Assembly: GCA_039630545.1 (NCBI GenBank)
Contig: JBCNUU010000002.1
Location: 159,994-223,993, forward strand
Direction of reading: 5' to 3'
Length of the DNA: 64,000 nucleotides
Source of the DNA: Endomicrobiia bacterium
GTDB lineage: Bacteria > Elusimicrobiota > Endomicrobiia > DTEH01
Shown here in pieces: positions 1 to 64,000 of the stretch (the stretch's first letter is position 1; each line of letters begins with the position of its first letter). The notes below the pieces were generated by a model. That model did no database searches and was not told the DNA's origin. It was given only the letters and a program-made list of their open reading frames with translations. The translations under genes and the position numbers were made by a program.

Positions 1-1908
1 TTTATTTTAAAATACGAAATGCGTTCCCTTTTAGAAGAATTGAAAAAAATAAAACTTTTTATAGAAAATAGCAATTATTCTTTGTTTCAGTTTTCAAAAC
101 AAAATGAAAGTAGTTTAAAAGAAAAAAAAGCGATATGTGTGAATGACGAAAAAAAATTTACAGGATTAATAAAAGACATTGAAAATTCAAAAATTATAAA
201 TTTTAGTTTTATTTATACTAAAAAAAATATTATTGGGTTAATTTTAAAAGTTGACTTGTTTTACTACTACATTCCTTTTATAAAACAAAAAAACCTTAAA
301 GGAGAAACAATAGATCCCTTGTCTGAAAAATGTTTTTTTCAAATTGTAGATTTTTTATTTTTTGAAACAAATAAACTTAAAATTTCTTTTAATATAAAAG
401 CGCAACTCAAACTATTAAATGTTTCGTTAAAAAAATTAGATAATAATATTTTTGATATTTTGTTGTTGTCTTATTTGTTGAATCCTGATAGAAAATACAA
501 AACTTTACAGGAAATAGTAGATTATTTTTTAACATCAAAACCTGTTGCAGAGTTTATGTTGCCTGATAATATTGATGTATTTTCTTTTCCTCAGGACACT
601 TTTGCTGATAGATTTATAGATTCTCTGGATGTGTTAAATTTGTTATTTGAAAGATTAAAAGAAAAATTAACTGAATATGATTTATATAAAGTATATGAAA
701 ATATAGATTTACCATTAAATATTCCCTTAATAAAAATGGAAAAAAATGGAATATTGTTAGATAAAGTGTACACCGAAAAATTTAAATCAGAAATAGAAGA
801 AAAAATAAAAGAAACAAAAAGTAGAATTTATGAATTAGCTGGATTAGAATTTAACATAAACTCTCCAAAGCAACTGGCCTTTGTGTTATTTGAAAAATTG
901 AGGTTACCTCCGATTAAAAGAAAAAAAACAGGATATTCTACCGATGAAGAGGTATTACGAAAATTATCTAATGTTCATCCTATAATTTCTTCTATTTTAC
1001 AATACAGAGAACTAGAAAAACTAAAAAACACCTATATTAATCCATTTATACAACATATTAATCCTTCTACACAACGGATCCATACAGTTTTTAATATTAC
1101 AGGGACTGCTACAGGGAGATTGTCCTCAGAAGAGCCTAATATGCAGAATCTGCCTATAAAAACAGAGTTAGGAAGAAAAATAAGACAGATGTTTGTAGCT
1201 CAAGAAAATTTCATGTTTGTTTCATTAGACTATTCTCAAATAGAGCTTAGAATTCTGGCACATTTTTCTAAAGATAAAAATTTAATAACAGCGTTCTTTG
1301 AAAATAAAGACATTCATAAATCTACTGCCTGTGAAATTTTTGGATTTGAAGAAAAAAATATAGATGAGAATCTACGCAGGATTGCAAAAGTTATAAATTT
1401 TGGAATAATATATGGGATTACTCCACAGGGATTGGGGAATGAATTGAACATTCCATCACAGATAGCAGAAGATTATATAAAAAAGTATTTTGAAAAATAT
1501 GTCCAGGTAAAACAATGGATAACAGATACAATAAATTCAGTTAAACATTACGGATATGTTAAAACTTTATTTGGCAGAATACGATTTATACCTGAGATAA
1601 ACTCTCCCAACAGACAACTTGCAGCATTTGGAGAACGTCTTGCTATTAATACTCCGATCCAGGGTACAGCAGCAGATATAATAAAATTGGCAATGATAAA
1701 AATTGATGATGTGATACAGGAAAGAAAATTAGAAGATAAAGTAAAGATGTTACTTCAAATTCATGATGAACTTCTATTTGAGATTCATGAGAGATATCTT
1801 GATGAAGTGGTACCAATCATTAAAAATATTATGGAAAACATAGTAAAGCTTGAAGTACCGTTAGTAGTGGATGTTACTATTTCCAAAAGATGGGGACAAG
1901 ACAATTAA
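1..1908 (+). CDS. polA: DNA polymerase I, 5'-truncated by the window edge
   Basis: Family A motifs TGRLSSEEPNMQN, DYSQIELRILAH, RIAKVINFGIIYG and LQIHDELLFE. The frame is open back to base 1 (FILKYEMRSL), so the true start lies upstream. Confidence 0.95.
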   Translation, partial: FILKYEMRSLLEELKKIKLFIENSNYSLFQFSKQNESSLKEKKAICVNDEKKFTGLIKDIENSKIINFSFIYTKKNIIGLILKVDLFYYYIPFIKQKNLKGETIDPLSEKCFFQIVDFLFFETNKLKISFNIKAQLKLLNVSLKKLDNNIFDILLLSYLLNPDRKYKTLQEIVDYFLTSKPVAEFMLPDNIDVFSFPQDTFADRFIDSLDVLNLLFERLKEKLTEYDLYKVYENIDLPLNIPLIKMEKNGILLDKVYTEKFKSEIEEKIKETKSRIYELAGLEFNINSPKQLAFVLFEKLRLPPIKRKKTGYSTDEEVLRKLSNVHPIISSILQYRELEKLKNTYINPFIQHINPSTQRIHTVFNITGTATGRLSSEEPNMQNLPIKTELGRKIRQMFVAQENFMFVSLDYSQIELRILAHFSKDKNLITAFFENKDIHKSTACEIFGFEEKNIDENLRRIAKVINFGIIYGITPQGLGNELNIPSQIAEDYIKKYFEKYVQVKQWITDTINSVKHYGYVKTLFGRIRFIPEINSPNRQLAAFGERLAINTPIQGTAADIIKLAMIKIDDVIQERKLEDKVKMLLQIHDELLFEIHERYLDEVVPIIKNIMENIVKLEVPLVVDVTISKRWGQDN

Positions 1909-1910
1909 AT

Positions 1911-2495
1911 ATGAAGCTTATAGGAGTAACCGGTTCTATAGCCTCTGGTAAAACAACAGTATCAAAAATTTTTTCAAAGATGGGGTTTCCAGTTATAAAC
2001 TGTGATGAAGTATATAGTTGTCTATTAAAGGAAAATAAAAATTTGAAGTTAAAGTTAATTAAAAAGTTTAGTAAATTTTTTAAGAATAAAAAAATTTCAA
2101 AACATAATCTATATGAACTTCTACTTTATTCTGACAGAAATTTAGCTTTAATAGAAAAAATTACGCATCCATTTATCTTAAAAGAAGTTTTTAAAAGAAT
2201 AAAAAAAATAAAAAGAAGAAAATATAAATTTTGTGTAGTTGATATTCCTTTGTTATTTGAAAAAAAATTGCAAAAAAAATTTGATTATACGCTTGTAGTC
2301 TATTGTTCTAAAAAAACACAATTAGAAAGATTAAAAAGACGAAAAGTTTCTAAAAAATTGTTAAATTTATTGATTGCTAGACAGTTAGATATTAAAGATA
2401 AAGTTTGTCTTGCAAATTTTGTAATTTACAACGACAATGTTTCTAAAATAGAACTTCAAAACCAACTATTTAGGCTAAAAAAATTCTTAACATAA
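1911..2495 (+). CDS. coaE: Dephospho-CoA kinase
   Basis: IGVTGSIASGKTTV P-loop, ITHP and VVDIPLLFE motifs; polA-coaE synteny. The ATG at 1911 is preferred over 1890. Confidence 0.92.
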   Translation: MKLIGVTGSIASGKTTVSKIFSKMGFPVINCDEVYSCLLKENKNLKLKLIKKFSKFFKNKKISKHNLYELLLYSDRNLALIEKITHPFILKEVFKRIKKIKRRKYKFCVVDIPLLFEKKLQKKFDYTLVVYCSKKTQLERLKRRKVSKKLLNLLIARQLDIKDKVCLANFVIYNDNVSKIELQNQLFRLKKFLT

Positions 2496-2497
2496 TA

Positions 2498-2526
2498 TTG
2501 ACAGGAATTTTTTAGTTTTATATTTT
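2498..2526 (+). promoter_or_regulatory. Putative sigma70 promoter of the B12 operon
   Basis: TTGACA (2498-2503), 17-nt spacer, TATTTT, just upstream of the riboswitch. Confidence 0.55.
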
Positions 2527-2537
2527 TTACTTGACCA

Positions 2538-2636
2538 CACTAGTGGGGGAAATGCCAGTGAGATTCTGGCTGCTGCCCACGCAACGGTAATCTCTATTCT
2601 TTTTATAGAATAGAGGAGCCCGGTCTATCACTAGTG
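2538..2636 (+). ncRNA. Cobalamin riboswitch aptamer (compact type)
   Basis: GGGAA-(GCCAG tgagatt CTGGC)-CTGCCCACGCAACGGTAA core and a B12-box-like GAGCCCGG, closed by CACTAGTG/CACTAGTG, directly upstream of btuF. Confidence 0.88.
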
Positions 2637-2713
2637 AAAGGTAAGTACCTACGGGGGTAGGGAAAAAAGTAAAAAGTTACTTTTTTTCTTACCTTCCTAA
2701 AGTACTTGCCTTT
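2637..2713 (+). promoter_or_regulatory. Riboswitch expression platform, long hairpin
   Basis: Outer stem AAAGGTAAGTAC/GTACTTGCCTTT and inner 17-bp stem GGTAGGGAAAAAAGTAA/TTACTTTTTTTCTTACC, ending 13 nt before the btuF ATG. Confidence 0.7.
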
Positions 2714-2726
2714 CTAAAAAATATTA

Positions 2727-3524
2727 ATGAAAAATTTATATTTACTTGTATTCACATATTCGCTTTTGCTTTCTTCTACAAATTATAAAATTATATCTCT
2801 TACTCCATCTATTACAGAAACTTTATATCTGTTAGGAGAAACTAAAAATGTAGTTGGTATCACATCTTTCTGCAAGCGAATCTCAAAGGAGCAAAGAATA
2901 GTAGGTACATATATTGAACCTAATATAGAAGAAATTATTAAAATTAACCCCGATATAGTGTTTATTTCAAAAGAAGGAACTAAAAAGGAAACAGTAGAAA
3001 AATTAAAAAAGTTTAATATCAATGTAGTTATATTTGAGCCAGTAAATAATTACAAAGAAATAAAATATCAGTTTCTGTATATTTCTAAGATTTTAAAAAA
3101 AGAAAAAACTGCCAAGGATATTTTAAGAAAATACGAAGCAAGTTTTAGACAAAAAACAAAAAAATATACTGGAAAGAAAATTTTGTGTATATTAAGTTTA
3201 AATCCTTTAATTGTAGCTTCTGATAAGAGCTATATAGGAGATATAATAAAAAATAGCGGAGGAATAAATCCTGTAATTTCTCAAATAAAATATCCTTCTA
3301 TTAGTTTAGAAGAACTATTAAAAATAAATCCTGAGATAATTATCATACCAGAGATGGGAATTAATAAGAAAGAAATCGAAAGATTTTTTATTAGATTTAA
3401 AAATTTAAACGCAGCAAAAAATAATAGAATTTATGTTTTACCTTCAGATGTTTTGTGTCAGCCAAATGTTAAAAATTATTTTCTTTCTGTACAAAAAATT
3501 TCAAAGATTCTTGAAGAAAAATGA
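2727..3524 (+). CDS. btuF: Cobalamin ABC transporter periplasmic binding protein
   Basis: IISLTPSITETLYLLG and PNIEEIIKINPD (helical-backbone SBP); B12 riboswitch context. Confidence 0.85.
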   Translation: MKNLYLLVFTYSLLLSSTNYKIISLTPSITETLYLLGETKNVVGITSFCKRISKEQRIVGTYIEPNIEEIIKINPDIVFISKEGTKKETVEKLKKFNINVVIFEPVNNYKEIKYQFLYISKILKKEKTAKDILRKYEASFRQKTKKYTGKKILCILSLNPLIVASDKSYIGDIIKNSGGINPVISQIKYPSISLEELLKINPEIIIIPEMGINKKEIERFFIRFKNLNAAKNNRIYVLPSDVLCQPNVKNYFLSVQKISKILEEK

Positions 3525-4504
3525 AGAAATTTTTGTGGATCTATGTGATTTGCTTACTTTTTATTTTAAATATAGCCTTTTCATTGTTCTATAACTTAGA
3601 TCTTAATCTTTTGATAACTAATATTATCAATAAAAATTTTACTACGACTGAGTTTAAAATATTGACTCAAATAAGAATCCCCAGAGTTTTTGCTTCGTTT
3701 TTTGTAGGAGCAGCTTTAGCCATTACAGGATGTGTGCTTCAAAGTGTATTTTTAAATCCTTTATGCGAAGGATATACTTTAGGAATAGCTTCTTGCGCTG
3801 GGTTAGGTGTGATTGTTGGTAATATTTTAAATTTGCCTTTAAATAAATTTTTTAATTCTTTATTAGGAGTAATTTTTTCTTTAGGTGTTGTGTTTTTACT
3901 TGTTTTACTTTTTAAAAAGACAGTGGATATAAGTTTTATCCTTGCAGGAATTGTATTAAATTTTTTCTTTTCAGGAGTTATTATTCTTTTGACATTATTT
4001 TTTGATCCTTATGAAATTCATTATGTGCTTTTATGGTTATTAGGTGGTTTTTCTTCTGTGGATGCACATTATGTTTATATTTCATGTATTGTGATTGTGA
4101 TATGTATTGTAATCTTGATAAACATGGGTGATAAGTTTGATGTAATGATATTAGGAAAAGAAAAAGCAATTTCGTTAGGGATAAAGGAGCGAATAATTAA
4201 AAATATATCTATTCTTATTTGTGTAATAATTTTGTCTTTGTGTGTGTCATTATCAGGAATAATTTCGTTTGTTGGGGTTATTGTTCCTAATGTAGTTAAA
4301 ATGTTTACAGGTTTAAAACATAAAAATTGGTTTTTTATGTCATTAATTTTTGGGGGCTTTTTTGTCTCTCTTTGTGACAATTTAGCCAAAAATCTGCTTT
4401 ATCCTTTAGAGATACCTATAAGCGTGTTTACAGGAATAATAGGTAGTATTTTCTTTTTAGTTTTTATACTAAAAGGTAACCTGTATGGTAATATTAAAAG
4501 TTGA
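3521..4504 (+). CDS. btuC: Cobalamin ABC transporter permease (FecCD family)
   Basis: IRIPRVFAS, NPLCEGYTLG and GIISFVGVIVP motifs; multiple TM helices. Confidence 0.88.
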   Translation: MKKFLWIYVICLLFILNIAFSLFYNLDLNLLITNIINKNFTTTEFKILTQIRIPRVFASFFVGAALAITGCVLQSVFLNPLCEGYTLGIASCAGLGVIVGNILNLPLNKFFNSLLGVIFSLGVVFLLVLLFKKTVDISFILAGIVLNFFFSGVIILLTLFFDPYEIHYVLLWLLGGFSSVDAHYVYISCIVIVICIVILINMGDKFDVMILGKEKAISLGIKERIIKNISILICVIILSLCVSLSGIISFVGVIVPNVVKMFTGLKHKNWFFMSLIFGGFFVSLCDNLAKNLLYPLEIPISVFTGIIGSIFFLVFILKGNLYGNIKS

Positions 4505-5255
4505 GGAATTAGTTAGTGGTTATCAGGATATAGATGTAATAAAAAAAATCTCTTTTTCAATTTCTACTGGAGAATTTGTAGGAATAATAGGTCCTAATGC
4601 ATCAGGAAAGTCTACTTTGCTTAAGACAATTGCAGGAGTGGTAAAAATAAAAAGTGGTAGGGTCTTAATTAATGATAAAGATATAATGGATTATCACCAT
4701 AAAGAGTTAGCAAAGACAGTTGGATTAAGTACCAATATTACAGATTACTCTTTAAATTTTAAAGTAAGAGATTTTATACTTCTAGCCAGATATCCATGGA
4801 ATTTTTCAGAGATTAACTATGAAGAGCTCTATGAAGAGTTTGAATTAAAATCAATTTTAAAAAAAACTTTAAAAGAACTTTCTTCAGGAGAACTTCAAAG
4901 GGTGTTAATTGCTCAACTTGTAGCTCAAACACCTCAGATATTCCTTTTAGACGAGCCGGTTTCACATTTAGATGTAGGTCATCAGATAGGTATCTTGGAT
5001 AAATTAAAAAGAATAAATTTAGAAAAAAAAATTACGATTTTGGCTTCTTTCCATGAGTTAAACCTTGCTGTGGAATACTGCGATAGGTTGATATTGCTAT
5101 TTAATGGAGAAATTAGAAAAATAGGAACACCTAAAGAAGTAATGGATTACAGAATATTAGAAGAGGTGTATAATACAAAATTGATAGTAAAAACAAACCC
5201 AATTTCTGAAAAACCATATGTAATTCCTGTACCGATGATGTGGAATAACTTTTAA
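4485..5255 (+). CDS. btuD: Cobalamin ABC transporter ATPase
   Basis: GPNASGKST Walker A, LSSGELQR signature, LLDEPVSHLD. Confidence 0.88.
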   Translation: MVILKVEELVSGYQDIDVIKKISFSISTGEFVGIIGPNASGKSTLLKTIAGVVKIKSGRVLINDKDIMDYHHKELAKTVGLSTNITDYSLNFKVRDFILLARYPWNFSEINYEELYEEFELKSILKKTLKELSSGELQRVLIAQLVAQTPQIFLLDEPVSHLDVGHQIGILDKLKRINLEKKITILASFHELNLAVEYCDRLILLFNGEIRKIGTPKEVMDYRILEEVYNTKLIVKTNPISEKPYVIPVPMMWNNF

Positions 5256-5272
5256 TTTTAAGGAATTAGTTT

Positions 5273-5812
5273 ATGGAAAAAAAATTAACACACCTTTATA
5301 CAGGTGATGGAAAAGGTAAAACCACTGCTTCTTTAGGATTGCTTTTGCGTGCCTTAGGTCATGGATGGAAAGTTTGTTTTGTAACTTTTCAAAAAGATCC
5401 TCAAAAATATGGCTATGGAGAATTCAAAGTTTTAAAAAAATTAAAAAATGTTAAAATATACAATTTTGCAAAAGTATGTCCTTATTTCACTAAAAAATAT
5501 GATATTGAAAAACTAAAACTGGAGATATCTAACTCTGTTAAGTTTATTAAGACTGATATTTTTAGAAAAAATTATGATTTAGTGATAATAGATGAAATTC
5601 TTGTTTGTGTAAGAGAAAAACTGTTAGATCTTAATGATATTAAGGACTTAATTAAAAATAAACCATTATCTACAGAACTCGTATTAACTGGCCAAGCTAA
5701 TAAAACGATTATAGACAAACTTAGAGATTGTGTAGATTATATTTCTTATGTAAAAAAACTGAAACATCCATATGATAAAGGAATTAAAAGAAGAAAAGGT
5801 ATAGAGTACTAA
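5273..5812 (+). CDS. cobO: Cob(I)alamin adenosyltransferase (CobA/CobO/BtuR)
   Basis: YTGDGKGKTTASLG, ELVLTG and KHPYDKGIKRRKGIEY. Confidence 0.92.
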   Translation: MEKKLTHLYTGDGKGKTTASLGLLLRALGHGWKVCFVTFQKDPQKYGYGEFKVLKKLKNVKIYNFAKVCPYFTKKYDIEKLKLEISNSVKFIKTDIFRKNYDLVIIDEILVCVREKLLDLNDIKDLIKNKPLSTELVLTGQANKTIIDKLRDCVDYISYVKKLKHPYDKGIKRRKGIEY

Positions 5813-5814
5813 CT

Positions 5815-6318
5815 ATGAAAAAAAGAATTTTAATTGTTGGTGGAATAAAAAGTGGAAAATCTGAATTTGCTTTGTCTTTTTTTAAGAATAAAAAAGCATA
5901 TTTTATCGCTACTGCACAACCTAAAGATTCTGAAATGAAAAAAAAGATTAATTTTCATAGAAAAAGAAGACCTAAAAACTTTCTAACTATAGAAGAACCT
6001 ATTAAGATAGTAAACAAAATAAAAAATTTTAAGAAAAACTCTGCAATACTTATTGACTGTGTTAATATTTGGATAGCTAATATGTTAAATAAGTATAGTG
6101 AAAATGAGATTTTAACTGAAGTAAAAAGCTTATGTGAGTGCTTAAAAAAATTTAAGTTAACTGTGTTAGTATCCAATGAAGTAGGAATGAGTTTAGTCGC
6201 TGTAAATAGATTGGGAAGAAAATTTCAAGAGTTATTAGGAAAAGTTAATCAGATTTTGTCTGATTGGGCAACTGATGTATATTTTTTAATAACAGGCATT
6301 CCTGTTAAAATAAAATGA
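5815..6318 (+). CDS. cobU: Adenosylcobinamide kinase / cobinamide-phosphate guanylyltransferase
   Basis: GGIKSGKS, FIATA, HRKRRP, VSNEVGMS and ITGIP. Confidence 0.92.
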   Translation: MKKRILIVGGIKSGKSEFALSFFKNKKAYFIATAQPKDSEMKKKINFHRKRRPKNFLTIEEPIKIVNKIKNFKKNSAILIDCVNIWIANMLNKYSENEILTEVKSLCECLKKFKLTVLVSNEVGMSLVAVNRLGRKFQELLGKVNQILSDWATDVYFLITGIPVKIK

Positions 6319-7040
6319 GAAAAAATAAAAAATACGCTGCTTGTTGTTTTAGCGGAGGAAAAGATTCTACTTTAGCTTTATGGTATGCAATTAAATCATG
6401 TTATGATGTTAGATATCTTATAAATTTTGCATCCCTTAAATTTCGAAGAAGTTCATTTCATGGAGTACCCTGTGAACTTATAAATTTACAGGCTAAGCTC
6501 ATTGGTATTCCTCTGCTTCAGTATTTTGTCGAATCTGACAATGATTCCTATGAGAAAACATTTAACGAGATGCTTAAGAAATTAAAATCTTTGAAAATAA
6601 AGTATTTTATATGTGGTGATATATATTTAGAAGAACATCCTAACTGGATAAAAAAACAATGTAAAAAGTACAATTTAAAGTTAGTTGAACCTCTATGGAA
6701 AAAAAAACCAGAAGACATTTTAGAAGAATTTATTGAGAGTGGTTTTAAAGCTAAAGTTGTAAGTGTGAATGCTAAAGTTTTACCTAAAAATTTTGTAGGC
6801 GAAGATTTGAATTATGAATTTATTAAAAAACTTCAAAAATACAGAGTTTGTTTATGTGGAGAAAATGGCGAATATCATACTTTTGTGTATGATGGTCCCA
6901 TTTTTACTCATAAAATAGAAATTTTAGAGACAGAAATTGTGTACAAAAAAACTTTTTGGTCTGCCTGGTTTTTAAACATTAAAAAATATGCTTTAAAAAG
7001 TAAAAATTATGACGAAAGAAAAAATATCATACATAATTAA
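6315..7040 (+). CDS. DUF71 / diphthine-ammonia ligase (Dph6)-like PP-loop ATP pyrophosphatase
   Basis: FSGGKDS PP-loop, FHGVP, GDIYLEEH, EPLW and CGENGEYHTFVYDGPIF. Confidence 0.88.
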   Translation: MRKNKKYAACCFSGGKDSTLALWYAIKSCYDVRYLINFASLKFRRSSFHGVPCELINLQAKLIGIPLLQYFVESDNDSYEKTFNEMLKKLKSLKIKYFICGDIYLEEHPNWIKKQCKKYNLKLVEPLWKKKPEDILEEFIESGFKAKVVSVNAKVLPKNFVGEDLNYEFIKKLQKYRVCLCGENGEYHTFVYDGPIFTHKIEILETEIVYKKTFWSAWFLNIKKYALKSKNYDERKNIIHN

Positions 7041-8097
7041 TTCTATATCTTTACCGGATTACTCTTTAATAAACAAAACCCAAAAATTACTGGATAATCT
7101 AACTAAACCTAAAAATTCTTTAGGTGATCTGGAAGAAATGGCAAAAAAAATAGCAGCAATTACAAATAATGTGGCACCGAAAATCAAAAAAAAGTATTTA
7201 TTTGTGTTAGCTGCTGACCACGGAGTAGCAGAAGAAAATGTTTCTGCATATCCGCAAGAGGTTACTTTTCAAATGGTTTTAAATTTTATTAAAAAAGGCG
7301 CAGCTATTAATGTTTTTACTGAACATACTGATACAAATATTTTTATAGTAGATATGGGTGTAAAAGGTGATTTTTCTTACTTAGAAAAAGAAGAAATTTT
7401 TGTTGATAAAAAAATAAATCCTGGAACAAAAAATTTCTTAAAAGAACCAGCTATGAGTAAAGATGAAGCAGAAAATGCCATATTATGTGGGATAGAGTTA
7501 GTTGAAAAAGTTTTAGATTTACATGATCCTGAAAATGGTGAAATTTTGTTGGTTGGAATTGGTGATATGGGTATAGGAAATACTACAACAGCTTCAGCTA
7601 TTACTGCTTTAATAACTAAAACAGAGGTTGAAAAAATAGTAGGTAGAGGAACTGGTGTGGATGATTTTAGATATAAAAACAAAATTGAAGTAATTAAAAA
7701 AGTCTTAAATAGATATGAATTTAACTTAAATGATGCGGTAGATATTCTTTCAAAAATAGGAGGATATGAAATTGCAGGAATGGTTGGTATAATTCTTGCT
7801 TGTGCCAGATATAAAATTCCTCTGGTTTTGGATGGATTTATTACAACTTCCGCAGCATTAGTTGCTTTATGTATGAGTGAGAAAATAAAAGAATATTTAT
7901 TCGCAGGACATCTTTCCAGAGAACCTGGTCATAGAATACAACTAGAATTTTTAGGTTTGAAACCTATTTTGAATCTTAATATGGCTTTAGGAGAAGGCAC
8001 GGGTGCTTGTTTAGCTATGGATATTTTAGAGCTTAGTTGTAAAATTTTACATGAAATGTCAACATTTGATGAAGCCAGAGTTTCAAGACAATTATGA
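7009..8097 (+). CDS. cobT: Nicotinate-nucleotide:dimethylbenzimidazole phosphoribosyltransferase
   Basis: LTKPKNSLGDLE, AADHGV, MGIGNTT, GRGTG and LGEGTGA. Confidence 0.95.
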   Translation: MTKEKISYIINSISLPDYSLINKTQKLLDNLTKPKNSLGDLEEMAKKIAAITNNVAPKIKKKYLFVLAADHGVAEENVSAYPQEVTFQMVLNFIKKGAAINVFTEHTDTNIFIVDMGVKGDFSYLEKEEIFVDKKINPGTKNFLKEPAMSKDEAENAILCGIELVEKVLDLHDPENGEILLVGIGDMGIGNTTTASAITALITKTEVEKIVGRGTGVDDFRYKNKIEVIKKVLNRYEFNLNDAVDILSKIGGYEIAGMVGIILACARYKIPLVLDGFITTSAALVALCMSEKIKEYLFAGHLSREPGHRIQLEFLGLKPILNLNMALGEGTGACLAMDILELSCKILHEMSTFDEARVSRQL

Positions 8098-8834
8098 AAA
8101 AAGTTTTGGATTTGTTTTTAAATACAATAAGTTTTTTGACTATAATTCCTATAAAAAGCAAAAAATTAGAGCATTATGGTTATTTGCTTTATATATTTTT
8201 CCCAGCAGTTGGATTAATCATAGGACTTCTATGTATAGGAATTTTAAAATTACTTGAAGAGTTTCTAAATTCAAAAGAGCTAGTAGTATTTTTTTTATTA
8301 TTTTTTTATATTGTCTTAGCAGATTTTTTTCATCTGGATGGATTTGCAGATACAATCGATGCTCTTTATGGATTTATCTTAAACAAGGAACCAAAAAAAA
8401 TCTTAAAAGATCCTCACATAGGTGCAATGGCTGTAGTTTATTTAGTGATGATTTTGTTGTATAAATTTTTTATTCTAAAACACATTAAAAATTTAGAGAC
8501 GGCAATATTGATTTCTTCTGTTATTAGTAGATGGAGTATGAGTGTAGCGGGTTTTTATGGAGTAGCAATGGAAGATTCTTTTGTTGGGAAAAGTTTTATA
8601 TATAGAGACTTAAAAGTACTCATCTTTAGTTTAGTTTCTGCATTTTTTTTATGTTTTATTTTTTTTGCTAATTCCATCTTTTTGTTGTTTATGTTTTTTT
8701 GTTCTTATTTGATAACATTCCTTGTTGTAAAATTCTTTAACCATAAATTCAGTGGTATTAATGGGGATATAATAGGATTTTGTAGTGAAGTGGTAGAGAT
8801 TTTAATTTTGTTGATGTTTTTTATAGGAGATTAA
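8094..8834 (+). CDS. cobS: Adenosylcobinamide-GDP ribazoletransferase (cobalamin synthase)
   Basis: FLTIIP, HLDGFADTIDAL, KDPHIG and GINGDIIG. Confidence 0.93.
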   Translation: MKKVLDLFLNTISFLTIIPIKSKKLEHYGYLLYIFFPAVGLIIGLLCIGILKLLEEFLNSKELVVFFLLFFYIVLADFFHLDGFADTIDALYGFILNKEPKKILKDPHIGAMAVVYLVMILLYKFFILKHIKNLETAILISSVISRWSMSVAGFYGVAMEDSFVGKSFIYRDLKVLIFSLVSAFFLCFIFFANSIFLLFMFFCSYLITFLVVKFFNHKFSGINGDIIGFCSEVVEILILLMFFIGD

Positions 8835-8865
8835 AGTTATGAAAATAGAGTTGAAATTATAAAAA

Positions 8866-8939
8866 AGACCGGTAGAAGAAAGTGGAGGCAAGTAGCTGGT
8901 AGTAAAAAATTATAAAAAATCCACTTTATCTACCGGTCT
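8866..8939. repeat. Long intergenic inverted repeat (hairpin), possible structured RNA
   Basis: AGACCGGTAGAAGAAAGTGGA (8866-8886) pairs with TCCACTTTATCTACCGGTCT (8920-8939) with one small internal mismatch. Confidence 0.75.
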
Positions 8940-9014
8940 ACTGTTTTTATATTATTAATTTCAAAATTTCAATTTTTAAAAAGATAATATAATTAGCGCG
9001 GGAGGGAACTTATT

Positions 9015-10898
9015 ATGAAAAAAATTTTGAAGTATCAAAATGTGTTAATGTATTATATTAACATACTTTTATTTTCATCTCTAACTTTCTGTAAAGAGGA
9101 AATTTTTATATCTGTTATAAAAGAAGGTATAAAAGAACAATTTATACCTTCTAATGCAATAATCATTACACAGAAAGATATTGAAAAAACATCTGCAAAA
9201 AATCTTGGAGAATTGTTAGATATGTTGACTGTATATGATTTATCTCACTATAGTGGTTTAGGAAGCGAGAAATCTTTGAGATTAAGAAATTCTACATCAA
9301 ACCAAGTTTTAGTTTTAATAAATGGTATACCAATAAGTGGACCAGCAAAAGGAAGTTTCAATTTGTCTCTTATTCCTGTGGAAGTTATAGAAAAAATTGA
9401 AATTTTAAGCGGAAGCTCATCTGGCCTATATGGAGCTAATGCTGTTGCTGGAGTTATAAATATAATTACTAAAACTTCATCTAAGATACATCCTGAGGTT
9501 TATTCTTGTTTTTCGTATGGAAGTTTTAATACTTATGGTACAACAGCTGAGTTTGATTATGTTAAAGATGCATATGGTATAAAGATTCTAGCTTCAGGCA
9601 TTCATTCAGATGGTTGGAGAGAAAACTCAAAATATGATAGTATTTCTGGGTATGGAAAGTTTTCAAAACAGACTCTTTATGGTAAAGTTGATTTTGAAAT
9701 TTTAACAAAAGATTCAAAGTCAGGAATTCCTGGGATAAGTCCTTTACCTATGGAACAATGGGACGGAGAAAAAGAAAAGCAGGCTTCAACTCCTTATGCT
9801 TTAGAATATGATAATTTTAGTTTGTTTTCTTTGAACTTTAATAATAAACTTATAACTTCAAAGTTAAGTTATGACATTCGAAAGTTAATATATGACAACT
9901 CAAAGGATCCTTTATGGCCTGAGAAAACTGATTCTAACTTAAATACTATAAATTTCTTAAATGAAATTGCTTTGCCATATAAAATTTATGTTTCTTTAAA
10001 CTACACTTATACTTTATTAAATCAGCAGTATCCATTAAATTCAAATCATAATTTTAAAAAAGATGTTTCAAATTTAAGTTTAGGATTAAAGAAAGAATTA
10101 AATTTTGAAAGTTTTAACTTTATACCGATATTTAGGTGGGACTCTAATTCTATATTTGGTAACAAAGTTTCACCACAACTTATATTTGTGTATGGACTTA
10201 AAAATTTAAAGTTTACCTTAACAGCAGGAACTTCCTGGCGTGCTCCTACTTTTCTGGATTTATATTGGCCGGACCAAATCTGGGCTAAAGGAAATCCTGA
10301 TTTAAAACCAGAAGATTCTTATTCTTTAGATTTTGCTTTTGAATTCAAACCTGAGAAGTTCAGAGTATCTATCAATCCATTCTATAGATATATAAGAAAT
10401 CAGATAAGGTGGTATCCAGAGAATCCTCAAGATATGTTTTCTGCCTGGATACCTTCTAATGTGGACGAAACAGTAGCTCAAGGAGTGGAAATAAACTCAG
10501 AATTTTCGGTAAGGAATATTTTTATAAATAAAGTTTCGGTTTTGTTGTGTGACAATAGAATAAAGAAAAAAGGAGAAGAAGATAAAGGTTGGCAAAAGCA
10601 GGCATATTCTCCTTTAGTCTCTGCGGTTTATAATTTTGAAGTTTTACTTCCTTATAGCTTTAAACTCGCAAATGTTATAAAGTATGTAGATTCTCAATAT
10701 TCAAGAGATTCAGAGTCAGGTACCAAACTTAAAAGCTTTATTTTATGGGACATAAAATTTTCAAAAAATATTTTTAATTTTTTAGATTTATACTTACAAG
10801 CTAAAGATGTTTTAGACCAGAAAGGAGTAAACAGAGAAGCTTATCCTCAACCTGGAAGAAGTTATGAGTGTGGATTTTGTTTAAATGTTAAATTTTGA
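9015..10898 (+). CDS. btuB: TonB-dependent outer-membrane receptor, BtuB-like
   Basis: Plug motifs QVLVLINGIP and IEKIEILSGSSSGLYGANAVAGVINIIT, GNPDLKPE, terminal Phe; lies at the end of the B12 operon. Confidence 0.82.
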   Translation: MKKILKYQNVLMYYINILLFSSLTFCKEEIFISVIKEGIKEQFIPSNAIIITQKDIEKTSAKNLGELLDMLTVYDLSHYSGLGSEKSLRLRNSTSNQVLVLINGIPISGPAKGSFNLSLIPVEVIEKIEILSGSSSGLYGANAVAGVINIITKTSSKIHPEVYSCFSYGSFNTYGTTAEFDYVKDAYGIKILASGIHSDGWRENSKYDSISGYGKFSKQTLYGKVDFEILTKDSKSGIPGISPLPMEQWDGEKEKQASTPYALEYDNFSLFSLNFNNKLITSKLSYDIRKLIYDNSKDPLWPEKTDSNLNTINFLNEIALPYKIYVSLNYTYTLLNQQYPLNSNHNFKKDVSNLSLGLKKELNFESFNFIPIFRWDSNSIFGNKVSPQLIFVYGLKNLKFTLTAGTSWRAPTFLDLYWPDQIWAKGNPDLKPEDSYSLDFAFEFKPEKFRVSINPFYRYIRNQIRWYPENPQDMFSAWIPSNVDETVAQGVEINSEFSVRNIFINKVSVLLCDNRIKKKGEEDKGWQKQAYSPLVSAVYNFEVLLPYSFKLANVIKYVDSQYSRDSESGTKLKSFILWDIKFSKNIFNFLDLYLQAKDVLDQKGVNREAYPQPGRSYECGFCLNVKF

Positions 10899-10973
10899 TT
10901 TTTAGCATTTATATATTTTATAAGTTTTAAAGTGAGGTTGACTTATATGTAGAAATTATATATATACTTAATA

Positions 10974-13900
10974 ATGGGAAAATTTTTTAAAAAAAAACCT
11001 GTATTGGTATATTTAGTTTGTGTTTTTATTAAAACGTATGGGTTTAGTTTAAACTGGACAGAGAATACAAAGCAGCATTTTGAAGATGGTTTTTTTTATA
11101 GATCTACTGTTACTGCAGATGGAAAACTAAAAGTAAAACAATGGGATGATTGGTGGAACACTGCCTGGCCCCAAAGGATTCCGATAGAAATAAATAATTT
11201 AAATAATCCAGAAGAACTATTGGATTATCAGATATGGTTTATTTTTAACTCATCTGCTTTAGTAAGTGCAGGTAAATTAGACTCTACTGGTTCTTCTATT
11301 CGTATAACAGCCTCAGATGGAAAAACACTTCTTCCTTTCTGGGTTGAAAGTTGGAACATTGTGTCCTCTACCGGGTCAAAAATATGGGTAAGGGTTCCTA
11401 GAATTCCTGCAGACTCTAAAACCTATATTTATATGTATATTAGAAATACTTCTACTAATTCTGTGTCTAATAGAGATGCTGTTTTTGACCTATATGAGGA
11501 TTGGGAATCAGGCAGAATAAGATCTCGGACTTTCTGGTCTGAAACTGGTTGGATTTTGGGCGGAAATGCTAATTTTGAAATTCATACATCAACAGATTTG
11601 ATATACAACTTTAAAACTCAATCAAATGAGAACTTCAATGTATTTGAAGGACACTATGCTGTGCGTTCAGGACTGATTACGCATTCTCAAAATTTATTTC
11701 TTCAAACAATTTTAGATTTAAATTATCCAGCTAGAATTGAATTTTACTGGGCTTGTTTTTCTGAAGGCAGCAATTATGACTATTTAAGTTTTTATATTGG
11801 TGCAGTAGAGCAGGGAAGAATTCAAGGTGAGGCAGGATGGACTTTTGCTGCATTTTATCTTCCATCAGGAATAAATAATCTAAGGTGGGAATACAAAAAA
11901 GATCCTTCAGGAACGACACACTATGATAGAGGATTTTTAGATAAAATCGTTGTAAGAAAATATAACTCTTTATTTGACTCACAAATTCAGCAAAGAGTAA
12001 CACTGCAATCCATAGAAGAGTATTCTCCTTATTATAGATATGCTGAATATTACTCTGAAGTTTTTGACACAAAAGGAGAAAATACATTGGTAGTTTTTGC
12101 TTCCTGGACAGAAGTTTTAAATGGGCAGACTGTTAAAATTTATGCAAGAAGTAGCGATGAGTATTTTACAATTTTAAGCACATATCCTCGATTTACAGTT
12201 ACTGAACGGACTAATATTTTTAATCCTGCAGGGATACTCCCAGCTGGGAGATATTTACAGTATAAAGTAGAATTTTATACAAATGGTACAACCACATCTG
12301 AGGTGTCAGACATAAATTTCACATATCTACCTTTACCTTTAAGAGCTTATGAGTTTAACGGAGTAGCTTTGTCTTCAACTTCAATAAAGTGGAGCTGGGT
12401 AAATAGAGCCACTTATTACATAGATGGTTATATTATCTATTCTTCAACACGACAATATAATAAGGACGGAAGATATCTTGTAGTAACTTCTACTTCTGAA
12501 GGAATTTTGGCTCGTCTGCCTTCTTCTGCTACTTACTGGATAGAGGAAAATCTACAACCTAACACACAATATGGAAGGTATGTGGTAGCCTACACTACCA
12601 CAATTGTGGCTTTTGGAGGTAATGCTTCAAGAAGTATTACTGGTAGAGATGAACCAAGATATGTTTACACCTTAGCATTGTCTCCGAGTTGTAAACCAGA
12701 AAGATATGAAATGACAACCATACCTCCTTATTACAGATTTGTTGAAATTTCGACTGGTGTATGGTATAACACAAAAGAATTTTCGTTTACTTCTGCTTTT
12801 TCTACAGGTCCAGGTAGGGTAGCGTACTACCGGTATGTGTTTACAACAACTTCTACCTGGAATGATTCTGAAGCCTATGTATGGTATCCAAATTCTTCTA
12901 CATATATTACAGGCGGTGGAGAACAGATCTTAGAACGCCCAATTTTGGAACTCTTTGCTACAAAAAATTCAGATAATTGGTATTTTCAGGTAAAAAGCTA
13001 CAATGGTGACAATTTAGAATCAGGTTATCAAATTTTTGGTCCTTTTTGGTTCAATGGATGTCCTGCACAGATTACAGATCTTGTAGCAGTTAGAGGTAAA
13101 TTTGAAGAGGGTAAAATAGTTTTAAACTGGACAGCACCTACAGATGATGCAGAGGTAGGCAATTTAATAGGTGCAAAATATATTATCAAATATCGTATAG
13201 CAGGAATAATAGATACGGATGAGAAATTTGATTCTATTGTGCCAGTAGTTACTTCCACTGGAATGGTTCAGGGAATAATAGAAATATCTACTACTACACA
13301 AGCAGGTAATAAAGAAACCTTTGTAGTAAGCGGACTTGTACCGGGTTTGACTTATTGGTTTGCTATCCGTGTAGTAGATAATAATAACAATAAATCATTA
13401 GTATCTACAAATATTAGTAGTATTTATTATTTAAGAGCAAGAAGTTCAAAAGTTTCTAAAATAGAGTTTGTAACACCTTCATACACATTTTATGCAGGTG
13501 ACGTTTCTGCAAAAATAGAAGTAAGACTTTTAGATGAAGATGGTGATGAGATTAAAACAAAATTTGGTGGAGAATGTGATTTGTTAACAACTTCTTCTAA
13601 AGGTAGGTTTTCTTTAGATGGGGTTAACTTTGGAATAAGTAAACTTAATATTTTACCAAATACTTCTCGCGGTGTATTTTATTATATGGATGAACAATCC
13701 GGCAATCCAGAGATTACAGTGGATGAAGTAGCTGCTATTTATTACTGGAATGGTTCCCAGGGGTGGATGAGTTCATCTCAAATTCATGAAATTCTTCCTG
13801 GTAAAGCGGTAACATTTAGAGTTATTCCTCAGGATGGGAATTATAACTGTCAAATAGTAGTGGACAAACCAGTTTATATTGAAGCTGTAGATAAATTAGG

Positions 13901-16900
13901 CAATCGTGCTGTAGATTTTGAGGGAGTAGTGGTTGTCACAACTTCTTTTAATGGGTTGTTTATTTTTCCTTACAGTGTAACATTCACATTAGCAGACCAA
14001 GGACGAGTAAATGCTGTTTTAAGAAACTACTACTATGCAGGTGCAAGCAGTATAACTGTTTTTGAAGTGGTAAATCAAGACTACAAAAAAATTATTTTTA
14101 GTGATTTTTATAACGGATATCTAATAGGCTCTAAAGGTATTTTAAAAGCAACCTCTGAAGGAGGTATAAGATGGTTTACTAAAATTTACAGAGATGAAAC
14201 AGCAAAAGCTCTAAATGGTATAGCTGTACATGAAAATCTTGGAGTTTTATGTGGGAAAAACGGACTTGTGATTATTTCTACGAACTCTTTTTTAACCTAT
14301 GATGAAAAAAATGTTTCCTCTGTAGATTTAAATGATGTAGTTTTTGTTGACAGTACAACCTTGGTGGTATGTGGATCAGGAGGTGCAATTTTAAAATCAA
14401 CAGATTGTGGTAAAAGCTTTCATACTATTTCTTCACCGATAAATGTTTCTTTAAATTCTATAGTTTTTGTTTCAAGTACAACAGGTTTTATTTGTGGTGA
14501 CAATGGTAAACTAATTAAAACTACAAATAAAGCAATAAGTTTTGAAGAAATTTCTACGCCGGTTTCTAATAATCTTTACGGAATGAAATTTTTAGATGAA
14601 CAGACAGGTTTTATATGTGGTAGTAGTTCAATTTTACTTAAAACTGAAGATGGTGCTAGAAGTTTTATCAGTGTAACTGTTTCTACAGAGAATATTAGTT
14701 TATATGGTGTAGATTTTCTTACTTCTCAAATTGGTGTGGTATGTGGTTCATCTGGTAAAGTGTTTATTACCACCAACTCAGCAACGAGTTTCTATGACAT
14801 TTCTCCTAAGGAAGCACAAAATGAAATTTTTTATTCTATTAAAATGCTAGACTTAAATAAAATAATAGTTGTGGGAAGCAATGGAAGTGTTTACTTTACA
14901 GCTGACAGAGGTATAAATTGGAGAAAAATTGTAATGCATGGATTTTCTCCTCAAGAGTATTTGTGGAATGCTACTGTTATTTCGTCCATTCAACCACGTG
15001 CTTCAAAGGTGATTCAAGGAAGAGCAAATCAAACAATAGCTACTTTAGGTATTAGATACGCTTATCCATCAGCAGTTACTACGAAAATTAATAAGTTAAC
15101 AGTAAGGAAATTGGGTACTCTTCCTGATGAATATATTACTTCTATAAAATTAGGTGAACTTGGAACAGCAAGTTTTATAAACGGAGTTGCTGAGATATTG
15201 CTTCCATCTCAGCCTATAATAAGATATACTACATCCTATTTTGATGTTCAAATAGACCTTTCACCAGAGGCTCCGTTAGACACGACTTTTGCTTTAATGT
15301 TTGATTTTGGATGTATAAATGTTGCTCAAGGAATACAGTTTGGTAGAAATAATCTGCCGTATATAACCTATAAGGATACCTCTACACTGGAGTATTTAGT
15401 AGTAGTTCCTCCGGTAGTAAACGTCTACATAATAGACATAGATACTTCTACATATCTAAGAACATATACTGGTTTTCAAAAAACAAAAATACTGGAACAA
15501 GGAGACAGCGGGGTAATAATAAAAATCGGTTTAACAACTGACAGGTCTATTTCTCCATTTAGAAAACTTCGTGTAAATCTTTCAGGTGATAATTTAAGAG
15601 ATGAGGATATAAAAGTAGTAAAACTTTATGTGGATTATCCTTTTATTGAAGAAAATATGGTTTCTTCTTCAACATTTAAAGGAGGCATAGCTTTTCTTGA
15701 TTTTAAGAAAGAGCAAATTATTTCTGATAAAGCTACTAGTTATTTCTATATTACAGCAGAAATTTCTCCTGACGCTTCTTATTCCAGAGATCTTACAGAA
15801 GTAAACTTTTTATTTAAAATAGATATATCAACTTCTTATTTCTTGTTAGATCATGAAGGAGTCAATACGATCTCTTCTAGATTAACTTATTTACAAAAAG
15901 AGATAACCTCAACAAAAACCCGTATAGAAATTTCAAAAGATATTGTTTATGTAAGAATATTACCAGAAATAGCGGCAAGAATTCCTGAAAAAGTTTATCA
16001 ATCTGAAAGAGTGATTTTTTTACCTTTAGGAATTTCTGTGGGCAAACGTGGTTTAGGAGTTGCTTCTGCTGATTGGTCAAGGTTAAGAATAGATAAATCC
16101 ACACAAGCATCAGATAGTTATACTCGTTTTGATAGAAGTTCCTAGACTTTGGTTGAAGTCTGGAGGGATGTGAATGGAGACGGGTTATTAAACTTACAGG
16201 ATGTGAAATTAGGTGAAAGTAGGTTTGAAAATAACATAGCTTTAGTGATTTTTGATCAACCAGAGAAAATAGATAAACAAGAATATCTATCTCAATATGC
16301 CACATACTTTATTTGCTGTTATATACCTAAAAATGCCCAACCAGATGAAAAACTCAGGTTGTATATTTCTACCGGCACATACTTTACATTAGGTGGTGTA
16401 GATGTTGTAGAAAGCGGAAATTTTCCTTTAGTTTCTCCTCAGCTTACAATAGCTGACTGGCCAGATGAAGTTTCTTTTGAAGCGGTTTCTTTAGCACCAG
16501 CTGAAGCTGCACTGTATGAAACAGATGTAGCTTTGGCAAAGTTTGATCTTTTAGCATTTTGTGATGCAACTTTAGAAGAACTAAATATTACTCATGAAGG
16601 AACTTCAGAGCCTGGTAATACTGTAAAATTGGTTAAAGTATATTTAGATGATGGTGACTTAAGGTTTGATAAAGATAAAGATATAATAGTTTCAACAGGT
16701 GTATTTGATTCTTCCGGAAAATGTAAATTAAAATTTTTTAATCCTCAAAATAGACTTAAATATCCTCCAGTTCTTATTCTAGACGAAAATGTAAGAATAT
16801 TTGTGACTTTTGATTTTAGTGAAGATGCGATTCCAGATAAAACGATAGGTTTCGGAATAGATCCTACCGGTTTAAGCTATAATTTACCTAATAGACAAAA

Positions 16901-18128
16901 ACCATTTGGATATTTTTCTACTTCAAAAATAACGCTTCTGGATAAAAGAACACCAACAAAACCTAAAATATTTCCTTATGTCCCACTTAATAGAGGTATA
17001 GATACAGGTAGAGAAATAGAAAATCTTGTTTATTACACTCCTTACAATAACGAGATAAAGTTTAACTGGTATTCAGAAGCTCCTTTTGGTGGTGGGATAA
17101 AATCTGGTTATGCGGGGATTGCTTTAAGAAAACCTAAACATCTCAGTGACATTCCTGATCTGGTAAATTTTATTCCTATAGGAGATGTTGGTGATTTTAC
17201 TCTCTCTGGATTAAATCTTGAACATAACAAAGTTTATTACTTATGGATAAAGGCAGAAAGTAATGCTGGATTTACGAGGTTAAATTATGTGACCCTTTTT
17301 ATAGACAATACTCCTGCTTCTGAACCTCAACCTCCTTTTTCCACTTTACCTTCAAATAATATTTTTTGGGTTAATACCAATTTAAAAGAAGATGATGAAA
17401 GCTTTCTAGAAAGTGTTGAAATAGAAGAAAGAGTTCATCAGGAGTATATTTGGAATAATGTAAAATCGGTAAAGCTCCCTGTGGAGGAGATAATTAAAAG
17501 TATATATATGAAAACAATACCTGTAAGAATAGAAAACGATAAAATCATTTTTTCTTCAAGAAGTATATTATCGGATGATGTGATAGTGGAGTATAATTTT
17601 GTTGTTACAGTTTCTACGCCTCAAAATTTTGAAGTAATAAACTTTAAAACATTATTTTCATTTTTGGGTTATAAACTTGAAAGTTATTCTATAAAACTTG
17701 AGAACCGTTTTTCTAATAAAGAAATTAATAAAGTATATTATTATCGTGCAAGAAGTAGAAATGTTGTAGGACTCTATTCTGACTTTTCAGAAGTTTCTAA
17801 AGCTATTTATCTTGGACTTCCTGACACTACGATTCTGGAACTTACAACTTTTCCAAATCCATGCGATGTAAGAAAAGATGTTTTAAAGATAAGTTATATT
17901 TTAACAGAAGATGCTGAAGTTAATATAAAAATTTTTGATATTTTAGGAGGGTTGGTTTATCAAAAGAGTTATCCTTTAGGTTCTTCATATACATCACGAG
18001 GAACACATTTTATTGAGATTCCGGAAAGCAAAAATTTTGCTGCAGGAATGTATATAATGTATTTACAAACAAAAGATAAAAATGGTAACATTTCAAATAA
18101 AAAGTGGAAAATAGGAATAATTAGATGA
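10974..18128 (+). pseudogene. Giant secreted multidomain protein (about 2,384 aa: signal peptide, DUF2341, FN3, BNR/YCF48-like propeller, repeated beta modules, T9SS-like C-terminal domain) interrupted by one in-frame TAG at 16143-16145
   Basis: ORFs 10974..16145 and 16149..18128 are in the same frame, separated only by TAG ACT. DUF2341-like WWNTAWPQRIPIEI...KIWVRVPRIP; repeated GFICG/ILKSTDCG BNR units; C-terminus TFPNP...KIFDILGGLV...AAGMYIMYL...KKWKIGIIR. Confidence 0.75.
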
Positions 18129-19718
18129 AAAAATACATTTTTAGTTTTTTATTTTTAATAGTTTCAGTGAAATTTTTAAATTCTACATCTAGTCAATCTA
18201 TGCCTGTTTTGTCTTATCCTATAGGTGCAAAGATAAATGCTATGGGAAACACTTATAATTCATTGGGTTTTGATGTATTTAGTTCTTTGTTAAATCCGGC
18301 TGTAGTTGGAGTACTTGATAAGAAAAATATCGGGTTGACTACTGCTTTACTTTATGAGTCTACTATACTTAGTTTTTTTGGGTATGTTTTACCTACTTTA
18401 GATTTTGGTAATTTTTCTTTTAATACTGTTTATCTTAATAGTTTCGCTGCTAAACAAACAGATGAATTTAATAGATTTACTGGGAAGGAGTTTTCTTATA
18501 GTAACTTAATTACAAGTATTGGTTGGGGTAAAGAATTTGTAATCAGGAAAGTTTATATTGGAGGCAATATAAAATTTTTATTAGAAACGATTGACGGTTA
18601 TAGCCGTAGTTTCTTGACTTCCGGTTTAGGAGCAATATATAGATTTTCTTCAGCTGTAGACTTGGCTGGAAATATAAACAATGTTTTAAATTTAAAACTA
18701 ACCTCTACGGAAGATGATTTGCCATTGGGAATAAATTTAGGAATTGGTATAAAACCGTTTGAAAAATTAAATTTAGGATTTGATTTTGGTAAGAATATAT
18801 TCAAGGGTAAATTTTCAGATAGATACTCATTTGGTATAAATTGGTCTCCTTTAAAGACATTTTCTATTCGTGCAGGAAAAAACGAGCTTGAAAGTTCCTT
18901 TGGCTTTGGTGTAAATTTTAAAAACATGAGTGTTGATTATGCGCTGGTTTTACAAGAATATCTGGGGTTTTCTCACAGAGTTTCTTTAGATTTTAAATTT
19001 GGGAAAACATTGGATGAAATATGGGCAGAAAGGATGAAGACACTTCCTGCGACAGAAGAGTTAGAAATTATAGAAGCAAAACTTCAAACTGAAGAAGAAA
19101 AAAGAAGATACTTTCAGAGTTTATTTAATGAAGCTGTTAAAAATTATACAACTGGCAATTACAAACAAGCCCTGAATAATTTTAATAAAGCAAAAGAAAT
19201 ACAACCAGAAGCTACTGATATAGATATATATAGATAGAATAAATCTTGTTACCTCCTTATATTCTTCAATTACACCAACAGATAAAGTATCTAGTCTTTT
19301 AGTAAGGGGCATAAGCTATTACATAAACGGGGATAATGTTTCAGCAGTAAAAGTAATAAATTATGCTTTAAGTTTATCTCCTGATGATATTCAAATTTCA
19401 AGGTTGTTAACAAAGATAGAAGAAAAAACAGGTGTTAGAGCAGAAAAAATAGAAAACTTAGCAGGTACTACTATAGTAGACAAATTACATAGTGAATCAT
19501 TAATTGCGTTTAGAAAACGGGATTATGCCACAGCCATAAAACTCTGTGAAGAGATTTTATTGTTAGAACCCGAAGATGTCTTAGCTTACAAGAGATTAGG
19601 TTCTGCATTTTATGCTCTTGGTCAAAAAGATAAAGCTTTACAGATGTGGCAACAAGCTCTTCAGTTAGATCCTAAAGATGAGAAATTAAAAAATATGATA
19701 GAAAATATTAAAAAATAA
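18125..19718 (+). pseudogene. PorV/PorQ-like outer-membrane beta-barrel fused to C-terminal TPRs, frameshifted at 19224-19232
   Basis: N-terminal GAKINAMG...D...NPA motif; barrel end DYAL...LGFSHRVSLDFKFG. The TPR region continues in the +1 frame (IDRINLVTSLYSS...YALSLSPDD, joining ORF 19404..19718). Adding one AT gives a 531-aa ORF. Confidence 0.75.
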
Positions 19719-19805
19719 AAACTTTTTATTTTCCTTTTTTATTTTTCTCTTCTTTAATTTTCCTCTAATCTTGAAATGATTTTAATGATTTTGTAAAAAA
19801 TTTTT

Positions 19806-20852
19806 ATGAATTTTAAACTTAAAGAAATAGCTAAAATTGTAGAAGGTGAGTTATATGGAGATGAAAATATAATAATAAAAGGGATAAATGAAATAGAAAA
19901 AGCAGAAAACAACGAAATCTGTGTATTAAGAAATATAAAAAATAAAAGTTCTTTGAAAACCACAAAAGCCACAGCAGTAATTGTTCCATATAAAATAGAT
20001 GATATTGCAATAGCTCAAATAGTAGTCAAAAATGTAGATTTAGCTTTTATTAAATTATTAGAAATTATCTTTCAAGAAAAACAAAAACCTTATAAAGGGA
20101 TTCACACTACAGCTATAATAGACAAAAATGTAAAAATTCATGATAGTGTATATGTAGGCCCTTACTGTGTGATTGAAGAAGGTGTTGAGATATTAGAAAA
20201 CACAAAGATTATGTGTTTTGTATATATAGGTAGAAATGTAAAAATAGGAAAAAATGTGATTGTATATCCACATGTAACAATTAGAGAAGACACTGTGATA
20301 GGTAACAATGTTGTAATTCATAGTGGTACTGTAATAGGAAGTGACGGGTTTGGGTATACTAAAATTGAAGAAAAATATGTAAAAATTCCTCAGATAGGGA
20401 AAGTAGTAATAGAAGATGATGTAGAAATAGGAGCAAATGTTACAATAGACAGAGCCACTATTTCAGAAACTTATATTGGAAAGGGAACTAAAATTGATAA
20501 CCTTGTTCATATAGCACATAATGTTAAAATAGCAGAGAATGTTTTAATATTAGCACAGGTTGGTATTGCAGGGAGTAGTCAGATTGGTAAAAACACAATA
20601 CTTGCTGGACAAACAGGTGTTACAGATCATATAAAAGTAGGAGAAAATGTAATTGCAGGTCCACGAACAGGGATAGTGCAGAATATAGAGGACAATCAGA
20701 TTGTTTGGGGTACACCTCCTATACCTTTTGATGAGCAAAAAAAAATATCAATTGCTTCAAAGCGATTACCAAAATTGTTAAAAGAATTTTCTGAACTGAA
20801 AAATAAATTTCATCAATTACAAGAACTTTTTTTTTCTAAAGAAAAAAAATAG
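19806..20852 (+). CDS. lpxD: UDP-3-O-acylglucosamine N-acyltransferase
   Basis: Hexapeptide repeats, IGSDGFGY, KIPQIG and IDNLVHIAHNV. Confidence 0.95.
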   Translation: MNFKLKEIAKIVEGELYGDENIIIKGINEIEKAENNEICVLRNIKNKSSLKTTKATAVIVPYKIDDIAIAQIVVKNVDLAFIKLLEIIFQEKQKPYKGIHTTAIIDKNVKIHDSVYVGPYCVIEEGVEILENTKIMCFVYIGRNVKIGKNVIVYPHVTIREDTVIGNNVVIHSGTVIGSDGFGYTKIEEKYVKIPQIGKVVIEDDVEIGANVTIDRATISETYIGKGTKIDNLVHIAHNVKIAENVLILAQVGIAGSSQIGKNTILAGQTGVTDHIKVGENVIAGPRTGIVQNIEDNQIVWGTPPIPFDEQKKISIASKRLPKLLKEFSELKNKFHQLQELFFSKEKK

Positions 20853-20862
20853 ATTTAATTTT

Positions 20863-20936
20863 GGGCGTGTAGTTCAGATGGCCAGAACGCACGGTTCACA
20901 TCCGTGAGGTCAGAGGTTCAACTCCTCTCACGCCCA
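20863..20936 (+). tRNA. tRNA-Val (anticodon CAC); 3' CCA not encoded
   Basis: Acceptor GGGCGTG/CACGCCC, anticodon arm CACGG-TTCACAT-CCGTG, T-arm AGAGG-TTCAACT-CCTCT. Confidence 0.95.
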
Positions 20937-20962
20937 TTTTTATTTATGGAGGTAAAAATAAC

Positions 20963-21229
20963 ATGGTTTTGACAAAAGAAAAAATAAAAGAGATAATAAA
21001 AAAATATGGTAAAAATGAAAAAGATTCAGGTTCAGCTGAAGTTCAAATAGTTTTACTCACAGAAAGAATTAACAATCTTTTAAGACATTTTTCAGTTCAT
21101 AAAAAAGATTTTTTGACAAAAAGAAGTTTTTTAAAACTTATAGGTAAAAGAAGAAGATTGTTGAAGTACCTAAAACGTACAAATCCTCAAAAGTACGATC
21201 AAATAGTAAAAGAAATAGGATTAGAATAA
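20963..21229 (+). CDS. rpsO: 30S ribosomal protein S15
   Basis: DSGSAEVQIVLLTERINNL...HKKD...RRRLLKYL; SD GGAGGT upstream. Confidence 0.97.
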   Translation: MVLTKEKIKEIIKKYGKNEKDSGSAEVQIVLLTERINNLLRHFSVHKKDFLTKRSFLKLIGKRRRLLKYLKRTNPQKYDQIVKEIGLE

Positions 21230-21253
21230 TTTTAATAAATTTTAAAGTAATCA

Positions 21254-23398
21254 ATGAAGGAAATCTTTGAATTTACTACTAAAATACTTAAAAAAGACAA
21301 AGACACTTCAGCCGTATCCTTTATAGATACAGTAAAAAAAATAGAATTCGAATTCGGTGAGCTTGCTAAACAAGCAAATTTTTCCGTAAAGGTAACTTGT
21401 GGTGGAACAAGTGTTTTATGTTGTGTGGTTGTATCTAAGTATGAGAACAAGGAAATACCTTCGGAACCATTGGTCCCTTTAATTGTAGATTATAGAGAAA
21501 GAACATATGCTGCTGGTAAAATACCGGGTGGTTTTTTTAAACGAGAAGGTAAGCCCAGAGAACACGAAATTCATGTTTCTCGTCTAATTGATAGAACCTT
21601 AAGACCTTTATTTCCTAAAGATTTAAATAGAGATGTTCATATAAGTGTGTTAGTGCTTTCCTTTGATCCTGAAAATGATCCAACATCTTTAGCAGTTTTA
21701 GGTTCTTCTTTAGCAGTATCCTTATCTGATATTCCTTTTGAAGGTGGATGTAGCTGTTTTAGATTAGGTAAAATAAATGATCAATACATAGTTAATCCTT
21801 CTTTTTATGAATTAGAAGTAAGTAAACTGGATATAATAGCTGGTTTTTACAAAGATCAAATTTTGATGATAGAAACAGAAGCAGATAATATAGAAGAAGA
21901 AGAGATAATTGAAGCACTAAATTTTTTGATACCATATGCAAGATCATATTATGAATTTCAAAAGATGATAATTGAAAAATATGGTAAACAAAAATTTTCT
22001 ATTATAAAGAAATATGATTCAGAAAATCTTGTAAAATTAAATAAGGATAATTTTGTAAGTGAAGTTGAGAAAGTATTAGAAATTAAAAATAAAGAAGAAA
22101 GGGAATATGCATACATAGAATTAGCAAAAAAGATAGAAATATCTAAAGAATTTTGTGACGAAAGTATTTTAAAAAACGAGGAATTGTTAGATAGTTTAAA
22201 ACAGAGAATTTTTTTTACTATATTACGAGAAGTTGTCAGAAATAAAATTTTACACTCTAAAGTAAGAATAGACAGTAGAAGCTACGATGACATAAGAGAA
22301 ATAAAATGTCAAGTTGGAGTTTTGCCCAGAACTCATGGATCTTCAATTTTTCAAAGAGGACAAACACAAGCATTAGTAACTGTGACTTTAGGCACTTTTT
22401 CTGATGTTCAAATAATGGATGAATTGGTAGGAGAATACAAAGAAAGGTTTATTTTTCATTATAACTTTCCAGGATTTGCTACTGGAGAAGTAAAGCCTGA
22501 AAGAGGAGTTTCAAGACGAGAATTAGGTCATGGTTTTTTGGCTAAAAAATCTTTAGAGGCTGTTATTCCTTCTCAAGAAGAATTTCCTTATACAATAAGA
22601 ATTGTTTCTGACATTTTAGAGTCTAATGGTTCTTCATCTATGGCTTCGGTTTGTGGAGCCACTTTAGCACTTCTTGATGCAGGAGTAAAAATAAAAGATC
22701 TGGTTGCTGGAGTAGCTGTTGGTTTAATTAAAGAAGGTGATGATTATGCTATTTTAATTGATATTGCTGGAATTGAAGATCATTGTGGAGATATGGATTT
22801 CAAGATAGCAGGGACAGAAAGTGGTATAACAGCGATACAGTTAGATCTGAAAATTTTAGGAATTCCTGTATCATTAGTAAAAGAGATTTTATCTAAAGCA
22901 AAGCAAGCGAGAGTTAAAATTTTAAATATTATGAGAAGTGTAATAGATAAGCCTCGGGAAACAATTTCTATTTATGCTCCAAGAATTAAAGTAATGCAGA
23001 TACCCGTGGATAAAATTGGAGATTTAATTGGACCTAAAGGTAAAAATATAAAGCAAATTATAGAAGAGACCCAATCAAAAATTGAAATAGAAGAAAACGG
23101 AAAAATATTTATTTCAGCTGAAAGTGATGAATTTTTAGATAAAGCAATAAATAAAATAGAGTTGTTAACAAAGGAGTTAGAAATAGGAAAAGTTTATTTA
23201 GGTAAAGTAAAAAAGGTTGTAAACTATGGAGTTTTTGTAGAACTGTTACCTAATAAAGTTGGTTTGTTGCATATTTCTCAGCTTAAACAAAAAGTTAAAG
23301 ATATCCAAGAAGTGTTTTCTGAAGGTGATGAAATTTTTGTAAAAGTTATAAATATAGATGAAGAAGGAAGACCGGTTTTATCACAAAGAGGTATTTAA
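21254..23398 (+). CDS. pnp: Polyribonucleotide nucleotidyltransferase
   Basis: AAGKIPGGFFKREG, ESNGSSSMASVCG, GDMDFKIAG; KH and S1 domains. Confidence 0.97.
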   Translation: MKEIFEFTTKILKKDKDTSAVSFIDTVKKIEFEFGELAKQANFSVKVTCGGTSVLCCVVVSKYENKEIPSEPLVPLIVDYRERTYAAGKIPGGFFKREGKPREHEIHVSRLIDRTLRPLFPKDLNRDVHISVLVLSFDPENDPTSLAVLGSSLAVSLSDIPFEGGCSCFRLGKINDQYIVNPSFYELEVSKLDIIAGFYKDQILMIETEADNIEEEEIIEALNFLIPYARSYYEFQKMIIEKYGKQKFSIIKKYDSENLVKLNKDNFVSEVEKVLEIKNKEEREYAYIELAKKIEISKEFCDESILKNEELLDSLKQRIFFTILREVVRNKILHSKVRIDSRSYDDIREIKCQVGVLPRTHGSSIFQRGQTQALVTVTLGTFSDVQIMDELVGEYKERFIFHYNFPGFATGEVKPERGVSRRELGHGFLAKKSLEAVIPSQEEFPYTIRIVSDILESNGSSSMASVCGATLALLDAGVKIKDLVAGVAVGLIKEGDDYAILIDIAGIEDHCGDMDFKIAGTESGITAIQLDLKILGIPVSLVKEILSKAKQARVKILNIMRSVIDKPRETISIYAPRIKVMQIPVDKIGDLIGPKGKNIKQIIEETQSKIEIEENGKIFISAESDEFLDKAINKIELLTKELEIGKVYLGKVKKVVNYGVFVELLPNKVGLLHISQLKQKVKDIQEVFSEGDEIFVKVINIDEEGRPVLSQRGI

Positions 23399-23401
23399 GA
23401 T

Positions 23402-23875
23402 ATGAAAAAAGAAACTGATAAACTAATTGATGATCGTATTATAAATAAGTTAAAAGAAGTTTATTCTTTAATGTATGAAGCCGATGTTAAAGAAATAGAT
23501 ATAAAACTCGAAGAACACACTTTGAAAATTAAAAGGTTTTCTAATGTAGAATCTGATAACAAATATTTTGAAAAAAGCCAGGTTATAAAAGAAGAACAAC
23601 CTAAAGAAACCAAGAAAGATGAAGAACTTATAAAGGGTGAAGAAATTTTGTCTCCGTTAAATGGGATATTTTATAGATCACCTTCTCCAGGTGCACCACC
23701 ATTCGTAAAAGAAGGAGATATTGTAGCTGCAGGAAGTATTTTATGTATCATTGAAGCTATGAAAGTTATGAACGAAATTAAAGCAGATAAAAACTGTAGA
23801 ATTTTAAAAGTTTTATGTGAAAATGGTGCACCGGTTTCGGCCGGGACTAAATTATTTATTGTAGAAAAAGTATAG
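23402..23875 (+). CDS. accB: Acetyl-CoA carboxylase biotin carboxyl carrier protein
   Basis: FYRSPSPGAPPFV and IIEAMKVMNEI biotinylation motif. Confidence 0.93.
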   Translation: MKKETDKLIDDRIINKLKEVYSLMYEADVKEIDIKLEEHTLKIKRFSNVESDNKYFEKSQVIKEEQPKETKKDEELIKGEEILSPLNGIFYRSPSPGAPPFVKEGDIVAAGSILCIIEAMKVMNEIKADKNCRILKVLCENGAPVSAGTKLFIVEKV

Positions 23876-23889
23876 AGAAAAAATATGTT

Positions 23890-24099
23890 ATGAATTATAA
23901 ACCGCAGGAAATAGGACTTACAGCTGGTAGAATATGGAATTATTTGAATAATAAAAATGATTTTGTTGAAGTTTTAGAATTAAAGTTTGAATTAAAACTT
24001 AATAATACTGATTTATATCTTGCATTAGGGTGGTTAGCTAGAGAAGATAAAATTGAGTTTCTTGTTGAAGACAATTCTCTGAAAGTGAAATTAAAATGA
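23890..24099 (+). CDS. Small winged-helix protein (DUF2582-like)
   Basis: IGLTAGRIWNYL...LALGWLAREDKI. Confidence 0.85.
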   Translation: MNYKPQEIGLTAGRIWNYLNNKNDFVEVLELKFELKLNNTDLYLALGWLAREDKIEFLVEDNSLKVKLK

Positions 24100-26360
24100 C
24101 CTCCAGCTTAAAATATAAAAATTTTTATATAAAAGCTAAACCTGCAAGTAAAAAACAAATATGGATTATTTTATTGATTGTATTATTTAGTATGTTTCTT
24201 ATGTACTGTTTTGTTTTTCCTAAAAATGCAGGTATTTTGGGAATACAGATCAATAAGTTTTTTACTAATGTATTTGGAATAAGTAAATTTTTGCTGCCAT
24301 TAATTTTTTTATATTGGATATGGTATATTTTAAAATCAAAGAAAAAAAATTTTAAGTATGATATTTTTTTGACAGTTTTACTTATAATTTTACTAACTGG
24401 AATAATTAAAATATTTTTACTTTTGTTAAAAATTAAAGAAACAAATACATTAGCTGGGCAATTAGGCAATGTAGTTTTTGATATATCAGAAAGAATATTT
24501 GGAGAAATCTTTGGAAGTATAGTTTTAATTGTTTTATTTTTATATGGAATAACTTCTTTGTTTGAAATTTCTTTATATGATCTTCTTAACAGTGTATATA
24601 ATAGTATTGTAGTAGATATTCAAAATTGGAAAAAAGAGATTAAAAGTAAAAATATAACTGAAAGAGATTCTTCTTTATCTAGGTATGTTCAGCAAAGAGA
24701 AACAGTTGTAGCCCAACCGATAAACAAAACTTTAGACCAATCACTTTCTTCTTTTCAAGAGGTTGTTTCTTCTTTATCTATTAAACAACACAAACAGATT
24801 CCTAAATCCAAAATAAACACTATAAAAGAAGAAATATCTGATGAAGAAAAAAAAGTATCTCTAAAAGATAAAGAAATAAAACAAACTAAAAAAGAATACA
24901 TTCTTCCTGATATAGATCTTTTGACAATATATAAAAAGGAAATTTCACTTGATAAAAATAATTTATCTAAAGAAGCAGAAACTTTAGAAAAAGTACTTAA
25001 GGAATTTAATGTTAATGCTAAGGTTGTGGATGTTTCATGTGGACCGGTTGTGACAATGTATGAACTTCAACTTGAGCCTGGTATAAAGGTTCAATCTGTA
25101 AGTGCTTTAAGAGACAACATAGCCCTTGCTATGAAAGCTTCCAGTATAAGGGTGATAGCACCTTTACCTGGTAAAGGCACAATAGGCATAGAAATACCTA
25201 ACAAAAAACCAGAAATAGTTTCAATAAGAGAGGTGTTAGAAAGTAAAGAATACCAGACAAGTATGAAAGAAATGAAACTACCTATTGCTTTAGGTAAAAC
25301 TACAGATGGGAAAGTATATGTAGATGATATTGTGCCGATGCCACATATTCTTATTGCAGGTTCTACAGGTTCTGGTAAAAGTGTTTGCATTCATGCAATG
25401 ATAATTTCGTTGTTATATTCCTGTAAACCTGATTATTTAAAATTAGTTTTAATAGATCCTAAGCGTTTAGAACTAATGCATTATAATGGAATTCCACATT
25501 TATACAATCCAAATTGTTCTGCTGATGAAGTAAAAGTAATCACTTCTTCAAAAGAAGCTTCAAAAGTATTAAGTTCTCTTGTAAAAATTATGGATTTCAG
25601 GTATGAAAAATTTGCTTCTTATAATGTAAGAAATATAGATGGCTACAATGAACTAATGCTTAATCAACGAAAACCCATAGAACCTTATATAGTAGTAATA
25701 ATAGATGAATTTGCAGATCTTATGCTTACTTCTGCTAAAGAAGTCGAAGATTCAATTCAAAGATTAGCTCAAATGGCAAGAGCGGTGGGAATTCATCTTG
25801 TATTAGCTACTCAAAGACCTTCTGTAGATGTAATAACAGGAGTTATTAAAGCAAATTTTTCTTGCAGAATAGCTTTTCAGGTATTATCAAAAACAGATTC
25901 AAGAGTAATTCTTGATTCCGCTGGTGCAGAAGAACTTTTAGGAAGAGGAGATATGTTATACTTACCGACAGGCGCACCTAAACCTATAAGACTACAGGGA
26001 GCATATGTTTCTGAAAAAGACATTGAAAATGTAGTTAACTTTATTACTTCACAGGGAATTAAACCAGAGTATGAAGCAATTGTTAAACCTCATTCTCCGG
26101 CTAAAATTCTTAAAGAAAGAGAAACACAACAAATAGAAGATCTGTATGCTGCTTTAATTTTAATAAGAGATAGAAAACGAGTTTCTCAAGATTTGTTGAA
26201 AGCATATTTCAGATCTTCTGCAAAAGCAACCGACATATTAAGTTTATTAGAAGTAAAAGGTTTTATTTATAAGCCAGAAGGTACAAACAGGTGGAACATA
26301 AATTTTGATAGAGTTGAAGAGGCTATCAACGAGTATGAAAAAAATAAAAACATTTCTTAA
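24096..26360 (+). CDS. ftsK: DNA translocase FtsK
   Basis: N-terminal TMs; MPHILIAGSTGSGKSV, IDEFADLM, ATQRPSVDVITG and AEELLGRGDML. Confidence 0.95.
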   Translation: MTSSLKYKNFYIKAKPASKKQIWIILLIVLFSMFLMYCFVFPKNAGILGIQINKFFTNVFGISKFLLPLIFLYWIWYILKSKKKNFKYDIFLTVLLIILLTGIIKIFLLLLKIKETNTLAGQLGNVVFDISERIFGEIFGSIVLIVLFLYGITSLFEISLYDLLNSVYNSIVVDIQNWKKEIKSKNITERDSSLSRYVQQRETVVAQPINKTLDQSLSSFQEVVSSLSIKQHKQIPKSKINTIKEEISDEEKKVSLKDKEIKQTKKEYILPDIDLLTIYKKEISLDKNNLSKEAETLEKVLKEFNVNAKVVDVSCGPVVTMYELQLEPGIKVQSVSALRDNIALAMKASSIRVIAPLPGKGTIGIEIPNKKPEIVSIREVLESKEYQTSMKEMKLPIALGKTTDGKVYVDDIVPMPHILIAGSTGSGKSVCIHAMIISLLYSCKPDYLKLVLIDPKRLELMHYNGIPHLYNPNCSADEVKVITSSKEASKVLSSLVKIMDFRYEKFASYNVRNIDGYNELMLNQRKPIEPYIVVIIDEFADLMLTSAKEVEDSIQRLAQMARAVGIHLVLATQRPSVDVITGVIKANFSCRIAFQVLSKTDSRVILDSAGAEELLGRGDMLYLPTGAPKPIRLQGAYVSEKDIENVVNFITSQGIKPEYEAIVKPHSPAKILKERETQQIEDLYAALILIRDRKRVSQDLLKAYFRSSAKATDILSLLEVKGFIYKPEGTNRWNINFDRVEEAINEYEKNKNIS

Positions 26361-27006
26361 ATTTTCAGTTATATTTTTAGGAAATTTTTTATTTTCAATT
26401 GAATTTAAACAGTTGATAGAAAAAATTAAACAAAAAGAAAATCAAATAGAAACTATTAAAATGCACTACACACAAGTTATAAATTTTGTTGATCTTAAAG
26501 AAACCTATGAGATAAAAGCAAAATTTTTATATGCTCGTCCAGATAAAATAAAAATAGAAATTTCTGCTCCAATAAAACAGATTGTTGTGGCTGATTCAGA
26601 TATGATATATGTAAAAGATTTAACTAATGATATTATTTATCAATTTAATTCTAAAAAATACTTTGAGAAAGAACACAATTATTTACCACTAATTTTTTCG
26701 AAAAAAAATATGAGATATGAAGTAACAGAATTTTTAAAGAAAATGGGGGTTAAATTAATTAAAGAAGAGAATAAATATTATGTACTATCAACAAAATTTG
26801 AGAAAAAAAATGATAATGTTACCAAACAAACAAGATTTGTAATTTGGATTAATAAAGAAACACTTTTTCCAGAAAAAATATATATGACCTCGCCTAAATA
26901 CATAATTGAAACAGAATTTTCAAGTTATGAAGTTAATTTTGAATATTCTTTGGAAGATTTTGAGATAGAAAAAACCACAAACACTAAAATTGTAGAGATT
27001 AGATAA
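26335..27006 (+). CDS. lolA: Outer-membrane lipoprotein carrier LolA-like
   Basis: Signal peptide, YARPDKIKIE...PIKQIVVAD pattern; ftsK-lolA synteny. The ATG at 26335 is preferred. Confidence 0.7.
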   Translation: MKKIKTFLKFSVIFLGNFLFSIEFKQLIEKIKQKENQIETIKMHYTQVINFVDLKETYEIKAKFLYARPDKIKIEISAPIKQIVVADSDMIYVKDLTNDIIYQFNSKKYFEKEHNYLPLIFSKKNMRYEVTEFLKKMGVKLIKEENKYYVLSTKFEKKNDNVTKQTRFVIWINKETLFPEKIYMTSPKYIIETEFSSYEVNFEYSLEDFEIEKTTNTKIVEIR

Positions 27007-27015
27007 ATTTTAAAT

Positions 27016-27588
27016 ATGAATATAGCTACGAAAATTACTTTATTTAGAATTCTATTAGTTCCATTATTTTTAATTTTCATTTTAATAGATACAATTTTCA
27101 CACGTATTTTAGCACTTTTAGTATTTATTTTTGGTGGTATAACAGACACAATTGATGGAATGATTGCAAGAAAAAAAAACATGATTACTAAAATTGGTAG
27201 TAGTCTGGATCCTCTGGCAGATAAATTGCTAATAACCACAGCTCTTATTAGTTTTTTGAGTTTTAAAGAATTAGAAATTCCATCATGGACAGTAATAGTG
27301 ATAGTAGTGAGAGACTATATAATTACCTGGGTAAGAAGTATAGAGTTAAAAACATCAATGCCAGCTGATAAAATGGCTAAATTTAAGACCTTTTTACAGA
27401 ATATAGCTGTGATATCTATTCTTTTAATTCTTATCTTTAAAGACTATATGTTATATTTTAATAGTTATGTGCTAAGAATATATCCCAAGATTATTATGAT
27501 TTTAGTATCTTTTTTTACTTTAGTTTCAGGGTTAATTTATTTGATAAAATATAAAAAAATAATAGAGGAACATTTTAATAAAAGTTGA
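27016..27588 (+). CDS. pgsA: CDP-diacylglycerol:glycerol-3-phosphate phosphatidyltransferase
   Basis: TDTIDGMIARK...G..LDPLADK CDP-alcohol phosphotransferase motif. Confidence 0.92.
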   Translation: MNIATKITLFRILLVPLFLIFILIDTIFTRILALLVFIFGGITDTIDGMIARKKNMITKIGSSLDPLADKLLITTALISFLSFKELEIPSWTVIVIVVRDYIITWVRSIELKTSMPADKMAKFKTFLQNIAVISILLILIFKDYMLYFNSYVLRIYPKIIMILVSFFTLVSGLIYLIKYKKIIEEHFNKS

Positions 27589-28031
27589 AAAACTTGTTTA
27601 TAGAAATTTTATCCAGTTTTTTTTATATAGGATACTTACCTGCATCCGGGACTTTTGCTACGGTAGCTAGTTTTTTTTTAGTAGTATTACTTTATCAATT
27701 AAATATTTTTTTTAGAATATTTATAATTTTATTCTTTATAATTTCAGGAATATACTTTAGTGGTTCGGCTGAAAGTATTTTTAAAAATAAAGATGACAAA
27801 AGAATAGTAATAGATGAAATTGTTGGATTTTTAATTGCAATGTTAGGTTTTTATCCTACCTTTTTAAATTTAATTTTATGTTTTTTACTTTTTAGATTTT
27901 TTGATATTTCAAAATTTTTTGTTTTAAATAAATTGCAAAAGCTTCCATATGGTGTAGGAATTATGTTTGATGATATATTAGCTGGTTTTTTTGCAAATGT
28001 TATTTTAAAATTTATCCTCTTCTTTTTTTAA
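27585..28031 (+). CDS. pgpA: Phosphatidylglycerophosphatase A
   Basis: ASGTFAT, IVIDEIVG, FRFFDISK and GIMFDDILAG. Confidence 0.92.
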   Translation: MKNLFIEILSSFFYIGYLPASGTFATVASFFLVVLLYQLNIFFRIFIILFFIISGIYFSGSAESIFKNKDDKRIVIDEIVGFLIAMLGFYPTFLNLILCFLLFRFFDISKFFVLNKLQKLPYGVGIMFDDILAGFFANVILKFILFFF

Positions 28032-28040
28032 ATTCTTTTT

Positions 28041-29276
28041 ATGAACATTTCTTTAGCAATATATAACTTTATATTATTTTTTGCAATAGTAATTTTTTAT
28101 CCAGTTTTGTCTTTTTATTTAAAAACAAATATTTCAAAAAAATATCCGATATGGGTACACTGTGCTTCACTCGGTGAGGTAAAGATAGCACTAAGATTAG
28201 TAAACGCTTTGATGAATAAATTAAATCTAAAAAATTCTGATATTTTAATTACAACTACAACCATCTCGGCTAAAAATTTTGCTATTAATTTTCACAAAGA
28301 AGTTGCAATATTACCTTTGGACTTTTATTTTTTTGTAAAGAAAATTACCACTAAAGTCCAACCAAGAGTTTTTATACTTATAGAAACAGAAATCTGGCCT
28401 AATTATATCAATGTAATAAAAAAATTTGGAAGCAAAATATTTATTTTAAATGGAAGAGTTTCTAAAAAAACTTTTATTTTTTTGAAAATGTTTAACTTTA
28501 TGTTTAAAAACTTACTAAACAAAGTTGATCTTATTCTGGTTAGAGAGAAAATTGATTATATAAGATTTAAAAATATAGGAATAGCCGAAGAAAAAATTAA
28601 GATTACAGGTAACATGAAATACGATGATTTGGATTCTTTTGAAATAAATGTCAAAAAAGAAGATTTTTCTTTTAATAGTGAAGATTTTGTTATTACATTT
28701 GGCAGTATAAGGGAAGGGGAGGAAAAAGAGATTATAAAGTTTATAAAAAAATTTAAAGAAGAAAATAATTTAAAATTCATATTAGCTCCGCGACATTTAA
28801 ATTTAGTAAAAAAAATATGTAAAATTTTAAATAAACAAAAAATTTCATACAAGCTAAGAACAAACTCTGATAGACTCAATTTCAAGTGTTTAGTAGTAAA
28901 TACCCATGGAGAGTTAAAAAAATTCTACAAAATTTCAGATCTGGTATTTGTATGTGGTAGTATTCTGCCTTATGGCGGACAGAATTTCTTAGAAGCAGCT
29001 TCTTTAGGAAAAACAGTTGTGTTAGGACCGTATGTTTTTAATTTTTTAGAACCTGCAAAATTATTTTTATCAAATCAAGCTGTGATTCAAGTAAGTAATC
29101 TGGTTGAGTTTTATTCTGTAGTAAAGGATGCCTTAAACTTTCCTCAAAAATATCTGAAAATTGGTCTGAGGGCAAAAGAACTTATTCAAAAATTAAAAGG
29201 AGTTACAGAAAAAAACATACAACTAATTGAGCCTTATTTAATTTCATCTCTTTATGAAAAAAATTTTAATAATTAA
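28041..29276 (+). CDS. waaA: Kdo transferase
   Basis: WVHCASLGE, ETEIWPN, LAPRH and GGQNFLE. Confidence 0.93.
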   Translation: MNISLAIYNFILFFAIVIFYPVLSFYLKTNISKKYPIWVHCASLGEVKIALRLVNALMNKLNLKNSDILITTTTISAKNFAINFHKEVAILPLDFYFFVKKITTKVQPRVFILIETEIWPNYINVIKKFGSKIFILNGRVSKKTFIFLKMFNFMFKNLLNKVDLILVREKIDYIRFKNIGIAEEKIKITGNMKYDDLDSFEINVKKEDFSFNSEDFVITFGSIREGEEKEIIKFIKKFKEENNLKFILAPRHLNLVKKICKILNKQKISYKLRTNSDRLNFKCLVVNTHGELKKFYKISDLVFVCGSILPYGGQNFLEAASLGKTVVLGPYVFNFLEPAKLFLSNQAVIQVSNLVEFYSVVKDALNFPQKYLKIGLRAKELIQKLKGVTEKNIQLIEPYLISSLYEKNFNN

Positions 29277-30282
29277 ACCATCAGGTATAGGTGATATAGT
29301 CCATTCTTTACCTGTAGCTATTGGTATTAAATATCTTTATCCGGAATGCAAAATTCATTGGGTAGTGTTTGACAAATTTGAAGAAATTTTGTATGGGTTT
29401 CCTTTTGTTGATAAAGTTATTAGTTGGCGATACAGTGGAGGTATAAAAGAATATTTAAGTTTAATTTCAAAACTAAAAAATGAAAACTATGATTTAATAA
29501 TAGATCTTCAAGTTCTTTTAAGAACCGCATTACTTGGATTTTTAATAAAATATAAGAAAGTAATTTCAACAAGTTTCGTAAGAGAACTTACTTACCCATT
29601 TGTAAAACCTGTTGCCAAATTTAATAAGGAACTCCATGCTGTAGAAAGAAATTATCAAGTTGTAGAGTTTTTAGCAAAAAAAGAAAAAAAGAATGTACCT
29701 TTTCCTTTGGAGTTACTGCCATGGATAAAAGTCAGTTTATCTTTACAAGAAAAAGCTAAAAAATTTCTGGATTTTGAAGATAAAAAAAAATATGTTTTAG
29801 TTTCAATTGGTAGTAGAGGACTTCATAAAATCTGGCCAGTTAGAAACTTTTTGAAGTTGATAAATATTTTATTTCAATATTTAAATAATATAACTTTTGT
29901 TTTTGCTGGTTCAGCAAATGAAAACGTACTTTTTGAATTGATAAAAAATGAATTGAAAGCTGAATATAAAAACTTAATAGGTAAAATTGGATTAAAAGAT
30001 TTACCTGCACTGGTTAGTTTATGTGATTTTACAATTAGTAACGACAATGGTATAGCACATATTTCTGCTGCTTTAGATAAACCTACACTAGTATTATTTG
30101 GTCCATCTAATCCTAAATGGTTTTATCCATATAACAAAAAATCTGGATATATATATAAATCTTTAAAATGTTCTCCATGTGGAATAAAAACATTTTGTGA
30201 AGACAACAAGTGTATGAAAGAAATTTCTGTAGAAGAGGTTTTTGATTTTATAATTAAAAATTTTTCAAAATACCTCATATGA
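29254..30282 (+). CDS. GT9 LPS heptosyltransferase (WaaC-like)
   Basis: ILIIKPSGIGDIVHSLP, DNGIAHISAA and LFGPS. Confidence 0.85.
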   Translation: MKKILIIKPSGIGDIVHSLPVAIGIKYLYPECKIHWVVFDKFEEILYGFPFVDKVISWRYSGGIKEYLSLISKLKNENYDLIIDLQVLLRTALLGFLIKYKKVISTSFVRELTYPFVKPVAKFNKELHAVERNYQVVEFLAKKEKKNVPFPLELLPWIKVSLSLQEKAKKFLDFEDKKKYVLVSIGSRGLHKIWPVRNFLKLINILFQYLNNITFVFAGSANENVLFELIKNELKAEYKNLIGKIGLKDLPALVSLCDFTISNDNGIAHISAALDKPTLVLFGPSNPKWFYPYNKKSGYIYKSLKCSPCGIKTFCEDNKCMKEISVEEVFDFIIKNFSKYLI

Positions 30283-31307
30283 AAATTGTATGTTTTTTAC
30301 CCAACTATATTGGTGATGTTTTAATGACTACCCCGGCAATAAGAGTATTAAAAAACAAATTAAGAAATTTTGAATTTTATGTAGCGATAAAAAAAGAACT
30401 TTTTGAATTAGTAGATGGCAACCCTAATGTAGATAAGATAATTTTTAAAGATAGCAGAGTTAACTTAATAAAAAATGTTGCGAAAACGAAGCCTTATTGT
30501 ATAGTTCTTTTTAGAACAACATTTTTTAATTCTTTAATAAGTTTTTTATTAAAACCAAAATTTTCTGTTGGAACGAATGAAGAGTTTAGTAAGTTATTTT
30601 TGAAAAAGACAATAAATAAAAATTTGGATATTTCATATAGAGAGTTAGTTATGAAAATAGCTGAAAAAGTTTTAGATTATTTTAGCTTAAACAAAAATGA
30701 TATATTTTTAGAGATAAAAAAACTGGATTTTTGTGGATATGAAACTGAGGATGTTAAAAAAAATGTTATAAATAAATTAAAAGAAAGAGGACTTGTCAAC
30801 TCTAAGTTAATAGTTTTATCTCCATGCGCTACTAGGAAAACAAAAATGCTTACTGAAAACCAATATGTAGAGTTGATAAATGGTATACTAAAGAATCTGC
30901 CAGAGGGATATGTTATTGTTTTAACAGGTTCTCAGAAAGATGAATTTTTTATTGGTAAAATAGCAATAAAAATAAACGATAAAAGATTAAGAAATTTTTG
31001 TGGAATTTTTAACTTGAAAGAGTTAGCATATTTTTTCAAAATTTCTAGTTTAGTAATTTCTCCAGATAGTGGACCTGCGTATATTTCCGAGGCAGTTGGT
31101 ACAAAGACGATCATATTTTTTACATCCACCTCTCCTTATAAATATGGTCCTTATCCAGATAATGTTGAGGTTTTATACAATTCGATTAATTGTAGTCCAT
31201 GTTATAAAGAAACTTGTAGTAATTTTTTGTGTATTAAAGAATTTGATATAGAAAAATTGGTAGAAAAGATTTTTTTTATTTTAAAAAATGAAAAAAATTC
31301 TGATTAG
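30279..31307 (+). CDS. GT9 LPS heptosyltransferase (WaaF-like)
   Basis: PNYIGDVLMTTP, DSGPAY and CSPC. Confidence 0.85.
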   Translation: MKIVCFLPNYIGDVLMTTPAIRVLKNKLRNFEFYVAIKKELFELVDGNPNVDKIIFKDSRVNLIKNVAKTKPYCIVLFRTTFFNSLISFLLKPKFSVGTNEEFSKLFLKKTINKNLDISYRELVMKIAEKVLDYFSLNKNDIFLEIKKLDFCGYETEDVKKNVINKLKERGLVNSKLIVLSPCATRKTKMLTENQYVELINGILKNLPEGYVIVLTGSQKDEFFIGKIAIKINDKRLRNFCGIFNLKELAYFFKISSLVISPDSGPAYISEAVGTKTIIFFTSTSPYKYGPYPDNVEVLYNSINCSPCYKETCSNFLCIKEFDIEKLVEKIFFILKNEKNSD

Positions 31308-32262
31308 AGGTCCAGATACAATTGGAAGTTTTATTCTGGCAACACCTTTTTATAGAGAGCTAAGAAATAATCTACCTAATGACTATATTGCTTTATGTGT
31401 TAAACCATTAGTTTATGACTTAGCTAAAAACTGTCCATATGTGGATAAGGTGATACTTTATGAAAAAAATATACTTAGAAATTTAAACAACATTAAAAAT
31501 GAAAAATTTGATGAAGCTTATCTTTTATCAGGTAGTTTTGAATCAGCTTTAGTAAGTTTTTTAGCAGGAATAAAAGAAAGGATAGGATATCCTCATGATC
31601 ATAGAGGAATATTTTTGACAAAAAAGATTGTTGATTTAAACACTCAACACTATATAGACTATACTCTTCATATTTTAGAATCTGTTGGGTTTTTGATCAA
31701 GAACAAAGAACCCGAAATATACATTAAAGATTACAATTCTGGTATATTCGCTAAATACAAAAATTTTTTTGAAAGCAATTCTAAAGTAGTAGGAATTACT
31801 TATACTTCTATTGCTAATGATGCAAGAAAATGGCCTGTAGAATATGTAATAGATTTGTCATATAAACTTATAGAAAAAGGTTACAAAGTGATTCTGCTTG
31901 GGAAAAACCAATCCCATTTAGGACTCAAGATTGAGAATGAGAATTTTTTGGATTTAATAAACAAAACTACAATTTTTGATTTTATTTATCTTCTTAGAAA
32001 TTTGTCAACTTATATATCAGTTGCTACTGGAGGAATTCATATAGCGGCAGTTTTAGGTATAAAAGTTATAGCTCTTTATATTCCTGGCGATGAGAGATGG
32101 TTACCTTACGGGCGAAATGTTTATGTTATTGTAAAACAGGTTGGATGTGCTCCATGCAATCAACACAAAATGAAGTATTGTAGAAATAATATATGTTTAA
32201 AAACAATAACACCAGAAGAAGTTTTGGAGATAGTTTTAAAAACAGATCTTGATTTAGAATAA
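31288..32262 (+). CDS. GT9 LPS heptosyltransferase (WaaF-like)
   Basis: ILIRGPDTIG, TGGIHIAA and CAPC. Confidence 0.82.
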   Translation: MKKILIRGPDTIGSFILATPFYRELRNNLPNDYIALCVKPLVYDLAKNCPYVDKVILYEKNILRNLNNIKNEKFDEAYLLSGSFESALVSFLAGIKERIGYPHDHRGIFLTKKIVDLNTQHYIDYTLHILESVGFLIKNKEPEIYIKDYNSGIFAKYKNFFESNSKVVGITYTSIANDARKWPVEYVIDLSYKLIEKGYKVILLGKNQSHLGLKIENENFLDLINKTTIFDFIYLLRNLSTYISVATGGIHIAAVLGIKVIALYIPGDERWLPYGRNVYVIVKQVGCAPCNQHKMKYCRNNICLKTITPEEVLEIVLKTDLDLE

Positions 32263-32297
32263 GAAAATTTATATATAAAATTAAATTTTTACTGAAA

Positions 32298-32525
32298 ATG
32301 ATAAAACTGCATAAACTTAATGGACAAGAAATACTTATAAATCTGGATTTAATAGAAAGTATAGAATCCATCCCAGAAACAAAAATTATATTAACCACTG
32401 GTAATCAATATATAGTTAAAGAGTCTATTGATGATATTATAAAAAAAATTTCAGAATATAAAGCACAAATTGAGATAATAAAAGAAAATATAAATAAAAT
32501 TAAGTTTAAAATTGAAAACAAGTGA
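32298..32525 (+). CDS. FlbD/SwrD family small protein
   Basis: MIKLHKLNG...[28 protein letters not shown] matches the FlbD family pattern. Confidence 0.8.
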
Positions 32526-32538
32526 GGTAAGAACTCCA

Positions 32539-34296
32539 ATGAAAGAAAAGAAAAAAAGAGGAAGAAAAAGAACAAAGCATCTTGAAAAATTAAATAAAAA
32601 ACCAGAATTGTTAAAACAACTACATAGTGAAGAAATTAAAAAAGGTGCAACTAGAGCCCCTCATCGCGCATTACTTTATGCTGTAGGATTATCCCATTCG
32701 GATTTACATAAACCATTTATAGGAATCGCTTCTGCTTTTAGTGATATAGTGCCAGGACACATTCATTTAAGAGAACTTGAAAGGTGGATAGAAAGAGGGA
32801 TAGCCGAAGCAGGTGGTGTTCCTTTTGTGTTTGGTGTTCCGGGGATATGTGATGGAATTTCCATGGGTCACAATGGTATGCATTATTCTTTACCTTCAAG
32901 AGAGATAATAGCAGATACTATTGAATCAATGGTTAAAGCGCATTGTTTTGATGGTTTAGTTTTGCTAGCTAGTTGTGATAAAATAGTTCCAGGTATGGTT
33001 ATGGGTGCTGTAAGAGTCAACACTAATGTTCCTACTATTGTGGTGACAGGTGGTCCCATGCTTGCAGGTTTTTATAAGGGTAAAAGAAGATCTCTTGTGA
33101 GAGATACTTTTGAAGCTGTGGGACTTTATCAATCAGGACAAATTACAGATGAAGAATTATTTATGCTTGAATGCAATGCTTGTCCTACAGCTGGTTCTTG
33201 TCAGGGACTTTACACAGCCAATACTATGGCTTGTTTGATGGAAGCTATGGGTTTTTCTTTACCTTATTGTGCAACAACTTTGGCTGTTTCTTCTGAGAAA
33301 AAAAGAATTGCATATGAGTCCGGCAAAAGAATAGTGCAGATGGTTTATGAAAATTTGACACCTTTTAGAATACTTAATTTTAATTCTCTTTATAATGCTA
33401 TAGTTGTAGACTTAGCATTAGGAGGTTCGACTAATACAGTTTTACATCTTAAAGCTATAGCATATGAGGGAGGTGTAGAATTAGATCTAAAAGTTTTTGA
33501 TGAAGTATCTAGGATGGTACCCAATATAGTGAAGTTAGAACCAGCTGGTGATCTTTATATGGAGGACCTGCATAAAGCTGGTGGAATTCCTGCTGTTTTA
33601 AATGTACTTCAGAAATTTTTGAAACCTAACATTACATGTAGTGGTAAAAACATAATGGAAATAGCACAAAGTGGCAAGGTTTTAGATGAAGAAGTAATAA
33701 GGTATAAAAAACCCTATTCTACAGAAGGTGGCATTGCAATACTTTATGGGAATTTAGCACCTGAGGGAGCTGTAGTTAAACAATCTGCAGTGGCTCCAGA
33801 GATGAGAAAATTTTCAGGTCCTGCTGTTGTGTTTGATTCTGAACAGGAAGCTATGAAGGCTATTTTAGGTGGAAAAATTAAAAAAGGAGATGTAATAGTA
33901 ATAAGATATGAAGGGCCAAAAGGAGGTCCAGGTATGCGTGAAATGTTAGGACCTACAAGTGTTCTGCAAGGTATGGGTTTGGCTAACAAGGTAGCTTTGA
34001 TTACAGATGGCAGATTTTCAGGAGGAACAAGAGGTCCATGTATAGGTCATGTTTCACCGGAAGCTGCAGCCGGAGGGCCTATAGGAGTGGTAAAAGATGG
34101 TGATATAATAGATATAGATATTCCTAATAGACAACTTAATATAAGATTAACTACTACTGAACTAAAAGCACGTTTAGCAAAACTTCAGGGAGAGTTAGAA
34201 GTTAGGCAAAAAAAATTCAAAACTGGTTGGCTTGCCAGATACTCTGAACTTGTAACTTCAGCATCAGAAGGTGCTGTTTTAAAACCTAAAAGATAA
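32539..34296 (+). CDS. ilvD: Dihydroxy-acid dehydratase
   Basis: [33 protein letters not shown] and GHVSPEAA. The ATG at 32539 follows SD GAGGT. Confidence 0.96.
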
Positions 34297-34369
34297 TTTT
34301 TTATAAGAATTTGTATTATGTTTTTAAAAATTTTCTGAATTTGGTTAATTTTATAAGGAGGAGTTACTA

Positions 34370-36103
34370 ATGGGGAGTAAAAAAAAACTAGATGAAGAAA
34401 AAACTGGTGCTGAGATTTTTTTAGAATCTTTAGAAAGAGAGGGTGTTGAGATTATATTTGGTATTCCTGGAGGGGTTGTTTTGCCTATATTTGACAAAAT
34501 TTATGATAGCAAAAAAATAAGGTTTATATTAACCCGTCACGAACAAGGTGCAGCTCACATGGCTGATGGATATGCAAGAGCTACAGGAAAAGTTGGTGTA
34601 TGTATTGCTACTTCTGGACCTGGTGCTACTAATCTTACCACAGGAATTGCTACTGCTTATATGGATTCGGTTCCTATAGTTGCTTTTACTGGACAGGTTG
34701 CTACTTATCTTATAGGAAATGATGCTTTCCAGGAGGCAGATACTACAGGAATAACTAGGCCTATTACTAAACATAACTATTTGTTAAAAGATGTAAAAGA
34801 CATGGCAAAAACTATTAAAGAAGCATTTTATATAGCTTCCACAGGAAGACCCGGTCCTGTTTTAATTGATATACCTGTAGATGTTCAAAGATCAAAAACA
34901 AAATTTGTATGGCCTTCTAAGATAGACATCCCTTCGTATAAACCTACTTATAAAGGTCATCCTTTACAGATTAAAAAACTTGCAGATGCAATAGGTTCAG
35001 CAAAGCAACCAGTTCTTTATGTAGGAGGTGGTGTGGTAATATCTGGTGCTTCTGAAGAACTTAAAGAACTTGCTGAAAGGTGTGAGATTCCAGTTACTAC
35101 CACTCTTATGGCTATAGGAAGTTTTCCTTGTGAGCATCAGTTATCTTTGGGAATGTTAGGTATGCATGGAACTGTATATGCAAATTTAGCAATGCAAAAT
35201 GCAGATTTAATAATAGCAGTAGGAGCTAGATTCGATGATAGATGCACTGGCAAACTTGCAGCATTCGCACCCAAAGCTAAGCATATAGCACACATAGATA
35301 TTGATCCCACAAGCATTTCAAAAAATATAGTAGCTGATATTCCTGTAGTAGGTGATTGCAAAATGGTTTTACAAGACCTATTGAAAATTATAAAACCTAA
35401 AAAACATCCTGAGTGGTTAAAACAAATAGAGGAATGGAAAAAGAAATATCCACTTTCCTATAAGAATGATGAGAAACTCCGGCCTCAATATATTGTTGAA
35501 GAAATCTCGAAATTAACTAAAGGAGAAGCTATTGTGGTTACAGAAGTGGGTCAGCATCAAATGTGGGCTGCACAGTTTTATAAGCCTAAAGGACCAAGAA
35601 AATTTTTGTCTTCAGGTGGATTGGGAACTATGGGTTATGGATTTCCTGCTGGAATTGGAGCAAAATTAGGGAAACCTGATGATACAGTAATAGTAATAGC
35701 AGGGGATGGTTCTTTTCAGATGAATATTCAAGAGTTAGCCACTGCTGTAGTGAATGAAGTAAATGTTATAGTTTGTATTATTAATAATGGATATTTAGGA
35801 ATGGTAAGACAGTGGCAAGAGTTATTTTACAATAAAAGATATTCTCAAACTTATTTATGTACCAGAAAATTAGGTAAATTTTATTGTGAAGTTGTTCCAG
35901 ATTTTATTGAGGTTGCTAAAGCATATAAAGCTGAGGGTTTTCGTGTTACTAAAAAAGAGGAAGTTGTTCCTGTTTTGAAGAAGGCTTTAGAAATAAAAAA
36001 TAAACCCGTAATCATAGATTTTTGGGTAGAGGAAGAGGAAAATGTTTTTCCGATGGTTCCAGCAGGTGCACCATTAGATGAAGTAATTACCGGTTTAGCA
36101 TAA
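34370..36103 (+). CDS. ilvB: Acetolactate synthase large subunit
   Basis: [34 protein letters not shown] and GMVRQWQ. Confidence 0.96.
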
Positions 36104-36134
36104 ATTTAAATTTTTAAAATATTTGGAGAAAAAT

Positions 36135-36620
36135 ATGACAGAAATAAAAAGACATACAATTTCTGCTTTAGTTTACAATAAACCAGGAGTATTAGCTAGA
36201 ATTGCTACGCTTTTTGCAGCTAGAGGTTACAATATAGATTCTTTAGCAGTAGGAGAAACAGAAAATCCTGAAATATCTAGGATGACCATAGTAGTTCGTG
36301 GCGATGAAAAAATTTTGGAACAGGTAGAAAAACAATTAAATAAACTTATTGATGTTATAAAAGTTTATGAATTTTCAAAAGTACCACATGTAGAAAGAGA
36401 TCTTGCTTTGATAAAAGTGAACGCTACTAATAAAACACGAGCTGAAATAATAGAAATAGCAGAAATATTTCGTGCAAAGATTGTAGATGTTTCTCATAAA
36501 ACATTAGTGTTGGAGATCACCGGTGATGAAGAGAAAATTGCTGCATTCACGGAGTTAGTTAAGCCATATGGTATAAAGGAACTAGTTAGGACTGGGATAA
36601 TAGCCATTGCTAGGGGATAA
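36135..36620 (+). CDS. ilvN: Acetolactate synthase small subunit
   Basis: [22 protein letters not shown] domain and ELVRTG. The ATG at 36135 follows GGAG. Confidence 0.95.
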
Positions 36621-36628
36621 GTTTTTGT

Positions 36629-37465
36629 ATGAGAATAATTGAGAAAGATGAGTTTTATTTCAATGTAAAAAACTTACTTATTCAAACACATTATTTTCTT
36701 CCGGAAGATTTAATTTTAGCTATAAAGGAAGCCATAAAAATAGAAGAAGGACTGGCAAGAGATGCTTTGCTTAAAATTTTAGAAAATGCGGAAACTTCAT
36801 CTCTTACGAAGTTACCTCTTTGCCAAGATACTGGCATTCCTCAATTTTTTTTAAATGTGGGTAAGGGTATTTGTTTTGATTTCAATTTGAAAGAAATTTT
36901 AGAGAAAATAACATTAGAGGTATATGAGGAAGAGAAATTAAGAAAATCATGTGTAGAGGATCCGTTGTTTAGAAAACAAAATTTTAACTTTCCTACAATA
37001 TTTGTAGAATATGATTCAGGTAAAGAAGAAAAATGTGAGGTTTCAGTTTTAATTCGTGGAGGTGGTTCTGAAAATATGACAAGTTTTAGTTTGTTTTTAC
37101 CATCGGCAAATTTTCAAGAAGTTGTAAAATATATAATAAATGAAGTAAAAAACTTACTGAAATTTACATGTCCTCCTGTTGTAGTGGGTGTTGGAATAGG
37201 AGGAACTGTAGAAACAAGTATGTACGCTGCCAAAAAGTCTCTTTTAAGAAAAATAGGAGAGAGGAACAAAAATGAATTTTATTCTGAAACTGAAGTGTTT
37301 CTTAAGCAACAACTTAACCTATCAAATATAGGGCCTCTTGGTTTAGGTGGCAAAACTACAGTGTTAGATGTTTTCATAGAAATTTTACCTACTCATATCG
37401 CAACTTTGCCTGTGAGTGTTACTTTACAATGTCATTCATACAGAAGAAGAAGTATAGAAATATAG
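36629..37465 (+). CDS. Fe-S hydro-lyase (fumarate/tartrate) alpha subunit
   Basis: PLCQDTG, GGGSEN, CPPVVVGVGIGG and GPLGLGG. Confidence 0.9.
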   Translation: MRIIEKDEFYFNVKNLLIQTHYFLPEDLILAIKEAIKIEEGLARDALLKILENAETSSLTKLPLCQDTGIPQFFLNVGKGICFDFNLKEILEKITLEVYEEEKLRKSCVEDPLFRKQNFNFPTIFVEYDSGKEEKCEVSVLIRGGGSENMTSFSLFLPSANFQEVVKYIINEVKNLLKFTCPPVVVGVGIGGTVETSMYAAKKSLLRKIGERNKNEFYSETEVFLKQQLNLSNIGPLGLGGKTTVLDVFIEILPTHIATLPVSVTLQCHSYRRRSIEI

Positions 37466-37472
37466 AAAAAAT

Positions 37473-38021
37473 ATGAAATGTTTTAATTCTTTAGACATAA
37501 ACAGTTATAAAATATTTGTTCCAATAAAAGATCTAGATGTACTTTTCTCTTTAAAAGTAAAAAATAAAGTGGTTATTAATGGAGAAATTTTAGTATTCAG
37601 AGATCAGGTTCATAAAAAAATTGCCTCAGGAGACATGGATGGAATATCCAAAGATGAATTTTTAAATTCAGCAGTTTATTATTGTGCAGCTACTGAGCCT
37701 AAGAGTAATTTTGTTGTGGGTTCATGTGGGCCTACTTCTTCTTATAGAATGGATAAATATACAGAATCTATATTATCCTTAGGGGTAAAAATAATGATAG
37801 GTAAAGGTTACAGAAACGCCGATGTTGTTGAGCTCTGTAAGAAATATTCAGCAGTTTATTTAATCACATATGGAGGATGTGGCGCTCTTATAAGTAAATG
37901 GGTGAAAGAAGCAAAAATAATAGGATTTTCTGAGTTAGGAGTAGAAGCCATGTACAAATATAAAGTGGAAAATTTTGAAGCAATAGTAGCTATTGATGCG
38001 TATGGAAATACTTTATGGTGA
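37473..38021 (+). CDS. Fe-S hydro-lyase (fumarate/tartrate) beta subunit
   Basis: RDQVHK, GPTSSYRMD, IGKG and ELGVEA. Confidence 0.9.
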   Translation: MKCFNSLDINSYKIFVPIKDLDVLFSLKVKNKVVINGEILVFRDQVHKKIASGDMDGISKDEFLNSAVYYCAATEPKSNFVVGSCGPTSSYRMDKYTESILSLGVKIMIGKGYRNADVVELCKKYSAVYLITYGGCGALISKWVKEAKIIGFSELGVEAMYKYKVENFEAIVAIDAYGNTLW

Positions 38022-38082
38022 TTATTTTTATCCTTTAAGATTGTTGACAAAATATTAAAAAATAAATATATAAGATTTAAGG

Positions 38083-39033
38083 ATGAAACTGTTAAAAAAT
38101 TTAAAAAAGATTCTTTTTCAACCTATTACTTGCATGTTTGTTTTTCATTCTCCCAAAGGTCCCATTAAAAAAAATTTTTCTTTATTTTTTTTGATTTTTA
38201 TTTTATTTATCTGGACAATTTTTACAGGTATTTCTGTCTATTTTTCTACTAAACATATAGATTATTGGTCTGCAAAAATCAAATGTTTGGTATTAGGCTC
38301 AAAGTATGAATATTTAAATAAAGAACTTTCAAAAACTTGGGAACTTTTAGCAAGAGTTGAAGAAAAAGAACGGTTGCTACGAAAGATGTTAGATATGAAG
38401 ACAAAAAAGAATATAATATTAGGAATTTCAGAAGAAGAACTTGGAAAAGGTGGTCCTTTTTTTAATCAATCTAAGTTTTTACAGCAAATTTCTAACTCAC
38501 CGCAAGATGTTTCTTTGGTTGATTATAAGGAACATTTTGATTTAATTAAGAGATCCATAGAAGAAATTACAAAAAATTGCGATGAAATTATTGATTATAT
38601 AAAATATCAGAAATCTTTATATAAAGCTACTCCTCTTATATGGCCTTGTAATGGTAATGTTGTTTCACCTTTTGGAAGAAGAATTCATCCAATTTACAAA
38701 ATAGAACATTTTCATACAGGAATAGACATATCTAATCAAAAGGGGACTCCAATAGTGGCTACTGCAGATGGTGTAGTAAAATTTGCTGGCTGGCAAGAAG
38801 GATATGGAAAAGTAGTTGTACTGCAACATAATCATGGTTATCTTACTATATATGGTCATTTATCTTCTATAAAAGTTAAAGTAGGACAGAAAGTGACAAG
38901 AGGTGATGTATTAGGATTAATGGGTGAGACAGGAACAGCCACTGGTCCTCATCTTCATTATGAGATCTGGAAAGATAATAAACTTTGTAATCCAGTAAAA
39001 TTTTTAGTGCCGGATAATTTTTTTAAAAGTTAA
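38083..39033 (+). CDS. M23 family peptidase
   Basis: HTGID, YGHL and GPHLHYE zinc motifs; N-terminal TM plus coiled coil. Confidence 0.92.
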   Translation: MKLLKNLKKILFQPITCMFVFHSPKGPIKKNFSLFFLIFILFIWTIFTGISVYFSTKHIDYWSAKIKCLVLGSKYEYLNKELSKTWELLARVEEKERLLRKMLDMKTKKNIILGISEEELGKGGPFFNQSKFLQQISNSPQDVSLVDYKEHFDLIKRSIEEITKNCDEIIDYIKYQKSLYKATPLIWPCNGNVVSPFGRRIHPIYKIEHFHTGIDISNQKGTPIVATADGVVKFAGWQEGYGKVVVLQHNHGYLTIYGHLSSIKVKVGQKVTRGDVLGLMGETGTATGPHLHYEIWKDNKLCNPVKFLVPDNFFKS

Positions 39034-39065
39034 GTTAAATAAAACAAAAAATCGAGGAGATAATT

Positions 39066-39473
39066 ATGTTTGCTAAAAAAACTACAAGTGTGCCTAAAGA
39101 AATAGAAACTATAATTGGGGAAGGAACAATTTTTCAGGGTAGCATAAAAAGCAAAGGTTCAATAAGAGTAGATGGAAGGTTGGAAGGCAATATAATAGAA
39201 GCATCTCAGGTAATAGTAGGTTCTAAGGGAGTAGTTCAAGGAGATATTACAGCTCATTCTGTAATTATTGGTGGAAAAGTTAATGGTAACATTACAGCAA
39301 TAGAAAGTATTGAAATACAACCCGGTGCACAACTTTTAGGAGATATTCATACATCTACTTTGGCTATTGGTGAGGGAGCAATTTTTGAGGGACATTGTGT
39401 AATGTCTTCTGAAAAGACAAAAGTAATAGAATTAGATAAAGAAATTCCACAAATTACTCAAAGAAAAATATAA
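39066..39473 (+). CDS. Bactofilin (polymer-forming cytoskeletal protein)
   Basis: TIIGEGT.F.G.I...G.IRVDG.LEG beta-helix repeats; adjacent to the M23 gene. Confidence 0.92.
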   Translation: MFAKKTTSVPKEIETIIGEGTIFQGSIKSKGSIRVDGRLEGNIIEASQVIVGSKGVVQGDITAHSVIIGGKVNGNITAIESIEIQPGAQLLGDIHTSTLAIGEGAIFEGHCVMSSEKTKVIELDKEIPQITQRKI

Positions 39474-39478
39474 AAATT

Positions 39479-40408
39479 TTATTTTAAAATTAGAAGAACT
39501 ATTTCTAATATTTCAGATAAATAGGGTAATAAAAAAAGAACAATAGCTGTCCCCCAAAAAATCTCACCTAATGTAAAAGAAGTTTTTATATTCATTTTTT
39601 CCAGTATAAGATAATTTATAATTGCTGATGGTAATATAGATGTTAAAATAACACTCTTAAACAATCTACAATCTAAGGTATAAATGGAGTTTATTATATA
39701 TAATAAAGCAATTCCAGATATGAATATAATTATTACTTTTAGTAAATTAATAAAAATGTGAAGTCGGATATTACTTATCAGATCATTCCATTTTAAAGAA
39801 TATCCTATATAACATAGCATTAGAGGTGAAATAAATGGTGAAAAACTTAGGTGTATTTCTTCCATAAGTTTGGGTATTTTTATAGAAGTTTTATTTAAAA
39901 GAAAAGCTATCAAAAACACATAGATAATTAAATAAAATTTTAGATCTAATATATTAAATTTTTTCTTGATTATGTATATACCGAAGGTAAATTTAAAAAC
40001 AGTAACAATAACAGAGTAAATTATAGTATAATATGTTGCTTCTGAAGATACAAAATACTCAGTTACAGGTATTCCTAGATATAATGTATTCATAAATGTT
40101 AGGGGGAAAAAAACTTCTTTAAAAGAAAAATCATAATTTTTTGTTATATAATTAGTAAGACAGTAGGAAGTTAAAACTACAATAGCAAACACAGGTAAAA
40201 TGGATATTAGTGCTTCTTTTTTTAATCCATACTTCCATAAATTTACACCGGTAAAATAAGGTACTATTCCGAAAATAATAAAGTTAATTGCGTAATTTAT
40301 AAAATGATTTATATATTTTGTCTTCAATTTTGCCAAAATAAGCTTTATTATAATACCCACAAATATCCAGAAAAAAATTTTAAGTGATGAAAATATAAAT
40401 TTTTCCAT
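39479..40408 (-). CDS. AEC (auxin efflux carrier)-family membrane transporter
   Basis: About 10 TM helices with FMNTLYLGIP and LPSAI motifs; the only clear minus-strand gene. Confidence 0.7.
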   Translation of the reverse strand: MEKFIFSSLKIFFWIFVGIIIKLILAKLKTKYINHFINYAINFIIFGIVPYFTGVNLWKYGLKKEALISILPVFAIVVLTSYCLTNYITKNYDFSFKEVFFPLTFMNTLYLGIPVTEYFVSSEATYYTIIYSVIVTVFKFTFGIYIIKKKFNILDLKFYLIIYVFLIAFLLNKTSIKIPKLMEEIHLSFSPFISPLMLCYIGYSLKWNDLISNIRLHIFINLLKVIIIFISGIALLYIINSIYTLDCRLFKSVILTSILPSAIINYLILEKMNIKTSFTLGEIFWGTAIVLFLLPYLSEILEIVLLILK

Positions 40409-40462
40409 AAAATATATTGATTTAAATATAAATTTTTAGTATAAAAATCAACCTTAACTACT

Positions 40463-41071
40463 ATGGAAATAAAAATTTCTGCTAACAGAATGAATTTATT
40501 GAAACTTCGTAAGAAACTAAGACTTGCTCTTCGAGGTCATAAGTTACTTAAAGATAAACAAGAACAACTCACTAAAGAATTTAACAGCTTAATATTTAGA
40601 CTTTTAAATTTGAGACATCTTATGGAGGAGCACCTTAAAGAGTTATATGAATATATAAAAGTAGTCTTGAAATATAAAAATTCTTATGAATTAACACAAT
40701 TTTTTGAACATGTATTTGCATTTGGCAATTTTTGTTTAGAAGAAAAATTTTTAAATAAATATAATATAGAATTTAAAAACTATGAAATTAAAGAGCAAAA
40801 TTTTGATGTCTTATCAAGTTCTGATTTTTATCTCAATTATATTGTAAAAAAATTAAGACAACTTTATAATATTATAATAGAAACAAGTAATTTAGAAGTG
40901 TTATGTGAGTATATAGCTAAAGTGCTTCAAACTACAAGGAGGCGTGTAAATGCTTTAGAGTATATTTTAATTCCTCAAATTAAACAAAAAATAAATTTTA
41001 TATCAAATAAACTTAATGAATTTGAAAGAACAAATATATCACAGTTAATGCGTATAAAACAGTTAATGTAA
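40463..41071 (+). CDS. V/A-type ATP synthase subunit D
   Basis: NRMNLLKL...[10 protein letters not shown] and [15 protein letters not shown]. Confidence 0.9.
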
Positions 41072-41079
41072 AAGATATT

Positions 41080-41796
41080 ATGTTTAAAAAAATAAAAGAA
41101 GACATAGAAACCGTTTTTAAAAAAGATCCTGCAGCAAAAAGTGTATTGGAAGTGTTGCTTTGTTATCCGGGTTTACATGCAGTGTGGCTTCATAGAATTG
41201 CCCATTGGTTTTATAAGAAGAAAATGTATTTAATAGCACGGATTATCTCTCATATAAACAGATTCTTTACAGGAATAGAGATCCATCCGGGAGCGAAAAT
41301 AGGCAGAAGGGTTTTTATTGATCATGGTATGGGAGTAGTGATAGGAGAAACAGCAGAAATAGGTGATGATGTTTTAATGTATCAGGGAGTCGTATTAGGC
41401 GGTGTGTCTTTTTCTAAAGGAAAACGACATCCCACAGTGGGAAATAATGTAATAATAGGTGCTGGTGCAATATTGTTGGGTAATATAAAAATTGGAGATA
41501 ATGCCAGAATAGGTGCAGGTTCTGTAGTTGTAAAAGATGTGCCTAATGGAGCAACTGTGGTAGGTGTGCCTGGAAGAATAAGTCTTGGATTTACTTTAGA
41601 ACAGATACATCTTTTAGAACATAATAAACTGCCAGATCCTATAGCAGAAGGTTTTGAGTTTATAATAAAGGAAATTAACAGATTAGAAGAAAGAGTAAAA
41701 AAAATAGAAACACTTGAAGGAATAGCTACTCAAATAGATGAATATTTTGAAAAAAAGAAAAAAGAAATAGAAGAAATTTTTAAAGATAAAACTTGA
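41080..41796 (+). CDS. cysE: Serine O-acetyltransferase
   Basis: [39 protein letters not shown] and KRHPT. Confidence 0.96.
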
Positions 41797-41827
41797 AAAA
41801 AATAAATATATTTTTATATAAAAATTA

Positions 41828-42073
41828 ATGAAATCCTCTAAAACTACATATCTAAAAGAAAAAACAAAAAAACCACAAAGATACTTTTTACCCGAACAAG
41901 AAATAAGCCAAACAGGTAAAAAAATAATAATTTTTAGTGTAATATTGCTTACATGCGGTTTTATTTTATTAAAATTTACTAATCCAGAAGGAAATAATTG
42001 GGCAAGTGTACTATCTCCCTTTATAATAATTATTTCTTATATTCTTATAGGTATGGGAATAATGGCAAAGTAA
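41828..42073 (+). CDS. Small two-TM membrane protein of unknown function
   Basis: 81 aa with two hydrophobic helices joined by NPEGNNWAS; promoter-like sequence upstream. Confidence 0.65.
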   Translation: MKSSKTTYLKEKTKKPQRYFLPEQEISQTGKKIIIFSVILLTCGFILLKFTNPEGNNWASVLSPFIIIISYILIGMGIMAK

Positions 42074-42106
42074 AAATAAGAAAAATAAAACTATAGGAGT
42101 AAAATT

Positions 42107-42499
42107 ATGAATTTAGTAATTTTTTCTGGTAATTTAGCAAAAGATGCAAAAGTAGTAAGTACTTCTACAGGGAAACAGTTCTGTGTTACCACATTGGCAC
42201 TAAGGGAAGATCTAAGACCCGATAATAAACCGGCTGTTTTTGTAGATATTATTATCTGGGGTGAGAGAGCTACGAAGTTAGTAAAATATCTTACTAAAGG
42301 TAAAGCAATATCTGTTACTGGCAGATTAGAAATTGTAAAGACACAAAAAAGCAATTATACATATGTATCTCCGAGAGTTGTAGTGGAAACTTTAGAATTT
42401 TTAGGGAAAAAATCAATAGAAACAATCACAGCTGAAGAAAATAAAACAGCAGAAGTGTCTACCGGAGATAATATTCCTGAAGAAGAAGTTCCTTTTTAA
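42107..42499 (+). CDS. ssb: Single-stranded DNA-binding protein
   Basis: MN.VI.SGNL.KD, YLTKGK.ISV.GRL and acidic tail EEEVPF. Confidence 0.92.
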   Translation: MNLVIFSGNLAKDAKVVSTSTGKQFCVTTLALREDLRPDNKPAVFVDIIIWGERATKLVKYLTKGKAISVTGRLEIVKTQKSNYTYVSPRVVVETLEFLGKKSIETITAEENKTAEVSTGDNIPEEEVPF

Positions 42500-42523
42500 A
42501 TAAATTTTAGGGGGTATAATTTT

Positions 42524-43153
42524 ATGAAGAAGCAATTTATTATAATAATATTTTTAGTATTTATTGTGTATTCATGTGGACCCAAAAAGGTACCAGATGT
42601 AAGAAAAGAAGTTGCTTCTGATTATGAAGAAGCTACACCATTTGTTCAGCTTCCTGAGGAAGTAACAGGTGAGATAATTACAGGGATTGGTTTTTCAGAA
42701 AAAAAAGCAAATTTATCATTAGCAAGAGAAGCAGCAATTACTTCAGCTATAGCTGACCTTGCAAGAAAAGTAGAAACTAAAGTTGAAGCTGTATGGAAAC
42801 GAACAATGGCTGATTGGTCTGAGTATAAATTAGAAGAAGTAAATGAAGCAATGTCTATTGAAGAGATGAAAAGTATGGTTAAGAATATTATAGATACTGA
42901 ACTTAGAGGTCCATGGTTAATTCAGGAAAAGATTCAAAAGTCTACAGGAAGATATTGGGTAAGGATTTTGCTTTCTGGAGCTACTGTTGAGAAGTGGTTA
43001 AAACAAAGACTAAACACTGAGAGTTTACTTAAAAAATATATAATTGAATCCCAAATTAAAAAAGTTCAAGAAGATCTTCAAAAAGATCTTGATGCTTTAA
43101 AAGAAAAAGAATTAAAAGAAATTGAAAAAATTAAAAATATTACTACTAAATAA
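42524..43153 (+). CDS. Lipoprotein, LPP20-like
   Basis: Lipobox VYSC; G.G......LAREAAITSAIADLARKV pattern. Confidence 0.6.
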   Translation: MKKQFIIIIFLVFIVYSCGPKKVPDVRKEVASDYEEATPFVQLPEEVTGEIITGIGFSEKKANLSLAREAAITSAIADLARKVETKVEAVWKRTMADWSEYKLEEVNEAMSIEEMKSMVKNIIDTELRGPWLIQEKIQKSTGRYWVRILLSGATVEKWLKQRLNTESLLKKYIIESQIKKVQEDLQKDLDALKEKELKEIEKIKNITTK

Positions 43154-43171
43154 TTTCAAAGGAGTTTTTTT

Positions 43172-43537
43172 ATGAAAATTTTAATAATAGATGACGATAC
43201 AGAAATTTTAGATTTGCTAAATACTTTTTTTTCTTCGTTAGGACATCAAGTTACAACAACTACTAATTCAATAGACGGTTTAAAATACGTTGCTAAGGAA
43301 ATTTATGATTTAGTAATGCTAGATATAAAACTTCCAGAAAAAGATGGGATAGAGGTATTAAAAGAAATTAAAAAAATAGATGCTAATTTACCTGTGGTGA
43401 TGGTTACAGGTTATAAAGAAGCAGAAAAAGTAATAGAAGCTTTTAGACATGGTGCTTTGGATTGTTTACTTAAGCCATTTAATTTTGATTATATTAAAAA
43501 TAATATATTAACCCAAATAGTGGAAAGAAAAAAATAA
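43172..43537 (+). CDS. Stand-alone response regulator receiver domain
   Basis: ILIIDDD, LDIKLPEKDG, VMVTG and KPF. Confidence 0.92.
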   Translation: MKILIIDDDTEILDLLNTFFSSLGHQVTTTTNSIDGLKYVAKEIYDLVMLDIKLPEKDGIEVLKEIKKIDANLPVVMVTGYKEAEKVIEAFRHGALDCLLKPFNFDYIKNNILTQIVERKK

Positions 43538-43564
43538 TTTTTAAATTAGTTGAGATTTTATTAA

Positions 43565-43648
43565 GCCGTGGTGCTGGAATTGGCAGACAGGTACCGCTCA
43601 GAACGGTATTCCCGTAAGGGAGTGGAGGTTCGAGTCCTCTCCACGGCA
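43565..43648 (+). tRNA. tRNA-Leu (anticodon CAG); 3' CCA not encoded
   Basis: Acceptor GCCGTGG/CCACGGC, anticodon arm TACCG-CTCAGAA-CGGTA, long variable arm, GGTTCGAGTCC. Confidence 0.95.
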
Positions 43649-43708
43649 AGAAGGTATTTCTTAGTGGAAAAGTTTTTTATTAATTTTTAATTTTATAAAC
43701 ATACAAGT

Positions 43709-43740
43709 TAATACATATATTATTTAATACATATATTATT
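43709..43740. repeat. Perfect 16-bp tandem duplication TAATACATATATTATT x2
   Basis: Read directly at 43709-43724 and 43725-43740, just upstream of the SD of the sugar-binding protein gene. Confidence 0.85.
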
Positions 43741-43760
43741 TTTTAGGGAGGTTTGAAAAA

Positions 43761-45176
43761 ATGAAAAAAAATAAATACAAATATGTTGTTTTAAATTTAA
43801 TAGTTTTTCTATGTTTGTTTAGTTGCGGAAAAAAAACAAAAGAAGTTTCTGGTAAAAAGACTATAAACATATGGATAATGCCTAACAGTCCAAAACCAGT
43901 GATAGATTTAGAGGATGTTCTTAGTGAATTTAAAAAAGAAAATCCAGATATAGAGATAGTGATTACTGGAATTGATTGGGGAGCTGCGTGGAGTAAAATA
44001 ACTGTAGCAGCAACAAGTGGTGTGGCTCCTGATATCTGTCAGCTTGGCACTACATGGGTTGGAACAATTGCTTCTATGGGAGCTTTGTTGCCTTTAAATG
44101 AGTATATAGATGAAATAGGAGGACCAAAAGCATTTTTGGAAGCCTCCTGGAATACTTCAGGTATAGAAGGTTCTGGAGTAGTGGTTTCTGTTCCATGGTT
44201 TGTGGATGTAAGGGGAATATATTATAGAAAAGATATATTTGAAAAACTAGGATTGACAAAAAAAGATCTGGATAGTTGGGAATCTTTTGAAGCAACTCTT
44301 AAGAAAATAAAAGATGCAAAAGTAGTTTCTGATAAAGAAGGAAATATTTATATAGGTAAAGAAGCAGAAAATATACTTAAAAAAGATCCTTCTTGTAAAA
44401 TAGTAGAACCTTTAGGTATTCCGGGAAAAAATGATTGGAATGTGATTCATAATTTTGTTCCATGGATATGGTCTGCTGGAGGTGATTTGTTGTCCAAGGA
44501 TAGAACAACAGCAATATTTAATACTCCTCAGGCAATGAAAGGAATTTTATTTTATACAGGTCTTGTAAGAAAAGGTTTAGTTTCTACTAAAACCTTAGAG
44601 TTAAATACAGCACAAGTTTCCACCAACTTTGTAAATGGTGATTATGCAATGTATTTTGACACATCACATATGGTTAAGTATATGAGTATTCCTCAAAGTG
44701 AAGGAGGATTTGCTGAAGGTGTTGCTTCTAAAAATTATGATATTGCTTTGTTCCCAAAAGGTCCTGCAGGAAGATATCACTTCTTTGGTGGAAGTAACTT
44801 AGCAATTTTTAAATATACAAAATACCCAAAAGAAGCCTGGAAAGTTGTTGCTTATCTTTGTTCTAAAGAAGCTCAGATTAAGTATTCCCAAAAAACAGGT
44901 TTTATGCCTGCAAGAAAAGATGCTTTTGATGATCCTTACTTTGATAAAGATCCAAAAAGAAAAATATTTAAAGAAGCTACAAAATATGGTAAATCTTATC
45001 CTTGTATTCCATCATGGGGTCCTATTGAACCAATTCTTACAAGAAGATTAGGAATTCTATGGGATTATGTTGCTGGAGTTTATGGAGAATGCACTGATGA
45101 TATAATAAAGCAACAAGTTGATATGGCTGTTCAAGAAGTAAATTCTGTTCTTAAAACTACAATAAGCAAACAGTAA
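43761..45176 (+). CDS. Carbohydrate ABC transporter solute-binding lipoprotein (SBP family 1)
   Basis: Lipobox LFSC; APDICQLGTTWV, VPWFVDVRGIYYRKD and GGSNLAIF. Confidence 0.9.
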   Translation: MKKNKYKYVVLNLIVFLCLFSCGKKTKEVSGKKTINIWIMPNSPKPVIDLEDVLSEFKKENPDIEIVITGIDWGAAWSKITVAATSGVAPDICQLGTTWVGTIASMGALLPLNEYIDEIGGPKAFLEASWNTSGIEGSGVVVSVPWFVDVRGIYYRKDIFEKLGLTKKDLDSWESFEATLKKIKDAKVVSDKEGNIYIGKEAENILKKDPSCKIVEPLGIPGKNDWNVIHNFVPWIWSAGGDLLSKDRTTAIFNTPQAMKGILFYTGLVRKGLVSTKTLELNTAQVSTNFVNGDYAMYFDTSHMVKYMSIPQSEGGFAEGVASKNYDIALFPKGPAGRYHFFGGSNLAIFKYTKYPKEAWKVVAYLCSKEAQIKYSQKTGFMPARKDAFDDPYFDKDPKRKIFKEATKYGKSYPCIPSWGPIEPILTRRLGILWDYVAGVYGECTDDIIKQQVDMAVQEVNSVLKTTISKQ

Positions 45177-45205
45177 TTTTAACAAAGAAAGGAGTTCTAT
45201 AAATT

Positions 45206-46339
45206 ATGAAAGATGTAGTAGAATTTGTTACTGTTATAGTTCCTATAAAAAATTCTGAGAGGACTTTAATTAAACACTTAGAATCTATTGAAAATGTTGA
45301 CTATCCTAGAGATAAATTTGAGGTAATATATGCAGATGGTGGAAGTAAAGACAGAACTTTAGAAATTTTAAAAGATTGGAAAAACAAAAGATTACCTCAA
45401 ATTATAATAATAGAACTTAACAATTGTAAATCCCCTGGAGAAGCAAGAAATAAAGCTTTAGAAATAGCAAAAGGTAAATACATACTATTTACTGACGCGG
45501 ATTGCGTAGTAAAAAAAGATTGGATAAAACAGATAATTTCTCCATTTGAAAAAGATGAAAAAATTGGCATAGTAGGAGGAGAAATCCATACTCTTACAGT
45601 TGAAGACGGAAACGATATAGAAAAATACCTGGAGTTTATTAAATTTTTAAGTGTGAATGGAAGATGTAATGTGAGACAGGAAGGATATTTTCCAGATATT
45701 AAAAAATATCTACCTCATGAAGTGAATGGAAATATTCACAGTAGTTTCTTTGCCACAGCAAATCTAGCTGTAAAAAAAGAAGCATTGTTAAAAATAGGTA
45801 ATAAATTCTGGGACGAGATAACGGGTGAAGATGTGGATTTTAATATAAGAATAAATAAAGAAGGTTACAAACTATATTATCTTCCTTCAGCTATAGTTTA
45901 TCATATTCACAGAGCAAATTTGACACAGTTTAGAAAACAACTATATGGTTATGGTTATGGTCATCCTCTTCTTATTAAAAAACATGCAAAGCAGGTTCTG
46001 GAAATTTGTATTAATTTGAAAGGGAAATACATTTATCTACCCATACCGTTTTTCATAAAGGGGAATATTTATTTAGGTTCTTTTCATTTTATACATATAT
46101 TTTTGGTTCTTACAATTTTAAGTTTAATTTTTAAATGGAGTGTTCTTTCTACGATAATATTTGCATTCCTTACTTTATTATTTAAATATATTTATTTTGC
46201 TCCGCTTTTAAAGCTAAAACCATTAAGTAAATTTTTTAAGTGGTGTAAAATAAAATATCTTTCCAATTTGTCTTTCATATTAGGAGGTATAAAAGGTTCA
46301 TTTGTTTTTGGTGCTATAGACTTAGAAGACAGCTTTTAA
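45206..46339 (+). CDS. GT2 glycosyltransferase with C-terminal TM helices
   Basis: VTVIVP, DGGSKD, ARN, FTDAD and GEDVD; C-terminal hydrophobic segments. Confidence 0.88.
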   Translation: MKDVVEFVTVIVPIKNSERTLIKHLESIENVDYPRDKFEVIYADGGSKDRTLEILKDWKNKRLPQIIIIELNNCKSPGEARNKALEIAKGKYILFTDADCVVKKDWIKQIISPFEKDEKIGIVGGEIHTLTVEDGNDIEKYLEFIKFLSVNGRCNVRQEGYFPDIKKYLPHEVNGNIHSSFFATANLAVKKEALLKIGNKFWDEITGEDVDFNIRINKEGYKLYYLPSAIVYHIHRANLTQFRKQLYGYGYGHPLLIKKHAKQVLEICINLKGKYIYLPIPFFIKGNIYLGSFHFIHIFLVLTILSLIFKWSVLSTIIFAFLTLLFKYIYFAPLLKLKPLSKFFKWCKIKYLSNLSFILGGIKGSFVFGAIDLEDSF

Positions 46340-46371
46340 ACTTCTAATGCTAAAAGAAAGGGACTATAGTT

Positions 46372-48732
46372 ATGAAAATAAAAAAGAAAAAAGACAAAGA
46401 TTTTTATTTTGACAACGAAAATAAAGAATTTATTATTAATAACCCTCAAACACCAACCCCATGGCTTAATTATTTAGGTATAGATGAGTATTGTGCTATG
46501 ATTTCTAATAATGCTGGTGGATATAGTTTTTATAAATCGCCAAAAAGTTATAGAATTTTAAGATACAGGTATAACAACATTACAATGGATCGTCCTGGTA
46601 GATACATTTACATTAAAGAAAAAAAAGATATATGGTCGACATCTTGGCAGCCAATAAAATCAGACTTAAGAAAATATAGATACACAACCATTCATGGCTT
46701 AAGTTATACAAAAATAATATGCGAACATAATTTTATAAAGTCAGAAGTTTTATATTTTGTTCCTCTCGGTGAGAATTTAGAATTATGGGTTTTGACTTTA
46801 GAAAATCTATCAAATAAGTTAAGAACTTTAGATATATTTTCATATGCGGAGTTTTGTTTGTTTGATGCAATGGGTGATCTTACTGATCTTCAATATATTC
46901 AAAATGTTGCCAGGACCAAAATAAATAAAGAAGGAATAATTGAACATTATTGTTTGTTTGCTGGGGGTGAAATAAAAAATGCTTATGCTTTTACTACAGA
47001 AAAATTCTTAGGATACGAAACAGACAGAGAAAAGTTTATAGGTTACCACAATGATGAATCTTCTCCATTAGCAGTTATATCAGGAAAATGTAGCAATTCT
47101 TTGATTTCCGGTGGCAATCCTTGTGCTTGTTATCATTTAAGAGTTTCTTTGAATAAAAAAGAAGCTAAAAAAATTGTTTTTGCTGTAGGAGTTGGTTCTG
47201 CAGATGTGGAAGGAAAAAGATATAAAGAGAAATATTCAAATATTAAAAATGTAGAAGAAGAGTTTAAAAAACTTAAAAACTACTGGGAAAGTGTTCTTGG
47301 TAAATTACAGGTAAAAACTCCCGATAAGAATTTTGACACGGTTGTAAATATATGGTTGCCTTACCAATGTCATACTACTTTTAAATGGTCAAGATCTGCT
47401 TCTTACTATGAAACAGGTACTCATAGAGATGGTTTAGGTTATAGAGACAGCAATCAAGATGTTTTTTCTGTAATTCATGCAGAATCTCAAAGAGTAAGAA
47501 AAAGAATTCTTGATTTAGCCTCTGCTGTGTATAAAGAAGGATATGCATGTCATACATTTCAGCCAATAACCAATACAGGTACAGGAGGAACAGATTATTC
47601 CGATGATCATTTGTGGTTGGTTTTATCTACTACTGCTTATATAAAAGAAACTGGTGATTTTAAAATTTTAGAAGAAGAAGTCGGATATTTTGATGGTGGT
47701 AAAGGAAGCTTGTTTGAACATCTTGAGAGAGTGTTGCAATATGGATTAAAGATGAGAGGGAAACACGGATTATCTTTAGCTTTAAGAGCGGACTGGAATG
47801 ATTGTTTAAATATGAAAGAAGGGGGAGAAAGTGTCTGGACTACAGAACTTCTTTATAAAGCATTAAAAGAGTTCGTTGAATTGTGTGAGTATTTGGGTAA
47901 AAAAGATTTAGTTGCTACTTATAGTAACCATATGAAAGAAGTAAAAGAAGCTTTTGACAAATATTGTTGGGATGGGGAATGGTATCTTTGTGCTTATACA
48001 AATGAAGGAAGAAAAATAGGAACTAAAAACGAGAAATACTGCAAAATTTATTTAAACACAAATACCTGGGCTGTTATAAGTGGTATAGGTGATGAAGACA
48101 AAAATAAAAAAGCACTAGAAAGTGTTAATAAATATCTTTTCACAAAATATGGTTTGAAGTTATTTTCTCCATGTTATCAAGAATTTGATAAAGATGTTGG
48201 TGCTATGAGTTCTTTTCCTGCTGGTTTAAAAGAAAATGGAAGTATTTTTTGTCATGCTAATACTTGGGCGATAATAAGTGAATGTATGCTCGGAAATTCT
48301 GAAGTAAGTTATAAATATTTTGATGCTTTAAATCCAATTCATAGATTAAAGAATATTAATATTCATAAAGTAGAACCATATGTTTACTGTCAAATGATTG
48401 CTTCAGATGAGCATCCAGAGTTTGGTCTTGGAAGAAACTCCTGGCTTACAGGAACCGCATCATGGATGTATGTTGCTGCTACTCAATATATTCTTGGTAT
48501 AGTTCCTACATATGAAGGATTATTGATAAAGCCATGTATTCCTTTAAAATGGAAAAAAATAAAAGTTAAAAGAGAATTTAGAGGATGTGTGTTTCACATA
48601 GAGATTGAAAGGGTTGCTAATAATAACGAAATAAAAGAAATTTTTGTAAATGATAGAAAAATAAATTCAAATATTATAAAAATTGACAAAGATTACAATT
48701 TTTATAATGTAAAAGTTGTATTAGGTAAGTAA
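46372..48732 (+). CDS. GH94 glycoside phosphorylase (cellobiose/cellodextrin/chitobiose phosphorylase family)
   Basis: PWLNYLG, RSASYYE, GYRDSNQD, DWNDCL, KENGSIFCH and NSWLTGTASW. Confidence 0.93.
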   Translation: MKIKKKKDKDFYFDNENKEFIINNPQTPTPWLNYLGIDEYCAMISNNAGGYSFYKSPKSYRILRYRYNNITMDRPGRYIYIKEKKDIWSTSWQPIKSDLRKYRYTTIHGLSYTKIICEHNFIKSEVLYFVPLGENLELWVLTLENLSNKLRTLDIFSYAEFCLFDAMGDLTDLQYIQNVARTKINKEGIIEHYCLFAGGEIKNAYAFTTEKFLGYETDREKFIGYHNDESSPLAVISGKCSNSLISGGNPCACYHLRVSLNKKEAKKIVFAVGVGSADVEGKRYKEKYSNIKNVEEEFKKLKNYWESVLGKLQVKTPDKNFDTVVNIWLPYQCHTTFKWSRSASYYETGTHRDGLGYRDSNQDVFSVIHAESQRVRKRILDLASAVYKEGYACHTFQPITNTGTGGTDYSDDHLWLVLSTTAYIKETGDFKILEEEVGYFDGGKGSLFEHLERVLQYGLKMRGKHGLSLALRADWNDCLNMKEGGESVWTTELLYKALKEFVELCEYLGKKDLVATYSNHMKEVKEAFDKYCWDGEWYLCAYTNEGRKIGTKNEKYCKIYLNTNTWAVISGIGDEDKNKKALESVNKYLFTKYGLKLFSPCYQEFDKDVGAMSSFPAGLKENGSIFCHANTWAIISECMLGNSEVSYKYFDALNPIHRLKNINIHKVEPYVYCQMIASDEHPEFGLGRNSWLTGTASWMYVAATQYILGIVPTYEGLLIKPCIPLKWKKIKVKREFRGCVFHIEIERVANNNEIKEIFVNDRKINSNIIKIDKDYNFYNVKVVLGK

Positions 48733-48734
48733 AA

Positions 48735-49664
48735 ATGAAAATAAAATCTACTGTTGAAGAAATAAAACAGAAAAGTTATGCATATATGTTTATCTTGCCA
48801 ATGGTGCTTGGAATGCTTATCATACATTTTATACCTATGATAATAGGTATAATAATGAGTTTTTTAGATTTAAATCAATATACATTAGCCCAATATTTAT
48901 CAGCTCCATTTGTGGGTTTAAAAAATTACTTTGATGTTCTTTTTAATCCTAAAAGTACTATAAGAATAGGTTTATTACAAGCAGTTAGAAACACTATCAT
49001 TTATACGATTGGAGTTACTTTAGGTACTTTAACAATAGGTATGATAGTAGCTTTGATGTTAAACAAAAACTTCATAGGGAGAAGATTAATAAGGACATTA
49101 TTTTTGTTTCCATGGATAGTTCCTACTTATGTTACTGGGCTTCTTTGGGCATTTATATGGAATCATGAAATAGGCGTAGTTAACTATGTTTTAACAAAGG
49201 TGTTACGTATTGTTGAAAAACCACCGTTTTGGCTTATGGGCCCAAATACTTTGTGGGCTATTATAGTACCAACTGTATGGAGATTCTGGCCATTTTCAAT
49301 GCTTATGCTTTTAGCAGGACTTCAGACAATTCCAGATGAGTTATATGAATCGGCTTCAATTGATGGGGCAAATGAGTGGCAGAAGTTTTGGTATATTACC
49401 CTTCCTTCACTTAAACCTGTTTGGTCTACTTTGCTTCTTGTGAGTATTATTACAAATGTTTATTCTTTTAATATCGTAATAATGATGTTTGGACATGGTG
49501 CTGGTTTTCCTGGAGAGTGGGGAGATCTTCTTATGACGAATATATTTAGAAATTCATTTCAATTATGGCAATACAGTAAAGGAGCTGCTGCTTCTATTGT
49601 TTTGATGATAATGATGATAGGAGTAGTAGCTATCTGGTATAAATTATTCAGGGAGAAATGGTAA
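48735..49664 (+). CDS. Carbohydrate ABC permease (MalF-like)
   Basis: FVGLKNY; EAA loop LYESASIDGA..WQKFWYITLP. Confidence 0.92.
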   Translation: MKIKSTVEEIKQKSYAYMFILPMVLGMLIIHFIPMIIGIIMSFLDLNQYTLAQYLSAPFVGLKNYFDVLFNPKSTIRIGLLQAVRNTIIYTIGVTLGTLTIGMIVALMLNKNFIGRRLIRTLFLFPWIVPTYVTGLLWAFIWNHEIGVVNYVLTKVLRIVEKPPFWLMGPNTLWAIIVPTVWRFWPFSMLMLLAGLQTIPDELYESASIDGANEWQKFWYITLPSLKPVWSTLLLVSIITNVYSFNIVIMMFGHGAGFPGEWGDLLMTNIFRNSFQLWQYSKGAAASIVLMIMMIGVVAIWYKLFREKW

Positions 49665-50506
49665 TGAAAAAGTTGTCCCAGAGTTTTCTTTTTTATTTTC
49701 TTCTTTTGACAATTTTGATAGGAACATTGTTTCCAATATATTGGATGATTATAAATTCTTTTAAAGATAACACTGAAATTTTAACAGGAAAAAGTTTGTT
49801 TTGGCCATCAAGATGGAGGATAGAAAATTACAGAGATATGTGGAAAAATATTAATTTTGGTTTGTATTTAAGAAACAGTTTTATAGTTTGTGGTAGTACT
49901 ATGATAATAGCAATGGTTTTAGCAACATTGGCAGCATATAGCTTAAGTAGATTTAAATTTCCTGGGAAAAGAATTATAAATGATTCAATTCTTGCTACAC
50001 AGATGATTCCAGGGATAATGTTTTTGATACCAATTTATTTAATGTTTGTTAGATTTCATTCGTTAACTAATATTCAACTAATAGGGACATTTCCAGGTTT
50101 AATATTTGTTTATTCTACATTTTTTGTTCCGTTTAGTGTGTGGATTTTACAGGGATTTTTTGCAGCAATACCATATGAGATAGAAGAAGCTGCTTTGATA
50201 GACGGATGCAGTAGACTTCAAATTTTTTTAAAGATAGTACTACCTTTAGCAGCACCAGGAATTACTGCTACAGGGATTTATATCTTTCTTACTGCTTGGG
50301 ACGAACTTATGTTTGCTTGGGTTTTAACCCAAGCAGACACAATTACCATTCCTGTAGGAATAAGGCTCTTTGTAGGCAATTACCAGAACAGATACGATCT
50401 CATGATGGCAGCTTCTACAGTAGCAACCTTACCTGTTATTATATTATTTTTCGCAATGCAAAAACACATTATAAAAGGTCTTACTGCAGGTGCTGTAAAA
50501 GGATAA
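49658..50506 (+). CDS. Carbohydrate ABC permease (MalG-like)
   Basis: EIEEAALIDGC and GLTAGAVKG C-terminus. Confidence 0.93.
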   Translation: MVMKKLSQSFLFYFLLLTILIGTLFPIYWMIINSFKDNTEILTGKSLFWPSRWRIENYRDMWKNINFGLYLRNSFIVCGSTMIIAMVLATLAAYSLSRFKFPGKRIINDSILATQMIPGIMFLIPIYLMFVRFHSLTNIQLIGTFPGLIFVYSTFFVPFSVWILQGFFAAIPYEIEEAALIDGCSRLQIFLKIVLPLAAPGITATGIYIFLTAWDELMFAWVLTQADTITIPVGIRLFVGNYQNRYDLMMAASTVATLPVIILFFAMQKHIIKGLTAGAVKG

Positions 50507-50528
50507 TATATAATTTTGTTTCCTGTTC

Positions 50529-51944
50529 ATGAAAGATTTTTTGTTTTTTCTACTAAGACTTTTTGTTTACTTACTTGTAGCGTTATCTATCTGGTGGATT
50601 ATAAAATATCCTCAATATGTAATTATCATATTTTTGATTTTTCATATAGCAGTTTTACTTGCTTATTTAGCGAATGACAAAGAAATTCAGATTTTTGTTG
50701 TACTGTCTTCTATCTTTATAGCAGGTTCTATTGTTCTTCTTCATAATTTTCAACCTAAATATAATGTTTTAATAGATAAGATAATAATAATCATTGAAAC
50801 TGCATTTATAATAGGCAGTTTTCTTTTTTTACAGAAAAAAAGTTGGGCATTGGAAGTTTACTCTACAAATTTTATAGAGAAGATAGAAAATTTTGAAAGA
50901 GAAATTTCTGAAATATCCGATAATATAAAAGAGATACAGAATAAGATTTCTAATATTAATGAGATAAAAAATAACTTTAAAATTTTAGAAGAAATGATCA
51001 CAACTTTAAGTTCAGTATCTTCTATTTCAGTAATTAAAAATTATGTCGTTAATCTAATTCACAAACTATTACCTGGTGTACATATAAATTTGTATCTTTC
51101 TTCTAAGGAAGTTCCTGAAAATACGTTAGAAGAAGAAATTGTAAAATATATTAATACAACTAATAAATATTTTTTTTCAAACGATGTTAGCTTTCTTCTA
51201 AATAAGTTTAAAACAAACTATTTATATTTTACTTCTTCTGAAATAAAAGCAATATTAGGATTTCCTATTAAAATTTACACTGGAAATGTTGAATCAACTG
51301 GATATTTTATATTTATTTCTCCAAATAAAATTACAGAAGAAAATTTAAGATTATTATCAATCTTTTCGAGTTATTTAGGAATAACTATATCTAATATAAA
51401 ATTAATAGAATATACTCAAAATCTAGCAATAACAGATACACTTACAGGTCTTTATGTACATAAATATTTTAAAGAGTTATTGGAAGAAGAAATTAATAGA
51501 ACTAAATATTATAACAGAATTTTCAGTTTAGCGATGTTTGATATAGATAATTTTAAACAAATAAATGACACCTATGGTCACAATGTGGGAGATATGGTGT
51601 TATTAAAATTTGCAGAAGTGTTAAGAAAAAGGTTAAGAGAAGTTGATAAAATTTTTAGATATGGAGGCGATGAATTTGCTATAATCTTTCCTGATACTAA
51701 TGTTTCTAATGCATTAAAGATATGTGAAGAAATAAGAAATATAGTATTAAATGAAGTTATCGTTATAGGAAATGTTTTAGAAAGTAATATATCTTCTTTA
51801 AACAGGATTAAATTTACAGTTTCTGGTGGTGTAATGGAGTATGACAAAGAATATGACTTAGAAACATTTATAAATATGGTAGATAAACTTCTTTACAAAT
51901 CAAAAACTTCTGGAAAAAATAAAATAACATGCCCAAAGAAATAA
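50529..51944 (+). CDS. Membrane-anchored diguanylate cyclase (GGDEF, RxxD I-site)
   Basis: N-terminal TMs and coiled coil; DTLTGLY, DIDNFK, REVD...RYGGDEF. Confidence 0.92.
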   Translation: MKDFLFFLLRLFVYLLVALSIWWIIKYPQYVIIIFLIFHIAVLLAYLANDKEIQIFVVLSSIFIAGSIVLLHNFQPKYNVLIDKIIIIIETAFIIGSFLFLQKKSWALEVYSTNFIEKIENFEREISEISDNIKEIQNKISNINEIKNNFKILEEMITTLSSVSSISVIKNYVVNLIHKLLPGVHINLYLSSKEVPENTLEEEIVKYINTTNKYFFSNDVSFLLNKFKTNYLYFTSSEIKAILGFPIKIYTGNVESTGYFIFISPNKITEENLRLLSIFSSYLGITISNIKLIEYTQNLAITDTLTGLYVHKYFKELLEEEINRTKYYNRIFSLAMFDIDNFKQINDTYGHNVGDMVLLKFAEVLRKRLREVDKIFRYGGDEFAIIFPDTNVSNALKICEEIRNIVLNEVIVIGNVLESNISSLNRIKFTVSGGVMEYDKEYDLETFINMVDKLLYKSKTSGKNKITCPKK

Positions 51945-53179
51945 TTTTTAGTATTTTAATAATGATATCCTACAGTGTTATAGAGTTTATGTTTAAGTTT
52001 TTGATTTCTAAATATAAATATGAAATTATTTATGTCGTCTCTTTGATATTTTTATTTATCTTATACCTAAGCACACCTGTAAAAGAGTTTTTTATTTTTT
52101 CTTTGTTGATAATATTGGTTACTATTCTTTATAATTTAAATGAAGAAAATAGAAAACAGAAAATAGAAAATAATTATCTTCCACAAATAAAAAGTTTGGA
52201 GGAAAAATTAAATGAATACTGTAAGAAAAAACAGGAGATATCTTCACAATGGGAAAATTTAGAAAAAGAAATGAGAAATATTTTTAATATGTTTTATTTA
52301 GTTGAAGAAATAAATAAAAATTTAAGTGTAGAAAAAATAATAAAAGAGGTATATGATGCAATAAAGGACACATATCCCAACTTAATAAAATATATTGGAT
52401 TGATAAAAGGTTCGAAAAGAGAGATAACATCTATTGTCGAATATCCTCAACCTAGGAGATATATCAGTGAGTTAGCACTTTTTAATGTCAGAAAAGATAT
52501 AATAGTATTTGGTGAGTTTAATATTTATGTTTTTGATTTTGCATTTAATGGTGAAGAGTTGAAAATTTTAGTGGAGTATCAACCTGTAGAGTTAGATGTG
52601 GAATTTTTAGGATTTATTGATTTTATTTTTTCAAAGATAAAGTTAACTTTAAAACGAGCATTGCTTTTTAAGGAAATAGAGGAACTTTCAAGGATAGATG
52701 GTTTAACTTCTTTATATTTGAGAAGATATATACTAAAAAAATTACAGGAAGAAACTATTAGGTCATATAGATATAATACAGTGTATTCTCTTCTTATGAT
52801 TGATATAGATTTCTTTAAAAAAGTAAATGATACATATGGACATCTTGTAGGAGATAAAGTTTTAGTTGAACTATCCAGAATATTGAAAGAATATATAGGG
52901 GGAAAAGGTTTAATTTCAAGATGGGGAGGCGAGGAGTTTTTGGTTTTGCTTCCCTATACAGAAAAAAAAGAAGCTCATTTAATTGCTGAAAATTTAAGAA
53001 AAATAGTGGAAGAAACAAAATTTTGTATGGATGATGTTAGTTTAAATATTACAGTTAGTATAGGAGTAAGTTGCTTCCCTCAAGATGGTGTAGACTACAA
53101 TCAAGTAATTACTGTAGCTGATGGGATGTTGTATGAAGCTAAAAAATCTGGAAGAAATAAAGTAATAAGTAGTAGATAA
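51929..53179 (+). CDS. Membrane-anchored diguanylate cyclase (GGEEF, no RxxD)
   Basis: N-terminal TMs; DGLTSLY, DIDFFKKVNDTYGH and RWGGEEF. Confidence 0.92.
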   Translation: MPKEIIFSILIMISYSVIEFMFKFLISKYKYEIIYVVSLIFLFILYLSTPVKEFFIFSLLIILVTILYNLNEENRKQKIENNYLPQIKSLEEKLNEYCKKKQEISSQWENLEKEMRNIFNMFYLVEEINKNLSVEKIIKEVYDAIKDTYPNLIKYIGLIKGSKREITSIVEYPQPRRYISELALFNVRKDIIVFGEFNIYVFDFAFNGEELKILVEYQPVELDVEFLGFIDFIFSKIKLTLKRALLFKEIEELSRIDGLTSLYLRRYILKKLQEETIRSYRYNTVYSLLMIDIDFFKKVNDTYGHLVGDKVLVELSRILKEYIGGKGLISRWGGEEFLVLLPYTEKKEAHLIAENLRKIVEETKFCMDDVSLNITVSIGVSCFPQDGVDYNQVITVADGMLYEAKKSGRNKVISSR

Positions 53180-53234
53180 AATACATCTCTTTTATTTTTT
53201 CTTATTTAAGTTTACCCTAAAATTTACATAACTA

Positions 53235-53263
53235 TTGACATGCTAATTTTTTATTTATATAAT
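53235..53263 (+). promoter_or_regulatory. Consensus sigma70 promoter of the GH9 cluster
   Basis: TTGACA (53235-53240), 17-nt spacer, TATAAT (53258-53263); SD GGAG before the ATG at 53310. Confidence 0.8.
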
Positions 53264-53309
53264 TATTAATACAGGTAATAACAAGTTTAAATAATGGAGA
53301 AAAATAAAA

Positions 53310-56300
53310 ATGAAGATAAATTTTTTGTGCTTAATGATTTTTTTAACTTTAAATTTATACTCTCTTCCTTCCATAAATAATATTACAGTACAAAATAATC
53401 CTAAATATTTGCTTAAAGGTCAATCCTATGTGGTAAGTTTTTCTTATTCAGGAGGTAATCAACCAAATCAAGATACTATTTTTTATGCTATTGGACTTTC
53501 TACTAACACTATAGCAGAAAAGACTAATTCTCAAACTACTCCGGCACCGGATTATTATCTTACTACTGATGATGGAAGCTCCTCAGTTAACAGCAATGGT
53601 ACAGGAATTGTAAGTAGTAACTATGGTAAAAGACTTCCTGGTGATTCTGGGACTAAAACCATCACAATAACGATTCCTACACATATTCCTGATGGAGAAT
53701 ACTATATAGTTGTAATAGCAAGAGATTACTACTTAGATCAAGCAACAGATTTTAGCTATGGAGTTTCAAATACTAAGTTTGTTGTAGCTTTTAATCAACC
53801 ACCTAAGATATTTGATTTGAGTTTTCCTTTGATAGGTAGTACTTCTACAATATTTAATTTCTCTGCAAGAATAGAAGATCCAGAAGAACAAACCGTTAGT
53901 TGTAGTTTATATATTGATAATCAATTAGTTCTTCCATTTCAGGCTAAATCTTCAGGAGAGACTTGGAGTTATCAGACTTCTCTTTCTTTAGGAGAACATT
54001 CTTATAAGTGGGTTGCTTACGATATTTTTAATTCTACTTCAGTTTATACAGGAGTTTTAAAAGTAACTCAAAATTTTCCTGAAATACAGGATTTAACTTC
54101 TCCTTCAACAGGTAGCATTCATACTACTTTTAATTTTAAATGTATAGTTATAGATCCTGAAAATGAAAATGTAAAAGTCGTTTTGAAAATCAATGACAGA
54201 GAAGTGTTTAATGACACAAAACCATCGGGATCAGAATTTTTTTATATAATTTCTGGAAATCAACTTGGAGGAATAGGGGATTATACCTATCGTTGGGAAG
54301 CCGAGGATATAAACGGCAACAAATCCTCTGCAGTTGTAGGATTAGTGAGTGTAAGAGGAGATTCTCCTCCAATTTTAGAAAATAAAGTATCACCTTTAGC
54401 ACCACTTTATGGAGACTTTGATACGCAATTTTTATTAGAGGTTAAAGCAGTCCCAACTGATAATCCGATAAGTAAAGTTGAGCTCTACATAGATGGTAGT
54501 TTAAAGACACCAACTTTTGATAGTAATTCTCAAACTTACAAATTTCAAATTCAAGGAAGCCAACTTGGATGGGGAGAACACAAGTATAGGTGGATAGCTT
54601 TTGACTCTAAAAATAATCAGTCTAACCCAGTAGAGGGTTTAATTAGAGTAGCTTCTAATAGAATAAAAGTTAATCAGATAGGATATCTTCCCAACTATAA
54701 AAAAATTGCCTTTGTTACTTACTCAGATACCAAACTATGGAATAGTTATTCATCTCAAGGTACTCCTCCTACTAATCCAGCCAGTATAGCTAGAGTAATA
54801 GATGTTAAAACAGGCAGGGTGGTTTTAGATAATATATCGCTTCCAACTCCAGAATGGGATGAAAATTCTTGGGACTATGTTCAGGAAATTGATTTTTCTA
54901 GTTTAACACAAGAAGGAATCTATTGTATAGAAGTTCCAGGTATAGGAAGATCATGTTGGTTTAGGATTTCTAACAATGTATATTACGATGTATTTAAGAC
55001 AGTTTTCAGATCTTATTATCTTCAAAGATGTGGTATAAGTATAAACGACAAGATAAGTGGAGTTTATCATGATGTTTGTCATGTAAATGATGCTTTATAT
55101 TTTAGAAGAAACGATGCTCCTACTTTAAAATTCGATGCTGGAACTCCTAATAAAGGAGGAAGTGATACTATAGGAACTGCTCTTAAGGTGGTCCCTTCAG
55201 GATATTTTAGAGGAGGTTGGCATGATGCAGGAGATTATAATAAATATGCTACTACTATAGCTACAGTTCTTTTACAATTTTTCTGGAAATATGAAAAGTT
55301 TCATTATCTTTTTCAAGATGACGATTTAGATATACCTGAAAGTGGTAATGGAATCCCAGACATTTTAGACGAAGCGAAATATGCAGTTGAATTTTTACTT
55401 AAAATGCAGATACCCAGAGGTGGGTTAGGTGATCCTTCAATAGGAATATATGTTGACTCTAAATATGCTGGAGCTGTATATCATAAATGTACTAATTATG
55501 ATTTTGGTCCGTTTATTACTCCTGACATAGACGGATTAGCAAGATATATAGCAGGAATAACACCTACTGATGTTGGTTTATTTGCAGGTTGTATGGCACA
55601 AGCAGCAAGAATATACAAAGATTACTTCCCAGAACTTGCTCAAAGAGCAAAGCAAGCAGCTATTTTTGCTTGGGAGTGGTTAGAGACTATTCCAGAAAAT
55701 GATCCTTCGTGGATAGCTGGAGGTACAGGTCAACAACCAGAAAATATGCATACAGGTCCATATCTTTCGCGTGCAGGAGATATAGATGAAAGATTTGTTG
55801 CAGCTGTTGAGTTGTTTAAACTTACAGGTGAAAAAAAATATGAGGATTACATACTTTCAAAATATCAAGATGAAAATAACTGGAAGACAGAATTGGGAGC
55901 TCCTGTAGATACCATTTATCCTTTTAATTGGGCAGATATGCATACTTTAGGAATGTTTGATTATTTTGATCTGTTACAAGAAAAAATTGATAAAAACGAA
56001 GTTCTTACTCCAGCTCAACAACAAGCATACAATTTTATTAAAGAAAAAATATTTGCTACTGCAGACAGAGTAGTTAAGGTTGTAAACAACCAGTACGTTT
56101 TTCCTACAACTCCCTATAACTATCCATCAGATGGGAAAAAATATAACAACAAATATAGAGTAGCTTTAGTGGGAGGATATAAGTTTAGCGGATATGGAGA
56201 AGGAGATTGGCCTTATTACAATGAGTTTGTGTGGGCATCAAACAAATTAGCTGTTGCTTATGCTGAAATTTTGATTTTCGCTTATGAGCTTTCAAAAAAG

Positions 56301-59264
56301 TTGGGTCAACCTAAGCCAGAATATATAGATGCCGCACTCGATCAATTGCACTATGTACTAGGTAGAAATGCTGTTAATAAGTGTTTTGTTACAGGCATAG
56401 GTTGGAATCAAGTTGCTAAGCCTCATCATAGATATTGTCAGCCTGCTCAGGTTATGATCCCGGGACAGTTAGTAGGAGGGCCAAACAAAGATGGTGCTGA
56501 TTATACGAAACCTAATGAAACTTCATCTGTAGATTTAAAATCACCTGCAGGAGATCCAATGGAGACAACACCTCATCCTTATCCAAGATATGATCATCCT
56601 TATGGAATTTTAAAAAAAGGAGATCCTTATCCTATAGCTAAGAGTTACTTTGATGATTGGAATGCTTATGCTTCCAACGAGTATGCTATTGATTATCCGA
56701 TAGGTTTAGTATTAGTTGCTAAATATTTTTCTCCTAAAGGACCTTCCTTGCCAAAAGTTAGGATACTATCTCCAACCGAAAACACACCTGTAGACAGTTA
56801 CTCAATGATAATAAAAGCGTCTGTTGATAATCCTTCAAAAGTAAAAATCGTACAGTTTAATGTAGATGGTGGCACATGGCAAACAATGAAAGATGAAGGT
56901 GGTGGAGTTTACTCTGCTTTTTATAATGATGGTTCCAACAAACCTTATAACCCTAATGAAGATTTTGTTGTTACTAGATGGGATCACCAGGGAGCTAATT
57001 TTCAGACATTAGGTAGAGGCTGGAGTGGAGTATACGGAGATGATGGAGGTTCTTTGGTTAATGGAAGAAATTTACAAGGAGCAGGAGCTGATGCTTTATT
57101 GGTTTCTTCTTTACCGGATGGTAGTTCTCCTAGATCTGGTAATTATTGTGCTTTGTTTTCTTGGGATTTTAGACCGTTTGATCCTATAAGAAGTAGTATA
57201 GGATATGCTTATGCTGGTCAAGCAGCATTTTTTTATTCTGGAGAAACTAGTTATCATGATATTTCTAATTATACAGGACTTTACGTATGGTTATGGGGTG
57301 ATTATAGTAATATTGAGAATGGTGATGACTCAGTGGGTGCCTTAGTAAGAGTGCAACTTACAGATATTACAAAAGGCTCCACCAAAGAATCTGGGTGTGA
57401 GTGGTGGGGAGTAAATTTAATGGTAAAACCAGGATGGAACAGATATGTAATACCTCTTTCTAAGTTTAGGGTTCCTGCTTGGGCTACTCCTGGAAATGGT
57501 TTAGATGATGGTATATTTAACACTAAAAGGATAAGAGGAGTTGAGTTTGTAGCAGAAACCGCTGATGTAAAAGGAACAATAGCAATAGATGACATAGTTT
57601 TCTATAAAGGTTATCTTCCTCCTACAGAAAACGTAGATTTAGAAATATCAGATTTGGAATTTGAACAAAATGGTGTAAAAATTTCTGTAGGAGAAGTAAA
57701 TAAAGAAATTAAAATAAATGCTTTGTTGAAAAATAAAACTTTCTGTCATGTTATAAATGTAAGGGTAATAGATGAAAACGATATGATCTGTGCTGATAGT
57801 GTGGTGGTTCCTTCAAGAAACAATGTTAATTTAAACCTTACATACACATTTTTTATAGACATAAATAAAAATGGAAAATATGATAGTTCCATTGATACCA
57901 TTCTGCACACAAAACAAACTTCTTTTAAAGGTTCAGTAGTGCTTTCCGCTAGTTATACTCCTACCAATACTGGAGAATATATCATAGGTTTGATAGTAGA
58001 TCCTTTAAACGAAATACCAGAAGATTCAGAACTCAATAACGTTATTACTAAAGCTCTTTATGTAGGAACTACTGCGATAGGTGGTTCTGATAATAACCAA
58101 CAAAACACAGATTCCTCAGGGTCAGGAGGTAGTGGTGGAAATACAGGAGGGAATAATTCTATTACAGATACTACTCCACCTTCTAAAATTACAAATCTTG
58201 CTGTAACATTAATTAACAACAAGGTAGGAAGAGTTCTTCTAACCTGGAGTTCTCCAGGGGATGACGGAAATAGTGGAAATTTTACAGGTGTTTTTATCTT
58301 GAAGTACTTAAGAACTGAAAGTTTGCCAGAAAATTATAACTGGCAGGATGAAAATGTAGTGACCATAAGTATTTCTACTTCAAATGTTAACGTTGGCAGT
58401 TTGCAACAATTTACTTTAGGACCTCTTGTGTTGAATTCTACTTATTATTTTAGGATATGGTCAAAAGATGATTCTAATAATTTATCTGAAGGTTCAAATA
58501 TCGTTGGTATTTATGTGCCGTATACGGTAGAATCAACTACTAAGACTATTCAAAACACTACTTCTTTGCCTTATGCAGAAATAATTCCTAATTTAGGTTT
58601 TGTTAATGAAAGAAGAAGTTTTACATTAATAATAAATCCTAATGTCATACAAGGAGAAGGAATTGACTACATTCTTATAAGTGTACCTTTATGCAACACT
58701 CCTATATTGAAAAATATAATTATTAATAATCAAGTGGTAAAACCAAAACAAGTAAAAATATTTTCTAACCAAATAGAAATTTTACTTAGCTCAAAAGTTT
58801 CTTCTTTAATAAAAATTGAATTTTCTGTAAATTTACCTTCTTATACAAACAATATACAACTCATAGTGGAAACAGGTTTAAGTGAATATCTAACAGATAC
58901 ATTTGTTTGTGTTGGAAAAGATACAGATGGAATAAATGGTAACTCAGACGATCTTTATATTAAAGTTAATCCAAGAAGTTTTGAAATAGATAACATAGTA
59001 GCATATCCATCGCCAGTTAAAGCCGATAAGATATACTTTATTTATAGACTTTCTCAAACCTCAAAACAAGTAAAAATCTATATCTTTAGCATGTTTGGAA
59101 TTCTTATAGATGTAATAGATGGTAGCTGTCAAGGTGGCTACAATGAAGTTTTGTGGGAAAAAGTTAATAAGATTGGTAATGGTGTATATCTTTATAAAAT
59201 AGAAGCTGAAAGTTTAAATGGAGAAAAGGTTGTAAGGTGGGATAAGTTTTCAGTTTTAAGATAA
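53310..59264 (+). CDS. Multimodular GH9 glucanase: signal peptide, three Ig-like repeats, CelD-N Ig, GH9, Ig, CBM11-like, CARDB, Gly/Ser linker, FN3, T9SS-like CTD
   Basis: IKVNQIGY (CelD-N), GGWHDAGDYNKY, PESGNGIPDILDE, YVLGRN, PHHR and SNEYAIDY. CBM11-like GW..Y.IPLSKF...GTIAIDDIVF; C-terminus AYPSP...NGVYLYKI...KFSVLR. Confidence 0.9.
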   Translation: MKINFLCLMIFLTLNLYSLPSINNITVQNNPKYLLKGQSYVVSFSYSGGNQPNQDTIFYAIGLSTNTIAEKTNSQTTPAPDYYLTTDDGSSSVNSNGTGIVSSNYGKRLPGDSGTKTITITIPTHIPDGEYYIVVIARDYYLDQATDFSYGVSNTKFVVAFNQPPKIFDLSFPLIGSTSTIFNFSARIEDPEEQTVSCSLYIDNQLVLPFQAKSSGETWSYQTSLSLGEHSYKWVAYDIFNSTSVYTGVLKVTQNFPEIQDLTSPSTGSIHTTFNFKCIVIDPENENVKVVLKINDREVFNDTKPSGSEFFYIISGNQLGGIGDYTYRWEAEDINGNKSSAVVGLVSVRGDSPPILENKVSPLAPLYGDFDTQFLLEVKAVPTDNPISKVELYIDGSLKTPTFDSNSQTYKFQIQGSQLGWGEHKYRWIAFDSKNNQSNPVEGLIRVASNRIKVNQIGYLPNYKKIAFVTYSDTKLWNSYSSQGTPPTNPASIARVIDVKTGRVVLDNISLPTPEWDENSWDYVQEIDFSSLTQEGIYCIEVPGIGRSCWFRISNNVYYDVFKTVFRSYYLQRCGISINDKISGVYHDVCHVNDALYFRRNDAPTLKFDAGTPNKGGSDTIGTALKVVPSGYFRGGWHDAGDYNKYATTIATVLLQFFWKYEKFHYLFQDDDLDIPESGNGIPDILDEAKYAVEFLLKMQIPRGGLGDPSIGIYVDSKYAGAVYHKCTNYDFGPFITPDIDGLARYIAGITPTDVGLFAGCMAQAARIYKDYFPELAQRAKQAAIFAWEWLETIPENDPSWIAGGTGQQPENMHTGPYLSRAGDIDERFVAAVELFKLTGEKKYEDYILSKYQDENNWKTELGAPVDTIYPFNWADMHTLGMFDYFDLLQEKIDKNEVLTPAQQQAYNFIKEKIFATADRVVKVVNNQYVFPTTPYNYPSDGKKYNNKYRVALVGGYKFSGYGEGDWPYYNEFVWASNKLAVAYAEILIFAYELSKKLGQPKPEYIDAALDQLHYVLGRNAVNKCFVTGIGWNQVAKPHHRYCQPAQVMIPGQLVGGPNKDGADYTKPNETSSVDLKSPAGDPMETTPHPYPRYDHPYGILKKGDPYPIAKSYFDDWNAYASNEYAIDYPIGLVLVAKYFSPKGPSLPKVRILSPTENTPVDSYSMIIKASVDNPSKVKIVQFNVDGGTWQTMKDEGGGVYSAFYNDGSNKPYNPNEDFVVTRWDHQGANFQTLGRGWSGVYGDDGGSLVNGRNLQGAGADALLVSSLPDGSSPRSGNYCALFSWDFRPFDPIRSSIGYAYAGQAAFFYSGETSYHDISNYTGLYVWLWGDYSNIENGDDSVGALVRVQLTDITKGSTKESGCEWWGVNLMVKPGWNRYVIPLSKFRVPAWATPGNGLDDGIFNTKRIRGVEFVAETADVKGTIAIDDIVFYKGYLPPTENVDLEISDLEFEQNGVKISVGEVNKEIKINALLKNKTFCHVINVRVIDENDMICADSVVVPSRNNVNLNLTYTFFIDINKNGKYDSSIDTILHTKQTSFKGSVVLSASYTPTNTGEYIIGLIVDPLNEIPEDSELNNVITKALYVGTTAIGGSDNNQQNTDSSGSGGSGGNTGGNNSITDTTPPSKITNLAVTLINNKVGRVLLTWSSPGDDGNSGNFTGVFILKYLRTESLPENYNWQDENVVTISISTSNVNVGSLQQFTLGPLVLNSTYYFRIWSKDDSNNLSEGSNIVGIYVPYTVESTTKTIQNTTSLPYAEIIPNLGFVNERRSFTLIINPNVIQGEGIDYILISVPLCNTPILKNIIINNQVVKPKQVKIFSNQIEILLSSKVSSLIKIEFSVNLPSYTNNIQLIVETGLSEYLTDTFVCVGKDTDGINGNSDDLYIKVNPRSFEIDNIVAYPSPVKADKIYFIYRLSQTSKQVKIYIFSMFGILIDVIDGSCQGGYNEVLWEKVNKIGNGVYLYKIEAESLNGEKVVRWDKFSVLR

Positions 59265-59293
59265 TATAAAAATAGTTTTTTTCCTTCTCTATT

Positions 59294-62200
59294 ATGAACA
59301 GCAAAAAATCGATTTTAATTTTGTTTTTTAGTATTGTTTTTAGTATTATAAAAGCTGGTGATTATAACTATGTAGATGCAATGGCTAAAACTCTTATGTT
59401 TTTTGAAGCTAACAGATGTGGAAAAAAGGTCAACATTTATAATAGATTTAACTGGAGAGGCCCATGTCATATATATGATGGTATAGATATAGGTGAAGAC
59501 CTCGAAGGAGGTTATCACGATGCTGGAGATCATGTGATATTTGGTATGCCACAAACATATTCATTTAGTACTCTTGGATGGGCGTATTATGAAACTAAAG
59601 ATGTATACGAAAGAACAGGACAGAAAGTCTGGATGCTAAGAACTTTAAAGTATTTTTCAGATTTTTTTATGAAATGTCATAGGAACCCTGATATATTTTA
59701 CTATCAAAAAGGTGATGGAACAATAGATCATAACTATTGGGGACCTCCTGAAATTCAAACATATGATGACTACAAAATAGCAAGAGCCATCAAACATAAA
59801 GCATCATCAGATACACCAGCAGGAGATGTAGCAGCAAATGCTGCAGCAGGTATGGCTTTGATGTATTTAAATTACAAAGATGAGGATTATAATTATGCTG
59901 TTGATTGTTTAACACATTCTTTAACTCTTTATAGGTTAGCTAGAAAGTATGAAGGATTAGGAACGGGTGACGGGTTTTATACTCATGACACATTTGAGGA
60001 CGATATGTCATTTGCTGCAGTTTGGCTTGCAAGAGCCTCAAAAGATTATGGAGATCAACAAATAAAACAAGACTTTGGAAGTATATTAAACTCAATCTTT
60101 GAAGAAAATGTAGTTGACAGTACTGTTACTATTTATCAAAGGTTTTTAGACGACGCAAAACTTTATTTAAGAAGAAAAGCAGGAACTCAAGACCCTGATG
60201 ATTTTCAATACGAACCTTTCTGGCCTTATTGTTGGGGAAACATTTTTATGGGTTCTGTATTACTTTATGGGTTGGAAGTTGATTCTTATCTTAAATCCTT
60301 AGGAAAATCAAATCCATATTTAGCTCAAATAAGAAAAGTTTTAGGAAATTATGCTTCAGGAACTTCTTATTTTTCTAAAACTCCAGGAGGACTTACCTAT
60401 CCTAATACCTGGGGTGTTTTAAGATATGTATCTGCTGCAATGTTTTGTTTTGGAGTTTATCTTAAATATAATCCACAAGAACCGAACTATCAAAGTTGGC
60501 TTCAATATATTAAATCTCAGATTGATTATATTTTAGGAGATAATCCAAGAGTTACAATTGATGTAGATCATCCAGAAGGTTTTTCCAATCCTGGTTCTTA
60601 TATAGTAGGTTGGGGTAAAAACCCACCTAAACATCCACATCATAGAGCAGCTCATGGAAGCAGAACCAACAATATGAATCAACCAAGATATCATAAACAC
60701 ACACTTTATGGTGCATTAGTAGGGGGACCTAATTCGAATGACGTTCATAATGATGTCACTACAGATTATGTATTGAATGAAGTAGCAATCGATTATAATG
60801 CCTCAGCTGTTGCAGGTTTAAGTATCGCTTCATACTTCTGGGGAAACCAGCAAATGCCGCTGCCTGATCCAGAACCAGAACCTCATCCTGGTGATGAGAT
60901 TTATATAACAGCAGTTATGGGACAGGATTCTGGACAAAGATCACAACCTGCTGTGTATCTATATGTAGATACTAACTATCCACCGCAGTTTGTGTCTGAT
61001 TTATCTTATAAGTATTTTTTCGACATTACAGAAATATTGAAAGCTAGTTCTACTTATTCTCATCAAAATATTAAAGTAGAAACAGCATATAATCCAGTTT
61101 CTTCTGCTACAATTTCTTCAGTCTTACCGTATGATATTTCCAGAAATATTTACTATGTAGAAGTTAAGTATAATCAACCATTACCATTTTGTATTACTAC
61201 ACCTATATTTTCTCCATATGCACCATATCAGTTTGCTTTAGTATTTCAAAGTCCAACATGGGAAGAAATATGGGATTCAAGAAATGATTATTCAAGAATA
61301 GCACTTTCTACAGGAAGCACAGCTCAGGAAGCTGTTAAAACATATAGAATTCCTGTTTATAAAAATGGAGTCCTTATTTATGGGACTGAACCTGCAAGGA
61401 GATTTGATCCATTGGACGAGCCTCCTAGAATTTTTATTTCTCGACCTTATCCAAACACAACCTTAAGTGGTAATATTTATTTAGAAGGTTCTGCAGTAGA
61501 TGATAAAGGAATAGAAAATTTTGTTTTTTACATCCATAATCCAGATACCATGCAGATATTATATGTCTCTACAATTACTCAGTATGTACAAGCTCACACT
61601 ACTTATACATTTAACACTTTTTGGGACTCTAAAAATTATCCTAATGGTGTATACCTTGTCAGAATGTTAACCACAGATACAAATGGTCAAACAGCAGTAG
61701 CTATTGAGTGGATAAACATAGACCACACTTTTTCATCATCCCAAAATTCTTATCCTCAAGTAAAGATTGTGTTTCCTGAAAATAATACTTCAATTCAAAA
61801 TAATTTTGAAGTTAGAGCGAACATCACTGATTATACTTCTGTTGCCTATGCAGAGTTGTGGATAAATGGTATATTTGTAAGTTCAAAAACATCCTCTCCA
61901 TATAACTGGTTGATAAACATTTCAAGTTTTGTCGTAGGTTCTACTGTAAGCATAAAAGTAGTAGGTGTTAACATACTTGGTTTATCTAGTTTTGATGAAA
62001 TAAAAATCTTTATATCTTCGTCTCCATTATCCGAATTTATAGCAGATATTATTTTTGTTTCTCCTTCCAGTGGAAGTGTAGTTTCTAGACAGGTGGAAAT
62101 AAATGTGAATATCATTTCTTCTTCTACGATTTCTAAAGTTGAATTTTATATAGATGGTATCTTGAAATTTACAGATACTATTTCTCCATACATCTATCTC

Positions 62201-62869
62201 TGGAACACTTTAGAGATATCAAATGGTTCTCATACTATAACTGTATATGCCTATGATTTTTATGGAAGAGTTTCTTCTAAAACGATTTCTGTAGAAGTTT
62301 TAAATATTATAAATGATAACCCACCACAGATTTCAATTTTAAATCTCATGAATGGTGAAACTATAAACGCAGATAAAACAGTTACGATCAATGTAAAAGA
62401 TGACAAAAAAATAGATAAAGTAAAAATTAAAGTCGGCAATAAACCTGAAGTTGAATATGATCTATCTCAAGAAAATTTAAAAGAAGTAAATATTAATTAT
62501 ACAATAAACCTAACTTTTTTCTTACCAAATCTTTCTTATATTTTTCAAGTTTATGCTGTGGACAGTTCCAGTCAATCTTCATATTTAAATTACTATTTCA
62601 GTATAGCAACATCCTCTCAAGAAACTGAAGATGGTGGTTTTAAGAAAATATATGTGATCTCAAATAATAAAGATCATATAAACGAAAAAATAGAATTTCC
62701 GTTTTCGGTAGATTTATTTGAAGTATTTGACTCAAGAGGCAAAAAAGTATCTTCTCAAAAAAATGTATTAAAATGGGAACCATCTAAAGAGATAAAAAGT
62801 GGTTTTTATAGTTATGTAATTTCACACCAATCTAAAACTTATAAGGGGATTATAATTATTTGCAGGTAA
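59294..62869 (+). CDS. GH9-CBM3c endoglucanase with Ig-like repeats and a short T9SS-like CTD
   Basis: FFEANRCG, DLEGGYHDAGDH, WGVLRY, PKHPHHRAAHGS, LYGALVGGP and NEVAIDYNA. CBM3c-like TNYPP...DLSYKYFFDITE; C-terminus VFDSRGKKV...W...SGFYSYVI...KGIIIICR. Confidence 0.92.
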   Translation: MNSKKSILILFFSIVFSIIKAGDYNYVDAMAKTLMFFEANRCGKKVNIYNRFNWRGPCHIYDGIDIGEDLEGGYHDAGDHVIFGMPQTYSFSTLGWAYYETKDVYERTGQKVWMLRTLKYFSDFFMKCHRNPDIFYYQKGDGTIDHNYWGPPEIQTYDDYKIARAIKHKASSDTPAGDVAANAAAGMALMYLNYKDEDYNYAVDCLTHSLTLYRLARKYEGLGTGDGFYTHDTFEDDMSFAAVWLARASKDYGDQQIKQDFGSILNSIFEENVVDSTVTIYQRFLDDAKLYLRRKAGTQDPDDFQYEPFWPYCWGNIFMGSVLLYGLEVDSYLKSLGKSNPYLAQIRKVLGNYASGTSYFSKTPGGLTYPNTWGVLRYVSAAMFCFGVYLKYNPQEPNYQSWLQYIKSQIDYILGDNPRVTIDVDHPEGFSNPGSYIVGWGKNPPKHPHHRAAHGSRTNNMNQPRYHKHTLYGALVGGPNSNDVHNDVTTDYVLNEVAIDYNASAVAGLSIASYFWGNQQMPLPDPEPEPHPGDEIYITAVMGQDSGQRSQPAVYLYVDTNYPPQFVSDLSYKYFFDITEILKASSTYSHQNIKVETAYNPVSSATISSVLPYDISRNIYYVEVKYNQPLPFCITTPIFSPYAPYQFALVFQSPTWEEIWDSRNDYSRIALSTGSTAQEAVKTYRIPVYKNGVLIYGTEPARRFDPLDEPPRIFISRPYPNTTLSGNIYLEGSAVDDKGIENFVFYIHNPDTMQILYVSTITQYVQAHTTYTFNTFWDSKNYPNGVYLVRMLTTDTNGQTAVAIEWINIDHTFSSSQNSYPQVKIVFPENNTSIQNNFEVRANITDYTSVAYAELWINGIFVSSKTSSPYNWLINISSFVVGSTVSIKVVGVNILGLSSFDEIKIFISSSPLSEFIADIIFVSPSSGSVVSRQVEINVNIISSSTISKVEFYIDGILKFTDTISPYIYLWNTLEISNGSHTITVYAYDFYGRVSSKTISVEVLNIINDNPPQISILNLMNGETINADKTVTINVKDDKKIDKVKIKVGNKPEVEYDLSQENLKEVNINYTINLTFFLPNLSYIFQVYAVDSSSQSSYLNYYFSIATSSQETEDGGFKKIYVISNNKDHINEKIEFPFSVDLFEVFDSRGKKVSSQKNVLKWEPSKEIKSGFYSYVISHQSKTYKGIIIICR

Positions 62870-62964
62870 AATTTTTTGTGTATTTATTGATAAAATTTCA
62901 AAAAAATTGTAAATAATCTTAACAAATATAACTCTAGCATTTTTAGGAAGGAGGTTTTGTAATT

Positions 62965-63156
62965 ATGATGAAAGTAAAAATGTTAATTTTAGTTTTTCTT
63001 TTATCAGTGTTGATTTTCAATATAATCACTCAACCTATGCTTCTTTTTGCTGAAAGTTCTTCATCACAAACAGAAAAAAAAGAAACAGTTGAAATTGGAA
63101 AAACAGATCTCATTCTTATCTTGTTAGCTGTTATTCTTATAATTCTTATACTTTAA
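62965..63156 (+). CDS. Small protein with an N-terminal signal peptide and a C-terminal TM helix
   Basis: Strong SD AGGAAGGAGG; hydrophobic N-terminus ending LFA, polar linker, terminal LILILLAVILIILIL. Confidence 0.65.
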   Translation: MMKVKMLILVFLLSVLIFNIITQPMLLFAESSSSQTEKKETVEIGKTDLILILLAVILIILIL

Positions 63157-63250
63157 AAGTATTTTTTAATTTCAATGTTTCAATTTCAAATTTTTTGTTT
63201 ACATTTAGATTATAACAGGATAATACAACTAAATTATCTAAGGAGGAAAT

Positions 63251-64000
63251 GTGAAAAAGAATAGCAAACTTCTATTTTTATTTGTTTTTTATATTTTAAT
63301 AAAAAGAAATATCTTTTCAGAGGAACTAATACTTCAAGCAGAAAAGACAAAAATACCTTCAAGACCTATAATAATTGATGAAACGGAACCATTATATGGG
63401 ACTTTAAATAAAGAATTTAATTTTAGAGCCAGAATAATTGAGACAGCTGACTCAGTAAAGGAAGTAAGCTTATATATTAATGATAAAAAATATGATGTAA
63501 AGCTTAAACCTTCAGGTTTTTATGAGTATCAAGTCAAAGGTTCTCAGTTAGGATATGGGATGCATTTTTATAAGTGGTATGTTGTTGATAAAAAAGATAG
63601 GGTTGCTACTCCAGTATATGGAGTAATAAAAATTGCCTCTAATAGAATAAAAGTAAACCAGGTAGGATATAGAACAAAAGCAAAAAAAATAGCTTTTATA
63701 ACTTACAGTGACACAACAGACTGGACTGGTGAGGATGAAGGGGTTCCTCCTAAAAATTTTGCTAATAAATTTAAAGTAATCAATGCAATTACTAAAAATC
63801 CAATTTATGAGGGTAGTCTAACTAAACCTAAATGGGACGAAAATTCATGGGATTATGTTCAAAAGGCAGATTTTAGCTCTGTAGTTACACCAGGGATTTA
63901 TTATATTAAGGTTGAAGGCATAGGAGAATCGTGCTGGTTTTTAATAGACGATAACGTCTATTCTGATGTGGCAAAGACATTGATGAGGTCTTATTATCTT
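63251..64000 (+). CDS. Third GH9-family protein (paralog of 53310..59264), 3'-truncated by the window; absent from the ORF track
   Basis: SD AGGAGG, GTG start, open to the window end. PLYG...GSQLGYGMHFYKW, ASNRIKVNQVGY...KKIAFITYSDT, PKWDENSWDYVQ..DFSS and RSYYL all match the first GH9. Confidence 0.88.
   Translation, partial: MKKNSKLLFLFVFYILIKRNIFSEELILQAEKTKIPSRPIIIDETEPLYGTLNKEFNFRARIIETADSVKEVSLYINDKKYDVKLKPSGFYEYQVKGSQLGYGMHFYKWYVVDKKDRVATPVYGVIKIASNRIKVNQVGYRTKAKKIAFITYSDTTDWTGEDEGVPPKNFANKFKVINAITKNPIYEGSLTKPKWDENSWDYVQKADFSSVVTPGIYYIKVEGIGESCWFLIDDNVYSDVAKTLMRSYYL

Follow-up and report, generated by a model that had tools for sequence, protein, structure and literature searches.

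The 3' part of the window, by which we mean the whole 64,000-nucleotide stretch of DNA analyzed here, carries a cassette of co-oriented genes (Table 1). An SBP, a GT2 glycosyltransferase, a GH94 phosphorylase, two permeases, two GGDEF proteins and three GH9s were all found on the forward strand where the first-pass annotation had placed them. The intergenic gaps from the SBP gene through the second GGDEF gene range from -16 to 32 nt. The 62-aa ORF between GH9b and GH9c, missed in the first-pass annotation, has no Pfam match. The tRNA-Leu(CAG) upstream of the cassette is a possible integration site: the SBP gene is preceded by a tRNA-Leu(CAG) in genome G003 as well, by a tRNA-Arg in G002, and by no tRNA at the G005 locus. 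The gene block extends 30 kb past the window, and the cluster beyond GH9c, up to the contig end, comprises GH9d, a LacI gene, a split GH9, a paralogous binding protein (SBP2, 33 kb downstream of SBP1), xylose genes, a GH5, a GntR-LacI regulator, a GH48 and a GH5.

Table 1 Features of the cassette, in positions of the window.
Feature	Coordinates	Strand	Basis or remark
tRNA-Leu(CAG)	43565..43648	+	directly 5' of the cassette
Predicted operator before SBP	43699..43718	+	direct repeat with 10-bp period; also in G002, G003
SBP_bac_1, family 1 sugar-binding lipoprotein (SBP1)	43761..45176	+	Pfam, PDB matches
GT2 glycosyltransferase	45206..46339	+	Pfam
GH94 phosphorylase	46372..48732	+	Pfam, residue comparison
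ABC permease 1	48735..49664	+	Pfam
ABC permease 2	49658..50506	+	Pfam
Membrane diguanylate cyclase 1 (GGDEF1)	50529..51944	+	Pfam, motif
Membrane diguanylate cyclase 2	51929..53179	+	Pfam, motif
Sigma-70 consensus promoter, GH9 cluster	53235..53263	+	perfect, 12/12 match
Predicted operator right behind -10 box	53267..53286	+	matrix match
GH9a, 1984 aa	53310..59264	+	Pfam, motifs, fold match
GH9b, 1191 aa	59294..62869	+	Pfam, Cel9G alignment
Conserved 62-aa ORF	62965..63153	+	signal peptide and C-terminal hydrophobic helix; also in G002, G005
Predicted operator before GH9c	63211..63230	+	matrix match
GH9c start	63251..64000	+	1263 aa whole; stop 3 kb beyond the window

The host is an LPS-making member of the Elusimicrobiota (Endomicrobiia), as had been supposed; lpxD and waaA are present in the genome and the phylum placement was upheld. 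Several genes of this source genome (G000) are cut by contig ends.

The nearest solved relatives of SBP1 were found to be the Thermus beta-GlyBP (PDB 7C63, E 7e-113) and the C. thermocellum CbpB (7X0I, E 2e-87), and SBP1 is predicted to be a cello-oligosaccharide binder of this type. W73 and W99 of SBP1 match Trp residues of beta-GlyBP; the third Trp of beta-GlyBP is His303 in SBP1 and is kept in SBP2. No ATPase gene lies within the block, and a MalK/MsmX-type ATPase stands alone at G000:C56:39506-40621. The features of a CbpB-type transporter, namely binding-protein homology, two permeases and an unlinked MalK-type ATPase, are present. In C. thermocellum, cellodextrins are imported by CbpB only, likewise with a distant ATPase (PMC9601137). 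The clostridial-style uptake and phosphorolysis first proposed for the locus is supported by this resemblance to clostridial transporter B plus GH94. The GT2, which has two C-terminal hydrophobic segments, is always kept between the SBP and GH94 genes; its relatives at 50-57% are labelled Omnitrophota and others, and one of them (L045) adjoins a GH94. A newly recognized beta-barrel capped by CBM11 (G000:C6:2779-4953) is a candidate outer-membrane importer.

The GH94 is the only one in the genome. Its catalytic Asp477 and phosphate-site residues are kept, and R341, H628, Q674, T693, R352, D359, D477, E621 and F626 match Table 3 of PMC6720390. The Asp-to-Glu spacing is 144 as in CdpB/CdpC, versus 164 in CbpA, and loop L1 has a Phe as in CdpB/CdpC. 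The extended lid loop that excludes substrates exceeding the length of cellobiose in cellobiose phosphorylases is absent, and the enzyme is therefore likely to be of the cellodextrin type. It would free glucose-1-phosphate from cellodextrins, a role we infer because GH1 and GH3 are missing: GH3 was found in 0 of 8 genus genomes and GH1 in none of the four GH48 genomes, a single GH1 occurring in G001, a genome without GH94.

The source genome encodes 8 GH9 matches, 2 GH48, 4 GH5, 2 GH8, a GH44 and a GH10, together with GH16, xylose genes and a mannan locus. Both GH48 genes keep their catalytic motifs; GH48a has an out-of-frame tail, and a TGA splits one of the GH9s. GH9a consists of a signal peptide, Ig repeats, CelD_N and GH9, a CBM11-fold module (about residues 1205-1445), a stalk and a T9SS-like tail, with DAGD at 639 and the catalytic Glu motif at 1123 kept. 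Its close relatives are only copies at 86-88% and the GH9c group. The CBM11-like assignment of its module stood at the level of fold, where C. thermocellum CBM11 is the top match of a low-confidence model (pLDDT 56), but not in Pfam, which gave no CBM11 match at E 0.01. GH9b keeps DAGD and the catalytic Glu and combines a GH9-CBM3c of the Cel9G type with four Big_7 domains and a T9SS-like tail; its CBM3c, noticed from the start, was confirmed by Pfam (CBM3, E 2e-7) and by alignment of Cel9G (1G87) across GH9 and CBM3c (E 1e-103). GH9c has CelD_N, GH9 and a weak CBM11 match. GH48 together with a Cel9G-type GH9-CBM3c is the usual signature of crystalline-cellulose degraders. The case for cellulolysis is stronger than could be seen at first, since beyond the window the genome has two GH48s and five further GH9s.

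Neither dockerin, cohesin nor SLH domains had a match among the scanned proteins, in agreement with the first reading. Searches for cohesin in 4 genus genomes and for SusD in 5 genomes detected their positive controls but no match in any of these genomes. On these grounds a cellulosome (there was no dockerin on the scanned enzymes) and a Bacteroidota-type SusCD PUL were rejected.

To characterize export, we used a profile of the C-terminal tail built here, with GH9a and GH9b in training. It matched 31 proteins at their extreme C-terminus, 14 of them from the training set, and 3 internally. The profile also matched solved T9SS CTDs in the PDB, its best match there being FlgD. GH9d scored above the TIGR04131 cut-off; the tails of GH9a and GH9b matched no CTD model of Pfam or NCBIfam and were found by our profile only. 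The tail is carried by GH9a, GH9b, GH9d, GH9f, two GH8 and two GH5, and is absent from five complete cellulase genes (GH9c, GH9g, GH9h, GH48b and GH44), so that the initial view of all three GH9s of the window as T9SS-type cargo fails for GH9c. A SprA-like protein of 1733 aa, which 55 of 61 class genomes encode, matched TIGR04189 (E 1e-22, below the NCBIfam cut-off) and SprA_N (E 0.004) and scored 0.98-0.99 to SprA_N clusters in the ESM Atlas; its profile had no PDB match. Ten barrel candidates matched PorV or PorQ models, one above the NF033709 cut-off, and PorV-like genes lie directly 3' of tail-bearing genes. None of 3 genus genomes had a GldM or GldN match (of two Bacteroidota controls, one scored above cut-off), and PorU, sought as Peptidase_C25, had no match in G000, nor was a control detected. 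The proposed surface export is supported by the tails and the PorV-like barrels and possibly by the SprA-like protein, but membership of the T9SS proper is not supported, GldM, GldN and PorU not having been found; the exporter looks T9SS-like and may be related to type IX secretion but lack its motor.

The sigma-70 promoter before GH9a is the only 12/12 consensus match in 20 kb, which suggests that the GH9 genes form their own transcription unit. From six sites in relatives we trained an operator matrix. At a threshold of at least 17 bits it matched G000 10 times, never in the interior of an ORF, and 4 of these matches are orthologous to training sites; 50 shuffles gave a mean of 0.48 and a maximum of 3. 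This newly predicted direct-repeat operator would mark the cassette and other glycanase operons. G005 had no match to the GntR-LacI regulator or to the CBM11-capped barrel.

Cyclase 1 has four hydrophobic segments, a GGDEF motif and an RxxD I-site, and cyclase 2 has three such segments and a GGEEF motif without an I-site. All 10 family genomes have a GGDEF1 orthologue, even those free of GH9; of the 10, it follows obgE in 6 and lies in the cassette in only 3. Of the 4 GH48 genomes, 3 have the pair within the cassette and G005 has it elsewhere; none of the 8 metagenome copies of the cassette includes it. An integral role of c-di-GMP in the system, as in the first-pass annotation, is therefore not supported.

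Among 401 phylum genomes, 4 had GH48, each of them from the genus of the source, and among 10 family genomes a close GH94 orthologue occurs in exactly these four. Synteny in related MAGs, proposed earlier as a check, was found: the SBP-GT2-GH94-permease core recurs in 3 other genus genomes and 8 of 8 metagenome loci, and is therefore not due to chance. G005 has both GH48 and the ABC-GH94 core.

Judging from sequence, the block probably encodes the conserved core, for both uptake and enzymes, of a cellulase system of non-cellulosomal type: GH9 and GH48 would cut at the surface, most enzymes would leave by motor-less T9SS-like export, and the fragments would enter by CbpB-type ABC import and undergo phosphorolysis by a single GH94. 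The conserved block and the full enzyme set elsewhere in the genome make extracellular cutting of cellulose likely, and the genes of the system have intact catalytic motifs and signal peptides. Tail-bearing enzymes would cross the outer membrane through SprA-like and PorV-like barrels, ancestral in the class, while tail-less ones would be lipoproteins or periplasmic. Oligosaccharides might pass the outer membrane through the CBM11-capped barrel, a weaker step. SBP1 and SBP2 would supply the two permeases, powered by the stand-alone ATPase. A repressor would bind the shared operator, and the GntR-LacI protein encoded next to GH48a is the probable candidate. As the least certain step, the co-transcribed cyclases could raise c-di-GMP and promote attachment.

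The same uptake could instead serve a scavenger living beside true cellulose degraders on soluble or amorphous beta-glucans and hemicellulose (mixed-linkage glucan, xyloglucan, glucomannan and xylan), with little action on crystalline cellulose. CBM11-fold modules predominate, laminaribiose is also bound by beta-GlyBP and CbpB, and mixed-linkage glucans by CBM11 and beta-GlyBP; in the available text of Doud 2020, 15 of 19 Elusimicrobia cells were co-sorted with a Goldbacteria cellulolyser. The GH10, GH8, GH16, xylose genes and mannan locus also fit, as does the lack of a strong crystalline-cellulose CBM (CBM2, CBM3a/b type) among the scanned G000 proteins, of which some genes are cut by contig ends. 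We nevertheless consider scavenging unlikely given the two GH48s and the Cel9G-type GH9-CBM3c; moreover, G001 and G002 carry larger GH9-CBM3 proteins (one G001 GH9 has two CBM3 stretches), and a tail fragment of matching kind lies at a G000 contig end. Chain uptake through outer-membrane barrels followed by periplasmic cutting has been proposed for Cytophaga and Fibrobacter. Applied here, it would make the tail a mere FlgD-like Ig spacer, consistent with the best PDB match, the lack of matches to GldM, GldN and PorU, the five tail-less cellulases and the presence of the CBM11-capped barrel. The predominantly terminal position of the tail, the PorV-like genes immediately behind tail-bearing genes, and cargo whose long Ig stalks and length of up to 6718 aa suit surface display make this improbable as the sole route, though the two models can coexist.

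A chitin or chitosan system, in which GH9 would be a glucosaminidase and GH94 a chitobiose phosphorylase, draws on the Vibrio chitobiose phosphorylase, which has the same short loop and is nearly as near to the GH94 (E 3e-187) as cellobiose phosphorylase (E 4e-193). It is very improbable: no GH18 turned up in any of 5 genomes (control detected), the solved GH9 relatives are endoglucanases, the SBP is of beta-glucoside type, and the genome carries CBM3c and GH48. It would be similarly surprising if the locus had come from another lineage through an error of binning or assembly, as the label of candidate division WOR-3 given in NCBI to a GH9a relative (P0123, 88%) might imply. The cassette shares a 254-kb contig with PNPase, PolA and a ribosomal protein operon, its GC3 of 0.15-0.19 is like that of PNPase, contamination of the genome is only 0.17%, housekeeping genes adjoin the cassette in G002, and the core recurs in the genomes and metagenome contigs given above.

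We found no publication describing this system. ABC uptake with GH94 in a diderm, first taken as a new mix, has precedents in a CbpB homologue operon in Thermus (PMC9601137) and in Goldbacteria, for which the available text of PMC7031533 reports GH9s and cellobiose phosphorylase. The C. thermocellum transporter B shares a homologous binding protein and two permeases without a linked ATPase (there Clo1313_2554), but SBP1 has a His in place of one Trp. Cellulolytic clostridia likewise have GH94 beside the transporter, GH48 and GH9-CBM3c (PMC9601137, PMC6720390), whereas here the host is a diderm without cohesin or dockerin, GT2 lies inside the operon, and the one GH94 is cellobiose-phosphorylase-like in sequence with a short loop of cellodextrin type. 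The Thermus thermophilus beta-glucoside transporter, also from a diderm and with its ATPase outside the cluster, has the closest solved binding protein; in the present locus the binding protein is linked to GH94 and large cellulases. Cytophaga hutchinsonii, as far as the available text of PMC11205867 goes, shares non-cellulosomal cellulases, sorting-type C-terminal tails and SprA-like and PorV-like barrels; here, in contrast, GldM, GldN, PorU and SusD were not found, and GH48, ABC import and phosphorolysis are present. 'Ca. Cellulosimonas argentiregionis' (Goldbacteria, a sister phylum) is likewise a diderm from hot springs; it has many GH5/8/9/44 and a cellobiose phosphorylase, CBM11 is its main module, and activity has been shown for its GH9s; the main text of PMC7031533 does not mention GH48, and the parts considered do not describe a secretion route or operator. 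The same source states that Elusimicrobia largely lack cellulase machinery.

More tentatively, and with considerable doubt, this 1.6-Mb, probably thermophilic Elusimicrobiota may degrade crystalline cellulose by a fourth architecture. It would place clostridial-type GH48 and GH9 on the motor-less T9SS-like exporter of the class, replace SusCD with the CBM11-capped barrel, and combine CbpB-type import, one phosphorylase for cellobiose and cellodextrins, an operator regulon and a captured cyclase pair coupling induction to c-di-GMP-driven attachment, in a package moving between species of the genus. If true, the few groups of cellulose degraders that carry GH48 would gain a phylum. This bears on an observation left open in the available text of Doud 2020, where hot-spring Elusimicrobia, of a genus that may differ from the source genus, were enriched 500-fold on cellulose particles and judged possibly to bind cellulose, not degrade it. 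For a T9SS-like machine that is outside the Fibrobacteres-Chlorobi-Bacteroidetes group and seemingly without the Gld motor, the system provides clear cargo; it also gives a named candidate for cellodextrin passage across the outer membrane without SusCD, and a testable predicted operator. It is also a probable source of divergent, heat-stable GH9 and GH48 enzymes: outside the three nearest, the closest relatives of GH48b are at 50% or less.

We conclude that the block is real and conserved and forms the core of what is predicted to be a cellulolytic system; the phylum has not been described as degrading cellulose. We consider the mechanism proposed for this system probable. The parts are known, while their combination is unusual. 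All seven genes for uptake and signalling, and the three GH9 genes (GH9a to GH9c), were found at the positions assigned in the first-pass annotation, and a terminator scan inside the block yielded no convincing terminator. The window corresponds to positions 159994-223993 of contig C12 of the host genome (G000), which is 1.60 Mb in size, with a completeness of 95.5% and a contamination of 0.17%. Beyond the window, the cluster runs for another 30 kb as far as the contig end. This extension encodes GH9c (1263 aa), GH9d, an InlB-repeat lipoprotein, LacI and a GH9 split by one TGA, followed by a GH52/GH116-like protein, a second binding protein (SBP2), xylulokinase, transketolase and a xylose-isomerase-like protein, and then a GH5 that lacks a signal peptide, a GntR-LacI regulator, GH48a and another GH5. 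At the opposite end of the same contig (C12) we found a GH9, a CBM4 protein, GH8, GH44, GH48b and a GH5, and contigs C6, C77, C3 and C1 contain an additional GH9-CBM9, GH8, GH9, GH10 and a mannan locus. The 21 system genes counted sum to 3.3% of the genome. The split GH9 and the displaced GH48a tail are attributed to decay or assembly error, because both are whole in the congeneric genome G002.

Locations of the features discussed, as window positions or as contig:positions of the host genome G000 (operator cut-off, at least 17 bits)
Feature	Location	Description
Block	window 43697-64000 (+)	
Operator, SBP1	window 43699-43718	
Operator, GH9a	window 53267-53286	
Operator, GH9c	window 63211-63230	
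TonB-dependent receptor	window 9015-10898	with its upstream genes; after apparent cobalamin salvage genes; outside the cellulase block
DUF2341/BNR/FN3 group	window 10974-19237	1723-aa DUF2341/BNR/FN3 protein, 659-aa ORF with T9SS-like tail, PorV-like gene
tRNA-Val	window 20862-20937	lpxD on one side, PNPase on the other
SprA-like gene	C12:74846-80047	retained in 32/37 genomes of the smallest-genome family
Split GH9; GH48a tail	C12:232936-236082 and 249654-252940	GH9 split by a single TGA; GH48a tail in other frame
CBM11-capped barrel	C6:2779-4953	
Small barrel	C6:7483-8013	176 aa; probable outer-membrane barrel
PorV-like/ExbB group	C6:12205-26101	PorV-like genes with ExbB, two ExbD-like genes, TPR protein, tail-bearing proteins
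MalK-type ATPase	C56:39506-40621	after obgE
LacI-GH10	C3:31802-33753	operator, then LacI (split in G000), then GH10 cut by contig end
Large ORF	C34:121050-141206	6718 aa, T9SS-like tail; at contig end
Mannan-type locus	C1:111950-131072	GH5, CBM27-like proteins, SBP, permeases; 536-aa barrel with weak alginate-export match

Membership of Elusimicrobiota, which had been raised as a condition, was borne out by the PNPase, the closest GH94s and the relatives of GH48b and GT2. The GH94 search yielded 61 loci. Records named Endomicrobia or Elusimicrobia supplied the top three (identities of 81, 77 and 72%), and all others have at most 44% identity. The PNPase of the window has 66-79% identity in the genomes of these three records and of a fourth Endomicrobia record, and the near relatives of GH48b and GT2 bear Elusimicrobiota or Endomicrobiia labels. 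Since the named records may overlap with the genomes that carry our own handles, the two sets of counts were kept separate. Mis-binning of the block was rejected. Also rejected were a SusCD PUL, a cellulosome and chitin use as the role of the block. We infer that the host may be thermophilic: the IVYWREL fraction (ORFs of at least 250 aa) was 0.424, which the corresponding formula, sensitive to low GC, converts to about 63 °C.

The motifs DAGD, His-Arg and the catalytic Glu were found to be intact in GH9a, GH9b and GH9d, and the same motifs are present in the sequence of GH9c. Both GH48 enzymes keep their catalytic motifs. GH9b is a Cel9G-type GH9-CBM3c, as had been proposed. The nearest solved relatives of GH9a are CelD_N-type endoglucanases, and its close relatives, within its own length class only, are four copies at 86-88%, one of them labelled WOR-3, and three GH9c-type proteins. 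The CBM11-like module claimed for GH9a stood in part; its fold is CBM11-like, though in a low-confidence model only, and the top ESM Atlas score of this extra module, 0.88, serves as a lead only.

For uptake, the best solved matches of SBP1 were the Thermus binding protein beta-GlyBP and the cellodextrin-binding protein CbpB of C. thermocellum, well ahead of other binding proteins. C. thermocellum has a single importer for cellodextrins, of which CbpB, a binder of G2-G5, is a component; the importer's ATPase is encoded at an unlinked site (PMC9601137, available part). For the MalK-type ATPase of the host, a candidate at C1:131445 was dropped in favour of the gene on C56, whose scan showed the MalK OB fold. 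Residue 303 of SBP1 is His, while beta-GlyBP and SBP2 have Trp, so SBP1 and SBP2 may differ in preferred chain length. GH94 keeps every residue of Table 3 of PMC6720390 and does not have the loop extension that blocks longer substrates in cellobiose phosphorylase (PMC6720390). Because GH1 was found in none of the four GH48 genomes and GH3 in none of the eight genus genomes, GH94 is predicted to handle cellobiose and cellodextrins alike, possibly helped by the cytoplasmic GH5 and GH116-like proteins.

The suggestion of T9SS-like surface export was upheld only in part. A profile built from 14 C-terminal tails gave 34 domain matches, 31 of them ending at most 7 residues from the C-terminus and 3 internal; it matched solved T9SS C-terminal domains (NucA, PorU and PorZ) and also FlgD. 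A SprA-like protein of 1733 aa occurs in 55 of the 61 class genomes, with no match of its profile in the PDB, and ten PorV/PorQ-like barrels were detected. Against this, GldM, GldN and PorU were not found and GH9c has no tail. Based on the components present and those not found, the exporter may work like a T9SS translocon, yet we do not class it as a T9SS. The ExbB/ExbD-like group on C6 is a candidate energiser replacing GldLM. The other tail-less enzymes are the split GH9, GH9g, GH9h, GH48b and GH44, and three of the tail-less enzymes have a lipoprotein-like Cys19 following a hydrophobic stretch. The 659-aa tail-bearing ORF in the window may be the separated end of the adjacent 1723-aa protein.

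Oligosaccharides would be imported across the outer membrane via a predicted barrel of about 20 strands, a role that we hold less firmly than the main mechanism. Its N-terminal CBM11 matched that of C. thermocellum (profile E 8e-6; TM 0.74-0.79 to target), and the barrel is without a specific solved homologue. Because the fold search retrieved outer-membrane barrels of a generic kind, at low TM-scores, the protein was left without a family assignment. The gene was found in 3 of the 61 class genomes (G000, G002 and G003). The 176-aa small barrel, in the loci seen, stands only beside glycanase clusters, and in G005 and two metagenome loci it immediately precedes SBP.

Just past its -10 box, the GH9a promoter carries a direct repeat with a period of 10 bp, which is also found before SBP and GH9c. 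A matrix trained on six sites from G002 and G003 gave ten top matches in G000, none in ORF interiors. These lie before GH9a, SBP1, GH9c, the GntR-LacI gene and GH48b; before the CBM4-GH8-GH44 and barrel operons and at the start of GH8b; upstream of the split LacI with its GH10; and upstream of a gene truncated at the end of C6. Six of the ten are non-orthologous to the training sites, two or three of these six having been spotted by visual inspection before the matrix was trained. Shuffled intergenic DNA gave a mean of 0.48 matches (maximum 3), and whole-genome shuffles at a lower threshold gave 2-6 against the 10 observed. With one mismatch the pattern is non-specific, matching in 9 of the 10 family genomes, and exact matches occur only in the four GH48 genomes, themselves the source of the pattern. 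The GntR-LacI protein, whose gene (C12:248510-249640) starts with an operator of its own and occurs in G000 and G002 and as a fragment in G003, with none found in G005, would be the repressor acting on this operator, an identity to which we give less weight than to the main mechanism.

Among 401 phylum genomes, GH48 was detected in four (G000, G002, G003 and G005), all from a single genus. GH9 was found in 11 of the 401; it is not by itself unique to the genus, because two genomes outside carry at least four lower-scoring GH9s each. The other Elusimicrobiota genomes G142 and G063 have at least four divergent GH9s each and no GH48. GH94 matches occur in five of the ten family genomes, the four close ones in the GH48 genomes and two distant copies in G006. 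The proposed synteny check agreed with a conserved locus: the core order SBP-GT2-GH94-permease-permease, then a glycanase, is constant and recurs in genus relatives, and SBP-GT2-GH94-permease is present in 8/8 metagenome loci, five of which extend into GH5 and GH9b. A 31-gene tree, with G003 represented by only 1761 aligned residues, divided the genus with full support into G000 and G003 versus G006, G002, G001 and G005, and GH48 genomes occur in both branches. In 8/8 cassette genes compared, G002 is nearer to G000 than to G005, and the reverse holds in housekeeping genes (76 vs 73%). These opposed affinities suggest that the cassette was transferred within the genus; the alternative is loss in G001 and G006. 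The barrel, the regulator gene and the GGDEF pair in its relocated position all occur in one and the same set of three genomes, and this co-occurrence suggests that the system exists in a simpler and a more elaborate form. The 98%-complete G001 (C43, C54) has two GH9s and a GH1 and neither GH48 nor GH94; its strategy is a different one, based on hydrolysis.

The view of the c-di-GMP genes as integral to the system was not supported. A GGDEF1 orthologue was found in 10/10 family genomes, and a cassette-specific origin of the pair was rejected. GGDEF1 follows obgE in G001, G004, G005, G006, G007 and G008, is elsewhere in G009, and lies within the cassette in G000, G002 and G003, whose obgE site is without it. 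The copies in the cassette cluster together and have long branches. Pattern matches in G000 to one PilZ-like motif protein, two ATPases with MshEN-like motifs and three HD-GYP proteins make c-di-GMP control of pili and attachment plausible, a link ranked below the main mechanism.

In the accessible portions of the literature outside subscription journals, no cellulolytic Elusimicrobiota and no T9SS in the phylum were described. The part of Doud 2020 (PMC7031533) available reports hot-spring Elusimicrobia enriched 500-fold on cellulose, with cellulase machinery largely missing from the phylum, and concludes that they may bind, not degrade, cellulose. Meheust 2020 (bioRxiv 10.1101/765248), in the portion available, names glycosyl hydrolases for sugar polymers and not cellulose, and the main text of two hot-spring CAZyme papers (PMC8857248, PMC11071339), as far as available, makes no link between the phylum and cellulases. 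GT2 is a member of a tight family of ~378 aa in Omnitrophota and others (P0164-P0271), and at locus L045 it likewise adjoins GH94 and a sugar ABC. In unrelated lineages (L032, L035, L036, L037, L047 and L058), an SBP1 homologue (48-55%) was found near GlmS, together with short-loop GH94s.
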